Source of the DNA: a bacterium
Lineage (GTDB): Bacteria; J088; JAWLBW01
Assembly: GCA_041690355.1 (NCBI GenBank)
Contig: JAWLHK010000022.1
Span: 1 to 64,000, forward strand
Length of the DNA stretch: 64,000 nt
Reading direction: 5' to 3'
The position numbers and the translations under genes are program-made. Under the pieces are notes generated by a model. That model ran no database searches and had not been told where the DNA came from. It worked only from the letters and a program-made list of their open reading frames with translations. This document shows, one piece after another, positions 1-64,000 of this stretch; position 1 is the first letter of the stretch; every line of letters begins with the position of its first letter.

Positions 1-122
1 CCCCGGAGCCGCTTTTCCATTTCCCCTCCGGCTGGAATTGAAGGGGCTTGGCGCTCCGGCGGGGGAGCGTGGTACCATTTCCCTTTTTACCGCCGGTAGC
101 TTTTAGAAAAGGACTGTCAGTC

Positions 123-614
123 ATGGCTGAGCATCACTCTCCGGAACCCCAACAGGAAGCCCCCAAGGCAAGCTGGGGCGTCATCTCCGTCGTCGCGACC
201 ATCGTCGTGCTCGTCGGCTTCGTCGTCGGTGACTATCTGCTCGACGCGGCCCACGAGCGCGAAGCACGCCTGACCCAGCAGCCTGCCGCGGCCGAGGCCC
301 CCGCCGAGGCCGGCGCCGAAGGCGAAGCGGCCCCCGAAGGCGAGGGCGAAGCAGCCGTGGCCGTGAGCGGCGACGCCGTCTTCCAGAGTGCCGGCTGCGG
401 CGCTTGCCATGCGGTCGGTGGTCAGGGGGGCAAGGTCGGGCCGGCGCTCGACGGTGTCGGGGCCAAGGGCAAGGACCATATCCGCGAGTCGATCGTGCAG
501 CCCGACAAGGTGGTCGCCGAGGGCTATGCGGCGGGCCTCATGCCGAAGACCTTCGAAAAGACCCTGAAGCCCGCCGAGCTCGACGCGCTCGTCGACTGGC
601 TGGCCTCCAAGTAA
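123..614 (+). CDS. Membrane-anchored monoheme c-type cytochrome
   Basis: N-terminal TM helix, Ala/Glu-rich linker, CGACH heme motif, GP-x-L and distal Met (GLMP); ATG at 123 after AAGGA. Confidence 0.85.
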   Translation: MAEHHSPEPQQEAPKASWGVISVVATIVVLVGFVVGDYLLDAAHEREARLTQQPAAAEAPAEAGAEGEAAPEGEGEAAVAVSGDAVFQSAGCGACHAVGGQGGKVGPALDGVGAKGKDHIRESIVQPDKVVAEGYAAGLMPKTFEKTLKPAELDALVDWLASK

Positions 615-651
615 GCCAAGTAAGCGAGGAAGAACCTTCGCAGATTCATGC

Positions 652-686
652 GACACCGCCCTCCGGCCCGCCGGATGGGCGGTGTC
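652..686. terminator. GC-rich hairpin between convergent genes (likely terminator)
   Basis: GACACCGCCC-TCCGG...CCGGA-T-GGGCGGTGTC; weak U-tract. Confidence 0.5.
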
Positions 687-710
687 TGCGTTTCAGGCGG
701 CATGGAGGGA

Positions 711-1256
711 TCAGGCTCCCCGCCGCGGCTTGATCCGCGAGCGGGCGAACTGCAGGGTCGCTCGCACGCCGCGCACCGCCAGCCATCCGGCGGCGAGAGC
801 CCGGGGAAACAGGCCGCGTCCGCCGCGGCCCGGCTGGCTGCCGCGCCGCCGTGACCTCTGCAGCGGCGTCCGCGTGGCGCCGGTTTCGGGTTCGTCGACG
901 ATGCCCGTCAGTCCGGCCTCGCGGAAGATTTTCTCTTCTCCGGCATGCGGCGGCTGCTCCAGGAGTTCCCTCGCGAATTCGCCGGCCGACCGTTCGCCGA
1001 CCCGCCAGACGCCCCCCTCATATCCCTCTTCATAGCGGATGTCTTCAAACCAGGCGACGCCGCGATCGCCCGTCAGCTCACCGACGTGCACGAGGCGGGC
1101 GTCGTCGTCGAGCTGAAAGGCATATGTCCGGTCGCCCGCGCGCATTTCGAAGCGGAACTCCTTCGGGTCTTCGACGTCGGCCTGGTCGCCGACCGCCTCG
1201 CGGCATTCCCCCACTAGACGGCGGAACTCCTGATAGAAAGCCTGATCGAACGACAT
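711..1256 (-). CDS. Hypothetical protein
   Basis: ATG at 1256 preceded by strong SD AAGGAGG; no family recognised. Confidence 0.6.
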   Translation of the reverse strand: MSFDQAFYQEFRRLVGECREAVGDQADVEDPKEFRFEMRAGDRTYAFQLDDDARLVHVGELTGDRGVAWFEDIRYEEGYEGGVWRVGERSAGEFARELLEQPPHAGEEKIFREAGLTGIVDEPETGATRTPLQRSRRRGSQPGRGGRGLFPRALAAGWLAVRGVRATLQFARSRIKPRRGA

Positions 1257-1439
1257 GGATCCTCCTTCACGCATGGCGGACGCATCTGCACCGGACCGCC
1301 CCCATGCTGATGCATTCCGGCTGTCGGGACAATCATGGGCGCTTGCTGCGCGGGCCGCCGTGCCCGCGGCCGAAGGGCACCGTGTAGAGGCCGCCCGCCC
1401 TCCGTGCCAACGGAGGGAATGGCGTAGAATGGCGTCGAG

Positions 1440-2219
1440 ATGTGTCGATTTCTAACCGTGCGCGGCCCGGCTCCGGCCGTCCGCCTGTTTCTCCAGGGCC
1501 CCGCCCTCGAGGAGTTTCAGCGCCGGAGCCAGCGCCATACGGCGGGCTGGGGGGTCGCCTGGTACCGCAACGGCCACCTGTACCGGGAGCGGGCCCCCGT
1601 CTGGATTCGGGGCGACGTGTCCTTTCTGCCCCGCCTGCGCACGCTCGAGGCCGAACGGGTCATCCTGCACGTGCGCCGGGCGACGCGCGGCGGCGTGAGC
1701 GTCGAGAATACACACCCGTTCGTCGAAGGGCATCGGGTGTTCGCCCACAACGGCACCCTGGGCCGGGAGGCCACGGAGGCCATCCGCGAACTGCTCGCGC
1801 CGCAGGTCGAGGGCGAGACCGACAGCGAACTGTTCTTCCGCCTGCTCAGCTGGGAAATCGAGCGGGCGGGGCCGGTGGTCGAAGGGGTGCGCCGTGCGAT
1901 CGCCTTCGTGCTCGAGCGCTCACCGCGATCCCGGCTGAACTTCGTGTTCGCCGACGAGAAGGGGCTCTACGTCTTCCGGCGGGGACACAATCTCTATCAC
2001 TTTCTGGTGGCGACCGAGGCGGGCATGGTCGAGGGAGCATCCTCCGATCTGCTCGTCCCCGGCAGCGGGGCTCTCGGCCGCGATTGGATGCTGTCGCTCG
2101 GGGAACGGCCCGAGCAGACCCGGCTGTCGCGCATCGTCTTTCCGGCCGGGCACCTGCACGGCGCGTGGGAAAGCGCTTCCGCGGATTCCCCTTACAGCCA
2201 CTCGGCGAACGCCCAGTAG
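1440..2219 (+). CDS. Class II glutamine amidotransferase (YafJ/EgtC-like Ntn hydrolase)
   Basis: N-terminal M-C-R, GWGVAWY, HVRRAT, NTHPF, FAHNG, GETDSE motifs. Confidence 0.85.
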   Translation: MCRFLTVRGPAPAVRLFLQGPALEEFQRRSQRHTAGWGVAWYRNGHLYRERAPVWIRGDVSFLPRLRTLEAERVILHVRRATRGGVSVENTHPFVEGHRVFAHNGTLGREATEAIRELLAPQVEGETDSELFFRLLSWEIERAGPVVEGVRRAIAFVLERSPRSRLNFVFADEKGLYVFRRGHNLYHFLVATEAGMVEGASSDLLVPGSGALGRDWMLSLGERPEQTRLSRIVFPAGHLHGAWESASADSPYSHSANAQ

Positions 2220-2797
2220 CCCCCGAGGAGCAGGCTGACGGCGGCCGTCGCGAGAGCCGCTGCCCGCTGCGCGCGCGGCGTGCGCAGAAAGGCGTGCTGC
2301 GAGGCCCCCAGCGCAAGACCGAAGAGCAGCATGCCGCACACGATGCCGGCGCCGAAGGCCGCTGAAAAGAGCAGGGCGACCGGTGTGCTGTGGGCCACCG
2401 TCGCCGCCGAAAGCGCGAGAATCAGGCTGCGCGTGCCGCTCGCCGCGAAGAGTGAGCCCCAGAGTCCGGCGGCGTGCCGGTGCGGCGCCTGCGGGTCGCG
2501 GAAGGTATCGTGCAGGACGGCGCCCCCGAGAAACATGAGGGCCAGACCGCCCAGCGTCTCGGCGATGCGGATGAACCCTTCGGAGGGGAGAAAGGAGAAC
2601 GCGAGCGCGCCGACGGAGCAGACGAAGAGAATGAGGGAGTGACCCAGCGCGAAGCGCAGGCTGATGGCGGCCATGCGGCCCACGGGCATCTGCGGCCGCA
2701 CGAGCGTCGTGATGGCCGCGAGGTGATCGGGCCCGAAGGCGTGCGCGAACCCGAGGCCGAACATGCCGACGAGGCCGAAGAGTACAGAGTGATCCAT
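2192..2797 (-). CDS. Ni/Co transporter-like membrane protein (UreH/NiCoT-related)
   Basis: HAFGPDH and F-x-x-GH motifs, multiple TM helices; start could be 2824. Confidence 0.7.
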   Translation of the reverse strand: MDHSVLFGLVGMFGLGFAHAFGPDHLAAITTLVRPQMPVGRMAAISLRFALGHSLILFVCSVGALAFSFLPSEGFIRIAETLGGLALMFLGGAVLHDTFRDPQAPHRHAAGLWGSLFAASGTRSLILALSAATVAHSTPVALLFSAAFGAGIVCGMLLFGLALGASQHAFLRTPRAQRAAALATAAVSLLLGGYWAFAEWL

Positions 2798-2899
2798 CGC
2801 GTCTCCGCTGCGCAAAAGGAACATGGTAGCCCAAAGGGGCACCGTGCAAAAGACCGATGCGGGGGGCGGCGGCGCGCGCCGATGGTTTACAATGCCGGG

Positions 2900-3874
2900 A
2901 TGAAAATGCGACGCCTCGGCAGCACCGATCTCGAACTGACGCGCGTCGGCTTCGGCGCCTGGGCCATCGGCGGCGGCGACTGGGTCTTCGGCTGGGGTCC
3001 GCAGGACGACGCAGCGAGCGTCGCGGCCATCCGCCGGGCCCTCGAACTCGGCATGAACTGGATCGACACGGCGGCGGTCTACGGCCTGGGCCATTCCGAA
3101 GACGTCGTGCGCCGCGCGCTCGAAGGCTGCCGCCGCGAAGACGTCATCCTGGCCACCAAGTGCGGCATGCGGTGGAACGAGCGCGGCGAGATCCGCTATG
3201 ACCTCTCGGCCGCAAGTGTGCGCTTCGAAGCGGAACAGAGCCTGCGGCGCCTCGGCGTCGACGTCATCGACCTCTACCAGATTCACTGGCCCAACGACGA
3301 GGCGCATCTCGAAGAAGGGTGGGCCGAAATGGCGCGCCTCGTCGCCGAGGGCAAGGTGCGCCACCTCGGGGTCTCGAACTTTTCGGTCGCGCAGATGGAG
3401 CGCGTGCAGGCCATTCACCCGATCGCCTCGGCCCAGCCCCCCTATTCCATGCTCGTGCGGAAAATCGAGGCCGACGTGCTCCCCTGGTGCCGCGCGAACG
3501 AAGTCGGCGTCATCGCCTACAGCCCCATGCGCAACGGGCTGCTCACGGGCAAATACGATGCGGAGTCGATTGCCGCCCTTTCGCCCGAGGACTGGCGCCG
3601 CCGGAACGACGACTTCAAGCCGCCGCGGCTGGGACCCAATCTGCAGCTGGTCGAGGGGCTGCGCGAAGTGGCCGCGCGCATCGGAAGTACGCCCGCGCGG
3701 CTGGCCATCGCATGGGTGAATTCGCAGCCGGGGGTCACGGCGGCCATCGTCGGCGCCCGCTCGGCAGACCAGGTGGAATCGACGGTTGCGGCCGGCGACG
3801 AAGAGCTCTCCCCCGCGCTTCTCGAGGAGCTGAACACGCTCATTGCCGCGCGCGACCTCGCTTTGGCCCCCTGA
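2900..3874 (+). CDS. Aldo/keto reductase
   Basis: GFGAWAIGG, IDTAAVYG, LATK, DLYQIHWP, GVSNF, YSPM. Confidence 0.93.
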   Translation: MKMRRLGSTDLELTRVGFGAWAIGGGDWVFGWGPQDDAASVAAIRRALELGMNWIDTAAVYGLGHSEDVVRRALEGCRREDVILATKCGMRWNERGEIRYDLSAASVRFEAEQSLRRLGVDVIDLYQIHWPNDEAHLEEGWAEMARLVAEGKVRHLGVSNFSVAQMERVQAIHPIASAQPPYSMLVRKIEADVLPWCRANEVGVIAYSPMRNGLLTGKYDAESIAALSPEDWRRRNDDFKPPRLGPNLQLVEGLREVAARIGSTPARLAIAWVNSQPGVTAAIVGARSADQVESTVAAGDEELSPALLEELNTLIAARDLALAP

Positions 3875-3878
3875 TTCC

Positions 3879-3920
3879 CCTTGCCCTTTCAGATCAGGAA
3901 TCACATCAGGAATCGAGAAT
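3879..3920 (+). repeat. Modular repeat site 0: CCTTGCC plus degenerate TCAGGAA array
   Basis: CCTTGCC 3879-3885, then TCAGGAA, TCACA, TCAGGAA, TCGAGAA. Confidence 0.65.
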
Positions 3921-4352
3921 CCTTCGGATTCTCGCCACGTGGGTGCCGCTCCAGTAGATCCGCCGGCAGCGAGGACAGGTCCGGAAACGGTCCTGCGTCG
4001 CCGCGACATACGGGGGTACGCGGTCGCGCACCGCGGCGGGGTCGGTCGCCGCGAGGGGCGTGTTGCACACCGCGCACCGCGTGAAGGGCGCCCCGCGCAG
4101 GACCGACGGATAGAGGTCGACGACCTCGCTCCACTGCTCGTCGACGTCGTCGCTCGAGAGCAGCAGGGCCGACTCTGCGCCGCGGCGTTGTACGAGCCGG
4201 TGGTCGCGCGTAAGGATGATCCGGTCCTCGGCCACGGCTCGGCGCACGAGGTCGGCGTCGCCAATCGAGCGCTCGTAGGCCGTATCCACGCCCGCGAGGC
4301 GCAGGCGGCGCGCGAGGCGGCCGAGCATGGCGTCGCAGAAGAAGCGCGCCAC
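3906..4352 (-). CDS. Mut7-C RNase (PIN-like) domain protein
   Basis: F-x-x-DAMLGRLARRLRLAGVDT, ILTRD, RCAVCN...CPRCRRIYWSGTH. Confidence 0.9.
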   Translation of the reverse strand: MARFFCDAMLGRLARRLRLAGVDTAYERSIGDADLVRRAVAEDRIILTRDHRLVQRRGAESALLLSSDDVDEQWSEVVDLYPSVLRGAPFTRCAVCNTPLAATDPAAVRDRVPPYVAATQDRFRTCPRCRRIYWSGTHVARIRRILDS

Positions 4353-4353
4353 G

Positions 4354-4992
4354 TCAGCCCCCGGTGAAGATCGTCGGCGCCGTCTCGCGCAGACCGTCGA
4401 GAATGAACTGCACGGCCATCGCCAGCACGATGAGGCCGAAGAGCCGGCTCACGACGTTGATGCCCGTGACGCCGAGCAGGCGCAGTACGTGCCGGCTGAA
4501 GCGCAGCGCGAGCCAGGTGAGCACGCCGATGGCCAGCAGGATTGCGACCAAGGTCAGCGTGCCCGTCGTATCCGGCCGCTCGGACGAGAAGACGACCACC
4601 GTGCTGATCGCCCCGGGTCCGCCGAGCAGCGGGATCCCCAGGGGCGTGATGGAAACGTCGGCCTTGTGCGTCCCCTCGGTCTTCTCCGACGGCTCGATGC
4701 GCACCCCCGTGTGCGTGGCCTTGAGCAGATCGAGCGCGATGATGAGGATGATCAGCCCGCCGGCGATGCGGAAGGCGGCCGGCGAGATGGAGAAGGCGCG
4801 GAAGACCGCGTCGCCGAAGAAGAGAAAGAAGAGGAGCACGACCGTCGCCGCCATCGGCGCCCGGCGCGCGGCAATGCGCCGGCTCGCGGGGGAGTGGTCG
4901 AGGGTCATGCTCAGGTAAATCGGGACGGCGGCCACCGGATCGATGACCGAAAGCAGGGTGACGAAGGCGCGCACTGTGAATTCGAGGTCCAT
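4354..4992 (-). CDS. MarC family membrane protein
   Basis: VIDP, FRIAGG, PLGIPLLGGPGAI, SRLFGLI. Confidence 0.92.
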   Translation of the reverse strand: MDLEFTVRAFVTLLSVIDPVAAVPIYLSMTLDHSPASRRIAARRAPMAATVVLLFFLFFGDAVFRAFSISPAAFRIAGGLIILIIALDLLKATHTGVRIEPSEKTEGTHKADVSITPLGIPLLGGPGAISTVVVFSSERPDTTGTLTLVAILLAIGVLTWLALRFSRHVLRLLGVTGINVVSRLFGLIVLAMAVQFILDGLRETAPTIFTGG

Positions 4993-5047
4993 TCGGTTTG
5001 CGGATGCTTGTCGCGGTTTGCTAACCTGTCACCTGTCCTGAGTTCCC

Positions 5048-5389
5048 CTGCTTTCCGAGAGGCTGCTCCTGTCCGCCGAAGACATCAGTCTGCGCATCAT
5101 CGAAGTCGGCGCCGAAATTCTCGGCCTCGAGCTCGGGCTCGCCCGGGAGACGTGCAGGCACATCGTCGACAGGGTCGCCCGCCAGGCCGTGCTGCGGGCC
5201 GGATGCGCCGCCTTTCCGCCATCCCCCTCGGAAATGACCGCCGCGAAGCGGCAGCAGATGATGGCCGATGCGCTTTCGCTCCTGGAGCAGGAACTGGCGG
5301 CCCGCGGGGTCGGCGAGGCAGGTCGCCGGCAGGTCCTTATCGATCTGGAAGCATTTTACCGCAGCGTTCGGCTCCTGCCGCCGGAATAG
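5048..5389 (+). CDS. Hypothetical helical protein (start uncertain: CTG 5048 or GTG 5189)
   Basis: Frame open from 5042 with protein-like sequence (ERLLLSAEDISLRIIEVGAEIL...) filling the gap between neighbours. Confidence 0.45.
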   Translation: MLSERLLLSAEDISLRIIEVGAEILGLELGLARETCRHIVDRVARQAVLRAGCAAFPPSPSEMTAAKRQQMMADALSLLEQELAARGVGEAGRRQVLIDLEAFYRSVRLLPPE

Positions 5390-5430
5390 CGCTCTCCCGG
5401 CTACGGCCGGCAACCTGGAAGAAGACCATC

Positions 5431-7236
5431 GTGTTTCGTCGTCGCGTATTTTCCCTGCTTCTCCTCTGCGCCGCGCTCGCGGCGCCGGCATGCACGCGCA
5501 AAGCCGAGCAACCGTTTACCTTCGCCGAAGACGCCGACGCCGCCGCCGAACTCCCCTGGAAGCCCTGGGGGCCCGAGGCCTTCGCCGCCGCGCGGGAGTC
5601 GAACCGGCCCGTTTTTCTGAGCCTCAACAGCACCCTGTGTTTCTGGTGCCGCCTGCTCGATGCGAGCACCTTCGGTAACGAGCGCGTCCAGAAGCTGCTG
5701 ACCGGAAAATTCGTGCTCGTGCGCGCCGACGTCGAAGCGTTTCCGGCCCTCGCCGAACGCTACGCCGAGACCCTGCCGACGATGGCCGTGCTCTCGCCCG
5801 ACGGCGATCTGCTGTGGAGATCGCCGTTTCTGCAGCCGACCGATCTGAACGCGGCCCTCTACAAGGTGTTGCGCGGCGAGACCGGGACGCTCCTTCCGGC
5901 GCACGAGCGCCGGTTCAAGCCGGTCGCGCGCCTGCTGCACCCTGACGACGTCAACGCCTGGATGCGCAAGGCCAACGAGAAATACGATTACGGGAACCGG
6001 GGCTACGGATTCGGCCCGAAAGAGGCGGCCCCGCCGGGCATGGTCTTCGACGTATTCGGAGGCATGCGCATGGCCAGCCGTTCGGCGGCCACGCGCCTGC
6101 TTTACCACGTGCAGAACATGGGCCCGGTCCTCGGGGATGCCGAGGACGGCGGCTTCTACGCGACGACCCGCACGCGCCGCTGGGATCAGCCGATTCCCCT
6201 CAAGCGCGCCGACGAGCAGGTGCGGGCTGCGGCGGCCCTGCTCGGTTACGTCGAGGTGGGGGTGCACGTCCTCCCCGAGCAGTGGGAAGAGGGCCGGAAT
6301 CAGGAACTCCCGCCCGGTCTGCGCGAGGCTGCCGGGAAGGCGGTCGATTACGTGCTCGGCGAGTTGCTCGATGCGAGCGGCGGCGTTCACAACGGCGCCT
6401 ATGCGCCGGACTCCTTCGGCAAGATGACCGAGAAGGGGTGGCGCGACGACGCCGACTTCGAGCGCGATCGGCGCATGCAGGCCGACGTCACGGCGCGCAC
6501 CGCACTCTGGCTGTCGCGCGCTGGACGCTGGGCGCAGCGGGCGGATTGGGTTGCCGCCGCCGCGAAGATGATGGATTGGGTTCTCGCAGGGCGCGATGAA
6601 ACCGGCTTGCTCTATCACCTGCCGGCGATCAAGCGTCACGCAGGCTGGCTGGGCGATCACACGGCCGCGCTCGAGGCGACACTCGAACTCTATCAGTCGA
6701 CGGGCGACGATCGGTACCTCAAAGCGGGTGAAGAACTGTTGACGCAGCTTGACCGCTTCGCCGATGGTCCCCTCTTCGCGACGGTCGTCACCGAGACGGC
6801 GGGCACGCCGCTCGTCGCCGAACTCTCTCCCGTGCTGAACGCCGAAGCGGCGCGCGGGCTGTGGCGCGCCGGCGTGCTGCTCGTATCGCCCGCCCTGCGC
6901 GTGCGCGCGCTGCGGATCATCGAGGTCTACGCCGGCGCGATCAAGAGTTTCGGCGACCGGGAAGAGGAGTATATCCTGTCGACCTGGCTGGCCATGCTTC
7001 CGCCGCTGCGGCTCGAGCTGCCGCGCGCGTGGAAGGACGGCAAGGCGCTGGCGTTCACGTCGACGCCCGACCTGCGTCCGTCGCTGCGCTGGACCGACGA
7101 GCCGGCGGCCCGGCTGTGCGTCTCGGATCTGTGTGCGCCGCCCATCGACGACGAGCGCGTGCTTGCCGAGGCGGCCAACGAAGCGGTGGTTTCGGGCCGG
7201 CTGCCGAAGGTTACGCTGGCGCCGGTCGCCGAATAG
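5431..7236 (+). CDS. Exported DUF255/YyaL-like protein (thioredoxin-like domain plus helical barrel), likely lipoprotein
   Basis: Signal ending LAAPAC; LPWKPWGPEAFAAA...PVFLS...CFWC; GGFY, GWLGDH; GTG start at 5431. Confidence 0.8.
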   Translation: MFRRRVFSLLLLCAALAAPACTRKAEQPFTFAEDADAAAELPWKPWGPEAFAAARESNRPVFLSLNSTLCFWCRLLDASTFGNERVQKLLTGKFVLVRADVEAFPALAERYAETLPTMAVLSPDGDLLWRSPFLQPTDLNAALYKVLRGETGTLLPAHERRFKPVARLLHPDDVNAWMRKANEKYDYGNRGYGFGPKEAAPPGMVFDVFGGMRMASRSAATRLLYHVQNMGPVLGDAEDGGFYATTRTRRWDQPIPLKRADEQVRAAAALLGYVEVGVHVLPEQWEEGRNQELPPGLREAAGKAVDYVLGELLDASGGVHNGAYAPDSFGKMTEKGWRDDADFERDRRMQADVTARTALWLSRAGRWAQRADWVAAAAKMMDWVLAGRDETGLLYHLPAIKRHAGWLGDHTAALEATLELYQSTGDDRYLKAGEELLTQLDRFADGPLFATVVTETAGTPLVAELSPVLNAEAARGLWRAGVLLVSPALRVRALRIIEVYAGAIKSFGDREEEYILSTWLAMLPPLRLELPRAWKDGKALAFTSTPDLRPSLRWTDEPAARLCVSDLCAPPIDDERVLAEAANEAVVSGRLPKVTLAPVAE

Positions 7237-7248
7237 GCAGGGGAACGA

Positions 7249-8211
7249 TCAGGCCTGCAGCAGATCGAGCAGCTGCCGCAGGAACTCGCGCGGCGTCTCG
7301 CCGCGGCTTCCGCGCAGGCGCACGGCAAGCGCCTCTTTGCCGCCCAGGCGCTCGACCGCCAGCTCGCCCGCGAGGCGGGTAAAGGTCGTGAGCGCCCAGC
7401 GGGCCCCCTTCTCACGGCGGCGGGCCTCCAAGCCCGTTTCACGCAGCCACGCGGCGTGCCGATCGACGGCCTCCACGAACTCGGGCAGCCCGAGGCCCGA
7501 GACGGCGCTCGTGCGCAGCGCTTCGGGCACCCAGCCGCCGGGCGCGGCTTCACGGTAGGTGAGCGTCCCTTTCAGGTCGAGCATGGCGCGCCGGGCGAGC
7601 TTCTCCTGATCTGCCTTGTTGATGACGAGCAGGTCGGGAATTTCCATGATGCCCGACTTCATGAACTGCAGGGTGTCGCCCGAGCCGGGCTGCACGACGA
7701 AGACGACCGTGTCGGCGATGTCTTCGATGTCGGTTTCAGACTGCCCGATGCCCACCGTCTCGACGACGACGACGTCGTAGGCGGCCTGCATGACCTCGAC
7801 GGCCGCCTGCGTGGCCCGCGCAAGGCCGCCCAGCTGATCGCCCGAGGCCATCGAGCGCACGAAGATGCCCGTGTCGGCGGAATCGTAGCGGATGCGCGCC
7901 CGGTCGCCGAGCAGGGCGCCTCCCGTGCGCTTCGAGGTCGGATCGACGGCGACGATGCCCACGCTGCGTCCGCGCTGCCGCAGTTCCTGAATGAGCGCGC
8001 CGGTCAGCGTGCTCTTGCCGACCCCCGGCGGGCCCGTCATGCCGACGACATGCGCCCGGCGGGGCGCCTTCTCGAGCCGCTGCAGCAGGTCGTCGATGCT
8101 CGCGCGCAGGGCGGGGCGCTGATCCTCGACCAGATTCAGGGCGAGCGCGACCCCCGCCTTGTCGGCGGCGAGAATGCGGGGAATCAGCTCATCGAGGTTC
8201 GGTGCGTTCAT
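7249..8211 (-). CDS. meaB: Acyl-CoA mutase-associated GTPase MeaB/ArgK
   Basis: GPPGVGKST, AVDPTS, GGALLGDR, VETVGIGQSE, NKAD. Confidence 0.93.
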   Translation of the reverse strand: MNAPNLDELIPRILAADKAGVALALNLVEDQRPALRASIDDLLQRLEKAPRRAHVVGMTGPPGVGKSTLTGALIQELRQRGRSVGIVAVDPTSKRTGGALLGDRARIRYDSADTGIFVRSMASGDQLGGLARATQAAVEVMQAAYDVVVVETVGIGQSETDIEDIADTVVFVVQPGSGDTLQFMKSGIMEIPDLLVINKADQEKLARRAMLDLKGTLTYREAAPGGWVPEALRTSAVSGLGLPEFVEAVDRHAAWLRETGLEARRREKGARWALTTFTRLAGELAVERLGGKEALAVRLRGSRGETPREFLRQLLDLLQA

Positions 8212-8223
8212 GCGGTGGCGCGT

Positions 8224-8252
8224 AAAAAAAGGGGCGGGCAACGACCCGCCCC
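8224..8252 (-). terminator. Rho-independent terminator between ecm and meaB
   Basis: Minus strand GGGGCGGG-tcgttg-CCCGCCCC-TTTTTTT. Confidence 0.8.
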
Positions 8253-8274
8253 CGGAATCTGCGGGAACGTGGCC

Positions 8275-10254
8275 TCAGGCGGCGATGCCGTGCGCCGTGC
8301 GGACGACGTCGACGATATCGGCCATGATGCCGTTCAGCTCGAAGTCCTTCGGGGTGTAGACGCGGCTCACACCGGCCTCCTTGAGCGCCTTCTCGTCTTC
8401 GGGGGGGATGATGCCGCCGACGACGACCGGCACGTTCATGCCCTGTTCCTTCATGCGCGCGAGAACCTGGGGCACGAGGGTTTCGTGCGAGCCGGAGAGG
8501 ATCGAGAGGCCGATGACGTGCACCCCCTCTTCCTGTGCGGCCGTGACGATCTGGTCGGGGGTCAGGCGGATGCCTTCGTACACGACTTCCATGCCGACGT
8601 CGCGCGCCTTCACGGCGATCTGTTCGGCCCCGTTCGAGTGGCCGTCGAGGCCGGGCTTGCCGACGAGGATCTTCAGGCGGCGGCCCAGCTTCTGCGAGAC
8701 CTCTTCGACTTCTTTCTGGACCTTTTTGGCCGCATCGGTCTCTGCCGGGTGCAGGGCCTGGCGGGCGACACCGGTGGGGGCACGATACTCGCCGAAGACC
8801 TCGCGCAGGGCGTGGGCCCACTCGCCGGTGGTGACCCCCGCGTGGGCGGCGGCGATGCTGACCGGCATGATGTTCTGGCCGTTCTTGGCCGCATCCTTGA
8901 GGTTCCGCAAAGCGTCTTCGACGGCGCCGCCGTTCCGCTTCGCGCGGAAGGCGCGCAGGCGCTCGATCTGCTCCCGTTCCGCCTCCGGATCGACCTTCAT
9001 GATGCCGCTGTCCTGGCCCTGCAGCAGCGGGCTCGGCTCCGATTCGCGGTATTTGTTCATGCCGACGACGATCTGTTCGCCCGATTCGATGCGCTGCAGG
9101 CGGCGGTGGTTCGAATCGACGAGCCGCTCCTTGATGTAGCCGCTTTCGACGGCATCGAGCACGCCCATCTCGAGCACCTTGTTGATCTCTTCCTGCGCGC
9201 CGCCGATGAGGTCGTCGACCTTCTGCTGGATGACGGGCGAGCCGTTGAAGATGTCGCCATACTCGAGCAGGTCGGTTTCGTAGGCGATGATCTGCTGGAT
9301 GCGCAGCGACCACTGCTGGTCCCAGGGGCGCGGCAGGCCGAGCGCCTCGTTCCACGCGGGCAGCTGCACGGCGCGGGCCCGGGCGTCCTTCGAGAGCACG
9401 ACGGCGAGCATCTCGAGAATGATGCGCGGCACGTTGTTCTCGGGCTGGCTCTCGGTGAGGCCGAGCGAATTCACCTGCACGCCGTAGCGGAACCGGCGGT
9501 ACTTCTCGTCCTTCACGCCGTAGCGCTCGAGGGTGAGCTTATCCCACATCTGCGTGAAAGCGCGCATCTTGCTCATCTCTTCGATGAAGCGGATGCCGGC
9601 GTTCACGAAGAAGGAGATGCGGCCGACGACCTTGCCCATCTCGGCTTCGCTGACCTTGCCGGTCGCCTTGACGGCGTCGAGGATGGCGATGGCGTTGCAG
9701 AGCGCGTAGGCGAGCTCCTGCACGGGGGTCGCGCCGGCTTCCTGCAGATGGTACGAGCAGATGTTCGTCGGGTTCCACTTCGGGATGTTGTCCACCGTGT
9801 AGGTGATCATGTCGGTGATCAGCCGGATGGACGGCTCCGGCGGAAACACATAGGTGCCGCGCGAGAGGTATTCCTTTATGATGTCGTTCTGGGTGGTCCC
9901 CTGCAGCACCTTCGGATCTACGCCGCGCTGCTCGGCCAGGGCGACGTACATGCTGAGCAGCCAGGCCGCCGTGGCGTTGATGGTCATCGACGTGTTCATC
10001 TGCTCGATCGGAATCTGATCGAACAGGATCGACATGTCTTCGAGGTGCGAGATCGGAACCCCCACCTTGCCGACTTCGCCCTGCGAGCGCGGGTCATCGG
10101 CGTCGTAGCCGGTCTGCGTCGGCAGGTCGAAGGCCACCGAGAGGCCGGTCTGCCCCTTGGCGAGGTTGGTGCGGTAGAGTTCGTTGGACTTCAGGGCCGA
10201 CGAGTGGCCGGAATAGGTCCGCATGACCCAGGGTTTTTCGCGTTCAACGGCCAT
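8275..10254 (-). CDS. ecm: Ethylmalonyl-CoA mutase (MeaA/Ecm), B12-dependent
   Basis: PWVMRTYSGHS, GQTGLSVAFDLPTQTGYD, QPENN, C-terminal GKPGLDGHSNG cobalamin-binding motif. Confidence 0.9.
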   Translation of the reverse strand: MAVEREKPWVMRTYSGHSSALKSNELYRTNLAKGQTGLSVAFDLPTQTGYDADDPRSQGEVGKVGVPISHLEDMSILFDQIPIEQMNTSMTINATAAWLLSMYVALAEQRGVDPKVLQGTTQNDIIKEYLSRGTYVFPPEPSIRLITDMITYTVDNIPKWNPTNICSYHLQEAGATPVQELAYALCNAIAILDAVKATGKVSEAEMGKVVGRISFFVNAGIRFIEEMSKMRAFTQMWDKLTLERYGVKDEKYRRFRYGVQVNSLGLTESQPENNVPRIILEMLAVVLSKDARARAVQLPAWNEALGLPRPWDQQWSLRIQQIIAYETDLLEYGDIFNGSPVIQQKVDDLIGGAQEEINKVLEMGVLDAVESGYIKERLVDSNHRRLQRIESGEQIVVGMNKYRESEPSPLLQGQDSGIMKVDPEAEREQIERLRAFRAKRNGGAVEDALRNLKDAAKNGQNIMPVSIAAAHAGVTTGEWAHALREVFGEYRAPTGVARQALHPAETDAAKKVQKEVEEVSQKLGRRLKILVGKPGLDGHSNGAEQIAVKARDVGMEVVYEGIRLTPDQIVTAAQEEGVHVIGLSILSGSHETLVPQVLARMKEQGMNVPVVVGGIIPPEDEKALKEAGVSRVYTPKDFELNGIMADIVDVVRTAHGIAA

Positions 10255-10376
10255 GATACAGCTTCACAGGGGAATGGGTGAATCGAAAACGTACCTCTGC
10301 GACGGCGGACAACCGGCGGGTGACCGGGCCGCTGCGCCGCGCAACAGTATCATTGTACCGTGCGGGCCGCGCCCCC

Positions 10377-11216
10377 TCAATTCCGGACGTTGAGGATGAC
10401 CCCCGCTGCGATCAGCAGCCCGCCTGCGAGGGTCCACGCGTCGGGAATTTCGCCGAAGAACAGGACGCCCCAGACGGCGGCGAAGACGACCTGCAGGTAC
10501 GAGAGTGCGGTGGCGCGGCCGGCCGGTTCGCGGCGGATCCCCTCGGTGAGAAAGACCTGTCCGAACTGCGTGAACACGCCGACCCCGAGCAGCACCAGCC
10601 ACTCCCACCCCTGGGGGAGAACGAAATCCCCCGCCACGACCGGCGCGGAGAGCGGCACGGTCACGAGGGGAAAGTACATCACGATGACGAGCGGATGCTC
10701 GGTCTTGCTCAGGTGCCGCACGAGCACATAGGCCATGGCGCTGAAGACGGCGCCGCCGAACGCGGCCGCGAGGGCGAGCAGCGGATACCCCGAAATCCCC
10801 TCGAAGATCGCCGCGGGGCGCGCGACGACGAGGAGGCCGGTGATGCTGAGGGCGAGCGAGACGACCAGCATGGGGGTGATCCGCTCACGCAGGGCGGCAG
10901 CGGCGAGCAGCGCCGTGAGCACCGGGTGCATGTACTGGATGACCGTGGCCACGGCGAGCGGAAGCTCGGTGAGCGCGTAGTAGAAGCAGGTGAGCCCCGA
11001 GAACCCGAGCAGCCCGCGGATGAACAGCAGTTTCCGCTGGGTTCCCCACAGCGGCACGCCGGCCCGCGCGAGCAGCGCCCAGCTGAGCCCGAGGGAGACG
11101 AGGGCGCGCGCGAGCACGATCTCCTGGCTCGGCAGGCGCGTGCCGGCAAGCTTCACGAGGGCGCTCATGATGCTGAACGAGAGCGCGCTGAGCGCCATGT
11201 AGCGAAGACCAGACAC
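10377..11216 (-). CDS. DMT/EamA family transporter
   Basis: About 10 TM helices in two EamA-like halves. Confidence 0.88.
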   Translation of the reverse strand: MSGLRYMALSALSFSIMSALVKLAGTRLPSQEIVLARALVSLGLSWALLARAGVPLWGTQRKLLFIRGLLGFSGLTCFYYALTELPLAVATVIQYMHPVLTALLAAAALRERITPMLVVSLALSITGLLVVARPAAIFEGISGYPLLALAAAFGGAVFSAMAYVLVRHLSKTEHPLVIVMYFPLVTVPLSAPVVAGDFVLPQGWEWLVLLGVGVFTQFGQVFLTEGIRREPAGRATALSYLQVVFAAVWGVLFFGEIPDAWTLAGGLLIAAGVILNVRN

Positions 11217-11222
11217 GCGAGA

Positions 11223-11461
11223 ATTGACGATTGACGATTTACAATTGACGATTGGGGGGCAAGGGCACCAGAACCGTTCGTCCCGAGCTGACCGAACGGA
11301 GCAGGGTGTAGTTCGACAGCGAGGGAGCGCACCTGAGTGACGAGTTACGAGTTACGAGTGACGAATACCCGCAAGAACGTCGAACCCCCAGCCCTTGCTT
11401 CCTCGGCGCTCAGCGCTTGGTACTTTTTCCGCTCAGGAATCAAGAATCAAGAATCAGGAAT
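11223..11461 (+). repeat. Modular repeat site A
   Basis: (ATTKACR)x4 11223-11253; GCAAGG; CCGTTCG..CGAACGG hairpin; (GAGTKAC)x4 11335-11362; GCAAG..CCCTTGC; (RGCGCTY)x2; (TCARGAA)x4 11433-11461. Confidence 0.9.
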
Positions 11462-11478
11462 GGCCACCGGCCCTGGGT

Positions 11479-12537
11479 TCACAGCTTCGACTGGTCCGCG
11501 ATGCGCGCGGCCTCGCCCGCCAGAATGTGCACGCCCATGATCATGGCGGCGAAGCGCGGATCCTTCGTCAGCCCCTGGTGGAACCGGTAGTAGATCTGCT
11601 GGGCCACGACCGCCGTCTTGAAGAGCGCGAACACGTAGTAGTAGTCCAGCTTCGACAGATCGGCCCCCGTCCGTTCCGCATACCGATCGGCGATCTCGCG
11701 GCGCGTGGGCATGCCGGGAAGATCGGTCGGCACGAACTTCACCATGCGCAGCTCGTCGCTGTCGTCGGCCTGCACCCAGTAGCCCAGCGTCGTCCCCAGA
11801 TCCATGAGCGGATCGCCGATCGTCGACATCTCCCAGTCGAGCACGCCGATAAGCCGCGTCACATCGTTCGGGTCGAGGATGACGTTGTCGAACTTGTAGT
11901 CGTTGTGGATGAGCGCGGCGCCGCTTTCGGCGGGCAGCTTCTCCTTGAGCCACTCCGCCGCCCGCAGCACGGCGGGGATCTCGTCGGTCTGCGATCCGAA
12001 GTACCGCTTGGTCCACCCGCTCACCTGGCGTTCCACGTACCCCTCCGGCTTCCCCAGATCGCCCAGGCCGGCAGCCTTGTAATCGAGGTTGTGGAGGTCG
12101 GCCAGGTTGTCGATGAAGTTGAAGGCGAGGGCGCGCGCGGTGGCCTCGTCGAGCTGCAGATCCTTCGGCAGCTGATTGCGGATGATGACGCCGCGGATGC
12201 GCTCCATGACGTAGAAGGGGACGTCCATGACCTCCGACTCTTCCGCATAGACCAGCGGCTTCGGCGCCTTCGGGTAGACCGGGTGCAACGCGGAGAGGAT
12301 CCGGTTCTCGCGCCCCATGTCGTGGGCCGACTTCACCTTGCTACCGAAAGGCGGCCGGCGCAGGACCAGCTCGCGATCGCCGAGACGGATGAGGTAGGTC
12401 AGGTTCGAATGGCCGCTGGGGAACTGTTCGACGGCGAGGGGACCCGAGGAACCCGGAATGCGTTCCAGCAGGAACGTTTCGAGCCGGGCGACGTCCAGTT
12501 CTTCGCCTGCGCGCGGGGCGCGTGCCTGATCGATCAT
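11479..12537 (-). CDS. APH-like phosphotransferase (ACAD10/11 kinase domain-like)
   Basis: [43 protein letters not shown]. Confidence 0.9.
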
Positions 12538-12570
12538 GTCATCCTCCGGAAGGTGGGGCCGGCGCCTCGG

Positions 12571-13770
<1,200 letters not shown>

Positions 13771-13780
13771 CGTGACGTCC

Positions 13781-14503
13781 TCAACGGTAGGTGATCATCC
13801 GGGGGTACTGCAGGTGGGGGAGCGCATTGAAGCGGCTCAGCGTGAAGCGCTCCTCGTTGAACGTGAACTCGGCCAGGGCGGCGTTGTTGACCATCCAGCT
13901 CAGTTCGATGGTCTTCACGTCGTCGAGCCCCAGGGCATATCCGGCCGCCCCGGCGACAAAGCCGCCGGAGGTGAAGGCGACGACGCGGCGGCCGCGCCCG
14001 GCGGTCTGGAGCAGCTCTTCGACCCAGCCGGCGACCCGTGCGCGGAAGTCGGCCCACGGTTCCACGCCCGGTTCGCTGATCTCGCCGCGCACCCAGGCGC
14101 GCATGACGTGCTCGAAAACTTTCTGGAAAGCCTTCCGGCGTGCCGAGCGGTCGTTTTCCACTTCCGACAGCGCGCCCATGAGGGTCTGGAGGTGAACGTC
14201 TTCGCTGGCGAGGCGGGGGAGGGCGAGCTTGAGCAGCTCTTCGCCCTGGTACTCGTCGAGCGCGGGGGCGTCGAGCGGCTCGGGCCAGTCGAAGCCGGCG
14301 TCGCGGTAGACCCGGGCAACCCCCTCGGCGGTCTGGCGATGCCGTTTACGGGGACCGATGAAGACGGTATCGAAGCGGGTTTCGGCGTTGACCCAGTGTC
14401 CGCCGAGCAGGGTGCTCTGCGTCTCGCCCAGGGGAGAGAGCTGGTCGTAGTCGGCGGCTCCGAACGAAGCCTGCGCGTGGCGGACGAGAATCAGGGTGCT
14501 CAT
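13781..14503 (-). CDS. Histidine phosphatase family protein
   Basis: LVRHAQASFG, R..QTA, FTSGG, FN..PHL. Confidence 0.88.
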   Translation of the reverse strand: MSTLILVRHAQASFGAADYDQLSPLGETQSTLLGGHWVNAETRFDTVFIGPRKRHRQTAEGVARVYRDAGFDWPEPLDAPALDEYQGEELLKLALPRLASEDVHLQTLMGALSEVENDRSARRKAFQKVFEHVMRAWVRGEISEPGVEPWADFRARVAGWVEELLQTAGRGRRVVAFTSGGFVAGAAGYALGLDDVKTIELSWMVNNAALAEFTFNEERFTLSRFNALPHLQYPRMITYR

Positions 14504-14546
14504 GGTAACGCGGGTGTAAAAGTATACGGTAGCCAACCGGGGGCCA

Positions 14547-14897
14547 ATTTACAATTTACAATTTACGATTGACGATTGACGATTTACCGGCAAGGACACG
14601 GAGCCGTTCGTCCCGAGCTGACGGCGGGAACGGAGTCGACGCGACAGCGAGGGAGGGCACTTGAATGACGAGTGACGAGTGGGCCCCCCTCCTTCACGGA
14701 TGCAACTGCAGCAAGCGTTCCCCCGAGGGGGGCACTGCACGTACCTGGCACACCGGCATCCGTTCGTCGCGAGCTGACCGGACGGAGCAGGGGGGCGGAC
14801 AGAGAGGAGGGGCATGTCTCGCCGTCGTTCCAGGCGCCGCCTTCCACCGTCGGCTCGACACGAACGGATCTTGCATCCCGTTCAGCGCTTGGCGCTT
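14547..14897 (+). repeat. Modular repeat site B with internal REP-like inverted repeat
   Basis: (ATTKACR)x6 14547-14587; GGCAAGG; ~90 bp similar to site A; (GARTGAC)x2; 21-bp IR 14758-14778/14849-14869; CTTGC; (TYRGCGC)x2. Confidence 0.9.
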
Positions 14898-14948
14898 AAG
14901 GCTGCCCCCCGATTGACCGCAAGGCTCCCGTCCTGCCATGCTGAACGG

Positions 14949-15875
14949 ATGCGAATCACGTACAGCCTGCCCCTCGACGAATACCAGCGCAAACTCGCCG
15001 ACCGCGTCCTGCGCGAGAGCGGCGCCCCCTTCGATCTCACCGACCCGGCCGCTTTCCGCGACAGAGTCGCGCGCGTGTGGGGGCTCTACCAGGCCGTTCG
15101 GCACAAGGAACATCCGTTTCTCCCGCCGCTGCGGATCGCCGACCGCGTCGACCAGCTGATCTATGAGCGCAAGCGACAGGAATACATCGACGACCCGGCC
15201 ATTCCCATCGCGCGTCGCGAGAGACTCGTGCGCAACCTCGCGCGGCTGAACGAGGTGCTCTTCTCCTATCATTGGTTCTTCGCGGCGCTCGAGGATGTCG
15301 TGCGCCGGATCCCGGGCGACGAGGTGTCGATCCTCGACATCGGCAGCGGCCACGGCGAGTTCCCCATCGCGCTCGCGAAGAAGGGGACGCTCGGGGGCAA
15401 ACGCCTGCGGGTCGTCGGCAGCGACATCGATCCCGACTACGTCCGTCAGGCACAGGAACGTGCGCGCGCCGAAGGGGTCGCGGTCGAATTTCGCGTCGTC
15501 GACGCGCTGCAGCTCGATCGCCTCGAAGAGCGCTTCGACGTCATCACGTCGACGCAGACGGTGCACCACTTCTCGCCGGCGTTCGTGGCCGAGCTGATCG
15601 CGCGCGCCCGCCTGAATGCGCGTCACGAGGTGGTGCTCTTCGATGCCCGCCGGTCGGCCTTGAGCCTGGCCGGCGTCACGATCGGGACCCTGGCGGTGGC
15701 GCGCGACCCGATGTTCCTGCACGACGGCGTCTACTCGGTGCGCCGCATGTACAGCCCGGCGGAGTTCGAGATGCTCGCCCGCTGCGCCCCCGGCGGCGCC
15801 GGCGCCCGCGCGCGGAACCTGGCCTACGGGTTCGTGGTGCTCGAAGCCGCAGCCCAATTGACGATTTACGATTGA
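14949..15875 (+). CDS. Class I SAM-dependent methyltransferase
   Basis: ILDIGSGHG, GSDID, VDAL, FDVIT..HH; stop lies inside heptamer array. Confidence 0.85.
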   Translation: MRITYSLPLDEYQRKLADRVLRESGAPFDLTDPAAFRDRVARVWGLYQAVRHKEHPFLPPLRIADRVDQLIYERKRQEYIDDPAIPIARRERLVRNLARLNEVLFSYHWFFAALEDVVRRIPGDEVSILDIGSGHGEFPIALAKKGTLGGKRLRVVGSDIDPDYVRQAQERARAEGVAVEFRVVDALQLDRLEERFDVITSTQTVHHFSPAFVAELIARARLNARHEVVLFDARRSALSLAGVTIGTLAVARDPMFLHDGVYSVRRMYSPAEFEMLARCAPGGAGARARNLAYGFVVLEAAAQLTIYD

Positions 15876-15975
15876 CGATTGACGATTTACCCGGCAAGGA
15901 CCCGGTATCTATGCCCTTGTGGTCCTTGATGCTCAGCGCTTAGCGCTTGGCGCTTGGCGCTCAGGGCTTGGCGCT
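15857..15975 (+). repeat. Modular repeat site C
   Basis: (ATTKACG)x5; CAAGGACC 15895-15902 / GGTCCTTG 15921-15928 hairpin; (RGCGCTY)x6. Confidence 0.92.
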
Positions 15976-16556
15976 ACCGGCGTGGGCGGCAGCGCGTCGG
16001 GGAGGTGGAACCAGAGTTCGTCAGCGGTCCTGTGCGCCCGCAAGGCGTCCACGACGACGGGCAGGGGTTCCGCGTAGGCGTCTGGGAAGTCCGCTTCTCC
16101 CTCCAGGCGGATCGGGAACGCCAGCTTTTCGACCGGCGGCGTGAATTCCGCGTGGATGTCCGCCCGGTTCCCGCGGGCGTCGATCCGGTACCAGCCGTAC
16201 TCCGGCAGCCAGACCGCATTCAACCCGTGCAGGCAGTATGGCGCACCGTTGTCGTCGCGGCTCAACCGTTGATAACAGAGCGCCGCGGGAATGCCGTTGG
16301 CGCGCAGGAGCGCGGCCAGCAGGTGGCTCTTGGCGTAGCAGTATCCGCTGCCGACGGCCAGCACTTCCGAGGCCGAGCAGGTGACCGGCTGCAGCCCGAA
16401 GTCGCGTGAATGGCGAATTTCGTCGCGCACCCACTCAAAGCAGCGCTTCGCGATCTCCTCTGGCGAGGCCGCGCCGGCCGCCACGACGCGCGCCTGCTCC
16501 AGCACGGCGGGGTGGGTCCAGTCGATCACCTGGGTGACGGCGAGATACGCTTCCAT
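15933..16556 (-). CDS. Transglutaminase-like protein
   Basis: FEWVRDEIRHS, GYCYAKSHLL, LHGLNAV, WYRIDARG (Cys-His-Asp). Confidence 0.88.
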   Translation of the reverse strand: MEAYLAVTQVIDWTHPAVLEQARVVAAGAASPEEIAKRCFEWVRDEIRHSRDFGLQPVTCSASEVLAVGSGYCYAKSHLLAALLRANGIPAALCYQRLSRDDNGAPYCLHGLNAVWLPEYGWYRIDARGNRADIHAEFTPPVEKLAFPIRLEGEADFPDAYAEPLPVVVDALRAHRTADELWFHLPDALPPTPVAPSPERQAPSAKR

Positions 16557-16656
16557 GCATACAGGGTAACACTTCATGGACGCGACCCGCGTGTGGCGCG
16601 ATGGGTCGCCGCACCGGTATCTGGTAGAATGGCCCGGTGTGCAAGGGAGGGTGACC

Positions 16657-17274
16657 ATGGGTTACAAGACGACGCTCGAACTGCTGACGCCCCGTACGGC
16701 CGAAGGCGAATCAAGGCAGGTTCTCGAGAAGGGGAAGGCCTTTTCGGGCGGCATGCTTCCGAACATGTTTGCCGCCATGGCGCACGCGCCCGAGGCCATG
16801 GAGACGTACATGTTCGGCTACAAGGCGTTCCGCGAAAAGTCGGGATTCACGCCGGCCGAACAGGAAGTCGTCTTTCTGGTCATCAGTTACGAAAACAGCT
16901 GTGAGTACTGTATCGCGGGCCACAGCTTCGCGGCCGACGTCATGTCGAACGTCCCCTTCGAGGTGACCGAGGCCATCCGGAACGACGAGCCCGTACCGGA
17001 TGCGCGCCTCGGTGCGCTCGCAGAGTTCACCCGGGTCATGCTGCTCTCCCGCGGCCGACCGAGCCGCGAAGAAGTCGACGCGTTTCTCGCCGCCGGATAC
17101 ACCGAGAAGCAGATTCTCGACATCGTTCTCGCGATTGCGGTCAAGACGATCAGCAACTATACGAATCACGTCTTCGACACGCCGGTCGACGGCGTCATGA
17201 AGATCCGCGAGTGGAAGTCGTTCCGGGCGGTGAACCGGATGGTTCGCTTTCTGCGCCGCGGGAAATCTTCCTGA
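16657..17274 (+). CDS. AhpD/carboxymuconolactone decarboxylase family protein
   Basis: E...S..NSCEYC...H motif; SD GGGAGG. Confidence 0.88.
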   Translation: MGYKTTLELLTPRTAEGESRQVLEKGKAFSGGMLPNMFAAMAHAPEAMETYMFGYKAFREKSGFTPAEQEVVFLVISYENSCEYCIAGHSFAADVMSNVPFEVTEAIRNDEPVPDARLGALAEFTRVMLLSRGRPSREEVDAFLAAGYTEKQILDIVLAIAVKTISNYTNHVFDTPVDGVMKIREWKSFRAVNRMVRFLRRGKSS

Positions 17275-17289
17275 CGTCCCCCCCCGATC

Positions 17290-17703
17290 TCAACCGCCGC
17301 GCGCCGTCAGGACCACGGAGTCGGCCGAGCGGTCGGCGGGACCGTGGAAAACTGCTTCCACGTTATTCCCGTCGGGGTCCAGGACAAAGGCCCCGTAGTA
17401 GCCGGGATGGTAGGCTCGCTCGCCGGGCGCGCCGTTGTCGCGGGCGCCCGCGGCCAGCATGGCGGCATGCCAGCGATCGACCGTCGCGCGATCCGGCGCC
17501 TGAAACGCGATGTGGACGCGGGACACAGGGCCGTCGGCCGGCGAGACGAACAATTCGTCGACCACGAAGAAGCCGGGTCCCGCTACCAGGTCGCCCGCAA
17601 ACCCGAGCGCGTCCAGGGCCGCACGGTAAAAGCGCTTGCTCGCCTCCAGATCGGCGACGCGCAGGTGCACGTGGTCAAACAGTCTTCCGCGGTGGAACTG
17701 CAT
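17290..17703 (-). CDS. VOC/glyoxalase family protein
   Basis: DHVHLRVADL, HIAF, GAFVLDPDGNNVEAV. Confidence 0.9.
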   Translation of the reverse strand: MQFHRGRLFDHVHLRVADLEASKRFYRAALDALGFAGDLVAGPGFFVVDELFVSPADGPVSRVHIAFQAPDRATVDRWHAAMLAAGARDNGAPGERAYHPGYYGAFVLDPDGNNVEAVFHGPADRSADSVVLTARGG

Positions 17704-17712
17704 GGGGCGCTC

Positions 17713-17736
17713 CTATCCTCGTGTCAGGTCTACCAC
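17713..17736 (-). pseudogene. Possible 7-codon stub of a MazF/PemK-type toxin
   Basis: GTG overlapping antitoxin stop reads M-V-D-L-T-R-G-stop. Confidence 0.35.
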
Positions 17737-17966
17737 TCTTCGCGCGCAAGGGAGAGGAGCTGGCCGTGCGCCAGAGAAGCCTCCAGCGTCGAGCCTTCCG
17801 TGGCGTAGACGGCATTCAGACGCTCGGTCACGGCCGACGACCCGTGACGGGACGCATATTCGCGCAGAGCGTCACGGAATACCGCAGAGAGGGAAACGCG
17901 CCGCTGTCTGGCCAGCTGCTCGGCGGCTTTGAGAAGCCGGCGAGGAATCGAGATGGCAACCTTCAT
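17730..17966 (-). CDS. Ribbon-helix-helix antitoxin (ChpI/MazE-like)
   Basis: MKVAISIP..L...A...S.S..F..AL..Y; TERLNAVY; C-terminal EEW; SD AAGGA. Confidence 0.75.
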   Translation of the reverse strand: MKVAISIPRRLLKAAEQLARQRRVSLSAVFRDALREYASRHGSSAVTERLNAVYATEGSTLEASLAHGQLLSLAREEW

Positions 17967-18065
17967 TCCTTCAGGATGGCACCCGGATCAGCCCCCCGCA
18001 ACCCCTCTGCCCGAGGCCGCACCTCACGCGGAATGCAAAAACGAAAATCCCGGTCCGCTCCCGCG

Positions 18066-19196
18066 CTACACCCGATACCCAATCACCGCCTCCATCTGCC
18101 GATCCTGCATCAGGGGCATCGCCAGGCGGACCATCGCGTTGCGCAGGCCCACCGCCAGCGGATTCTCCCATTGCCCGACGCGGCCGATGTTCCATGCCTG
18201 GGTCACGAGCTGCGACGTGCGCGGCTTGCGGCGTTCCTCATAGTTGCGGAGCGACACGGTCGTCTCGTTACCGGCCAGCAGGCAGTCCACGAGCACGGCC
18301 GCGTCTTCGAGCGCCATGCATCCGCCCTGGCCCAGGTTCGGCGTCGTCGGGTGCGCCGCGTCGCCGAGCAGGGTCACGCGGCCGCGCCCCCAGTGGGCGA
18401 TGGGCGGTCGGTCATGAATGTCGTGCCGCAGGATCGCCGTCTCGGGGGTCGCCCGGATGAGTTCCTCGATGGGCGCGTGCCAGCCGCGGAACAGTTCCAG
18501 CAGATGCGCCTTCTCGCCTTCAGGCGCATGACCGCCCGCCGGGGTGTTTTCGGTCGCGAACCAGTAGACCCGGTTCCCCGGCAGCGGCGCCTGGCCGAAG
18601 CGGCGGCCGGGGCCCCAGGTTTCGCCCGGGGTCGTCTTCTGGATATCGAAAGGAACCACGCCGCGCCAGGCGACGTATCCCGAATAGCGCAAGGCTTCTC
18701 CCGGATGCAGTTGCGCGCGCACGGCGGAGTGGAGGCCGTCGGCGCCGATCAGCATGTCGCCTTCTACCTCGGTGCCGTCGTGGAAGGCGGCCACGACGCG
18801 ATCACCTCGCTCTTCGAACGATGCCAGCGCTTTGCCGAGGTGAACGGGGCCGCCGTACAGGGCGAGGAGGGCGTCCTGAAGATCGCCGCGATGGACGACG
18901 GCGCTGATCTCGCCGAACTTCTGGCGCAGATGTTCCGACTCCGTCTCGACGAGAAGGCGCCCGGCCGACGTGCGGATCCCCGCGACCATCGGTTCCCGGT
19001 AGGCCGGGAGCGACCCTTCGAAGCCGAGCTTGCGCAGGGCGTGCAGGGCGTTCGCCCACAGCGCGATGCCGGCGCCGACGGGCTTCAGTTCGGCCGCCTG
19101 TTCGTAGACTTCGACGTCGAAACCTGCCCGGCGCAGACCCGCCGCGACCCCGAGTCCGCCGATGCCCGCGCCGATAACGATGACTTTCCTGCTCAT
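18066..19196 (-). CDS. FAD-dependent monooxygenase
   Basis: GAGIGG, GADG, LLGDAAH.TTPNLGQGG. Confidence 0.92.
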   Translation of the reverse strand: MSRKVIVIGAGIGGLGVAAGLRRAGFDVEVYEQAAELKPVGAGIALWANALHALRKLGFEGSLPAYREPMVAGIRTSAGRLLVETESEHLRQKFGEISAVVHRGDLQDALLALYGGPVHLGKALASFEERGDRVVAAFHDGTEVEGDMLIGADGLHSAVRAQLHPGEALRYSGYVAWRGVVPFDIQKTTPGETWGPGRRFGQAPLPGNRVYWFATENTPAGGHAPEGEKAHLLELFRGWHAPIEELIRATPETAILRHDIHDRPPIAHWGRGRVTLLGDAAHPTTPNLGQGGCMALEDAAVLVDCLLAGNETTVSLRNYEERRKPRTSQLVTQAWNIGRVGQWENPLAVGLRNAMVRLAMPLMQDRQMEAVIGYRV

Positions 19197-19816
19197 GACG
19201 GATTTCCTTTCCTGACGGGCGCGAGCCCGCGCATCTGAATTTCGAGGAACGAACGTAGAAGGCTGGTGCGCGCCGTCTTGAAATCGGCGGCGCCGTGCAA
19301 CCAGGCGCTGAGCGCATTGAAATAGAGGCTGAAGGCCATCCGGGCGACGAACGGCGCCGGGTAGTCTGTCCCCAGGCGCCCGGCGGCCTGCTCGGCCTCG
19401 AAGAGCGGAATCATGCGCGCCTGGAAGGAGTCGCGGAAGCGGGTGCTCTCGTCGAACATTTTTCCGCCCCGCACAAAAAATTGCGCCTTGACGAATTCCC
19501 GCGCGAGATCGGGCATCGGGCGGTAGACGTCGAAGAGCGCCCCGAAGACGTGCAGCAGCTGATCGATCAGCGGCCTGTGGCCCGGAAGCCGGGCAAAGGC
19601 CTTGTCGACGGCCGCCGAGATCCGTTCCTGGAATATCAGCGCGAGGAGTTCGGGCTTGTCCTGCACGTAAAGGAAAAGGGTTCCCGTGGCCACGTCTGCG
19701 GCCTCGGCGATCTCCTTCGTGGTGGTCTGCTCGTACCCCTTTTCGAGGAAAAGCGTGAGGGCCGCCTCGCGGATCCGCCGTTCCTTATCCTGCCTTGCCT
19801 GTTCTCTTCGCCCCAT
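19193..19816 (-). CDS. TetR family regulator
   Basis: N-terminal HTH (F..KGY..TT..EIA..A.VA.GTLF.Y); 4-bp overlap with monooxygenase. Confidence 0.9.
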   Translation of the reverse strand: MGRREQARQDKERRIREAALTLFLEKGYEQTTTKEIAEAADVATGTLFLYVQDKPELLALIFQERISAAVDKAFARLPGHRPLIDQLLHVFGALFDVYRPMPDLAREFVKAQFFVRGGKMFDESTRFRDSFQARMIPLFEAEQAAGRLGTDYPAPFVARMAFSLYFNALSAWLHGAADFKTARTSLLRSFLEIQMRGLAPVRKGNPS

Positions 19817-19834
19817 ATATGACCACGCTCAATA

Positions 19835-19877
19835 ATGACTATAGTCATAATATAGCACGCGAAACAGATGCCGTCAA
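19835..19877 (-). promoter_or_regulatory. Sigma70-type promoter and TetR operator
   Basis: TTGACG-17-TATATT on minus; perfect palindrome ATGACTATAGTCAT 19835-19848. Confidence 0.75.
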
Positions 19878-19949
19878 GGCGCGTAGCAGCGCTTTGTCCG
19901 GCAGGGCCTTGGGAATATCGGGTTCCGGAAATCGAACGGAAGCGGAGAG

Positions 19950-20609
19950 TCAGGAACGCCCGGCGGGGCCGTCGGGCCGTGGCCAGAGCAGGAAGCCGCC
20001 GGCCGCCACGCCTGCCGCGGGCGCAATCCAGCCGAAGCGCATGGCGTCTTCGAGGCGGGTGAGCATCTCGGCGCCGGCAGCGCCGCCAGCGAGGAAGATC
20101 AGGCCGACGACCGAGGCGCCGACGATGGATCCGAGAAAGAAGGTGACGAACGGAACCCCCGCCGCGCCGAGCAGCAGGTTCTGCAGGGCGAAGGGGACCC
20201 CCGGAATCCACCGGGAGAGCATGGAGGCGAGGGCGCCGTGCTTCGCGATGCGGGCCGCCATCACGCTCGCCTTGGGCGATTGCTGCGCCCACTCGGCGCC
20301 CAGCCGGTTGCCGATCAGGTAGCCGACGACGCACGCGCTCAGCATGCCGGCAAGGACGATGGGGAACCCGGAGAGGCCGTAGACCGCGCCGGCGAACAGG
20401 ACCGCCGGCGCGACGGGGAAGACGACAATCCCCCCGAAGAGCACCGTGGCGTAAACCACCCAGGGGGTCGCCGGCCGCTCGGCGAGCGCGGCCAGCCAGG
20501 CCACGGTATCCTCGGCGGATACCGCGCGGCCTTCAAAGTACACGAGTGCGAAGGCGCCGAGCAGCGAGCCCAGAAAGAGAAACGCGCCCAGTCGCCTTCG
20601 CGCTGTCAT
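19950..20609 (-). CDS. DedA/TVP38 (VTT) family membrane protein
   Basis: TM helices, G..YG, R..PG.PF..N..G, GS..G. Confidence 0.8.
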   Translation of the reverse strand: MTARRRLGAFLFLGSLLGAFALVYFEGRAVSAEDTVAWLAALAERPATPWVVYATVLFGGIVVFPVAPAVLFAGAVYGLSGFPIVLAGMLSACVVGYLIGNRLGAEWAQQSPKASVMAARIAKHGALASMLSRWIPGVPFALQNLLLGAAGVPFVTFFLGSIVGASVVGLIFLAGGAAGAEMLTRLEDAMRFGWIAPAAGVAAGGFLLWPRPDGPAGRS

Positions 20610-21472
20610 GCGGCGAACTCCGCCTCGACGAGGGCGACCTTGTCGGGGTCGCAGTAGTTCGGGTTGATGTCCTTCTGCGAGAGCAGATGGCGCACCAGGG
20701 CAAAGGGACTTTCGGGCAGACGCTTCATGTACCGCATGGCGCTCGGCAGCGCGCCGAAGGTCTCCTCGGCCAGCACGAAGTTCTTGTCTGCGCGGGCCTG
20801 GTCGGCACGGCGGCGCAGCTCGGGCGTTTTCGGGTCGCGCCGATAGTTCCGGAGATACGCAAGCAGGCGCGTATGGTATTCCGGATCCTCGACGATGGCG
20901 CCGATGGTGCCGGCTCTGGGGTGCGTTCCGCGAATCATGGCGTCGGTCTGGGCTTCGAGCTCGTCGATACCGTCTTCGAACATATCGAGAATCTGGAGAT
21001 CATACAACGGATTGGCGTGCACGACCTGCAGAATGTGCCCGATAATCGTATCACGCTCTGAAAGAACGCCAATCGGATCGATGAGCGAGACGGGGTCGTC
21101 GAAGAAGCGCAGCACCTGGTGAAAGCCGAAGTGGATGCCCCGCGATTCGTAGTAGTCGCGGGCGCCGGGCGAGATGAAATAGCGCACCATGTCGAGGCCG
21201 CCGGCGATGAGCTGGCCCGTGGTGGGCACCTCTTCCATCAGTCCGAGCTTGTGGAGCCGATCGATACGGCGGCGCACTTCACGCCGGTTAAGCAGGGTGC
21301 CGAGGGTGCGCGCAAAGCGCATCCCCTTTCCGTACCACTGCGCCGGGCCGCCCATGGCTTTGAACAGCAGGACAAGGGGCGAGGTGGTCTGGCGGGCCGT
21401 TTTTTCGTCGCTCGCGGCGTAGGCTTCTTTGGGTTTGCGGAGGATGCGTTCCGCGGTCTGCGTGGTTTCCAT
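20606..21472 (-). CDS. Hypothetical protein
   Basis: Long ORF coupled to TetR and DedA genes; no family recognised. Confidence 0.75.
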   Translation of the reverse strand: METTQTAERILRKPKEAYAASDEKTARQTTSPLVLLFKAMGGPAQWYGKGMRFARTLGTLLNRREVRRRIDRLHKLGLMEEVPTTGQLIAGGLDMVRYFISPGARDYYESRGIHFGFHQVLRFFDDPVSLIDPIGVLSERDTIIGHILQVVHANPLYDLQILDMFEDGIDELEAQTDAMIRGTHPRAGTIGAIVEDPEYHTRLLAYLRNYRRDPKTPELRRRADQARADKNFVLAEETFGALPSAMRYMKRLPESPFALVRHLLSQKDINPNYCDPDKVALVEAEFAA

Positions 21473-21488
21473 GGTTCCCCCCGTTGGG

Positions 21489-22106
21489 TTATTCGAGAAC
21501 GGCGGCCAGCGCGCCGGTCGTCATGGCGACCAGCGTCCGGGTGACGGTTTTGCGTTGTACTTCGGGATTGAAGAGGCACTGCAGGCCGAGCCGGAGCCAG
21601 AGGGCCAGCAGTCCCTGAATGATCAGATCGATTTCGTGTACCGATTTCCGCGCCGGCGCGACGCCGGCCAGGAGCTGCCGCAGCGCCGCCTGCATCTGGG
21701 GATTGACCCCGAACTGCAGGGTTTCGAGGGTCATCCCGCCGGCCGCCTTTTCGGCATAGACGCGGATGAAATCGCGATTGGCTTCCCAGTAATCGAGAAA
21801 CAGGTCGGCGAGCTTCTGCACGATCTTCCGCACGTCCCCCGCGCCGGCTTCGCCGAAGAGGGGCGCGAGGTGCGCCACGAACCCCTCGTTGAATTCGGTC
21901 AGCATTTCGTCGAGCAGGGCGTCCTTGTCGGCGAAGTGCACATAGAAGGTTCCCTTGGCTACGCCGGCGGCTTCGGTGATGTGATCGATGCGCGTGGCCG
22001 CGAACCCCTGGCGTCCGAAGAGGCCGACGGCGGCGTTCTTCAGCGCGTGCCGGGTGGCTTCTTTCTGGGCGGTGCGGGTGGGGGAGTCGTAAAGGGTGGC
22101 GGTCAT
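21489..22106 (-). CDS. TetR family regulator
   Basis: GVAKGTFYVHFADK HTH. Confidence 0.92.
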   Translation of the reverse strand: MTATLYDSPTRTAQKEATRHALKNAAVGLFGRQGFAATRIDHITEAAGVAKGTFYVHFADKDALLDEMLTEFNEGFVAHLAPLFGEAGAGDVRKIVQKLADLFLDYWEANRDFIRVYAEKAAGGMTLETLQFGVNPQMQAALRQLLAGVAPARKSVHEIDLIIQGLLALWLRLGLQCLFNPEVQRKTVTRTLVAMTTGALAAVLE

Positions 22107-22124
22107 GGCGTGCTTTTGGTTCGG

Positions 22125-22165
22125 TGACTTGAGTTCAGTGAATCATGGTCAGCGAATGGCGTCAA
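22125..22165 (-). promoter_or_regulatory. Putative promoter and tandem TetR operators
   Basis: Two TGA-N7-TCA sites (22125-22137, 22139-22151); TTGACG -35 on minus at 22160-22165, weak -10. Confidence 0.45.
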
Positions 22166-22196
22166 GGGATTTTTATCCCGAGCGGATGCCGGCCGG

Positions 22197-22282
22197 GGAG
22201 CGGGGGAGTGGGGGAGGGGGAGAGGGGGGGATCCGACAAGGACCGACAAGGACCAGCAAGGACCAAGAAGGACCCGGCAAGG
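22197..22282 (+). repeat. G-rich element copy 1 plus 10-mer array
   Basis: GGAGCGGGGGAGTGGGGGAGGGGGAGAGGGGGGGAT then ~5x GACCRRSAAG-like units ending GGCAAGG. Confidence 0.85.
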
Positions 22283-22558
22283 CCGCTCGCCGCCGGAGGC
22301 CGAACGCACCCCGGAAGCACTGTCCCCCCGAGCGGCAGTGAGGGGGCTATCCTGGTGCACTGGTGCACAGAACGTCAAGATTGGCTGCGCTGGCGCCGAA
22401 GCGGCCACGTGCTCGCCGCATGCAGTGAAGGGCGAGGGTGCACATGCGGCGTCAGGGCGGCCCATTGCCTCGACGCGGCCGCGTCGCGGCTATCCTGCGC
22501 TCCGAAGCGCGCACGGCAGAACCTTTCCGCGTGCTGGAACCGCGAACGAAAAACTACA

Positions 22559-23308
22559 TCACTGCCTTACCGCAGAGAATCGCAGCCGCACGTAATCGGC
22601 ATGCCAGCGTCCCTCCGGGCTGCAGAGCACCGGCCGAAGACGTTCGACCACCTCGGCCAGAAACCGCGGCCGCTCCGCCGCGGGAAGGGGGGCGGTGAAC
22701 GGTTGGGCAAACGTCTCGAGCCACGCGCCCACGTCTCCGGGCAGGGGCGTGGGGCGGGGGATGAGCTCCATCGTTCGCACGGCGAACCCCGCGGCTTCGA
22801 GCAGCGCCTGGTAGTCCTCCGGGCGCGGGTAGTACCAGGGGTTCCGTACCGGAAAGCCCCGGGAGATCAACGCAGCTTCCAGCGCGCCCACGATGGCCGC
22901 GACATTTCCGTGGCCGCCGAATTCGCCCACGAAGCGCCCTCCGGCCTTGAGTGCGCGATGAACACCGGCGATGACGCGCTCGGGACGTTTCATCCAGTGG
23001 AGCGCCGCGTTGGAGAACACGGCGTCGAACTCCTTCGCAAACGGGAGGTTTTCTCCGTCGACGACGTGCGCATCAATCCCCCGCTTGCGCGCGGCCTCGA
23101 CCATCGCCGCGCTCGCGTCGACTCCGATCACCGTGCACCCGCGTTCCACCAGCGTCAGGCTCAGCACGCCGTCGCCGCAGGCAAGATCGAGAATCCGCTC
23201 CCCCGGCTGCGGCGCGAGCAGCTCGACCACCGGCATGCCCAGGTCGGAGACGAAACGCGCATTCCGGTCGTATTGCGCAGGATTCCACTTCTGGGGATTG
23301 GACGTCAT
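22559..23308 (-). CDS. Class I SAM methyltransferase (Tam-like)
   Basis: WNP..Y, ILDLACGDG, FDAVFSNAALHW, ADYVRLR. Confidence 0.9.
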   Translation of the reverse strand: MTSNPQKWNPAQYDRNARFVSDLGMPVVELLAPQPGERILDLACGDGVLSLTLVERGCTVIGVDASAAMVEAARKRGIDAHVVDGENLPFAKEFDAVFSNAALHWMKRPERVIAGVHRALKAGGRFVGEFGGHGNVAAIVGALEAALISRGFPVRNPWYYPRPEDYQALLEAAGFAVRTMELIPRPTPLPGDVGAWLETFAQPFTAPLPAAERPRFLAEVVERLRPVLCSPEGRWHADYVRLRFSAVRQ

Positions 23309-23404
23309 GAGGCGCCTCGCGGAACAGGAACGCCATGCCCCTTCGCGCCGCGGATGTTCTTCGGGACGGCCAAAGGGCGCACCATGAATCCCCGCGCGGA
23401 ATCT

Positions 23405-23893
23405 CTAAGCGTTCCCCGAATAGGCGCGACTCAGATTCCCCTCGACTTTCTCGAGCAGTTCCGTGAGCCGCTGCTGGTCCCTCTCGGACAGTCCGTCGAG
23501 CGCCGTTGACAGCGTGAGAAACGCGAGGGGCAACAGCTTCTGCATGAGGTCCATGCTCTCCTGGGTCAGCGAAAGCAGGATCGAGCGGCGATCGTCCGGG
23601 GCGCGCTCGCGCTTCACGTACCCCTTTTTTTCGAGTCCGTCGAGAAAGCGCGTGAGCGTCGTGCGGTCACGGAAGGTACGTTCCGCCAATTCCCCATGCC
23701 GCAGCGAGCCCGCCTGCAGCAGCACGAGCATGACGGCCCATTCTTCGATCTGTACCTCGAATCCAGCCTCGGCCATGCGGCGCTGCATGGTGCGCTGCAG
23801 AAGAATGGTGACGCGGTTCACGCCCTGCCCGAAGCGGATGGGGAGGGGCGGCAGATCGGCGGCAGGCGGTCGTTTGGACTTCCGGTTTGGCAT
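23405..23893 (-). CDS. MarR family regulator
   Basis: ELA...DRTTLTR.LD.LE.KG.V.R...DRRS. Confidence 0.9.
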   Translation of the reverse strand: MPNRKSKRPPAADLPPLPIRFGQGVNRVTILLQRTMQRRMAEAGFEVQIEEWAVMLVLLQAGSLRHGELAERTFRDRTTLTRFLDGLEKKGYVKRERAPDDRRSILLSLTQESMDLMQKLLPLAFLTLSTALDGLSERDQQRLTELLEKVEGNLSRAYSGNA

Positions 23894-23926
23894 TCGGTTC
23901 GGCAACAGGAGCGCGGTCGGACAAGA

Positions 23927-25090
23927 TTACAGCGTAACATGCGCGGGGCCGTCGGCGTAGAGGCGTGTGCGCGGATGAAAGCGCGCCCACCCGAACCAGT
24001 ATTCCTCTGAGACGCGCACCATGCGCAGAGGCGCGCCGCCGTTCAGCGAGCGCCCGCGCAGATCCCACCGGTTCCCCTTCGCGTCGGCAATCACGCCGTT
24101 GTGCACGTCCGGCTGCTCGCCTGCCACCGCATGCGGAAAGTGGAATGCGGCGACCGTCCCCTTGCGCAGCACGACGAGCAGCTTCGAATCGGGGTCGAAA
24201 AGAAAGCCCCGCTGCGCGAGTGCCGCTTTGCGCCATGCCGCCGGCCCGTCGACCGTTTCAATGCCGAGGATCATTTCCCGCGCGGGGAGGCGGGTGTCCA
24301 TCTCGGCGCGGCGGATGCCGGGGACAAATTGCGAGGCGAGCATTCTTTCCATCATGCCGGGAACGGGGAGGGTGAAGGGGAGCAGCTCTTTGGGCGTGAA
24401 CGTGATGACCTCCAGGTCCGGCTGCGAGGCGAGGGCTTCGTCCCACGTGAGGATCTCGGCGAACAGCAGCGGGAGCGCGCGCGGATGAAGCGGGCCACTC
24501 ATCGACTCTCCGGTGGCCTGCTGCCACCAGGTGTACGTGCCGACGTCGGAGAAGACCATGTTGCCGTTATAGAGCGTGGCGACCTCGAGCGGTCCCACCC
24601 CGGTCGTGTCGAAGGTCACCGCCGTATGGCACATGGGGCAGAAGGTGACGGCGATTTCCCGTACGCCGAGCCGATCGTTCACGACGTGATGCTGCGCCAC
24701 ATAGTTCAGCGGATAGGCCCGCCGCAGCCCATCCAGTTCCACCAGAACCACGCGCGTATCGCCTGGGAGGCGCGCACGCATCTCTGCAGTCGCCGGGCGC
24801 GGGTAGTGGACCGCGCGAAAGATCTGTGAGGCGTGAATCTTCCATCCGGCCAGCACAAGCAGCAGTTGCGCTGCGACCCAGCCGGCAAGAACACCCGTCG
24901 CCATGCCGAGAACCGAACCCAAGAGGGCGCTGCTGAGCGCGAGAATGAAAAGCAGCGGAACCCGCGCGCGCGCGTGGACCCGAACGAGACCGAGCGGCCA
25001 GGGAATGATGGCGTAGAGCGGCATGAAGAAGGCGATGAGCGCGGCGATCGCCATGTGGGCTGCGACTGGCGTCGCGACAGGGAGTTCCAT
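23927..25090 (-). CDS. Membrane-anchored DUF3179-like protein
   Basis: 3 N-terminal TM helices; RAYP, HHVVND, TFCPMC, WWQQATG, YWFGW..FHP.T. Confidence 0.75.
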   Translation of the reverse strand: MELPVATPVAAHMAIAALIAFFMPLYAIIPWPLGLVRVHARARVPLLFILALSSALLGSVLGMATGVLAGWVAAQLLLVLAGWKIHASQIFRAVHYPRPATAEMRARLPGDTRVVLVELDGLRRAYPLNYVAQHHVVNDRLGVREIAVTFCPMCHTAVTFDTTGVGPLEVATLYNGNMVFSDVGTYTWWQQATGESMSGPLHPRALPLLFAEILTWDEALASQPDLEVITFTPKELLPFTLPVPGMMERMLASQFVPGIRRAEMDTRLPAREMILGIETVDGPAAWRKAALAQRGFLFDPDSKLLVVLRKGTVAAFHFPHAVAGEQPDVHNGVIADAKGNRWDLRGRSLNGGAPLRMVRVSEEYWFGWARFHPRTRLYADGPAHVTL

Positions 25091-25146
25091 TGAACGTTGT
25101 GCCCTGGGGGCACTCCTTGGAAAGCGGGAAGACGCTTAGTTGGGAT

Positions 25147-25202
25147 ATGTGCTAAACACACATTAGTATGTGTAGGTTACACATGTAGTCGAGGCGCGTC
25201 AA
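25147..25202 (-). promoter_or_regulatory. Sigma70 promoter with two 17-bp palindromic operators
   Basis: TTGACG-17-TAACCT on minus; ATGTG-N7-CACAT at 25147-25163 and 25168-25184. Confidence 0.7.
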
Positions 25203-25320
25203 GGGCCGGCCATGTCCCTGCGCCGGGCCGTCGCTCCGACCTCGGCCTTGAGCCGGTTTCTCCCCGGTGGTATCGTCTGTCAGCGCCCGGCCTCCCGAAC
25301 GGCGCGCCGAGAGATGAATC

Positions 25321-27009
25321 ATGACCACCGCACTCCGGCTGCGAGCCGCGCTTCGACCGATCCGTTCTGCCCTGCTCACCGCTTGTGCGCTATTCGTCGG
25401 CTGCGGCTCGCCTCCCACGGGCGATCCGCGCAGGACCGCGACGGAGGCCACCTATACCGTGGGCGGATCGGTGACCGGTCTCGAGGGTACCGGGCTCGCC
25501 CTCGTGCTGAACGGACAAGCCCCGCTCGGCGTGACCGGGCCCGGTGCATTTCGCTTTGCCGAACCGCTGCCCGACCGCGGTGCCTGGTCGGTCGGCGTAT
25601 CGAGCCATCCGCATTCGCCGCGCCAGCGTTGCGCGGTTACGCCGGCGTCGGGTGTCGTTGCGGGCGCTGACGTGAACGGCATCCGGGTGCATTGTACGAC
25701 CGAGCGGTTCCCCCTCGGCGGAACGATTGCCGGCCTTGCCGGCAAGGGGCTCGTGCTTTCGCTGAATGGGGGCGCGCAGACCGTCTCGCCCGCCGCGCTC
25801 GCGAAGGCCTTCACGTTCCCGGCGCCGTTGCCGGATGGCGCGCCCTTCCGCGTGACCGTTGCCGCCCAGCCCCACGCTCCTGCGCAGACCTGCCAGATCG
25901 GGAACGGCGTGGGCCAGATCGCAGAAGACATGGTCGTCGCCGTCGTGTGCACGACCGATGCCGAACCCCCGCCCCCCGAACCGCCTCCCCATGATTTCAC
26001 AAAGCTCACGCCCGCATGCTTCACCGGCGGCGAGTTTCCCCAGCTCGACTTCGGCGGCCCGGTCACCGACTGGACCTGGAACGATCCCCATGTGATCAAA
26101 AGGGACGCGGAGGACTACGTTCTGTACGCGTCGGCGACCGACTTCTTTACCTTTCCCGTGCGCCTCTACCGGCTGACCTCGACCGATGCGACGACGTGGA
26201 CGCTGAATCCGAACGTGACCGTCGAGCAGGGCATTCTTGCCGACGCCGAGCCCGGCGCCTGGGATGCGGGGGGATTGGAGACACCGGCCGTCGTCTTCTT
26301 CAACGGACAGTACCATCTCTTCTACACGGCCTACCGCTACCCGAACGATTCCACGCAGCACTCGATTCTGAACTATCGAATCGGGCACGCGGTCTCGGCG
26401 GACGGCATTACGTTCGCGCGGGCTTCGACGGCCCCCGTGGTCGCGCCGAGTTCACCGGACATCACGGCGGAGAACGCCTGGCGGGCCTACGTGGTCGCCG
26501 AGCCGGGGCCGGTCGTTTTCAACGGCGAGCTCTATCTGTATTTCACCGCCCTCGGCATCGATTTCGATCTGGGAACGAGCCTCCAGATTCTCGGCGTCAT
26601 CCGGACAAGCGACGGCGTTACCTGGTCCGAGCCGGAGCCGGCCCTCAGGCCCGCTCAGGATCTCTACCCGCGCGGCAACGACTGGATCGGGTACTCAACC
26701 CCGAACGCGATCGTCCTCGACGACCGCATGCATCTCTTTTTCGACGTTGCCCACCAGCCCGACGGGGGCGACTGGAAGCAACTTCGCCTGCACCACGCCT
26801 CCTCGACCGACGGGGTCGGCGGGTGGGTGCACGATGCCGAGGCGATCCGCGCGGCAGGCGACTTTGCGTGGGCGACAGAAGAGATCCGCGCGCCCCACGC
26901 GCTTCTGGACGGCGATCTGCTGCGCCTCTATTTCGCGGGGCACAAACTCAATGCCGATCCGTTCCACTTCGGCATCGGCATGATGACCTGCGACGTGGGG
27001 CGCGACTGA
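25321..27009 (+). CDS. Lipoprotein with two beta-sandwich repeats and a five-bladed beta-propeller (GH32/43-like fold)
   Basis: Lipobox FVGC; repeats YTVGGSVTGL / FPLGGTIAGL; blades NDPHV, ETPAV, EPGPV, STPNA, RAPHA. Confidence 0.7.
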   Translation: MTTALRLRAALRPIRSALLTACALFVGCGSPPTGDPRRTATEATYTVGGSVTGLEGTGLALVLNGQAPLGVTGPGAFRFAEPLPDRGAWSVGVSSHPHSPRQRCAVTPASGVVAGADVNGIRVHCTTERFPLGGTIAGLAGKGLVLSLNGGAQTVSPAALAKAFTFPAPLPDGAPFRVTVAAQPHAPAQTCQIGNGVGQIAEDMVVAVVCTTDAEPPPPEPPPHDFTKLTPACFTGGEFPQLDFGGPVTDWTWNDPHVIKRDAEDYVLYASATDFFTFPVRLYRLTSTDATTWTLNPNVTVEQGILADAEPGAWDAGGLETPAVVFFNGQYHLFYTAYRYPNDSTQHSILNYRIGHAVSADGITFARASTAPVVAPSSPDITAENAWRAYVVAEPGPVVFNGELYLYFTALGIDFDLGTSLQILGVIRTSDGVTWSEPEPALRPAQDLYPRGNDWIGYSTPNAIVLDDRMHLFFDVAHQPDGGDWKQLRLHHASSTDGVGGWVHDAEAIRAAGDFAWATEEIRAPHALLDGDLLRLYFAGHKLNADPFHFGIGMMTCDVGRD

Positions 27010-27039
27010 CCGCTGGCGCCGCTCACGCCGCCGACGTGG

Positions 27040-27555
27040 TCAGCATGCGGGGAGCCCGCCACGCATCCGGATGACCGGGAAGCGCACGCCCGGCGCCAGC
27101 TCCAGGTCCATGCGGCGCACCCGCTGCAGCCCGAGGGCCGCGTAGAACGCTTCTGCATTCAGGCTCGCAAAGCACTCGAAAGCGTGCAGGCCGGCCGCCG
27201 CAGCTTCTGCAGCGCAGCGCTCGAAGAGGGCGCGGCCGACCCCCTTTCCGGCCCACGCGGGGTGGGTCGCAAAGTGGCGGATGTGGGCGAGACCGCCTTC
27301 CCGTTCGCCGGTTCCGGGTCGTACTGCCGTCCACCCGCCGCACCCGATGATCGATCCGGCGGCCGACGAGGCGAGGTAAAACGTGCCGGACGCGAGAAGC
27401 GCAGGATTCGCCCTCGTCATGTGAGAAAGGGCGGGCGCGAGCACGGCCGGCTCATAGGCCGCGCGCATCAACTCCGGGTACGACGCCTGCAGCAGGGCGT
27501 CGACGGCGGGCCCGTCGGCGGGCGTCGCCGGGCGGATCATGAACGGAGTCTGCAT
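27040..27555 (-). CDS. GNAT family acetyltransferase
   Basis: IRPAT, FATHPAWAGKGVGR, NAEAFY..LG. Confidence 0.88.
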   Translation of the reverse strand: MQTPFMIRPATPADGPAVDALLQASYPELMRAAYEPAVLAPALSHMTRANPALLASGTFYLASSAAGSIIGCGGWTAVRPGTGEREGGLAHIRHFATHPAWAGKGVGRALFERCAAEAAAAGLHAFECFASLNAEAFYAALGLQRVRRMDLELAPGVRFPVIRMRGGLPAC

Positions 27556-27623
27556 ACCCCACAGCGTATCAGATGAAAGCGTTCGTTTGCGCCGCGGCTT
27601 AAGAATTGGTAGTACTAACGGCT

Positions 27624-28418
27624 ATGCGCGTCATGAGCTTGCCCCTTCTGTTTGCCGCTGCGTTCTCTGTCGCAGTCCCGCTCGCGAACGACGCGGCGGC
27701 GTCCGGTATGCTGGACAAGGCGAACCGCTATCGGCTCGCCGATCTCGATCAGCCCGCGAAGCTCGTCGACCACCTCATGCTCTACGCCGCCGCCTTGCGG
27801 GAGCAGCCGAGCTACGAAGCGGCCTGGAAGGCGGCGATGTGGTCCTACTACGTCTGGCAGAAGGCCGCGTCGAAAGAAGAACGCGAATCCGTGGCGAAGG
27901 CCGGCGTGAAGTTCGCGAAGAAAGCGACGGAACTCAATCCAGACGGCGCAGAGGGGTGGTTCTGGTACGGCGGTAACCTCGCCATCTACGGACTCTCAAG
28001 GGGAATCCTGGATTCCCTGCATCTCGTGCCCGACGTCGAGCGTTCGCTGAAGCGCAGCATGGAACTCGATTCCCGGTACTACGAGGGGGCGGCCGAGCGC
28101 AACCTGGCGCGCGTCTACATGATGCTGCCGGGCCGGCCGATTTCCATCGGAAACGATGCGCGGGCCAAGGAGATGCTCGACCGGAGTCTGGCCGCCTATC
28201 CCGATTTTCCGCTCACCTACATCTACCTCGCCGACTGGCACTGGAAAAAGAACGAGTTCGAAGCCGCCCTCGCCATCCTGGATCGAATTCACCGCCTGCC
28301 GATGAAGACCGAGGGGAACGCCTTTTTCCTTCCCTGGGCGAAGCGGGTGGCTGCGAAGGTCCGCCCGCGCATCGAAAACCGGGAACCGCGCGGGCTGCTC
28401 GACCCGATGGTGGAGTAA
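27624..28418 (+). CDS. Exported TPR-like protein
   Basis: Signal peptide; helical repeats (A..LNPD.AE..FWY; SM.LD..Y). Confidence 0.7.
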   Translation: MRVMSLPLLFAAAFSVAVPLANDAAASGMLDKANRYRLADLDQPAKLVDHLMLYAAALREQPSYEAAWKAAMWSYYVWQKAASKEERESVAKAGVKFAKKATELNPDGAEGWFWYGGNLAIYGLSRGILDSLHLVPDVERSLKRSMELDSRYYEGAAERNLARVYMMLPGRPISIGNDARAKEMLDRSLAAYPDFPLTYIYLADWHWKKNEFEAALAILDRIHRLPMKTEGNAFFLPWAKRVAAKVRPRIENREPRGLLDPMVE

Positions 28419-28441
28419 ACGCGGTTCCGCTCGCACGGCAT

Positions 28442-28870
28442 TCAGGAGGCCGGAGGCCCCCGGAACAAGCCGCTCACGGCCAGCGCGGTGACCATGACTC
28501 CTATCGCGCCCCCGAGCCCGAAAGCGACCCGGCACGGCGTCTCGCCGGCGAGCGCGGGTACGTTCACCGCGCATGCGAGCGGCTCCTGAAAGAAGGCGAT
28601 CCAGAGCGGGACGGCGGTCATCGCCGCCAGCACGGCCACAATCAGTCCGAGGTAAACGCGCGGAGAAACCCGCCCGTAGAGGCCGATGGCCGCCCCCGCG
28701 AACCCGAAGACGGCGCAGGCGGCCAACCCGATTTCCAGGGGAACTTTCAACTTCGCGGGCTCGCGCAGGATCAGCCCGGCGGCGAGCAGGCCGACGGCAG
28801 CCACGGCGGTGCCGAGAAGCGCTCGTTTGCGCGGCGGGACATCCTCGATGCGCTGATAGATCCGGGCCAT
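28442..28870 (-). CDS. Hypothetical membrane protein (4 TM)
   Basis: Hydrophobic segments. Confidence 0.65.
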   Translation of the reverse strand: MARIYQRIEDVPPRKRALLGTAVAAVGLLAAGLILREPAKLKVPLEIGLAACAVFGFAGAAIGLYGRVSPRVYLGLIVAVLAAMTAVPLWIAFFQEPLACAVNVPALAGETPCRVAFGLGGAIGVMVTALAVSGLFRGPPAS

Positions 28871-28942
28871 ACTGTGTGAGCGTAGCAGAATTCCGGGAAC
28901 GCGTCCGCCGCGTCCTTCTGTCCGCGGCAGGGCCAGCGCTCG

Positions 28943-30103
28943 TTATCGCCGCTCGTAGACGATTTTGCGCCTGCCCGCGGCGCAGGTCCCTACTGTCTGC
29001 AGCTCGCTCGTCGCGTCGGCAGAAAGTACCGTCAGTACGTACCGCCTGACCCCTTTGGCGTCCAGCTTTTCGGCGATTTCCCGCTGGAGCTCGGCGCAGT
29101 CCTTGACCCCGGCCGGCGCCGCCGGTGCAGAGGGGGCCGGGGCTGACGAATCAGCAGGCAGGGCGGATGGCGCGAAAACGGGCTCCTCGGCCGTCGTCGC
29201 GAGACGCCGGTAGACCTTGCGGGCTCCGCTTGCGCAGATCAGGTCGAGGTCGCCGTCGGTGACGGCCTTGATCTCATCCCGGTCGCGAAGCCCGCTCGGA
29301 ATTCGCGGATCGGACGACTGCTGGTATTCGTAGTGGAGCTTGTCTCCCTCGTGCCACCAGCGGCCGCCGAATTTCCACTCACGCGAGCCGTCGGCGTGTA
29401 CGAGCACGCCGTGGAAGCGACCGGCGGGGGTGAAGGTCATCGTCGTGGTGGCGCGCTCATCGGAGAACTGCCAGGTTCCGTGCAGCCGCGAATAGTTAAT
29501 CGATGCGGTCGACGAAGCCGCCGCGCCGCCGCGTTCGGCCCACCAGCGCCGCCAGTGCTGTACGGCCTCGCGCCGTTCTGTTGCCTGCATCTTCTGGTTT
29601 GAAACGCCTTCGTTGCGGCCGCCGGTCAGGGCCGTCAGCGCGTGGAGGGTCTCGTTGACGACGCTTTCGTCGGGATCGTCGAGCAGCGCGATGATTGACG
29701 GCAGCCGGTCGGGCTTGCCGATGCGCCCCAGCCCCCAGACGGCTTCGGTGCGAACCCAAGGGTGTTCATCCTTGAGCGCGCGCGCCAGCGCCTCGGCGAT
29801 CGCACCGCGCTCGGCGGGGTCCGCGGCGGATTTCCGGTTCAGAATCATGACGATGTTGAACCGGAACATCGGATCGGAGATGTCCCGATCGAACGCCGAG
29901 ATGAGCTCTGCGGTGTTTCCGGACTGCCCGATGAGCTCCCTCACGTTGCGGGGGAAGCGCGCGTCCCGGTAGTAGAGCTCTTCGACCCGGCTCTCGTGCA
30001 GGGTCTCGATGAGGCGCCGCGCCCCGCTCTCGGCTTCCGCGGTCGGAAGCAGAGCGAGCAGCAGGCTTGCGGCGGCAAGGAGGCAGACTGCAGGTCGGAT
30101 CAT
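28943..30103 (-). CDS. Exported HEAT-repeat protein with C-terminal DUF1161-like domain
   Basis: Signal peptide; LKDEHPWVRTEAVWGLG, LLDDPDESV; C-terminal KDCAEL..I..K...GV..Y...VGTC..G..KIVY.R. Confidence 0.7.
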   Translation of the reverse strand: MIRPAVCLLAAASLLLALLPTAEAESGARRLIETLHESRVEELYYRDARFPRNVRELIGQSGNTAELISAFDRDISDPMFRFNIVMILNRKSAADPAERGAIAEALARALKDEHPWVRTEAVWGLGRIGKPDRLPSIIALLDDPDESVVNETLHALTALTGGRNEGVSNQKMQATERREAVQHWRRWWAERGGAAASSTASINYSRLHGTWQFSDERATTTMTFTPAGRFHGVLVHADGSREWKFGGRWWHEGDKLHYEYQQSSDPRIPSGLRDRDEIKAVTDGDLDLICASGARKVYRRLATTAEEPVFAPSALPADSSAPAPSAPAAPAGVKDCAELQREIAEKLDAKGVRRYVLTVLSADATSELQTVGTCAAGRRKIVYERR

Positions 30104-30129
30104 GGGAAATTCCTTCCAGGTACGGCGGG

Positions 30130-30831
30130 TCAGCCGTAATAGGCCCAGTGCATGAACACAAGGTTGACTGCGCCGAAGAAGATGGGATCAAAGACGATGT
30201 CGAACAGGTGCCAGGCCAGAAACAAGCCCATCCACCCGACAATCGGCAGGCTGCGCAGAAAGTTCTGATAGGCCCGCCCGTGGTCGTCGGTGAGCAGGAG
30301 CGGGACCACTCCGCTCCCGTCCAAGGGGGGGATCGGGAGCAGATTGAACACGAAAAGGAGCAGATTCATGGAGAAAATCATGCTCAGAAAAATGGCGACG
30401 GATGAGCTCCAGCTCTCGGCGCCCAACGCGACGAAGCCGAATCGAACGGACTCGGGTGCCGCGAAGACGCCGAATTGCACGCCGGCCCGAAGAAGAAGAG
30501 CCGACGGAAACACGAGAAGAAGATTCGCGGCCGGGCCGGCAAGAGCCATCCATGCGGCGCGCCGCGGGTAGGTGTGCGCCCACTCGGGATTATACGGTGC
30601 GCTCGCAAAGCCGATGGGCCAGCCTGACGCAACCGAGGTGAGAATCGGAAGCACGACCATGCCGAACGGCTCCCGGCGGATGTGCGGGAGTGGATCGAGG
30701 CTCACCTGTCCGCCATGATAGGCCGTCAGGTCGCCGCCCCGCATTGCGGCCCAGGCATGGGCGGCCTCATGCAGAGTGGTCGAAAAGAGGAACACAACAT
30801 AATAGAGGAGGCCTTCGAGAACCGGGGGCAT
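30130..30831 (-). CDS. Site-2 protease (M50 family)
   Basis: HEAAH, ALAGP.AN, NLLPIPPLDG. Confidence 0.92.
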   Translation of the reverse strand: MPPVLEGLLYYVVFLFSTTLHEAAHAWAAMRGGDLTAYHGGQVSLDPLPHIRREPFGMVVLPILTSVASGWPIGFASAPYNPEWAHTYPRRAAWMALAGPAANLLLVFPSALLLRAGVQFGVFAAPESVRFGFVALGAESWSSSVAIFLSMIFSMNLLLFVFNLLPIPPLDGSGVVPLLLTDDHGRAYQNFLRSLPIVGWMGLFLAWHLFDIVFDPIFFGAVNLVFMHWAYYG

Positions 30832-30873
30832 GGATGACTCCGCTCGGCGGAGCAGAGGGCTCAGCCGGGCGGA

Positions 30874-30903
30874 AGTATACCCCAGCCATTGCACCCTTGG
30901 CAA
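30874..30903 (-). promoter_or_regulatory. Putative sigma70 promoter of the M50 gene
   Basis: TTGCCA-18-TATACT on minus. Confidence 0.5.
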
Positions 30904-30956
30904 GCATCGGTGGAAGGGACCGCCTCGGACGGCGCAGCGTTACGGGGATGGGGGGA

Positions 30957-32066
30957 TTACAGCCACCGCCGGCGGCGGAAATAGAGGAGCATGCCGGCCA
31001 TGACGGCGAGCATGACGGCCCACAGCGCAGGGTACCCCCAGCGCCAGCGGAGCTCGGGCATGTACGCGAAGTTCATGCCGTAGATGCCCGCCAGAAAGGT
31101 GAGCGGAATGAAGATGGTCGCGATGATGGTAAGCACCTTCATGACTTCGTTCATGCGGTTGCTCACGCTCGACAGGTAGATGTCGAGCACGCCCGAGATC
31201 ATGTCGCGGAAGGTCTCGACCATGTCGATGACCTGCACGATATGGTCGTGCACGTCGCGCAGGTAGGGGTGCGTCGACGGGCGGATGAGGTCGGTCTCTT
31301 CCCGCGAGAGTGCGCCGACGGCTTCGCGCAGCGGCCAGGTGGCCTTGCGCAGGTAAATCAGCTCGCGCTTCATGTTCTGGATGCGTTCGACCAGCGCCCG
31401 GTCGGGATTTTCGAGCACGTCGTGCTCGAGGGCCTCGATATGCTCCCCGATCGTCTCCAGGGCGAGGAAGTAATGGTCGACGACGATGTCGAGAATGGAG
31501 TAGGCGAGGTAGTCGGGGCCGAACCGGCGCATCTTTCCCTTGCCGTTCTCGATGCGCTCGCGCAGGGGCGCGAAAATGTCGCCGGCCCGCTCATGGAAGG
31601 TGAGGACGTAGTTCGCGCCGAGAATCAGACTGATCTGATCGGCGTGCAGCTCGGCCGTGTCCGTATCGAACCGGAGCATCTTGAGGACCAGAAACACGTG
31701 TTCGTCGGTGAGCTCGAACTTGGGGCGCTGATCCGTGTTGAGGATGTCTTCGAGAACGAGCGGATGGATGCAGTAATGCTCGCCGATCCGCTCCATCACC
31801 GTCGTGTCATGCAGACCGGCGACGTCGATCCAGGTTACCGTCGCGGTGTCCTTGAAGGGGAACGTCTCGTCGACGCTGCGCAACTCTCTGTGCGCCACGT
31901 GCTCTGCGTCGTAATCGAGCACGGAAAGACGCACCTCGCGGGCGGCGGGTTCGCCAAGATAGACGATGCTCCCCGGCGGGAGGCCGATTTTCTGCGAGCG
32001 CTTGCGCACGAACTTCTTCATGGATGGCCGGGCGCCGGACTTCGGGCGGCGTTTTTTGCGCGACAT
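30957..32066 (-). CDS. corA: Magnesium/cobalt transporter CorA
   Basis: GLPPG, HPL.LEDI..QRPK, GIYGMNF..MPEL. Confidence 0.95.
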   Translation of the reverse strand: MSRKKRRPKSGARPSMKKFVRKRSQKIGLPPGSIVYLGEPAAREVRLSVLDYDAEHVAHRELRSVDETFPFKDTATVTWIDVAGLHDTTVMERIGEHYCIHPLVLEDILNTDQRPKFELTDEHVFLVLKMLRFDTDTAELHADQISLILGANYVLTFHERAGDIFAPLRERIENGKGKMRRFGPDYLAYSILDIVVDHYFLALETIGEHIEALEHDVLENPDRALVERIQNMKRELIYLRKATWPLREAVGALSREETDLIRPSTHPYLRDVHDHIVQVIDMVETFRDMISGVLDIYLSSVSNRMNEVMKVLTIIATIFIPLTFLAGIYGMNFAYMPELRWRWGYPALWAVMLAVMAGMLLYFRRRRWL

Positions 32067-32219
32067 GCTGCTCCCTGGGGATGCTCCCCCGTGTGGGCTC
32101 ATTCTAATCCATGCGCTTCACCGGCGACAACGCTGCGGGACCGTTCGCCTTCATGAGGCGCGGCCGAAGGATTGGTATGATGACGGCATTTCACCCCTTT
32201 CCCGAAAGCAGGTGTCTGT

Positions 32220-33134
32220 GTGGAAACGCTCAAGACCATGACCTACGAACGCACCGGCCGCATCGCCCGGATTACGCTCAACCGCCCGGCGCGCGGCAAC
32301 GGCATCACCATGGACATGCCCCGCGAACTCACCGCCTGCATCGAGCGGGCCAACCTCGACCCCGAGGTTCACGTCATCGCGCTCGCGGGGAACGGGAGCG
32401 GCTTCTGCGGCGGCTACGACCTGGTCGAGAACGCCGAGGGCCTGACCGAGCCGGGCGGCAGCGGCGATCGCCCGCCCGGATCGCCGCTCGACTTCATGGT
32501 TCAGGCCGAAAACCACAGGCCCGGCGGGGCCTGGGACCCGACCATCGACTTCGCCATGATGAGCCGCAACGTGAAGGGGTTCATGAGTCTCTTCCACAGC
32601 GAAAAGCCGGTCGTCTGCAAGGTGCACGGCTTCTGCGTGGCGGGCGGTACGGATATGGCGCTCTGCTCTGACCTGCTCGTCATCGCCGACGATGCGAAAA
32701 TCGGCTATCCCCCGGCACGCGTCTGGGGCTCGCCCACGACTTCCATGTGGTTTTATCGTCTGGGGCTCGAGAAGGCAAAGCGCCTGCTGTTCACCGGCGA
32801 CTGCCTTTCGGGGAAGGAAGCGAAGGAGTGGGGGCTCGCCATCGAATCGGCGCCGGCGGCGGAACTGGATGAGCGCTTTGAAACTCTGCTGGAACGCATC
32901 GCGCGGATGCCGATCAACCAGCTCGTGCTCATGAAGCTGCTGCTCAATCAGACCCTGATGGCGCAGGGGCTGCACACGACGCAGATCCTGGGGACGTTCT
33001 TCGACGGCATCACGCGCCACACGAAGGAGGGCTACGCTTTTCAGCAGCGCTCCATGGAAGTCGGCTTCAAGCAGGCCGTGCGCGAGCGCGACGAGCCGTT
33101 CGGCGACTTCGGCCTCTCGACGTTCAAGGGGTGA
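32220..33134 (+). CDS. Enoyl-CoA hydratase/crotonase family protein
   Basis: ITLNRP, FCGGYDL, KPVVCKVHG..AGG. Confidence 0.92.
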   Translation: METLKTMTYERTGRIARITLNRPARGNGITMDMPRELTACIERANLDPEVHVIALAGNGSGFCGGYDLVENAEGLTEPGGSGDRPPGSPLDFMVQAENHRPGGAWDPTIDFAMMSRNVKGFMSLFHSEKPVVCKVHGFCVAGGTDMALCSDLLVIADDAKIGYPPARVWGSPTTSMWFYRLGLEKAKRLLFTGDCLSGKEAKEWGLAIESAPAAELDERFETLLERIARMPINQLVLMKLLLNQTLMAQGLHTTQILGTFFDGITRHTKEGYAFQQRSMEVGFKQAVRERDEPFGDFGLSTFKG

Positions 33135-33140
33135 GCGGCG

Positions 33141-33860
33141 TCAGAATACGTAGCCGATGGCGAGGCGCGCCATCGGCAGGTACAGGCTGTCTTCGATGCG
33201 TTCGTCGGCCGCCTGTTCAACCTGGTTCCCGAACGCCGTGACGGCCCCGGGTGCGCTGGGGGTGAACTGCGGCTCGATCCGGGTCGACGACGTCAGGGCG
33301 AACGAGCCGCCGAGTCCGGCGCGCACGGTCAGATGCTCCCACCACACCCAGCGCCAGCCGAGTTCGGCGTCGAGCATGGCGATACGGTTTTTGATTTCGA
33401 ACGGGAGGTTGGCCGCATCGATTTCCGCCGGAACCGCCACTCCCGTCAACGCCTCGAGTACGCGCGCCGGGGTGCTCGTGCCGCCCAGGGTCAGCAGCGT
33501 CCATCCGCCCAGAACGTAGAAGCCCCGGCCGGCAAAGGGCCGCCAGCCCATCTGGCTGCGCCAGACGAGCGAGTCGTCGACGACCGCCTCGATGAGATCG
33601 GCATCCGGCCGGTCGAGGATGCCCAGGCCCACCGCCGCGTTCATGGACGTCGCCAGGTAGCCGGTGGGCCACCAGCCGAGCGTCTGGGCAAGGATGATGC
33701 GCCCGGGCGACTCCAGGGCGAGCGTGCCCCCCACGAGGCTCATCAGGTCGGTCTGCGCCTCGACCGAGAATTGCCATCCGTCGTCGGCCCGTGCGGGGGC
33801 CGCACCGGCGACCAACGCTGCGAGGACCCATGCGGCCGCCATTCGAAGCTCCAGCTTCAT
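33141..33860 (-). CDS. Putative outer-membrane beta-barrel protein
   Basis: Signal ARA|D; amphipathic strands; C-terminal IGYVF. Confidence 0.65.
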   Translation of the reverse strand: MKLELRMAAAWVLAALVAGAAPARADDGWQFSVEAQTDLMSLVGGTLALESPGRIILAQTLGWWPTGYLATSMNAAVGLGILDRPDADLIEAVVDDSLVWRSQMGWRPFAGRGFYVLGGWTLLTLGGTSTPARVLEALTGVAVPAEIDAANLPFEIKNRIAMLDAELGWRWVWWEHLTVRAGLGGSFALTSSTRIEPQFTPSAPGAVTAFGNQVEQAADERIEDSLYLPMARLAIGYVF

Positions 33861-34090
33861 GAGAGTCTCCAGGGAAAGAGCGTGTACCCCTGCTTCCATT
33901 CTTGCGCGATTTTCATCCGTTTCGATCGCTCTTCAACCGGTTGGCATCCGACCTGTGGACATGTCCGATCGCCGCGCCAAACAGCGCTCACTGGAGGCGC
34001 CGCCCGCCCGCCGGACGGGCGCGGTCGCGCAGGCGCCGCGCCGACCGGAGAATGGCGGGAGAATGGCCGGGGAGCAGGGAGAGGAGAGGG

Positions 34091-35275
34091 ATGCCACGCG
34101 CCGCGCCCATCGATCACGCATTCGACCTCGAGCACGGCGATGCGTTCTATCGCCTGCTTCGGCGCCTGCGCCTCGTGCAACGCGAACCCTCGACCCGCCG
34201 GCGGATTCTCGTGCTGCTGGCGCTCACCTGGCTCCCGCTTTTCGTGCTCGCCCTCGCATCCGGACATGCGTTCGGGCCGTCACCGGGCGAGAGTTTTCTG
34301 CTCGACTACAATGCGCAGGCGCGCTTCTGGATTGCGCTGCCCCTGCTGGTGCTCGCCGAGCGGCCAATCGGGCAGCGTATGCGTACGGCGGCCCATCACT
34401 TTCTCGACGCCGGCCTGGTTCGCCCCGAACAGCGCTCGGCTTTTGCCGCCTACGTCAATCGCTTTCTCCGGCGCAACCGATCGGTTCGGGCAGAGGTCGT
34501 CCTCCTTCTGCTCGCGTTTCTGTTCTCCTGGTTCGCGCTCGGTGACCTTCTCGCCGAGGGGGCGCGTGTGAACGGCACCTGGCATCATGGGGCCGACGGC
34601 CGCCTGACGGTTCCCGGGCTATGGTACCGGCTCGCCGCGATGCCGCTCTTTCTCTTTCTCTTCCTGCGCTGGGTCTGGCGGCTGGGGGCGTGGGTGGCCT
34701 TCCTCTTCCGCATGTCGCGGCTGCATCTGCACGTCATGCCCGCGCATCCGGACGGCGCCGGCGGCCTCGGTTTTCTCCCCCTTGCGCACCAGAGCTGGGG
34801 CGACATCGCATTGGCCGGTTCAGCCATTCTCAGCGGGGCGTTCGTAACGCGCGTCGCGTACGGCGACGGCGATGTCTCGGTCATCGGCTCTGCCATCGTC
34901 GCCTATCTCGTCGTTGCCGAAGCGCTCATCTTTCTGCCGCTCCTGCTTTTTACGCCGATGCTCGCCCGGGGGCGCCGCGAGGGGCTTCTGCGCTACGGCG
35001 GGCTCGCGAACCGGTACCAGGGGGCGTTCGAGAGTAAATGGATCGACCGTGCGCACGGTGAAACCGAAGCGCTGCTCGGTACGTCCGATATCCAGTCGCT
35101 GGCCGATCTGGGCAACAGCTATCATTTCGCGCGCGACTTGATCCCCATCCCGCTCGGACGGCGCCACCTTGCGGCCGTGGCGATCAAGATCGTCATCCCC
35201 TTTCTCCCGCTGTTCTTCGTGCTCTACCGTATCGAAGACATCCTGCGCCTCGTCGGGCGGATCCTCCTGCGGTGA
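34091..35275 (+). CDS. Hypothetical multi-pass membrane protein
   Basis: TM helices; P.HPDG.GGLGF, DIQSLADL motifs; SD GGAGAGG. Confidence 0.75.
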   Translation: MPRAAPIDHAFDLEHGDAFYRLLRRLRLVQREPSTRRRILVLLALTWLPLFVLALASGHAFGPSPGESFLLDYNAQARFWIALPLLVLAERPIGQRMRTAAHHFLDAGLVRPEQRSAFAAYVNRFLRRNRSVRAEVVLLLLAFLFSWFALGDLLAEGARVNGTWHHGADGRLTVPGLWYRLAAMPLFLFLFLRWVWRLGAWVAFLFRMSRLHLHVMPAHPDGAGGLGFLPLAHQSWGDIALAGSAILSGAFVTRVAYGDGDVSVIGSAIVAYLVVAEALIFLPLLLFTPMLARGRREGLLRYGGLANRYQGAFESKWIDRAHGETEALLGTSDIQSLADLGNSYHFARDLIPIPLGRRHLAAVAIKIVIPFLPLFFVLYRIEDILRLVGRILLR

Positions 35276-35366
35276 ACGGGGCACCAGGCTTCCTTCGCGT
35301 ACTTCGCAGGCGGCGGAACATCGGCTTGCGAACGGCTCTCCGCGTACAGGACGTCGCGGGCGGGGC

Positions 35367-36074
35367 TCAGGACGGAGTCACCGGCGGGGGCGGGGGCCGA
35401 TCCGCATCGGCCTGTACGGGACTTGCCACCCAGACCGGCACGCCGAGAAATTCGCCGAGGGTGCGGGCCGATTCGTCGATGCTCTCCCGGCTGCCATGGT
35501 CCATGACGTTGAGCCGTTCGCCATCGGGGAACACGAGGTTCAGCTCGTAGCTGGTGTAGCTGCGCGAGCTGCCGTTGCGCGAGCTGGAGCTCACCTGTTC
35601 GCTCAGGATCTGCAATGCATGGATGTCGCTGAGCACCCCTTGCCGGGTGCGCTCCGGCGCGCGGTCAGGAGCCGCTGCTTTCCCGCGGTAGTAGGACCCC
35701 AGGACGCGATCGAAGGTGAGTGGTCGTCCCGCCGCCAGGATCAGGATGCCGACGCCGCCGAAGATGCCGCCCCACAGGACGAAGAAGAGGCCTGTCAGCG
35801 GCGCGTTGCGGAAGAAAATCTGATACGGCGCGCCGACGAGAGCGGCGCCCAGCCCGGGACCGGCGAAGGCGAGCGCGAAGAGGACCAGACCGGCGGTGCG
35901 CCGGACCCGGATCCGATCTTGCGTAACCTGGAGGCGGTGGGTCTTGAAGCTGGCGCCGCCCCCTTTCAGAGGAGCCCAGCTCGTTTTCTGCGCGACCGGC
36001 TCTTCCCGGTACGCAACCGGGATCTCTGCAGAAGGGCCCTCGCTACCCGAGACCGTTCCCATCGGCCCTCTCAT
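35367..36074 (-). CDS. Hypothetical membrane protein
   Basis: 2 TM helices; GGASFKTH, YELNLV..G.R.N..DHG. Confidence 0.7.
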   Translation of the reverse strand: MRGPMGTVSGSEGPSAEIPVAYREEPVAQKTSWAPLKGGGASFKTHRLQVTQDRIRVRRTAGLVLFALAFAGPGLGAALVGAPYQIFFRNAPLTGLFFVLWGGIFGGVGILILAAGRPLTFDRVLGSYYRGKAAAPDRAPERTRQGVLSDIHALQILSEQVSSSSRNGSSRSYTSYELNLVFPDGERLNVMDHGSRESIDESARTLGEFLGVPVWVASPVQADADRPPPPPVTPS

Positions 36075-36079
36075 GCCGC

Positions 36080-36847
36080 TCACCGGGCCCTGGCCGCCCC
36101 CAGCATCGACGCGCCATTGGGAAGCCGGCGGAAAAGGCGGTAATCGAGCGTCATGAGGCGTTCCCGCTGCGTCTTCAGAAGACGGCGGGGCGGCGCGTAC
36201 GTGCAGAGGAACGAGAACAGGTGCGAACGGAAGCGGAACTGCGGCGCCTCGAAGCCGGAACGCTGAAGCACTTCGGCGATCTCCCGGCTGCGCAGGCGGC
36301 GCAGATGGGTCGGGTCTTCCCAGCTCCAGCGCCGGTAGCCTTCGTGGGTCGGTTCAATCCTGCCCGCGAGTTTCGACAGGGCATGCTCGATCGAGAATTC
36401 GTTCGCGCAGGGGGTCGTCCACAGGAACGTTCCCCCGGGCTTGAGCAGACGCCGGATGTCACCCAGGTAGCCCGCGAGATCTTCGACGTGTTCCATGACT
36501 TCGACGCTGGCGACGACGTCGAACGTGTGATCGTCGAAGCCGGCGCGCCCGTTTTCGATCAGCGCGTATTTTTCCGCATGGGCCGGGAAGCGTGCGCGGA
36601 ATTTGTCCTGCGCTACCGAGCTGATGTCGCAGAACGACAGTTCGGCCGAGGGAAAGATTTTGTCCCAGAGGCCCACGTGCAGGCCGACTCCGGCGCCGTA
36701 ATCGAGCACGCGGCGGGCGCCGTTGAGGGCGAGCACGTCGGTCGCGAAATGCTCGAGGGCCTCCCAGCGCGCGACCTCGTGGCCGGAAAGTTCGTGCCGG
36801 TAATCGCCGGCGTAGCGCTGATCGTAGACGTCCTTCAGCGGTTGCAT
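36080..36847 (-). CDS. Class I SAM-dependent methyltransferase
   Basis: VLDYGAGVG, FDVV..EVMEHV, LLKPGG. Confidence 0.9.
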   Translation of the reverse strand: MQPLKDVYDQRYAGDYRHELSGHEVARWEALEHFATDVLALNGARRVLDYGAGVGLHVGLWDKIFPSAELSFCDISSVAQDKFRARFPAHAEKYALIENGRAGFDDHTFDVVASVEVMEHVEDLAGYLGDIRRLLKPGGTFLWTTPCANEFSIEHALSKLAGRIEPTHEGYRRWSWEDPTHLRRLRSREIAEVLQRSGFEAPQFRFRSHLFSFLCTYAPPRRLLKTQRERLMTLDYRLFRRLPNGASMLGAARAR

Positions 36848-36968
36848 GGAAATACTCCGTTCCACCGGCGCCCGTTCGGCGGCCGATGGGATCGGGAACA
36901 GCCTATCAGATTCCGATGCGGATTGCCGACGGCGTGCGCCCCCGATCGCCATCGCGTATCATGTCGGG

Positions 36969-37607
36969 ATGCCCCGCCGCCGCCCCGAAGAGACAGCGCC
37001 GTATCACCACGGCAACGTGCCCGCCGCCGTCGTTGAGGCGGCCCTCGAGCTCATCGAGGAACAGGGGGTCGAGGCGTTCACCCTGCGCGAGGCGGCGCGG
37101 CGCATCGGCGTCACGCATGCGGCCGTCTATCGCCACTATGCCGACAAGCGGGCCCTGCTGGCCGCCATTGCCGAAACCGGATTCCACCAGCTTGCCGACG
37201 GGATGGAGCGCAGCGTGGCCCGCGTGGGCGACGACCCGCTTCTTCGCCTCGAGGCCATCCTCGTCGCCTATCTCCGGTTCGCGCTCGAAAACCAGGCGCG
37301 CTACCTGGTGATGTTCGGCCCGCGACTGAACGCCGACGGGAAATTCCCCCAACTGGAAGAGGCCGTCATGCGGGCGCTGCGCGCGCTGCGAGAGCCCATT
37401 GACCGCGGCCTTCGCGAGGGACTCATCGCCGGCCGCGACGCGCGCACCGTCGGCTTTTCGGCATGGTCCCTGTCCCATGGGTACGCCATGCTGCTCCTGA
37501 ACGGGCGCATCTATACCAAGGGTCCGAAGGAAAGCGAAAAGTTCTTCCGGGAGCTTGTCCGGCCGCTGCTGGCCGGTCTGGCGGCCACCGGGAAACGCGG
37601 CCGCTGA
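36969..37607 (+). CDS. TetR family regulator (WHG-type C-terminus)
   Basis: YHHG, TLRE.ARR.GV...A.YRH, WSLSHG. Confidence 0.92.
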   Translation: MPRRRPEETAPYHHGNVPAAVVEAALELIEEQGVEAFTLREAARRIGVTHAAVYRHYADKRALLAAIAETGFHQLADGMERSVARVGDDPLLRLEAILVAYLRFALENQARYLVMFGPRLNADGKFPQLEEAVMRALRALREPIDRGLREGLIAGRDARTVGFSAWSLSHGYAMLLLNGRIYTKGPKESEKFFRELVRPLLAGLAATGKRGR

Positions 37608-37639
37608 TTCCACCCCCAAATGGTTCGGAATGCTTCCGC

Positions 37640-37703
37640 TTGACGGAAGGCCGTTTTCTGTGGCTTAATGTAACCAGTGGTTACAAAGTGTCCGAAGGTT
37701 ACA
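37640..37703 (+). promoter_or_regulatory. Promoter and TetR operator upstream of hydrolase operon
   Basis: TTGACG at 37640, CTTAAT -10; palindrome TGTAACCA-G-TGGTTACA 37669-37685; second GGTTACA half-site. Confidence 0.72.
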
Positions 37704-37751
37704 TGGGCGCGGAGTCGCTCATCCCCTGCCGGACCGAACAAGGAGGAAACG

Positions 37752-38603
37752 ATGAGCGAACCGTGCATCCTTCAGGCCGCCGACGGGTATCCGCTGGCCG
37801 CCAGCTTCTTTCGACCCGCGGCCGGGCGCGAGAAGGCGATCGTGATCGTCAACGGCGCCACCGGCGTCCGCCGCCGCTTCTACGATCGCTTCGCCCTCTA
37901 CCTGGCCGATCGGGGCTTTCTGACGGTGACCTACGATTACCGCGGCATCGGCGATTCCCGGTTGAACACGTTGAACCTTCCGCTGACGATGGAGGCGTGG
38001 GGGAGCCGCGATTTCGACGGCGTGCTCCGCTTCGTGCATGGGCTGCGCAGCGACCTGCCGATCTTCGTCGTCGGCCACAGCGTGGGCGGGCAGATCGTCG
38101 GCCTGGCGGAACATAACTGGATCGTGGACGGTGCCGTAGCCGTTGGCGCCCAGAGCGGCTACTGGAGGCACTGGCCCGTACGCGCACAGCGGCGCATGGC
38201 CTTCAACTGGCACGTGATGATTCCGGCCCTGGTTACGCTGTTCGGCGAACTCCCCGGCTGGGCCGGGACGGGGCAGCCGCTCCCTGCGGGCGTGGCCCGG
38301 CAATGGGCGCGCTGGTGCCGGCACCCGGACTTTCTCTTCGGCGAGGATCCCGCGCGGCGTCGGGGATTCGAGCAGATCTCGATTCCCATGCTTGTCCTCG
38401 GTATGGATGCGGATCCCTATGCCCCCCCGGCGGCGGTCGACGCCTTTGCGCGCTTTTACCCGCGTGCGACGGTCGACCGGCGCCACCTGAACGACCCGCG
38501 TCTCGGCCATTTCGACTTCTTCAGGCCGCAGCAGGAGGCGCTCTGGGGCGAAGTGGATCACTGGTTCCGCGGCCTGCTTTCGGCGCGAGCGGAGGCCGCA
38601 TGA
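37752..38603 (+). CDS. Alpha/beta-fold hydrolase
   Basis: YDYRGIG.S, GHSVGG, D, GH; SD AGGAGG. Confidence 0.9.
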   Translation: MSEPCILQAADGYPLAASFFRPAAGREKAIVIVNGATGVRRRFYDRFALYLADRGFLTVTYDYRGIGDSRLNTLNLPLTMEAWGSRDFDGVLRFVHGLRSDLPIFVVGHSVGGQIVGLAEHNWIVDGAVAVGAQSGYWRHWPVRAQRRMAFNWHVMIPALVTLFGELPGWAGTGQPLPAGVARQWARWCRHPDFLFGEDPARRRGFEQISIPMLVLGMDADPYAPPAAVDAFARFYPRATVDRRHLNDPRLGHFDFFRPQQEALWGEVDHWFRGLLSARAEAA

Positions 38604-39094
38604 ATACCGGAGCTCTGCGCCGGCTGTGGAGCCGGCTTTCCGCATTCTCCCTGGGGAGGCGGATCTTCAGCCGCCTGATCGGCTTCGCCGTTCCCTATGC
38701 GGCCACGATTGGCGCGCGTATCGAGACCCTTGCGCCCGGCGAGGCGAAAGTCGCGCTCGCCGACCGGCGGGCCGTGCGCAACCATCTCGGCTCGATTCAC
38801 GCCATGGCCCTGGGGAATCTGGCGGAACTCACGGCCAATGCCGTCGTGCTCTTCAGCCTTCCGCAACACATGCGGATGATCGTCACCGATTTCACCATCC
38901 GCTTCCACCGCAAGGCGCGCGGGCGGATGACGGCGACGTGCCGCGCGCCGTTCCTCATCGATCCCGCCCCGGGCGACCACGTGCTCGAGGTCGAGATCCA
39001 TGACGCGCGGGGAACGCTGGTGGCCGCCGCGCGTCAGACGTGCAGGGTGGGGCTCGTCCGCTCCGAGGCAGAGATGGCTGCCGGGACCGGGTAA
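38600..39094 (+). CDS. Hotdog-fold thioesterase (DUF4442/PaaI-like)
   Basis: PY, VRNHLGSIHAMAL.N.AE. Confidence 0.85.
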   Translation: MNTGALRRLWSRLSAFSLGRRIFSRLIGFAVPYAATIGARIETLAPGEAKVALADRRAVRNHLGSIHAMALGNLAELTANAVVLFSLPQHMRMIVTDFTIRFHRKARGRMTATCRAPFLIDPAPGDHVLEVEIHDARGTLVAAARQTCRVGLVRSEAEMAAGTG

Positions 39095-39176
39095 TCGATG
39101 CGGAAAGCGGCCCGGCCGGACTTGAACCGGCCCGGCCGGGCAGGGCCGGGCTGGCGAACGCCCGGGCGACGGCCCC

Positions 39177-39566
39177 TCAGCTCGCCATCTTCTGCTTCAT
39201 GTGGTTGATGACGTGATTGTGCTCTTTGTGGGGGCTGAAGAGAATCAGTTCGGCGTCTTCATCGACGCGCACGGTGTGCCCCGGCGGCCAGTAGAAGAGG
39301 TCGCCCGCGCGGACGTTCTCTTCCTGGCCGTCGGTGTACTTGACGATGACTTCGCCCTGAAGCAGGTAGCCCCAGTGGGGGGCCTGGCAGAGATCGTCCT
39401 GCAATCCTTGCAGCAGCGGCGAAATGTCCGTCCCCTTGGCCATGGAGAAAAACTCGCCGCTCATGCTTCCGAACCCCTTCGCGTCTCCGAAATCCCCGGT
39501 GGTCTGGCGGGCAATGGCGCCGGGGGCGTCGATCTTCACCGGAATGTCCTGTTTGGCAATGCGCAT
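39177..39566 (-). CDS. Cupin domain protein
   Basis: CQAPHWGY..G, GD.FYWPPGH. Confidence 0.85.
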   Translation of the reverse strand: MRIAKQDIPVKIDAPGAIARQTTGDFGDAKGFGSMSGEFFSMAKGTDISPLLQGLQDDLCQAPHWGYLLQGEVIVKYTDGQEENVRAGDLFYWPPGHTVRVDEDAELILFSPHKEHNHVINHMKQKMAS

Positions 39567-39686
39567 GGAATGTATCCTTTCGACTGGTATCCAGTCTCCA
39601 GCATACACCCGTTCAGTTACTCAAGCGGTGTTTGAAAATTCACCGGATGAGCGCTCGTCACAGAACAGACGATCCCCGCAAACAGC

Positions 39687-42600
39687 CTACGGACGATAGA
39701 TTCCGCCCGTATTGATCGGCCACCCGTTGCCTTCGCCGCCCCAGATGAAGAGTTCCGTTCCGGTGAAGACCGATGTCATGTAGGGGACCGGACTCGGTAC
39801 GTACAGCCCACCGGCAAGAGGGAACCATGTATCCGAGACCACGTCGTATCGCGCGCCGCTGCTCGACGCGCCGTAGCGCGAGTTCTGGCCGCCCCAGAGG
39901 ATGACGTTGCCGCCGGTGAACACGGCGGCCGCATGCGCGCGCGCGCCGGGGCTCCCGGTCGCGCTGATCGTCTGCCAGGAGTCCGTGGCCGGCGTGTAGA
40001 GGGCGCCGTCGCCCAGATACGTTTCGCCAGGATAAATGCCCGACACGCCGCCGTAGACAAAGACGGAGCTTCCCGTCCAGACGGCGATCGACTCGCGGCG
40101 CGGGGCGAGCCCGCCGGTGACCGCCATCGGACTCCAGGTGTTGGCGGGCCAGGCGAGGCGCGCGCCGGTATTCTCATCGGTCCCCGACGTTCCGCCCCAG
40201 ACGATGAACTCCGTCCCGGTCCACACGGCCGCTGCCTCTTCGCGGGCCGAGGGCGCGCCGCTGACCGACAGCGGGTACCAGGAGTCGACGTCCGGCGCGT
40301 AGGCTGCCCCGGAGTTCAGATACGATACGCCGTCGCTCCCCCCCCAGATCAGCAGCTCGGTGTCTGCCCACGCCGCTACGTGGCCGGCGCGCCCGGCGGG
40401 GGCCTGCACGGTGCTCATCGGCGTCCATGCATCGACGCTCGGATCGTAGCGCCCACCGTCGCCGAGCACCGCCGGGCAGCCGTATTCGTCCACGCATCCG
40501 CCCCAGACGAGCATTTCGAGTCCCGTCCAGACGGCAGTGTGTCCGTAGCGCGCCGACGGTCCCGAGGCAGACATCGGGTACCAGGTGTCGGTGGCCGGCG
40601 AATAGCGGGCGCCGTCGACGCCGGCAATGTTCCAGCGGCTGCCGCCCCAGACGATGACCTCGCTCCCGGTCCACACCATGGAGTGCCCGTCGCGCGGGCT
40701 CGGGGTCTGCGGGTCGAGACCGGCAACCGGAATCCATGAATCCGAGGCGGGGTCGTAGCGCGCGCCATCATTGTGTACGACCTGGCTGGTTCTGCCGCCC
40801 CAGACGATCATTTCCGTTCCGGTCCACACGGCGCTATGATTCCGCCGGGAAGCGGGCGAGCTGGCCTGGGCGACCGAATGGGTCCATTTGTCCGCGAGCG
40901 GATCATAGAGGGCGCCGTCGCTGCCGCCCCATTGCCCCCCACCCCACACGATCATCTTATCTCCGGTCCAGATCGCCGTGTGGGCGTATCTTCCGTCGAT
41001 GGGCGCCGGCGAAAGCGCCTCCCACCGGTCTTCTGCGGGGAAGTACCGGGCGCCGTCGGCGAGGGCCACCTCATTCACTTCGCCGCCCCAGACGATCATT
41101 TCGCGTCCGGTCCACACCGCGGTCGGGTTGTCGCGGTTCGAGGGGGCGCCGCTCGTCGACGTCGGGCGCCAGGTGTCGGACTGCGGATCGTAGCGGCCTC
41201 CATCCGGAACGCCGCCGCCCCAGACGATCATCTCGCGGCCCGTCCACACGGCGACGTGGCCCGAGCCGTTCGCCGGCGCGCCCGTGAGCGAGATCGTCGA
41301 CCAGGTATCCGTCTGCGGATTGTAGCGGCCGCCATTCTGGAAGCTCCCGGAGTTGTCGTATCCGCCCCAGACGATCATCTCGGAACCGCTCCAGAGCGCC
41401 GTGTGTTTCTGGCGTTCTGCGGGGGCGCCGGTGACGCTCATCGGCCACCAGCTGTCGGTAAGTGGACTGTAACGACCCCCGTTCTGCGTATAGGGGATAC
41501 CGCCCCAGACCAGCACCTCGCTTCCGCTCCAGACGGCACTGTGTCCACGCCGGGCACTCGGTGCGCCGGTCATCGATACCGGCAGCCAGGTGTCGGTGGC
41601 GGGGTTGTACCGCGCGCCGCTGCTCAGCGGAGCATCCAGATTCGCATCGCCGCCCCAGACGATCATTTCGGTGCCGCTCCACACGGCGGTGTGCTCGCTG
41701 CGTGCATGGGGTGCGTCGCTGAAGCCGATCCAGTGGTCGCTCCCCCGGTGCACGAGGGGAACTGTGTTGGTCGAAAGCCCGTTTCCCGCCACGAGCTTCA
41801 GCGCCTGGGCGCCGCCCGGCGTTTCGTTGGCCCAGAGGGATACTCCGGTATCCGTCCAGGAAAGGGAGCTGGCGAGGAATTCGCCGTCGTACACGGAGCC
41901 CGTGGTTGCGCCGAGGTACCGTCCGTTCACGCTCACGGTGGTTCCCGCACTGACGTGGCGCGGCCAGCGCGTGTCGATCCAGGGGCGCTTGTTCTCGAAG
42001 AAAACCTGGTTGGAGACCCCTTCGTTGCGCCGGAGGAAGATCGGCTGGAGTCCCGGCATGGAACCCGGCGGGACCCGCAGCGTGATCGACGTATCTGACC
42101 AGGCGATGGCCTCGGTGACGGCCGTACCGAACCAGACCTGCGCCGTGTCCTGCGCCGCTCCGAAGCCGCTCCCCGAGAGGGTAATTTCGCTGCCGGGGAG
42201 ACCGAAGGCCGGCGTCAATCCGGAGATATTCATGCGCGAGAAGACCGTCGAGGCTTTCGCCGTCAGGGACGTATTGCCGACGGCGTCGCGCACGCGCACG
42301 TACACGAGAGTCAGGCCATCGGGAGCCGTCGGAAAGAACGTCGGCGCCGAACGGAAGACCTGCCACGTCGCGCCCTGGAAGGACGGCGTGCCGGCGACCT
42401 GCAGCTGCGCCGCATCGGGGGCCGAAACCGAAAGGGGGATGAACGATCCCGATTGAATCGTTCCGCTCGTCACCGTGACGATCGGTTTGGCGGGCGGCGT
42501 CGTGTCGAGAACGACGGAGGCATTGAGCTCTTCGCTTACGTTGCCGACGGCGTCGAGGGCGCGCACATGGACAGTCTTCTGGCCGTCGCCCTGGGTCAGG

Positions 42601-43421
42601 GTGACGGAAACGCTGGTGGAATAGCGGATTTTTTCTGCCGTGCTCCAGTTGCGCGTCTCGCTGATCTGCAGGTCCGAGGCCCCGTCGGCGTTGACGGAGA
42701 GCGTGAGCGTGGTCGTGCTGACCGCCGCCGGGTTCCCCGCGAAGGAGACGGCCCGCAGCACGGGTGCTTCCGTATCGAGCACGATGCCGATGGCGATCGT
42801 TTCGCTGCTGCCGCCTGCGCGGTCGATGGCCGCGAGGGAGATGGCGTTCGCTCCTTCGCGCAGGGTGACCGTGAGCGTGAACTCCGTCGCCGTATCCGGA
42901 TCCACCCTTGTGAGGCCGTTGACGAGAATGCCGGTACCGCTCTGCTTGTAGCCGGTCAGCACGAGCGCCGCCTCACGGGTCACGGCGGGCGGGGCCGACG
43001 CCAGCATGGGGGGGGCGAGGCTGACCGGGTTCATGACGATGATCCCGGCGTCGGCGATCATGCCGGCTTCGACCACGACGCCGTCCACGAAACCGCGATA
43101 GAGGGTCCGGCCGCCCGAGCGTCCTTCGGCCATCACGCGGAAGGTTCCCGGGTTGACGGGCGAAAGCTCGCCGCCGCCGCTTTCATAGGGAAATTCCGCC
43201 TGCGCAGCCGTCTGCCCGTCGGCGAGCGCGGCGAGCACGACCGTCTCGGGCAGCGCGAAGTCGGCCGGCGCCGCCGCCGTGCGGAAGCGGGCGGAGGACT
43301 GTGCGGCCTCAGCGCCGAAGGGGAACTGGAGGCGTGCCTGAATCCCCCCGGTTCCCGAGTTCCCCATGCAGGCGGTCAGCCCGGCGAGCACGAGGGCAAG
43401 CGCCCATCGGCCGGCCGGCAT
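39687..43421 (-). CDS. Large lipoprotein with Ig-like, IPT/TIG and about 14 Kelch-like repeats
   Basis: Lipobox LTAC; LDT.AP Ig-like units; repeated R..H.AVW.G.EM.VWGG...G.RY.P..D.W. Confidence 0.88.
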   Translation of the reverse strand: MPAGRWALALVLAGLTACMGNSGTGGIQARLQFPFGAEAAQSSARFRTAAAPADFALPETVVLAALADGQTAAQAEFPYESGGGELSPVNPGTFRVMAEGRSGGRTLYRGFVDGVVVEAGMIADAGIIVMNPVSLAPPMLASAPPAVTREAALVLTGYKQSGTGILVNGLTRVDPDTATEFTLTVTLREGANAISLAAIDRAGGSSETIAIGIVLDTEAPVLRAVSFAGNPAAVSTTTLTLSVNADGASDLQISETRNWSTAEKIRYSTSVSVTLTQGDGQKTVHVRALDAVGNVSEELNASVVLDTTPPAKPIVTVTSGTIQSGSFIPLSVSAPDAAQLQVAGTPSFQGATWQVFRSAPTFFPTAPDGLTLVYVRVRDAVGNTSLTAKASTVFSRMNISGLTPAFGLPGSEITLSGSGFGAAQDTAQVWFGTAVTEAIAWSDTSITLRVPPGSMPGLQPIFLRRNEGVSNQVFFENKRPWIDTRWPRHVSAGTTVSVNGRYLGATTGSVYDGEFLASSLSWTDTGVSLWANETPGGAQALKLVAGNGLSTNTVPLVHRGSDHWIGFSDAPHARSEHTAVWSGTEMIVWGGDANLDAPLSSGARYNPATDTWLPVSMTGAPSARRGHSAVWSGSEVLVWGGIPYTQNGGRYSPLTDSWWPMSVTGAPAERQKHTALWSGSEMIVWGGYDNSGSFQNGGRYNPQTDTWSTISLTGAPANGSGHVAVWTGREMIVWGGGVPDGGRYDPQSDTWRPTSTSGAPSNRDNPTAVWTGREMIVWGGEVNEVALADGARYFPAEDRWEALSPAPIDGRYAHTAIWTGDKMIVWGGGQWGGSDGALYDPLADKWTHSVAQASSPASRRNHSAVWTGTEMIVWGGRTSQVVHNDGARYDPASDSWIPVAGLDPQTPSPRDGHSMVWTGSEVIVWGGSRWNIAGVDGARYSPATDTWYPMSASGPSARYGHTAVWTGLEMLVWGGCVDEYGCPAVLGDGGRYDPSVDAWTPMSTVQAPAGRAGHVAAWADTELLIWGGSDGVSYLNSGAAYAPDVDSWYPLSVSGAPSAREEAAAVWTGTEFIVWGGTSGTDENTGARLAWPANTWSPMAVTGGLAPRRESIAVWTGSSVFVYGGVSGIYPGETYLGDGALYTPATDSWQTISATGSPGARAHAAAVFTGGNVILWGGQNSRYGASSSGARYDVVSDTWFPLAGGLYVPSPVPYMTSVFTGTELFIWGGEGNGWPINTGGIYRP

Positions 43422-43577
43422 CCGGCCTTCTTCGGTTCCCGTGTGGATTCCCTTCAGCATACCTGCCTCCCATCCGTCGCCGAACCCCTCGGCGGCCGCA
43501 GGCCGGAAGGGTGGCTCCTCAGTGTGGGGACATCATATCAAGGGACGGCGCGTTATGCAGGAGGTGCAATCACGGTA

Positions 43578-43631
43578 CCCTTGCAGGAGCGGGGGAGTGG
43601 GGGAGGGGGAGAAGGGGGGATGAAGCAAGGG
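43578..43631 (+). repeat. G-rich element copy 2 flanked by CCCTTGC/GCAAGGG
   Basis: 43586-43621 matches 22197-22232 at 35/36 nt. Confidence 0.85.
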
Positions 43632-43692
43632 CGAAGCAAGAACAAGAGTTCGGTGAACGGCGCGACCTGCAGCGTCGGCCCGGAGGTCCCGT

Positions 43693-44805
43693 CTACCGGT
43701 CATCCGCACGCGAGCACAGGCACGCGTCTGCCGACTTCAGCGAGAGCCACTCTTCGGGGGTGAGGAGGGGCGGGCTTGCAGCTGCCCCTGGCAGAAAGGC
43801 GGCCGCATTCCGCATCCGCTCGTCGGTCGACGGGTGTGAAGAGAGCCACGCGGCCCATTCCCCCATATCGAAGTCCCCAGAGATCCTGTCCAGCAGGCGC
43901 GCGAGTCCGGCAGTGTCCCTGCCGAGCGACTGGAGAACCTCGGCGGCGAACCGGTCGGCTTCGCGTTCTTCGTCGCGGTCGTGCGCCAGCGTGACGAGGG
44001 TCGAACCGCTGTCAATGAGCAGTGTTGAGACTGCGGTGACGTCGCCGATCAATACACCGGTGACGAAGGCGAGCCATGCCGATCGCAGGAGCCGCTTCGT
44101 TCCGTGCCGGTGCTGAATATGCCCCAGCTCGTGCGCGAGCAGGCCGAACAGTTCGTCTTCGTCTTGCATCACGTCGAGAATGCCCTGGAAGACGACGATG
44201 TAGCCGCCGGGGAGCGCAAAGGCGTTCTCGACCGGGAGATCGCTCACGAGGACGGTCACCGGCCCCAGATCGGGATGCAGGGCCTCGATGCGCTCAATAC
44301 TGCTCCGCAGGACCCCCTCCCGGAGGTTGGTCACCGGCGCTTCGTGATTCTGCTCGAACCACTCCAGCGCCGACTCGCCGATCTTCTGCTCGAGCTCAGG
44401 CGGAAAAAAGGGGAGCGTCAGCGCGACGGCCGCCTGCGTTCCATAGGTGAACAGGCCTGCCATCAGCAGGCCGAGAGCCGCCGTCCAGATCAGGAGGCGC
44501 ACCCAGACGGGCGATCGCGCAAAGGGGACGGTGGGAACATATCCGTAGTCGCCCAGCGCCCGCAACACGTTGGCATCGGTGGTTTCCAGAACAACCCTCT
44601 CGGGGAGGGCGATCCGGGCGTATCCGCGCTGGAGCTCGATGCCGAGAACCTCCAGCCTGGCGAAGCGTGTGCTGACCCCCGCACAGGTTACCCAGAGCGA
44701 GTCGGCAGCGACGCGCAGCTCGCCTGCGCGCAGGGTCGCCGACTCGCCGTCAAAGACCTGAACGGGTGCGCCGGACGACTCAGATGGCGAGATCGCCGCC
44801 GACAT
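43693..44805 (-). CDS. M48 family metallopeptidase
   Basis: NAFALPGG, AHELGH, EREAD, SSHP. Confidence 0.9.
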   Translation of the reverse strand: MSAAISPSESSGAPVQVFDGESATLRAGELRVAADSLWVTCAGVSTRFARLEVLGIELQRGYARIALPERVVLETTDANVLRALGDYGYVPTVPFARSPVWVRLLIWTAALGLLMAGLFTYGTQAAVALTLPFFPPELEQKIGESALEWFEQNHEAPVTNLREGVLRSSIERIEALHPDLGPVTVLVSDLPVENAFALPGGYIVVFQGILDVMQDEDELFGLLAHELGHIQHRHGTKRLLRSAWLAFVTGVLIGDVTAVSTLLIDSGSTLVTLAHDRDEEREADRFAAEVLQSLGRDTAGLARLLDRISGDFDMGEWAAWLSSHPSTDERMRNAAAFLPGAAASPPLLTPEEWLSLKSADACLCSRADDR

Positions 44806-45790
44806 CGAGCTGATCTCCCAGCAGGTCACCACCGGCCGACGAATCCTGCAGCGCAATCTGAATGGCGCGATCGATATCCAGTGTTCCGTGAAGCCGGATA
44901 TGGCTCAGGTAGAAGCGCAGATTGCGGACCATGGCCCAGGGGGCGCCGAGCCCGAGCGTCAACGCGATCAGAAAGAAGTTGCCGAGCTTGAGACGGAAGA
45001 AGTCTCCCGGCTGTACATCGGCCGAGAAGCGGGAGGTGTTTCCCTCCCCGTCGGTCGCCACGACATGGCCGACCCAGTAGTTGAAGACCCGCGGTGCGTA
45101 CCAGAAGGAGTAGATGCCGAGGGTGAGCAGGGTGAGCCACTGTCCCCAGAAACCGAGCGGCCAGAAAGCGTTGCGATCGCCGTCGAAGGAAAACCGGACA
45201 TTCCCGAAGCGCAGATTGTTGAACACGTACTCCCACCGGTAGTGCAGGTAGCGGGGGAGCAGGTAGTAGAAGGAGAAGGCGGCGCCCAGCAGGTAGGCGA
45301 AGGCCTGGTTGGTAAATTCTTTCGCCGAGCCGTCGAGGTGGAACCGGATCTCCCGGAGCGTCGTGCGCGAGTAGCGGTAGCGCCGGGACGCAAAATAGGC
45401 AAACTGGTACAGCCATGCGCCAAGGACATAGAGAATCACGGAGGCGACGGCGGCGCCGACCGGGGAGACGAGCGTGAGCAGCTGCGGCCCGTAGAGAAAG
45501 AGCAGGATGAAGGCGGCGACCTTCACGAAGCCGCTGAAGATTTCGCGGGCCGTTCCCGTGAAGCGGAACCGGCTGCCGCCGATTTCGGTGTTGCTCCAGA
45601 GAAACCGGTAGTTCCGCAGGCGCGCCCAGGGAAAGTAGACGCCCAGGGTCAGCACCATGAGAATGGCATTCGTGAGCTTGATGGACAGGAGGTCGCCCCC
45701 CGTGCCGTGGAAGACAGGCTGATAGTCCTTCGGTGCCGGCGCGGTTTCGGGCGTGACTTCGGGCGCCGGTGCAACGAGAGTCGTTTCCAT
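44780..45790 (-). CDS. YjgN/DUF898 family membrane protein
   Basis: F.G, LTLG.Y.PWA repeats; paired with M48 peptidase. Confidence 0.88.
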   Translation of the reverse strand: METTLVAPAPEVTPETAPAPKDYQPVFHGTGGDLLSIKLTNAILMVLTLGVYFPWARLRNYRFLWSNTEIGGSRFRFTGTAREIFSGFVKVAAFILLFLYGPQLLTLVSPVGAAVASVILYVLGAWLYQFAYFASRRYRYSRTTLREIRFHLDGSAKEFTNQAFAYLLGAAFSFYYLLPRYLHYRWEYVFNNLRFGNVRFSFDGDRNAFWPLGFWGQWLTLLTLGIYSFWYAPRVFNYWVGHVVATDGEGNTSRFSADVQPGDFFRLKLGNFFLIALTLGLGAPWAMVRNLRFYLSHIRLHGTLDIDRAIQIALQDSSAGGDLLGDQLDVGGDLAI

Positions 45791-46014
45791 CCGTCCTCCG
45801 GGGGGTAAGGGGGAATTCCCCAATCATAGCGCCCGGCAATCGGATATGGCAAGGAATTTTTTCGGCGGCTCGCTTTCTGGCGGGAGCGAGGGTGTCACAA
45901 GGGCCTGCTCGCAGCCGGATGAAGCACGGAGGTCATTTCGGGAGCGCGCGGGCCTTCTTCAACGCTTCTTCACCGGAAATCGTCTGGACCTTCCCTCGGT
46001 CGAGCGCCCGGCCG

Positions 46015-48267
<2,253 letters not shown>

Positions 48268-48286
48268 CAGTTCCACGGTCACCCCC

Positions 48287-48613
48287 CTAGGCCGGTTCAA
48301 TCGTGCACAGCAAAGGATACTGCGCTTTTCGTGCCAGCACTGTGACGCGGGCCGCACGGGTTTCGGCGATTTCGCGGGAATAGATCCCGGCCACGCCGAC
48401 CCCCTGGCGGTGCACGTTCAGCATGATGCGGGTCGCGTCGGCCTCGCTGTGGCGAAATACGGCCCTGAGCACGTAGATGACGAACTCCATGGTCGTGAAG
48501 TCGTCATTGTGCAGCAGCACGCGGTACGGGCGCGGCTTGTCGATCTTGCGGATGGTTTTCGGAACGGCCGCGACCAGGCCGGTCCCTTCGTCTTCGTCTC
48601 TGCGCTCGCTCAT
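48287..48613 (-). CDS. clpS: Clp adaptor ClpS
   Basis: YRVLLHNDDFTTMEFV, YPL.C. Confidence 0.95.
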   Translation of the reverse strand: MSERRDEDEGTGLVAAVPKTIRKIDKPRPYRVLLHNDDFTTMEFVIYVLRAVFRHSEADATRIMLNVHRQGVGVAGIYSREIAETRAARVTVLARKAQYPLLCTIEPA

Positions 48614-48737
48614 CGGTACGTAGTTTCGGTTCCCAATCGGCCGGGCTCGGACGGATTGGATCGAGCCATTACAAGATAATCGCCCGCTGCCCGGCTCGCA
48701 ACCAGCAGGGGGCACGGTGGGCAGAGCACATCGGGAA

Positions 48738-48917
48738 ATTTACGATTGACGATTTACGATTGACGATTGCGGCAAGGACCCAAAACCACCTTGCCCTTGC
48801 CGTGTTGGCGCTTAGCGCTCAGCGCTTGGCGCTTCACCCGGTGACGAGTGACGAGTGACGAACTTCGGACAAGTTCTCTTGGTCCGGTTCAAGAATCAGG
48901 AATCAGGAATCAGGAAT
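48738..48917 (+). repeat. Modular repeat site D
   Basis: (ATTKACG)x4; GGCAAGG..CCTTGCC; (TYRGCGC)x4; (GTGACGA)x3; GGACAAG..CTTGGTCC; (TCARGAA)x4. Confidence 0.93.
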
Positions 48918-48940
48918 GGCGGCGGCAGCCGCGCAGCGCT

Positions 48941-50275
48941 TCAGCAGCACCCGCTCTCGCCGTCGCGCTGCGCGGATGCCGCCGTGTAGACCGGCGCGAA
49001 GCCGCCCCCCGCCGTGCGGAAGTTCGTCGTCTGCCCCTGGTAGAGCCGGCCGGCGAGCAGCTGCACGCGTCCGTCGTAGACGTAATTGCGCACGTCGAGC
49101 TTGAAGGTAACCGGCGCGCCGCCGTGGTCGACCGTGCGCGTGTCGGGGGGCACCAGCTCCTGGGCCACGTAGCAGGCGGCTCCGATTTCGTCCCAGACCC
49201 GTTTCGTGAGCTTGTCGCCCCGATAGGTCGCCTTGCCGCCGTAGCCGCCCGCCGGCTTGAAGAACAGCCTGCGCCGCGCATCCCAGAGGGCCTCGCGGTT
49301 CTCGGCGGTGACCAGGCGCGTCTGCGGAATGCCGTCGAGCAGCGTGCGGGCGGTTTCGTCCGGTACCCTGCACGCTGCCAGGAAGTCAGGGTCTGACAAA
49401 CGGATCAGGTTGCGCTTGTCGGCATAGAGGGCGTGGGCGTGGGGATGCGGCGTGAGCACCACGGCGCCCGCTTCATAGGCGGCGCGCAGCTCGGCGTGAC
49501 GTGCTTCGTCGAGGTAGAAATCGGTCAGCCGGTTGTACACGAGATCGACCGGATTCCCGTTCCACCGCAAGGCAGAACCGTCGAAGGTGAATTCGCGCGG
49601 GTCGGCAATGCACGCGCGCAGCCCGGCCTTCTCGAACAGGGCCTGAAAGAGGCGGAACTCGGGGTGCAGGAACTGGCCGTCGGGATCGTCGTCGACGATG
49701 GCGATGCTGCGCAGGGGGGCTTCGCCGCGCTGGAGCGCCCACTCGGCGCGGAACATGGCGAGAAAGTGACCCTCCAGATCCGCGAGGGCGGGCGCGGCGG
49801 CGGCCAGCGGGCGAATCTCATTGCAGCAGGCCTGCTGCGCCTGCGCGAGATGGGCGTTCAGGAGTCCGCCGCCGGCGTTCGTGTTGATTTCAATGAGTTT
49901 CGGCCCCTGGGCGCCGAGGTGAAAATCGTAGCCCTGGAACACCGCGCGGGGGCCGAAGGCGAGGCGGGCGATGGCGGGGGCGCGTTCGAGCGCCCGTTCA
50001 CGGTAGACGGGGGTCGCCACGACGTCTTCCACGGCGCGGATAACGGCTTCCATCCGTCGCACGTCGGCGGGGGCGACGGCCACGGCCGAAGAGGCGAACA
50101 TGTGAATGCCGCGTTCGACCAGTTCCGCATACAGGCTGGGACCCGGCGCCCGCACCGGGGCCTGCGCCGCAAGCCGATCATCGAGTGACGCGGCAAGATG
50201 GGCGGTGTCGATGGTGAACCAGCGGGCGTCGGGCGAAGTCGAATCCACGTCTCTTAGAGTGAGCATCGGGGGCAT
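48941..50275 (-). CDS. Putative circularly permuted ATP-grasp (glutathionylspermidine synthase-like) protein
   Basis: GYDFH...LIEINTN, VYNR, FKP..GYGG, VAQE, GGGFAPV. Confidence 0.6.
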   Translation of the reverse strand: MPPMLTLRDVDSTSPDARWFTIDTAHLAASLDDRLAAQAPVRAPGPSLYAELVERGIHMFASSAVAVAPADVRRMEAVIRAVEDVVATPVYRERALERAPAIARLAFGPRAVFQGYDFHLGAQGPKLIEINTNAGGGLLNAHLAQAQQACCNEIRPLAAAAPALADLEGHFLAMFRAEWALQRGEAPLRSIAIVDDDPDGQFLHPEFRLFQALFEKAGLRACIADPREFTFDGSALRWNGNPVDLVYNRLTDFYLDEARHAELRAAYEAGAVVLTPHPHAHALYADKRNLIRLSDPDFLAACRVPDETARTLLDGIPQTRLVTAENREALWDARRRLFFKPAGGYGGKATYRGDKLTKRVWDEIGAACYVAQELVPPDTRTVDHGGAPVTFKLDVRNYVYDGRVQLLAGRLYQGQTTNFRTAGGGFAPVYTAASAQRDGESGCC

Positions 50276-50292
50276 GGTTGTCAACTATCGAG

Positions 50293-50368
50293 GATGCCCG
50301 ATGTTCAATGCCCGATGCCCAACCAGACGAAAAACTGACAACTGAAAACTGGAAACTGAAAACTGAAA
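50293..50368 (+). repeat. Two further heptamer arrays (site E)
   Basis: (RATGYYC)x4 50293-50320; (AAAACTG-like)x5 50331-50368. Confidence 0.85.
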
Positions 50369-50372
50369 CGGT

Positions 50373-50858
50373 TCACCGCCCCCGCACGTCTGCGTTCCGA
50401 AGTTCACCGTTGACATAGGTGATTTTTCCCTCGAACGGCTCGCCGCGCAGCACGTAGGGAAGAAATGCCAGATCGCCCGGCCAGAGCGGCAGCGAGAGCA
50501 TCCGGTCGGCCGGAACCCACTCGAGGTCCCCTTCGGCGCTGGTCGCGAACGGCGTGCCCGACCATTGCGTCACCAGAAACACGTGCATGCTCTCGTCCAT
50601 CGGTCCGCTCTCGGTCGTGTGGAATCCGGGAAAGGCCACGTGCCCGAGCAGGACCGCGCGCTCGACCGTGAGCCCCGTTTCCTCATGCACCTCGCGAAGC
50701 ATGGTCTCACGCGGCGACTCGCCCGGTTCCATTTTGCCGCCCGGGGCGTTATACTTGCCGGCGTGCAGGTCGCCCGGCTTCTTGCCGCGCACGAGAAACA
50801 GATAGCGGTTCTGGTCGTCGCGCACGAAGCAGAGCACGGTTTCGAGCACGGCGCGCAC
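50373..50858 (-). CDS. NUDIX hydrolase (MutT/MutX-like)
   Basis: GGKMEPGES....REVHEETGL; EGDLEWV, LWPGD. Confidence 0.9.
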   Translation of the reverse strand: MRAVLETVLCFVRDDQNRYLFLVRGKKPGDLHAGKYNAPGGKMEPGESPRETMLREVHEETGLTVERAVLLGHVAFPGFHTTESGPMDESMHVFLVTQWSGTPFATSAEGDLEWVPADRMLSLPLWPGDLAFLPYVLRGEPFEGKITYVNGELRNADVRGR

Positions 50859-50869
50859 GGGTCGGCCCC

Positions 50870-51607
50870 TCAGAAATCCCGCAGGTACTCGACGACGGCG
50901 TCGATGACCTCGGGCGACATGAGAAACGAGAGATGCCCCTGATCGTCCATGTTGAAATTAATCGCGTTGAAGCGATCTTCGGGGAGCAGGGCGTTCTTGT
51001 ACGGCGTCACGAGCACGTCGCGGCGGCTGTAGAAGCTGTACCAGCGCACGCGGTTCGTGACGGGCAGGGCGTTCAGCTTCATGATGAACTTGGAGCCCGG
51101 GCGCATCTGGCGCGCGGCCGGCGCGGCTGACAAGTATGCGGCCACCGTCCCCTGATGGGGCGTGCCCATGGTCACGCACTTGCTCACGCGCTGGTCGCCA
51201 CCGAGGGCCTGAATGTAGTAGCGGGCGACGAGGCCCCCCAGGCTGTGGCCGACGATGTGCACCTTCTCGCGGCGCGAGATGAGCAGCACCTCTTCGACGC
51301 GCGTGGCGAGCGAATCGGCCATGGCCTCGATGGTGTTCAGGGTCGAGCTGTAGTTGAAGGCGTAGAGCTTGTGAAATCCCTGCCGGCGCAGGTGGTTGCG
51401 CATGGCGAAGAATCCGCTGCGGTTGTGGAAGAAGCCGTGGATCAGGATGATCGGGATGTCGGCCTCGGCCTGCTGCGGGGTCTCGAGGGTCGAGATCGTT
51501 TCCTGCAGAATGCCCATCGGATAGCGGGCGATCAGGGCGGGTAAACTGCGGGCTTCGCCGATCAGCGAGCGAGCAATCAAAAGGACTTGCCGGGCGCTCA
51601 ATGCCAC
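50870..51607 (-). CDS. Lipase/esterase family alpha/beta hydrolase
   Basis: IHG, GHSLGG, GTPHQG, D..V.P, GH; GTG start estimated. Confidence 0.85.
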   Translation of the reverse strand: MALSARQVLLIARSLIGEARSLPALIARYPMGILQETISTLETPQQAEADIPIILIHGFFHNRSGFFAMRNHLRRQGFHKLYAFNYSSTLNTIEAMADSLATRVEEVLLISRREKVHIVGHSLGGLVARYYIQALGGDQRVSKCVTMGTPHQGTVAAYLSAAPAARQMRPGSKFIMKLNALPVTNRVRWYSFYSRRDVLVTPYKNALLPEDRFNAINFNMDDQGHLSFLMSPEVIDAVVEYLRDF

Positions 51608-51623
51608 GTGAATGCCTTTCGCT

Positions 51624-53015
51624 TCAGGATTTCTTCTGCCGGTTGCGATAGTCCGGGATGTCCTTCTGCGGAACCCGGGAGACCGCGAGGGCGTCGGGGG
51701 GAACGTCGCGGGTGACCGTCGTGCCGGCGCCCACGACCGCATTGCGCCCGACGCGCACGGGGGCCACGAGCTGCGTGTCGCTGCCGATGAAGGCGCCGTC
51801 TTCGATGACTGTCCGGTGCTTGTGCACACCGTCGTAATTGCAGGTGATCGTGCCGGCGCCGACGTTCACCTTTTCGCCGATTTCGGCATCCCCCAGGTAC
51901 GTGAGGTGATTGGCCTTCGAGCCGCGGCCGATGCGGGTCTTCTTCGTTTCGACGAAGTTGCCCACGTGCACGTCGTCGGCCAGCTCGCTGGCGGGGCGCA
52001 GGTGCGCGAGGGGACCGATGCTGCAGCCGTTGCCCACGGCCGACTGTTCGAGAACGGAGTGCGCTTTCACGTGCACGTCGTCGGCCAGCGTGCAGTCTTC
52101 GATGCGCACGCCCATTTCAATGCGGCAGCGCGCGCCGATGCGGGTCGCGCCGGCCAGGTGCGTCATCGGTTCGAGCACGGTGTCGCGGCCGAGGGCCACG
52201 TCGGCTTCCACATAGGTCCGCTGCGGATCGAGCACGGTCACGCCGGCGCGCATGTGCGCCGCGAGAATGCGCTGCTGGAGAATCGCGGCGGCTTCGGCCA
52301 GCTGCAGGCGATCGTTGATGCCGAGAAAGTCGCGGTAGTCGGGGGCCCGGTAGGCGGCGGCCTTCTTCCCCTGTTCCCGCGCGAGCCGCAGGATATCCGT
52401 CAGATAGTATTCCCCCTGCGCGTTATCGGGACGCACGGCGTCGAGCAGGGCGAAGAGGACGCCGATGTCACAGGCGTACAGGCCGGTATTGCACAGGGTG
52501 ACCTTACGTTCCTCTTCCGTCGCATCCTTGTGTTCGACGATGCGATCGACGGCGCCGTCGGCCTGCAGCAGAATACGGCCGTAGCCGGTGGGGTCCGGAT
52601 AGTCGGCGGCGAGCACCGTCACGGCCGCCCCGGACGCCGCATGGGTTGCCAGAAAGGCGCGCAGGGTGTCGTCGGTGAGCAGCGGCGTGTCGCCGGTGAG
52701 GATGAGCACGGTTCCGCCGGATGGCAGGGCCTCGCGCGCCGAGAGCACGGCGTGCCCGGTACCCCGCTGCTCGGCCTGGAGCGCGAAGCGTACCTCGGCG
52801 CGGCCCGCAAAGGCTTCGCGCACCCGGTCGGCGCCATGACCGATGACGACCACGGTGGAGGCGGCCCCGAGGCGCTGCACGAGATCGACCGGGTAGCGCA
52901 GCATCGGGCGGCCGAGCACCGGGTGCAGGACCTTGGGCAGGTCCGATTTCATACGGGTGCCCTGGCCGGCCGCCAGGATCAGGGCATGAAAGGGGACGGG
53001 AGAAGGCGAAGACAT
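51624..53015 (-). CDS. glmU: Bifunctional GlmU
   Basis: LAAGQGTRMKS, GTGHA, EYYLTD, GNFVETKK, HLTYLGD, NYDG. Confidence 0.97.
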   Translation of the reverse strand: MSSPSPVPFHALILAAGQGTRMKSDLPKVLHPVLGRPMLRYPVDLVQRLGAASTVVVIGHGADRVREAFAGRAEVRFALQAEQRGTGHAVLSAREALPSGGTVLILTGDTPLLTDDTLRAFLATHAASGAAVTVLAADYPDPTGYGRILLQADGAVDRIVEHKDATEEERKVTLCNTGLYACDIGVLFALLDAVRPDNAQGEYYLTDILRLAREQGKKAAAYRAPDYRDFLGINDRLQLAEAAAILQQRILAAHMRAGVTVLDPQRTYVEADVALGRDTVLEPMTHLAGATRIGARCRIEMGVRIEDCTLADDVHVKAHSVLEQSAVGNGCSIGPLAHLRPASELADDVHVGNFVETKKTRIGRGSKANHLTYLGDAEIGEKVNVGAGTITCNYDGVHKHRTVIEDGAFIGSDTQLVAPVRVGRNAVVGAGTTVTRDVPPDALAVSRVPQKDIPDYRNRQKKS

Positions 53016-53307
53016 GGGGTAAACGGTATCAGATGCGGCAGAACGACGGAAATCCGGAGGGGCCGCCGGCCGGTGCGGTGAAACGGGCCGATTCGGTTCT
53101 CCCGGCGAGCCATTCCTTGTAGCATATCGATGACGCCCTGCGCAAATTTTGCGAGCGCGCCGTGCCGAGGGGCGGGCAGGCTGCCGGGCGCGCTATGACG
53201 CGCCGCCTTGACGCGATGCGTTAAATCGGCTAGACTTCAGGTATCCACCCCGCCGTTTACGCGCCCGAATCGCGCACACCTGTTCGCAAGGGGGCAGGAG
53301 GGTTACC

Positions 53308-53496
53308 ATGACGCTAGGCATACTTCTTGCTGTTTTTGTCCTCGGGGCCCTTACGGCCCAGCACCTGCTGCTCGGCGGGTCCGACGCCTGCGAACACGAG
53401 TTCGTCATGACCGAGCGGGCCGCTTACTCCGAGTTCAGCCAGGTGAAATATGTATGCGAGAAATGCGGAACGCGCCTGCACGGACAGGCTCCGTGA
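53308..53496 (+). CDS. Small membrane-anchored protein with C-x-H...C-x2-C
   Basis: SD AGGAGG; TM helix; CEH...CEKC. Confidence 0.6.
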   Translation: MTLGILLAVFVLGALTAQHLLLGGSDACEHEFVMTERAAYSEFSQVKYVCEKCGTRLHGQAP

Positions 53497-53510
53497 CGCC
53501 GGGGGGATGT

Positions 53511-53789
53511 ATGAACGAACCGATGCGTGAGTCGATGACGATGGACAAGCCGAGACAGGTGTTCATCGAGCGCCGCGAAGGGGCCCTGGAGGGTGTTCTC
53601 CATGTGGTCGAAGCCTGCCCCGACCTGATGATCCTGGGCGACGGCGCCGTCGAGGCGCAGACCGTCGACGATGTGTCGCTCGGCCTGCTGCGCGCCAGGC
53701 ACCCCGTCTGTCAGACCTGCCAGGACCTGGAGGTGGCCGCCAGCGCCGATCGCGTTCGCTACCTTCTGGCCAGCCTCACGCGCCGCTGA
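53511..53789 (+). CDS. Small hypothetical protein (H...CP...CxxC)
   Basis: Follows previous ORF; CQTC. Confidence 0.55.
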   Translation: MNEPMRESMTMDKPRQVFIERREGALEGVLHVVEACPDLMILGDGAVEAQTVDDVSLGLLRARHPVCQTCQDLEVAASADRVRYLLASLTRR

Positions 53790-53927
53790 GCGCAGCCGCG
53801 GCTCAGCGGCCGCCCACCTGCCGGGCGACGCCGGACTGCCGTTTTTTGTCAGCCGCAGCCTGACAAAAATTGCGAGGCATTCCTCTGTGATCCCCGTCAC
53901 ACCCGCACGCCGCGCGGGCTTCCGGGC

Positions 53928-55406
<1,479 letters not shown>

Positions 55407-55441
55407 GCAGAACTCCGGTGCGGATGCGGAAAAAGGCAAAG

Positions 55442-55473
55442 AAAAAGGGCGGCGGAGTGACCCTCCGCCGCCC
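55442..55473 (-). terminator. Rho-independent terminator after cold-shock gene
   Basis: GGGCGGCGGAG/CTCCGCCGCCC stem plus U-tract on minus. Confidence 0.8.
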
Positions 55474-55492
55474 CCCAAGTGCAGGAGAAGAA

Positions 55493-55696
55493 TCAGTTGA
55501 TGCGGCTTACCCGCTGTGCCTGAAGCCCCTTGGGCCCCTGGATGATTTCGAATTCGACGGGTTCACCCTGCGTCAGGGTGCGAAAACCGTTTCCATCGAT
55601 GGCGGAGTAGTGGACGAAGACGTCCTGGCCGTCGTCCTGCTCGATGAAACCGTAACCCTTCTCTTTGTTAAACCATTTGACTTTGCCGTTCGCCAT
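55493..55696 (-). CDS. Cold-shock protein (CspA family)
   Basis: [22 protein letters not shown]. Confidence 0.96.
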
Positions 55697-55881
55697 ACGA
55701 AACACAGTCTCCGTTCCAGAAGAAAAACGTGGGTCGCGGGAGCGCTCCGGGGTATAGAGCCCTCTGGGCCAGCACGGCAACACCATATCACTCCGCCGCA
55801 AGCCCGGGCAAGAGGATTCGTTGACGCAGCGCGCCGGAGCCGGCGCCCGCCCGGGGGGCCACCGTGCGCTGCAAAGGGAAC

Positions 55882-55914
55882 AAAAAAAGCCGCCCCCGGG
55901 GAGGGGGCGGCTTT
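55882..55914 (-). terminator. Rho-independent terminator after atpE
   Basis: AAAGCCGCCCCC/GGGGGCGGCTTT stem plus U7 on minus. Confidence 0.85.
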
Positions 55915-55936
55915 CACCGGAAAACCGGAACCGGCC

Positions 55937-56257
55937 TTAGAACTTGCCGGTCAGAATGATCGCCACGACGAGCGCGTAGATGACCAGCGACTCGATCAGG
56001 GCGAGACCGATGATCATCGGCGTCGTGATCTTGCCGGCGGCGCCCGGGTTGCGGCCGATGCTGTCGAGGGCGGCCGTCACGGCGCGGCCCTGGCCCAGCG
56101 CGCCGCCGATGGCGGCCAGGCCGATGGCCAGCGCGGCGGCGATGGCGATCCAGCTGGCGTCGGTGGTGCCGGTGGCGGCGACGCCGTCCTGCGCGAACGC
56201 AGCCGAGGCCGTCAGAACGAGCGCCACGGTCGTGGCGATGGTGGTGAGTTTCTTCAT
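55937..56257 (-). CDS. atpE: ATP synthase F0 subunit c
   Basis: G.A.IGGALGQG, RNP loop, IESLVIY. Confidence 0.95.
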   Translation of the reverse strand: MKKLTTIATTVALVLTASAAFAQDGVAATGTTDASWIAIAAALAIGLAAIGGALGQGRAVTAALDSIGRNPGAAGKITTPMIIGLALIESLVIYALVVAIILTGKF

Positions 56258-56336
56258 GGGACTACTCCTTCGTATGGGGTCGGGGAACAATTCCCCGAGA
56301 CAGAACTTGCGGCAATCGTCTATCGGCGGCGACGGC

Positions 56337-57056
56337 TCAGTGGTCGTGCGCCATGGCGCCCGAGATGTACACCATCGAGAGCAGCGAAAAGACGAAGGCC
56401 TGAATGAAGCTGATGAAAATCCCGAGGCCCAGGAAGATGACCGGAATGCCGACTTCCGGAAGGTTCAGGCCCAGGGTGTGCCAGATGTTCGAGAAGATCC
56501 CGAGCACGATGTGGTCGCCGTTGATGTTGCCGTAGAGACGGATGGTCAGCGACAGGGGGCGCACGGCATGCGAGATCATTTCAATCGCGAACATGAGCGG
56601 GGCCAGCCAGATGATGGGGCCCATGAAGTGCTTGGCGTAGCCGGCGCCGTGCTCCTTGATACCGTAATAGTGGGTCAGGAGAAAGATGATGACGGCGACG
56701 GCGATGTTCGTGTTCACGTTCTGCGTCGGCGGCAGAAAGCCGGGGATGACGCCGATCAGGTTCGACACGAAGATGAAGATGAAGACCGTGCCGATGACCG
56801 GCGTGAACTTGCGCGCGAGGTGATGGCCCATGGCGTCGGAGACCATGTTGTACAGGGCCTCGGCCGAGAGCTCCATCAGGTTGCGCAGCGTGAGCTTGCC
56901 GTCGGGCAGCACGTCGTCCTTGGCCTTCTTGACCGCGCGCCCGGCCATGACCGAGGCGACGATGAGCAGCAGGGCGACGAAGATCGCGGTCGCGATGTGA
57001 TCGAGCCGCGGATCGATGTGCAGCAGTCCGCCGAACCAGGTGGTAGGGTGTTCCAT
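56337..57056 (-). CDS. atpB: ATP synthase F0 subunit a
   Basis: N..G.IPG, PT, RPLSL.IRLYGNI, IQAFVF. Confidence 0.95.
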   Translation of the reverse strand: MEHPTTWFGGLLHIDPRLDHIATAIFVALLLIVASVMAGRAVKKAKDDVLPDGKLTLRNLMELSAEALYNMVSDAMGHHLARKFTPVIGTVFIFIFVSNLIGVIPGFLPPTQNVNTNIAVAVIIFLLTHYYGIKEHGAGYAKHFMGPIIWLAPLMFAIEMISHAVRPLSLTIRLYGNINGDHIVLGIFSNIWHTLGLNLPEVGIPVIFLGLGIFISFIQAFVFSLLSMVYISGAMAHDH

Positions 57057-57068
57057 GTGCGCTAACTC

Positions 57069-57455
57069 CTACGCGTCGGGCAGTCGTTTGCCCGGAAACA
57101 TCAGTCGAACGAGAGGCTCGCCCAGAATGCCGGCCGGCATGGCCCCGAGGCCTGCCAGCAGCGAAACGGGGGGAACCCCGAAAACGAACACCAGCGTCGC
57201 GAGAACGGCCGCGAGCGCCGCCAGCTTGAACATGTAGAGCGCGACCACCGCGCCCTTGCCCCGCCCTTCACCGAGCATCCGTTCTACGGTGAAGCGCAGC
57301 CAGCGAAAATTCAGATACCCGACCACGCCGCCGGTCAGGGTGCCGATGCCCCACCGCACGCCGAGCAGCCACCCGAGCACCGCGGCCGCGACGGCCGAGA
57401 GCCCGAGAATGCTCCACTGCATGCGATCGAGCTTACCGGTTTCTTCCCTGTCCAC
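57069..57455 (-). CDS. atpI: ATP synthase subunit I
   Basis: 4-TM protein directly upstream of atpB; NF..L, K motifs. Confidence 0.75.
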   Translation of the reverse strand: MDREETGKLDRMQWSILGLSAVAAAVLGWLLGVRWGIGTLTGGVVGYLNFRWLRFTVERMLGEGRGKGAVVALYMFKLAALAAVLATLVFVFGVPPVSLLAGLGAMPAGILGEPLVRLMFPGKRLPDA

Positions 57456-57687
57456 TCAGAATCCGCAGCGAGCGCACGAAGGCGGTGAAGCCTCCGACGC
57501 TGCCCGCGAGGATGAACACCAGCAGCAGCCAGGGTTCGGTCCCGAAAACGTCATCCAGCTTCCAGCCCACCAGCGCGCCGGCCGCGATCATGGCCGTGAG
57601 CTGCATGCCTGCCGCCGCGAGCTCGGTGAGCTGTCTCAACAGCGATTTTTCGTCGCTTGGCGAGGGGTCGGCCGGCACCGGGTTCAC
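57433..57687 (-). CDS. atpZ: AtpZ/AtpI (gene 1) family protein
   Basis: G..LD..FGT.PW.....G...GF. Confidence 0.8.
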   Translation of the reverse strand: MNPVPADPSPSDEKSLLRQLTELAAAGMQLTAMIAAGALVGWKLDDVFGTEPWLLLVFILAGSVGGFTAFVRSLRILSGQGRNR

Positions 57688-57740
57688 CGTGAGGTCACCA
57701 CGTCTGGCAACGCACGCGGAGGACCGGAAAGTAAACAGAT

Positions 57741-57770
57741 TTTATACCACGGCGGGACGCGGCGCGTCAA
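57741..57770 (-). promoter_or_regulatory. Putative promoter of atpZIBE
   Basis: TTGACG-18-TATAAA with extended TG on minus. Confidence 0.55.
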
Positions 57771-57792
57771 AGTGAAAACAGTGCCTTCAGGT

Positions 57793-57867
57793 GGAGGGGG
57801 AGAGTGGGGGAGTGGGAGAGGGGGGGATCCGGCAAGGGCCGCGAACGCACGCAGACCTTGCCGATCC
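57793..57867 (+). repeat. G-rich element copy 3 with GGCAAGG/CCTTGCC hairpin
   Basis: G-tracts then GGATCCGGCAAGG 57825-57837 / CCTTGCCGATCC 57856-57867. Confidence 0.85.
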
Positions 57868-57880
57868 TTTCCCCGTTCCC

Positions 57881-58852
57881 TCAGTTCCGTATCGCCTCCG
57901 AAGCGGCCGCGCGGAGAGGTGCCGGCCAGCCATGCAGCAGCACGTCGCTGCGCGGGGCTCGCCGCAGCGGGTTCAGGTCGTGTCCCGGAACGACGAGCAC
58001 GCCGGGATTCGCTTCCGCAAAGGATACGAGCTGTCCCAGAGAACGCCGGGCCGCCGGGCCGTCCGACGACACGAACGGAAGCCCGATGGAGCGGCTTGCG
58101 AGGTTTCCCTCGGTCCAGGCCGCGTCTCCGCTCAGGAAAACGGGGCCTTCAGGAAGATTGACGAGCACCGAGACGTGCCCCGGCGTATGACCCGGTGTCG
58201 AAACCACGAGTACCGAACCGTCCCCAAGCAGATCGATCGCCGCCGCGAAGGGTCCGAACGCGGGGCGGCCGCTGAAATCGAGCGGTTGCCAGCGGGCGAC
58301 CGCGTCGTATTCGCCGGGAACGTAATTGTAATCCGGCGATTCCAGACCGTGGGCGATCTCGCGATCATCAGCCACAATCCGGGCCGACGGGAACTCTTCG
58401 ACCGCGCCGACGTGCTCGGGGTGAAAGTGGGAGACGATGACTGAACGGACGCCGTCGGGATCCAGACCCTGGCGGCGCATCTGGCTGCGCACGTCCTGTC
58501 CGGGATCCTGCTCCATCGGCATGAGGCCCGCCGCGTGAATCCACCCGAGATGATCGCCGGGATCGCGGGCAATGTCCGGGTGGTGGCCGGCCTCGAACAG
58601 CAGGTCGCCGAATTGAGGGTGACGAATCAGGAATGCCGGCTGGTCCATCGCAATCTCCCCTTCGCCACCGGAAAAAACAGACCACCCGGGAATACGCATG
58701 CGCCCGGTCTCAAAGACCTCCAGGCGCAGATCGGCAACGGGAGCGGTGAGCTGGATGGGGGCAGGGGTTCCTTCATAGGCAATCATGGTGCGGCTGCACC
58801 CCCCGCCAAGGGCGCCGACGAGAAGGGCGAACAGAAAAACGTTGAGCTTCAT
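57881..58852 (-). CDS. Metallo-beta-lactamase-fold hydrolase, AHL-lactonase-like lipoprotein
   Basis: Lipobox GGGC; SHFHPEH, TPGHTPGH, SGDA, PGHD. Confidence 0.85.
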   Translation of the reverse strand: MKLNVFLFALLVGALGGGCSRTMIAYEGTPAPIQLTAPVADLRLEVFETGRMRIPGWSVFSGGEGEIAMDQPAFLIRHPQFGDLLFEAGHHPDIARDPGDHLGWIHAAGLMPMEQDPGQDVRSQMRRQGLDPDGVRSVIVSHFHPEHVGAVEEFPSARIVADDREIAHGLESPDYNYVPGEYDAVARWQPLDFSGRPAFGPFAAAIDLLGDGSVLVVSTPGHTPGHVSVLVNLPEGPVFLSGDAAWTEGNLASRSIGLPFVSSDGPAARRSLGQLVSFAEANPGVLVVPGHDLNPLRRAPRSDVLLHGWPAPLRAAASEAIRN

Positions 58853-58871
58853 GCGTGTCTCCTTGTGAAGA

Positions 58872-58912
58872 ATCTTGATATCAAGATAAAATGAAAATAG
58901 CTTGATGTCAAG
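58872..58912. promoter_or_regulatory. Two MarR operators overlapping divergent promoter
   Basis: Perfect ATCTTGATATCAAGAT 58872-58887; CTTGATGTCAAG 58901-58912; minus TTGACA-17-TATCTT. Confidence 0.8.
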
Positions 58913-58940
58913 AATCTTTTCTTCGTGGTATTATCACGGT

Positions 58941-59432
58941 ATGGAAGACATCGACGTGATCCTGGCCGAGTGGCGCCGTGAGCGGCCCGATCTGCCGCTG
59001 GGGGGAATGGAGCTTTTCGGCCTGCTCGGGCGTATCGCCGCCCTTGGGGGCAAAGCGATCGGCGGCGTTTTCGAACACCACGGCCTGAAGACCGGCGAAT
59101 TCGACGTTCTCGCCGCTCTCCGCCGCTCAGGAAAGCCCTACAAGCTGACGCCGACCCGGCTTTTCCAGGGCCTCATGCTTTCGTCGGGGGCCATGACGAA
59201 CCGGCTCGACCGTCTCGAACAGGCGGGACTCATCCGGCGCGAACCCGACCCCTCGGACCGAAGGGGAACATTGATAGTTCTGACTCCGCAGGGACTGACA
59301 TTGGTCGAAAAAGCCGTCCGCGATCACACCGCGAACGAGGAGCGCCTGATCGCATCGCTCTCCGACACGGAGCGACGAAAGCTCTCGGGCCTGCTTCGCA
59401 AGCTTCTCGCGGCGCTCGAAGCGCAGGCCTGA
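58941..59432 (+). CDS. MarR regulator, PecS/HucR/TamR (urate-responsive) subfamily
   Basis: D.I..EW.RERPDL, EFDVL.ALRR.G, SSGAMTNRLDRLE, DRR. Confidence 0.88.
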   Translation: MEDIDVILAEWRRERPDLPLGGMELFGLLGRIAALGGKAIGGVFEHHGLKTGEFDVLAALRRSGKPYKLTPTRLFQGLMLSSGAMTNRLDRLEQAGLIRREPDPSDRRGTLIVLTPQGLTLVEKAVRDHTANEERLIASLSDTERRKLSGLLRKLLAALEAQA

Positions 59433-59451
59433 GCGCCTTCGGGAAATCCGT

Positions 59452-59925
59452 TTAGAGCGGATAGAACCCGCCGAGAATCGCCCCGTAGACCAGATGCGCC
59501 ACGTAGGCCGCCAGAGGGGTCTGAAAGCCGTAGTGCAGCCCGAGAAATCCCGGCGGCTCGAGCTGCCGCATTTCGGTGGGACCCGCATAGGCCCCGGCCA
59601 TGCGCGGATGAATGGAGGGGAGGATGGGAAGGCCGGCGACGAGCACGAAGGATGCGTGGACGAAGCCGGTCGCCATCCCGAGCAGCGGCGTTGCCGCTCC
59701 CCACGCGTGGAAAGCGGCGACGTAGAGCAGCGAGAAGAACCAGCCGTTCGCCAGGTGCGCGAAAAAGCCCAGGACGAGCGCGCGGTCGCGGTCGGCCGTC
59801 AGCATCGTGCCGAGCAGGTAGGGAATATTCATCCGCGTGAGGCGCAGCGACTGCGCGCCGGCGAGCAGCGTCGTGAGCACGAGGGTGCCGACGAATCCCC
59901 AGAGCAGCCAGGCGCCGACATTCAT
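59452..59925 (-). CDS. Hypothetical membrane protein
   Basis: 4 TM helices, TRM.IP.LLG, HPRM, H..YG; overlaps GH15 stop. Confidence 0.75.
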   Translation of the reverse strand: MNVGAWLLWGFVGTLVLTTLLAGAQSLRLTRMNIPYLLGTMLTADRDRALVLGFFAHLANGWFFSLLYVAAFHAWGAATPLLGMATGFVHASFVLVAGLPILPSIHPRMAGAYAGPTEMRQLEPPGFLGLHYGFQTPLAAYVAHLVYGAILGGFYPL

Positions 59926-61718
59926 GCCCGGTGCCGCCTTCGGGGGCGCCGCTCGCGTGCCCGACCGATTGCCAGCGCTGCGTTGATGAGGCCGATGTGC
60001 GAAAACGCCTGCGGAAAGTTCCCCCATGCGGCGCCCGTGCGCGGATCGGCCTCCTCGGCGAGCAGCCCCACATCGTTCCGCAAGGCGAGCAGGCCCTCCA
60101 TCCAGTCCGTAGCTTCCCGCTCGCGGCCCTGCATGGCAAGCACCTCCACCGCCCAGAAACTGCAGAAGAGGAATGCGCCTTCGATACCGCGAAAACGCTC
60201 TGCCCGGTAGAGGAGGGCAGGTCCCGCGTGAAGGCGCTCGCGGATGGCCGCGAAGGTGCGCGACAACAGGGGATCGTCGGGCTCGAGAACGCCGAGCGGC
60301 GCGGCCAGCAGGACCCCCGCATCGAGTTCCGCGTTGCCGTCCGCGGCCGTCAGAATGCCGCCGGCGTGTTCGGCTGCGGCTCGGATCCAGGCCGCGATTT
60401 CGCCGCGCACCCGGTGAAAATCGGCCCCGCCCGGAGGGAGAAGCCCGCGGTCGCGCAGGCGCGCCGCCCGGTCGGCGGCGACCCAGCACAGTAGTTTCGA
60501 GTGCACGTGCTGCCGCAGTTCGTTCCGGTATTCCCAGATTCCGGCGTCGGCCTCACGCCAGTGCCGGCAGGCGTAGGAAGCCAGCTCGAGAACGAGCCGG
60601 GCCGTCGCGCGATCGGCGCCCCCCTTATCCATCATCTGTTGGAATGCGGAGTCGATGACCTCTCCGTAGACATCGAGCTGGTGCTGATCTTCGGCTGCGT
60701 TGCCGATGCGCACCGGGCGGCTGTCTCCGTAGCCGTGCAGCCACCGGACCTCCTGCTCCCCGGGCGGACGTCGGCCGAAGACGTCATACAGCACGCGCAG
60801 CCGAGGGCGGCTCAAGGCTGTCGCGTGCAGGAGCCAGCTCACGAACGCCTGGGCCTCACGTGCGAATCCGAGGTCGCGCAGCGCGCGTGTCGTCTGCGAG
60901 GCGTCCCGCAACCAGCAGTACCGGTAATCCCAGTTCAGCGCGCCGCCCGGCTCTTCGGGCAGCGACGTGGTCGGCGCCGCGATCACGGCCCCCGACGGAG
61001 CGAACGAGAGCGCCTTGAGCACCAGCGCACTCCGCTCGATCGCATCACGCCACGGGCCGTCGTAGGTGCACCCGGCCATCCACTGCTTCCACCCGGCGAG
61101 CGTGCTCTCCAGCATCCGCCACAGATGCTGTTCCGTGAAAAGAATGGCGGGCGCGTCGCGATTGGCCGCCAGGATCAGCCCGGCGGTCTCTCCGGCCCGC
61201 AAGCGGAATTCCGCCTGAAGCGTCTCGCCGAGCACGTCCGGGGCCGCACCGAAGGCCTGCAGCGAGACCTGCATGTTGCCGTGACCGCTGCGGTGGCAGT
61301 ACCGGTAGCTTTTCCACCGCAGCGCCGATTTTCCGTACGACGGCCGCAGAAGAAGGGTGGAACGCATGCGGACGTTACCGCTTTCACAGCGCAGAAGGCG
61401 GATCACCGCGTGTTCCGGAGTCAGGCCCCCGTAGCGGCCGACCGGCATGAAGTCAAATACGCGCACATGCCCCTCGGAAAGCCGCCAGTCGCTCACGAGA
61501 ACGTTGCTCGCCGGTGCGTAGCCGCGTCCGCACGTGCCGGCTTCCTCCGGCGCAAGGCGCCACGAACCTCCCTTCTCCGGATCCAGTAGCCGCGCAAGCC
61601 AGGCGTCGCCGTCGAAGCGCGGCCAGCAGAGCCAGTCGATCGCACCCTGTCGCGAGACGAGCGCCGCCGTGCGCCCGTCGCCGATCAGGGCGTAGTCATG
61701 AATGGAAGGTGCGCCCAT
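59922..61718 (-). CDS. Glycoside hydrolase family 15 (glucoamylase/trehalase-like)
   Basis: IGD.RTAAL, AAPTTSLPE, NWDYRYCWLRD, GIWE.R, GNFPQAFSH. Confidence 0.93.
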   Translation of the reverse strand: MGAPSIHDYALIGDGRTAALVSRQGAIDWLCWPRFDGDAWLARLLDPEKGGSWRLAPEEAGTCGRGYAPASNVLVSDWRLSEGHVRVFDFMPVGRYGGLTPEHAVIRLLRCESGNVRMRSTLLLRPSYGKSALRWKSYRYCHRSGHGNMQVSLQAFGAAPDVLGETLQAEFRLRAGETAGLILAANRDAPAILFTEQHLWRMLESTLAGWKQWMAGCTYDGPWRDAIERSALVLKALSFAPSGAVIAAPTTSLPEEPGGALNWDYRYCWLRDASQTTRALRDLGFAREAQAFVSWLLHATALSRPRLRVLYDVFGRRPPGEQEVRWLHGYGDSRPVRIGNAAEDQHQLDVYGEVIDSAFQQMMDKGGADRATARLVLELASYACRHWREADAGIWEYRNELRQHVHSKLLCWVAADRAARLRDRGLLPPGGADFHRVRGEIAAWIRAAAEHAGGILTAADGNAELDAGVLLAAPLGVLEPDDPLLSRTFAAIRERLHAGPALLYRAERFRGIEGAFLFCSFWAVEVLAMQGREREATDWMEGLLALRNDVGLLAEEADPRTGAAWGNFPQAFSHIGLINAALAIGRARERRPRRRHRA

Positions 61719-61841
61719 GTTCGCCTGCGATACACGGGCAACATAGCCGTGCAGCGCAGACGACGGTACTCCGGCCGCGCTGCGGGTCGACCTGCGAGAG
61801 GTCGGCCGCCGCCAGGCATCCGGTGGGTGAGGAAAGGAGGA

Positions 61842-63143
61842 CTACCTGTGTTTCTTCGCGATCGCTTCGAGCGCATCCCCGGCGGCGTCGAGCGTCTCTT
61901 CGATGACGTTCTTCGAGTGCGCGGTCGAGAGGAATGCGGCCTCGAACTGGCTCGGCGGCAGGTAGACGCCGCGCTCGAGCATGGCCCGGTGAAACCGGCC
62001 GTAGACGCGCGGATCGATGGTGGCCACGTCGGCCGGGCTGTTCACGGGCCGGTCGGTGAAGAAGAGGGTGAACATGCTGCCGACGTGATTGGCCGTGGCC
62101 GCGAAGCCCGCCCCCTCGGCCTGCCCGACCAGGCCGGCGGCGAGCTGGGTCGTGTGGCGCTCGAGGGTGTCGAACAGGCGCCGGCTTTTCTGCAATGTCT
62201 TCAAGGTCGCGATGCCCGCCGCCATGGCGAGCGGATTTCCCGACAGCGTCCCCGCCTGGTAGACGTCGCCGCTCGGGGCAACGCGCTTCATGATGGAGCG
62301 CTTGCCACCGTAGGCGCCCACGGGCAGACCGCCGCCGATGACCTTGCCGAAGGTGGTCAGGTCGGGCTTGATCCCGTAGCGTTCCTGCGCCCCGCCGCGC
62401 GCCACGCGGAAACCGGTCATGACTTCGTCGAAGATGAGCACGACGCCGTGCTTCGTGCACAGCGCGCGCAGCAGTTCGAGAAATCCGGGGGCCGGCAGAA
62501 TCACGCCCGAATTGCCGATGACCGGCTCGAGGATGATCGCCGCCAGATTGTCCCCTTCCTTGCGGAACAGGGTCTTCAGCGCATCTTCGTCGTTGAAGGG
62601 GAGGGTCAGGGTGAGGCCGGTGACATTGGCCGGAACGCCGGGGCTCGACGGAATGCCCAGCGTGAGCATGCCAGACCCCCCTTTGACGAGCAGGCTGTCG
62701 ACATGGCCGTGATAGCAGCCCTCGAACTTCGCGATCAGGTCGCGGCCGGTGTGAGCGCGGGCCAGCCGCAGGGCGCTCATCGTCGCCTCGGTGCCCGAAT
62801 TGACCATGCGCACCATGTCGAGGTTCGGAAAGAAGTCGAGCACCAGCTCGGCCAGCTCGACCTCGAGCGGACTCGGCGCGCCGTAGCTCGTGCCGCGCGC
62901 GGCGCCGCGGGCGATGGCGTCGACGACGGCCGGATGGGCATGCCCGAGAATCAGCGGACCCCACGAACAGACGTAATCGATGTAGCGGTTGCCGTCGACG
63001 TCGAAGAGATAGGCCCCCTCGGCGCGGTCGATGAAGACCGGATGTCCGCCGACCGCCTTGAAGGCGCGCACGGGGCTGTTGACGCCGCCGGGGAGCAGCT
63101 TGCGGGCACGGGAGAAAAGAGCTTCGGATTTCGTGTGCTTCAC
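61842..63143 (-). CDS. hemL: Glutamate-1-semialdehyde 2,1-aminomutase
   Basis: [45 protein letters not shown]. Confidence 0.97.
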
Positions 63144-63173
63144 GGAGACCTCACCGGAGAAACGAACAGGATA

Positions 63174-64000
63174 TCAGTGTCCGGCCAGAATAATCGACAG
63201 AGATTCGGCGCCGAACAACGTGGCCGCCGACTGCCCGTTCCACCGTTTGCGTCGCGGGTCGGCGCCCGAGGCGACGAGGATGGCGGCCGTGCTCTCCTGC
63301 TGCTGCAGGGCGGCCGCGATGAGCGGCGTCGTGCCGTCGAAAGCGGCCGGATCGGCGGCGGCGCCGTGGCGCAGGAGCAGCTCGGCGATCTGCGCCGCGC
63401 CGCGAAAGGAGGCGTAGTGCAGGGCGCGCCAGCCGTCCAGATCGGCGGCGTTGGGATCGGCCCCGGCTTTGAGAAGCATTTCGACCATGGCGAAGTCGCT
63501 GCGGAAGGCGGCCTTGCGCAGGGGCGTCCATCCGAACCGGTCTTCGGCCTCGGGGTTGGCCCCTCCCTCGATCAGCGCGGCTGCGGCGCGGTAGGCCCCC
63601 AGATCGACGCAGTCGAGCAGGGGCGTGGCGAGAAATCCGCCGGCCGCTGCGTCGGGGTCGGCGCCGTGGGCCAGCAGATCGGCCACGATCTCGGCCCGGT
63701 CGCCATCGGCGGCGAAATGCAGGGGGCCGAGCGCCCCTTCGCGCGGCGGGTTGGGGCTGGCTCCCGCCGCGAGCAGTCGCGCCACCGCCGCCGGATGCCC
63801 GGCCTGGGCCGCGTAGCCGAGCGCGGTGACGGGTTCGACTTCATCGTCGACGAGGTCGACCGGCGTGCCGGCCGCAAGCAGCAGCTCGATCAGGCCCCGG
63901 TCGTCCGCGGCGGCCGCGTGCAGCAGCGCGGTGACGCCGAACTTGTCGATGTCGGCGAAGGTGCGGGGGCGCAGGGGGAGCAGCTTGACCTCGCTGCCGG
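63174..64000 (-). CDS. Ankyrin-repeat protein (5' end outside window)
   Basis: Frame open to window edge; repeated G.TPL/TAL..AA...LL..GADP. Confidence 0.9.
   Translation of the reverse strand, partial: GSEVKLLPLRPRTFADIDKFGVTALLHAAAADDRGLIELLLAAGTPVDLVDDEVEPVTALGYAAQAGHPAAVARLLAAGASPNPPREGALGPLHFAADGDRAEIVADLLAHGADPDAAAGGFLATPLLDCVDLGAYRAAAALIEGGANPEAEDRFGWTPLRKAAFRSDFAMVEMLLKAGADPNAADLDGWRALHYASFRGAAQIAELLLRHGAAADPAAFDGTTPLIAAALQQQESTAAILVASGADPRRKRWNGQSAATLFGAESLSIILAGH

What the first reader, a model, noticed from the sequence alone, without database searches (positions are those of the whole stretch)
3879..57867. Dispersed, polarised family of modular intergenic elements: interchangeable short tandem arrays joined by a GCAAGG/CCTTGC motif
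Seen: nine intergenic sites (3879, 11223, 14547, 15857, 22197, 43578, 48738, 50293, 57793) are assembled from a small parts kit. The parts are A=(ATTKACR)n, B=(TYRGCGC)n, C=(GAGTKAC)n, D=(TCARGAA)n, a G-rich tract, and two single-copy heptamer arrays. Arrays A, C and G are followed downstream, usually within ~10 nt, by a (G)CAAG(G) motif. B is always, and D usually, preceded by CTTG(C). Read on its own strand each half is therefore 'array then CAAG', and halves face each other. Part order differs by site (A-C-B-D, A-C-B, A-B, A-B-C-D, D alone). All five A-D sites share one orientation, as do all three G sites. Inference: this is not independent slippage. It looks like the footprint of a dedicated recombination, insertion or protein-binding system acting at gene-block junctions. 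No recombinase or transposase is encoded in this window. From memory, unverified: heptamer arrays occur as cyanobacterial STRR repeats and beside four-helix-bundle (PF05635/TIGR02436) genes, but I know no description of this shuffled multi-family grammar.
Basis: partly seen in the sequence, partly recalled or inferred. Interest (0 to 1): 0.85.

Follow-up and report, generated by a model that had tools for sequence, protein, structure and literature searches.

The report
Mosaic heptamer repeats from gene cassettes
The gaps between genes here hold copies of a genome-wide patchwork of 7-base tandem repeats which, elsewhere in the same genome, form the two arms around a small four-helix-bundle gene, so a long-unexplained kind of bacterial repeat is tied to a gene family of unknown function.

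Summary
The nine sites are real. Period-7 arrays are genome-wide (393, against 28 of period 8) and 90% are intergenic. The array-then-CAAG rule holds genome-wide (A: 40 of 101, 6 expected).

The window-wide polarity does not hold. Composites face either way, whatever the gene direction or GC skew. Only the G-rich tracts are biased (antisense 12, sense 2).

The parts do not combine freely: A or C faces B in 95 of 147 facing pairs.

Eight of 10 four-helix-bundle genes (PF05635/TIGR02436) in this genome lie between inverted arrays of families A, D, E, F, an H-like unit, another unit and the G tract, some with the same inner CAAG motif. B- and C-armed genes exist in other phyla. Identical arrays occur in many phyla, but none in the five nearest genomes searched.

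I read the window's sites as gene-less, partly chimeric arm modules of such cassettes that multiplied in this lineage. The copying mechanism is unknown, and no recombinase is tied to them.

This scan already found heptamer-armed four-helix-bundle cassettes on other DNA (253 notes) and such mosaics elsewhere in this genome. New here are the pairing grammar, the inner motif and the one-gene-many-arrays pattern.

The parts
3877..3914 (-). Site 1: CCCTTGCCC followed by a short D-type array (TCAGGAA-like units); D stands alone. A perfect small hairpin (GAGAATCC TTCG GGATTCTC) follows directly.
11222..11254 (+). Site 2: A array (ATTKACG x4.6), with CAAGGGC 6 nt downstream (11260).
11274..11334 (+). 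Site 2: left half of dispersed element X (starts CCGTTCGTCCCGAGCTGAC), lying between the A and C arrays.
11335..11366 (+). Site 2: C array (GAGTKAC x4.3), with CAAGAAC at 11372 and CCCTTGC at 11391-11397.
11402..11461 (-). Site 2: B array (11402-11420) and D array (11433-11461). Both read 'array then CAAG' on the minus strand.
14545..14587 (+). Site 3: A array (x6.1), with CAAGGAC at 14591.
14604..14682 (+). Site 3: left half of element X (14604-14662), then a short C array (14663-14682) with no CAAG nearby.
14684..14759 (+). Site 3: element Y. Nine places in the genome match its core (3 for the reversed control); it also lies inside some A/C-B composites.
14760..14867 (.). Site 3: a full copy of the palindromic element X (CCGTTCGTCGCGAGCTGAC ... 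GTCGGCTCGACACGAACGG).
14882..14898 (-).
15855..15975 (.). Site 4, between convergent genes: A array (15855-15890, +), CAAGGACC...GGTCCTTG (15895-15928), B array (15931-15975, -). Both arrays overlap the ends of the flanking reading frames.
22195..22284 (+). Site 5: G-rich tract (22195-22231), followed by about four CAAGGACC-type decamer repeats (TRF: period 10, 3.9 copies).
43586..43646 (+). Site 6: G-rich tract, followed by GAAGCAAGGGC and GAAGCAAGAAC.
48737..48917 (.). Site 7: A (48737-48769, +), CGGCAAGG...CCTTGCCG (48770-48802), B (48805-48834, -), C (48841-48862, +), CAAG/CTTG (48870, 48878), D (48889-48917, -).
50293..50368 (+). Site 8: two further heptamer arrays (GATGCCC x4, AAAACTG x5.4). 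There is no CAAG/CTTG motif. Related arrays occur elsewhere in the genome.
57793..57863 (+). Site 9: G-rich tract (57793-57827), followed by CGGCAAGG...CCTTGCCG (57830-57863).

Best explanation
WHAT IT IS. The nine sites are copies of a genome-wide population of gene-less 'arm modules'. A module is a short tandem heptamer array or the G-rich tract, a few bases of linker, and an inner (G)CAAG(G) motif.

Elsewhere in the same genome, two modules of one family face each other around a small four-helix-bundle gene (PF05635/TIGR02436). That gene appears to carry its own promoter (read by eye). The layout matches ORF-bearing intervening sequences of 23S rRNA.

In the window the gene is absent, and the facing modules are mostly of different families: A or C on one side, B and D on the other. 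Such a pair can match only through the short CAAG/CTTG motif.

WHAT IS SHOWN.
- The arrays, the motif rule and the pairing rules.
- The gene-between-arms layout in this genome.
- The same arrays in distant phyla, and their absence from the nearest genomes searched.

WHAT IS INFERRED.
- Cassettes came in by horizontal transfer.
- Their arms, alone or joined into A/C-B(-D) chimeras together with pieces of other small repeats (X, Y), were then copied about 400 times into spacers. They landed without regard to gene direction, as a selfish or neutral repeat would.
- The copying step is unknown. My preferred guess is that the four-helix-bundle proteins act in trans on arrays of their own type, as one RAYT gene serves many REP copies.
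For: 1. Gene between arms. PF05635 hits in this genome: 11, of which 10 are above the cut-off; four that I scanned match TIGR02436. Eight of the 10 loci have inverted heptamer arms of 27-34 nt, 84-97% complementary, enclosing 462-619 nt. The arm families are A, D, E (twice), F, an H-like unit, AATGGTC and the G tract. By eye, five of the 10 have a CAAG-type motif on the inner side of at least one arm.

2. Signs of gene loss. Three of the 10 genes look damaged: one has an in-frame TAA, one is truncated, and one has its N-terminal part in another frame.

3. Copying rather than slippage. There are 863 modules of two or more units, against 56 in the reversed genome. They lie in 397 of 2339 spacers. 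Facing pairs: A x B 48, C x B 47, A x A 14, D x D 7, A x C 2, B x B 2. Inner regions are homologous: 291 pairs at 65% identity or more, against 6 after shuffling.

4. Neutral placement.

5. Horizontal origin. The exact A, C and B arrays occur in at least 109, 49 and 40 loci of many phyla. There are 0 A and 0 C arrays in the same-family genome, three same-phylum genomes and one other genome. The same-family genome does have 5 PF05635 genes, with other heptamer arms.

6. Gene and arms go together. All 3 four-helix-bundle genes found beside A arrays in other phyla match this genome's A-armed protein best, at 46-55% identity. In 4 of 5 A-rich genomes, the 5 best homologues carry A-type arms and the 7 weaker ones carry other arms. 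Among 80 relatives, 67 have at least one arm. In the 41 with both arms, the two units differ by 0.83 on average, against 2.15 for permuted partners (0 of 5000 permutations reach it). Arm class clusters on the protein tree: 25 changes, against 34.5 on average and 28 at least in 300 shuffles. A C-armed gene and a B-armed gene exist in other phyla.
Against: - No B-armed or C-armed gene was found in this genome, yet B and C are among the commonest parts.
- The dominant A/C-B pairs are not complementary, so they cannot form the long stem of a true cassette. A simple 'cassette that lost its gene' predicts like-with-like pairs, and these are the minority (A x A 14, D x D 7 of 147).
- The CAAG...CTTG region is not a selected hairpin. 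Own partners match less often than permuted ones (2 of 69, against a mean of 5.4). The mean folding z-score is -0.56.
- In other phyla, only 5 of 198 array loci had a four-helix-bundle gene within the 300-700 nt fetched. That search used a small profile built from 9 proteins of this genome, so some genes may have been missed.
- Protein relatives of equal identity (45-57%) mostly carry other units. In the same-family genome, arms agree only for the 74%-identical pair. The gene-arm link may therefore be plain co-inheritance.
- One of the 5 A-rich genomes gave no A-type homologue.
- No target duplication or other trace of an insertion mechanism was seen.
- The relatives are fragmented assemblies, in which repeats can be lost.
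Confidence: 0.55

Rival explanations
1. A dedicated site-specific recombination or insertion system. The (G)CAAG(G)/CCTTG(C) pair would be the core site of a recombinase or hairpin-cutting nuclease that joins arms of different cassettes, so making the shuffled grammar.
For: - One inner motif is shared by array families that are otherwise unrelated.
- Inverted copies lie 15-40 nt apart.
- The motif is itself repeated at a 10-11 nt period beside G tracts.
- Heterotypic joints dominate.
- The motif also stands on the inner side of arms in gene-bearing cassettes.
Against: - No recombinase gene lies beside the elements examined. The RAYT gene is not flanked by them, and none of the 6 tyrosine recombinase genes is on the window's contig.
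- The spacing between the two motif copies varies widely.
- Only about 40-60% of arrays carry the motif.
- Family H and the arrays at 50293 lack it.
- In other phyla the same arrays are followed by other short motifs.
Confidence: 0.15
2. Host-serving signals. The arrays and the central motif would be binding sites for a nucleoid, transcription or RNA-binding protein, or would act as terminators or RNA stabilisers. They would be kept by selection at each site and unrelated to the cassettes.
For: - G tracts avoid the sense strand (12 v 2 in co-directional spacers).
- D arrays often sit just beyond a gene end, next to strong hairpins.
- A arrays contain TTGACG/TTGACA words.
- Published work proposes regulatory roles for other heptamer repeats (PMC4679880, abstract and passages; preprint 10.1101/2022.06.06.494920, listing only).
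Against: - A/C-B composites show no bias to gene direction and fill divergent, co-directional and convergent spacers in proportion to spacer length.
- The inner hairpin is weak.
- The nearest genomes searched lack the A and C arrays altogether, so no conserved host function depends on them.
- No Rfam family matched in the window.
Confidence: 0.15
3. Ordinary long simple-sequence repeats. Heptamers would arise in place by replication slippage, and similar units in different places and phyla would be convergent.
For: - Heptanucleotide repeats are the commonest long SSR class in many bacteria, and slippage has been proposed as the cause (Mrazek et al. 2007, as summarised in passages of PMC4679880 and PMC4692102).
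- Copy numbers vary between sites here, from 2 to about 11 units.
Against: - The same ordered variants recur. The 25-mer with its T/G pattern is found many times here and letter for letter in at least 109 loci of other phyla; the C array likewise.
- The flanking motif is fixed.
- Partners follow rules.
- The non-repeat inner regions are homologous.
- The arrays are absent from the nearest relatives searched.
Confidence: 0.1

Closest known systems
Heptanucleotide long simple-sequence repeats, including the STRR of heterocystous cyanobacteria (Mrazek et al. 2007 as summarised in PMC4679880; Calothrix heptanucleotides as cited in PMC4692102; the name STRR is recalled)
   Same: Tandem 7-nt units, several unit families per genome, overwhelmingly intergenic, and of unexplained function.
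   Different: Here the arrays carry a fixed inner motif, pair by rule into composites, and serve as arms of four-helix-bundle genes. The passages I read mention none of this. 'Four helix' and 'intervening sequence' occur 0 times in PMC4679880.
TAACTGA direct repeats of marine Beggiatoaceae, cyanobacteria and Bacteroidetes (PMC4679880; abstract and passages read)
   Same: One heptamer array is shared by distant phyla, and horizontal spread is suspected with no mechanism known.
   Different: Those repeats sit mostly in one orientation just upstream of start codons. The composites here have no such bias.
GGGNATC / GGGGAYT repeats of Xanthomonas and Nostoc (PMC4692102; abstract and passages read)
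   Same: G-rich intergenic repeats with quadruplex potential, spread over the genome.
   Different: The G tract here is a conserved stretch of about 30 nt with period about 8. It is followed by CAAGG and lies mostly antisense to the flanking genes. One copy pair flanks a four-helix-bundle gene.
ORF-bearing intervening sequences of 23S rRNA (Coxiella burnetii IVS with an S23p ORF; PMC4990558, abstract and passages read)
   Same: A PF05635-type ORF lies between terminal inverted repeats. That paper notes tandem heptamers (GACAGAT) before the ORF, RNase III cutting at the first repeat, and decay of the ORF.
   Different: The window's sites have no ORF, lie between protein genes, and mostly have non-complementary arms. 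No RNase III processing is shown here.
REP/BIME elements with their RAYT gene (recalled knowledge)
   Same: Hundreds of short intergenic repeats form mosaic combinations. A single-copy gene is flanked by the same repeat. The pattern is one gene, many gene-less copies.
   Different: The repeat units are tandem heptamers, not GTAG-headed palindromes. The flanked gene is a four-helix-bundle protein with no known catalytic activity. This genome's own RAYT-type gene is not flanked by the arrays.

Membership tests
Heptanucleotide long SSR / STRR-type repeats | Tandem repeats of a 7-nt unit, longer than chance allows | tested here: met
   410 period-7 arrays against 28 of period 8 under the same rule; TRF rows in the window.
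Heptanucleotide long SSR / STRR-type repeats | Mainly intergenic, with several unit families in one genome | tested here: met
   352 of 393 arrays are under 20% coding. There are at least 7 families plus 59 other arrays. Gene calls come from my own rough caller.
Heptamer-armed four-helix-bundle cassette (IVS-like) | A PF05635/TIGR02436 ORF between the arms | tested here: not met
   None of the 11 PF05635 hits lies on contig C22, which holds the window. The feature is met at 8 of 10 loci elsewhere in the genome.
Heptamer-armed four-helix-bundle cassette (IVS-like) | Two arms that are reverse complements of each other | tested here: not met
   Window pairs are A or C against B or D. Genome-wide, 95 of 147 facing pairs are A/C x B. 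Only the CAAG/CTTG words match.
Heptamer-armed four-helix-bundle cassette (IVS-like) | Arm sequences of the same families as those of gene-bearing cassettes | tested here: met
   A, D and the G tract flank genes in this genome. C and B flank genes in other phyla.
23S rRNA intervening sequence | Inserted in a 23S rRNA helix and excised by RNase III | not testable with these tools
   The sites lie between protein genes, and no rRNA family matched in the window. No RNA data: no sequencing run was listed.
REP/BIME with RAYT | The RAYT (Y1 transposase) gene is flanked by the repeat it serves | tested here: not met
   The single PF01797 hit, at C3:284649-284990, has no array module or X copy within about 1 kb.
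Intrinsic terminator | A stable G+C-rich hairpin with a T run, placed after genes | tested here: not met
   Inner regions have a mean folding z-score of -0.56. 27 of 95 composites lie in divergent spacers, as expected from spacer length.
MITE | Terminal inverted repeats and a target-site duplication | tested here: not met
   The outer flanks of 60 printed composites show no duplication by eye. The outer arrays of A/C-B composites are not inverted copies.
Integron-like or Xer-like recombination site | A cognate tyrosine recombinase next to or acting on the site | tested here: inconclusive
   There are six PF00589 genes in the genome, none on C22. I did not examine whether any lies near an array.

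The most novel reading that the evidence does not exclude
Four-helix-bundle (PF05635) proteins are the sequence-specific partners of dispersed heptamer arrays. Each protein type recognises its own unit, sits between two copies of it, and maintains or spreads hundreds of gene-less copies in trans, as a RAYT does for REPs. In this lineage a shared inner CAAGG motif lets arms of different cassettes be joined, which gives the shuffled A/C-B-D grammar. This would explain both the old excess of 7-nt repeats in bacterial genomes and the function of a large orphan protein family.
Probability: 0.25. Interest if true: 0.85.

Novelty: new variant of a known kind. Interest (0 to 1): 0.6.

Why it matters
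Heptanucleotide repeats have been known since at least 2007 as the most over-represented long simple repeats in many bacteria, with no accepted cause. The 'S23p / four-helix-bundle' proteins are a very large family with no known role outside diversity-generating retroelements.

This genome offers both in one place. It has at least six array families that each have one gene-bearing copy and tens to hundreds of gene-less copies. It also has rule-bound chimeras, and a sister genus that lacks the main families. That makes a binding-specificity experiment and a filled-versus-empty comparison directly designable.

In four literature searches I found no paper linking dispersed heptamer arrays to PF05635 genes other than the Coxiella IVS paper. 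Subscription journals are not covered.

Tried and rejected
- RNA evidence: the look-up of sequencing runs listed no run for window:10000-16500. No RNA holder was listed; this says nothing about expression.
- Rfam, gathering threshold, whole window: 0 matches.
- Promoter or ribosome-site idea. D arrays end in AGGAATG and A arrays hold TTGACG. I dropped this after gene calling showed that the window's flanking genes are on the other strand and that composites have no orientation bias.
- Hairpin idea for CAAGG...CCTTG: only 50 perfect stems of 8 bp or more genome-wide, 29 of them intergenic and 7 near arrays. The covariation test was negative.
- Replichore polarity: at array level r=0.21 with GC skew, but nothing at composite level. 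Arrays within one site are not independent.
- Orthologous filled or empty sites: the nearest genome is only same-family. The two genes flanking site 2 lie on different contigs there, so no comparison was possible.
- First regex for G tracts found 1 place. The second found 24 but missed two of the window's three copies.
- Reverse transcriptase: one PF00078 gene at C18, with no array module within about 2.5 kb.
- Supplementary tables of PMC4679880 and PMC4692102 were not opened. They may list repeat contexts that bear on the comparison.
Full report
THE OBSERVATION

A regex scan for two or more units gives these part orders:
- 11222-11461: A, C, B, D.
- 15855-15964: A, B.
- 48737-48917: A, B, C, D.
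- 3889-3914: D alone.
- 22195, 43586 and 57793: G-rich tracts.
- 50293 and 50331: two other heptamer arrays.

In the window, 9 of 10 A, C or G arrays have CAAG within 10 nt downstream. All 4 B arrays have CTTG within 12 nt upstream.

I called genes with a rough caller of my own: codon log-odds trained on long high-GC3 frames. It gave 3764 genes and 86% coding. Starts are approximate. By these calls, all nine sites lie between genes or touch only their ends.

GENOME-WIDE CHECK

The window is contig C22 of a 4.64-Mb, 65.6% G+C genome in 42 contigs.
- Arrays of three or more copies with at most one mismatch number 410 for period 7. The same rule gives 196 for period 6, 28 for period 8 and 7 for period 9.
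- After merging there are 393 arrays: A about 101, C 69, D 54, B 44, E (GGACGYC) 24, H (GACTGMV) 23, F (GCGCTGG) 19, and 59 others.
- 352 of the 393 are under 20% coding.
- CAAG within 18 nt downstream: A 40 of 101 (6.0 expected from random intergenic windows), C 31 of 69 (4.1), E 10 of 24 (1.4), F 6 of 19 (1.1), H 0 of 23 (1.4).
- CTTG upstream: B 20 of 44 (2.7 expected), D 32 of 54 (3.3 expected).
- A looser scan (two or more units) finds 863 modules, against 56 in the reversed genome. Of these, 786 are intergenic, lying in 397 of 2339 spacers of 30 nt or more.

WHAT DID NOT HOLD

Orientation is mixed along every large contig.

At array level there is a weak link to GC skew: 165 concordant against 103 discordant, r=0.21. 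Arrays of one site are not independent, though. For the 95 A/C-B composites there is no link to skew (p=0.54) and none to gene direction (29 antisense, 20 sense, p=0.25). Their spread over divergent, co-directional and convergent spacers (28, 52 and 20%) follows spacer length (31, 52 and 17%).

Only the G tract is biased. Of the 24 copies my regex found (it missed two of the window's three), 12 lie antisense to both neighbours and 2 lie sense. 19 of the 24 are followed by [CA]AAG.

The CAAGG...CCTTG pair is not a selected hairpin. The complement of the left 7-mer occurs in its own right half in 2 of 69 elements, against 5.4 on average with permuted partners. The mean folding z-score is -0.56.

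THE GRAMMAR

Neighbouring modules at most 150 nt apart are facing in 147 cases, in tandem in 158 and back to back in 32.
- Facing pairs: A x B 48, C x B 47, A x A 14, D x D 7. By contrast, A x C is 2, B x B is 2 and C x C is 1.
- Tandem pairs, on the unit strand: C then A 35, A then C 27, D then B 16.

So the common element is [A and/or C] - inner region - [B] - [D].

Its inner regions are homologous: 291 of 3570 pairs are at least 65% identical, against 6 after shuffling. They fall into a few diverged subfamilies. No target duplication was seen by eye at the outer ends.

Two further dispersed elements are built into the mosaics.
- X is a palindromic element of roughly 110-150 nt. Its left end occurs 105 times and its right end 60 times, against 0 for a reversed control.
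- Y is rare: 9 places match its core, against 3 for the reversed control.

THE GENE LINK

- The genome has 11 PF05635 hits, 10 above the cut-off, and none on C22. It also has 2 GxxExxY genes.
- Four proteins I scanned match TIGR02436 above its cut-off.
- Eight of the 10 loci have inverted heptamer arms of 27-34 nt, 84-97% complementary, around 462-619 nt.
- The arm families are A (C20:48752), D (C7:230799), E (C5:69058 and C2:371993), F (C5:79357), an H-like unit (C7:58156), AATGGTC (C26:16397) and the G tract (C23:56172).
- By eye, five of the 10 have a CAAG-type motif on the inner side of an arm. Several have a TTGACA-type promoter before the gene, also by eye.
- Three genes look damaged.
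- Two of six cassettes examined lie beside tRNA genes.

ELSEWHERE

The hosts include Bacteroidota, Acidobacteriota, Chloroflexota, Verrucomicrobiota, Chromatiales and others. The C 25-mer occurs in 49 loci and a B 21-mer in 40 loci.

With a small profile built from 9 proteins of this genome, a four-helix-bundle gene lay within the fetched flank in few of these loci:
- 3 of 109 for A (300 nt flanks);
- 1 of 49 for C (700 nt flanks);
- 1 of 40 for B (700 nt flanks).

So gene-less arrays are the rule everywhere.

The three genes beside A arrays all match this genome's A-armed protein best, at 46-55% identity. The C-armed gene also matches it best, at 39%. The B-armed gene matches the E and F types best, at 42-44%.

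Among the 80 best relatives of the A-type protein:
- 67 have at least one arm and 41 have both;
- the two arms of a locus differ by 0.83 letters per unit, against 2.15 for permuted partners (0 of 5000 permutations reach it);
- arm class clusters on the protein tree: 25 changes, against 34.5 on average and 28 at least in 300 shuffles. Kinship alone can produce this.

In 4 of 5 A-rich genomes, the 5 closest homologues (43-56% identity) have A-type arms and the 7 weaker ones (32-42%) have other arms. The fifth genome gave no hit at E 1e-8.

NEAREST RELATIVES

The collection holds one same-family genome and three same-phylum genomes. These four and one other genome have 0 A and 0 C arrays.

The same-family genome has 5 PF05635 genes with other heptamer arms. 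One of them, 74% identical to the AATGGTC-armed protein here, has the same arm unit.

These are fragmented assemblies, so 'not found' is the right wording.

READING

The parts kit consists of arms of several four-helix-bundle cassette lineages, plus pieces of X and Y. The window's sites are gene-less copies, mostly of one chimeric design (A/C against B and D), that multiplied in this lineage after the cassettes arrived.

How they are copied is not shown. The in-trans model, one gene serving many arrays, is my preferred guess. Recombination at the CAAG motif is the main rival.

No recombinase is tied to the elements.

KNOWN WORK

- Heptanucleotide repeats as the commonest long SSRs, with slippage as the proposed cause: Mrazek et al. 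2007, seen only as summarised in passages of PMC4679880 and PMC4692102.
- Cross-phylum TAACTGA repeats: PMC4679880.
- G-rich heptamers: PMC4692102.
- The Coxiella IVS, with an S23p ORF, terminal inverted repeats and tandem GACAGAT heptamers at the RNase III site: PMC4990558.

Four searches found no other paper linking the two.

This scan has 253 earlier notes on heptamer arrays with four-helix-bundle genes in other genomes, and 10 notes on heptamer mosaics in this genome.

Noticed in passing
window 11274-11334, 14604-14662, 14760-14867: Element X is a palindromic dispersed repeat (CCGTTCGTCCCGAGCTGAC ... GTCGGCTCGACACGAACGG). Its left end occurs 105 times and its right end 60 times in the genome, nearly all intergenic. 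Left halves alone are built into the heptamer mosaics. No Rfam match in the window.
   Followed up: partly
window 14684-14759: Element Y is about 75 nt long and holds a CCCCC..GGGGG hairpin and GCAGCAAGCGTTCCC. Nine places in the genome match its core, against 3 for the reversed control. It also sits inside some A/C-B composites.
   Followed up: partly
window 22236-22284: The CAAGG motif is itself tandemly repeated as a decamer (ACAAGGACCN, about 4 copies) beside a G tract, and at an 11-nt period at 43622-43646. The mirror-image CTTG repeats flank the G-tract cassette at G000:C23:56172. The helical spacing hints at a DNA-binding protein.
   Followed up: no
genome-wide; window 22195, 43586, 57793: The conserved G-rich tract of about 30 nt lies antisense to both flanking genes in 12 co-directional spacers and sense in 2. 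The two window copies that the regex missed are also antisense.
   Followed up: partly
G000:C3:284649-284990: A single RAYT-like Y1 transposase gene is followed by several small GGCC...GGCC-type hairpins. These may be a separate REP family, unrelated to the heptamer arrays.
   Followed up: no
G000:C11:140038-140388: A GxxExxY gene is followed by about three tandem copies of a roughly 75-nt unit that contains CGCGGAGG octamer repeats.
   Followed up: no
L122 920-1004 and L123 1027-1102: Two gene-bearing cassettes lie 46 and 73 nt from tRNA genes: tRNA-Leu(gag) beside the A-armed cassette and tRNA-Phe(gaa) beside the G-tract cassette.
   Followed up: partly
G000:C14:71939-72092, C18:1-550, C5:187102-187580: Whole modules (array plus spacer, or X copies) are themselves tandemly duplicated three to four times, at periods of about 65, 145 and 160 nt.
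   Followed up: no
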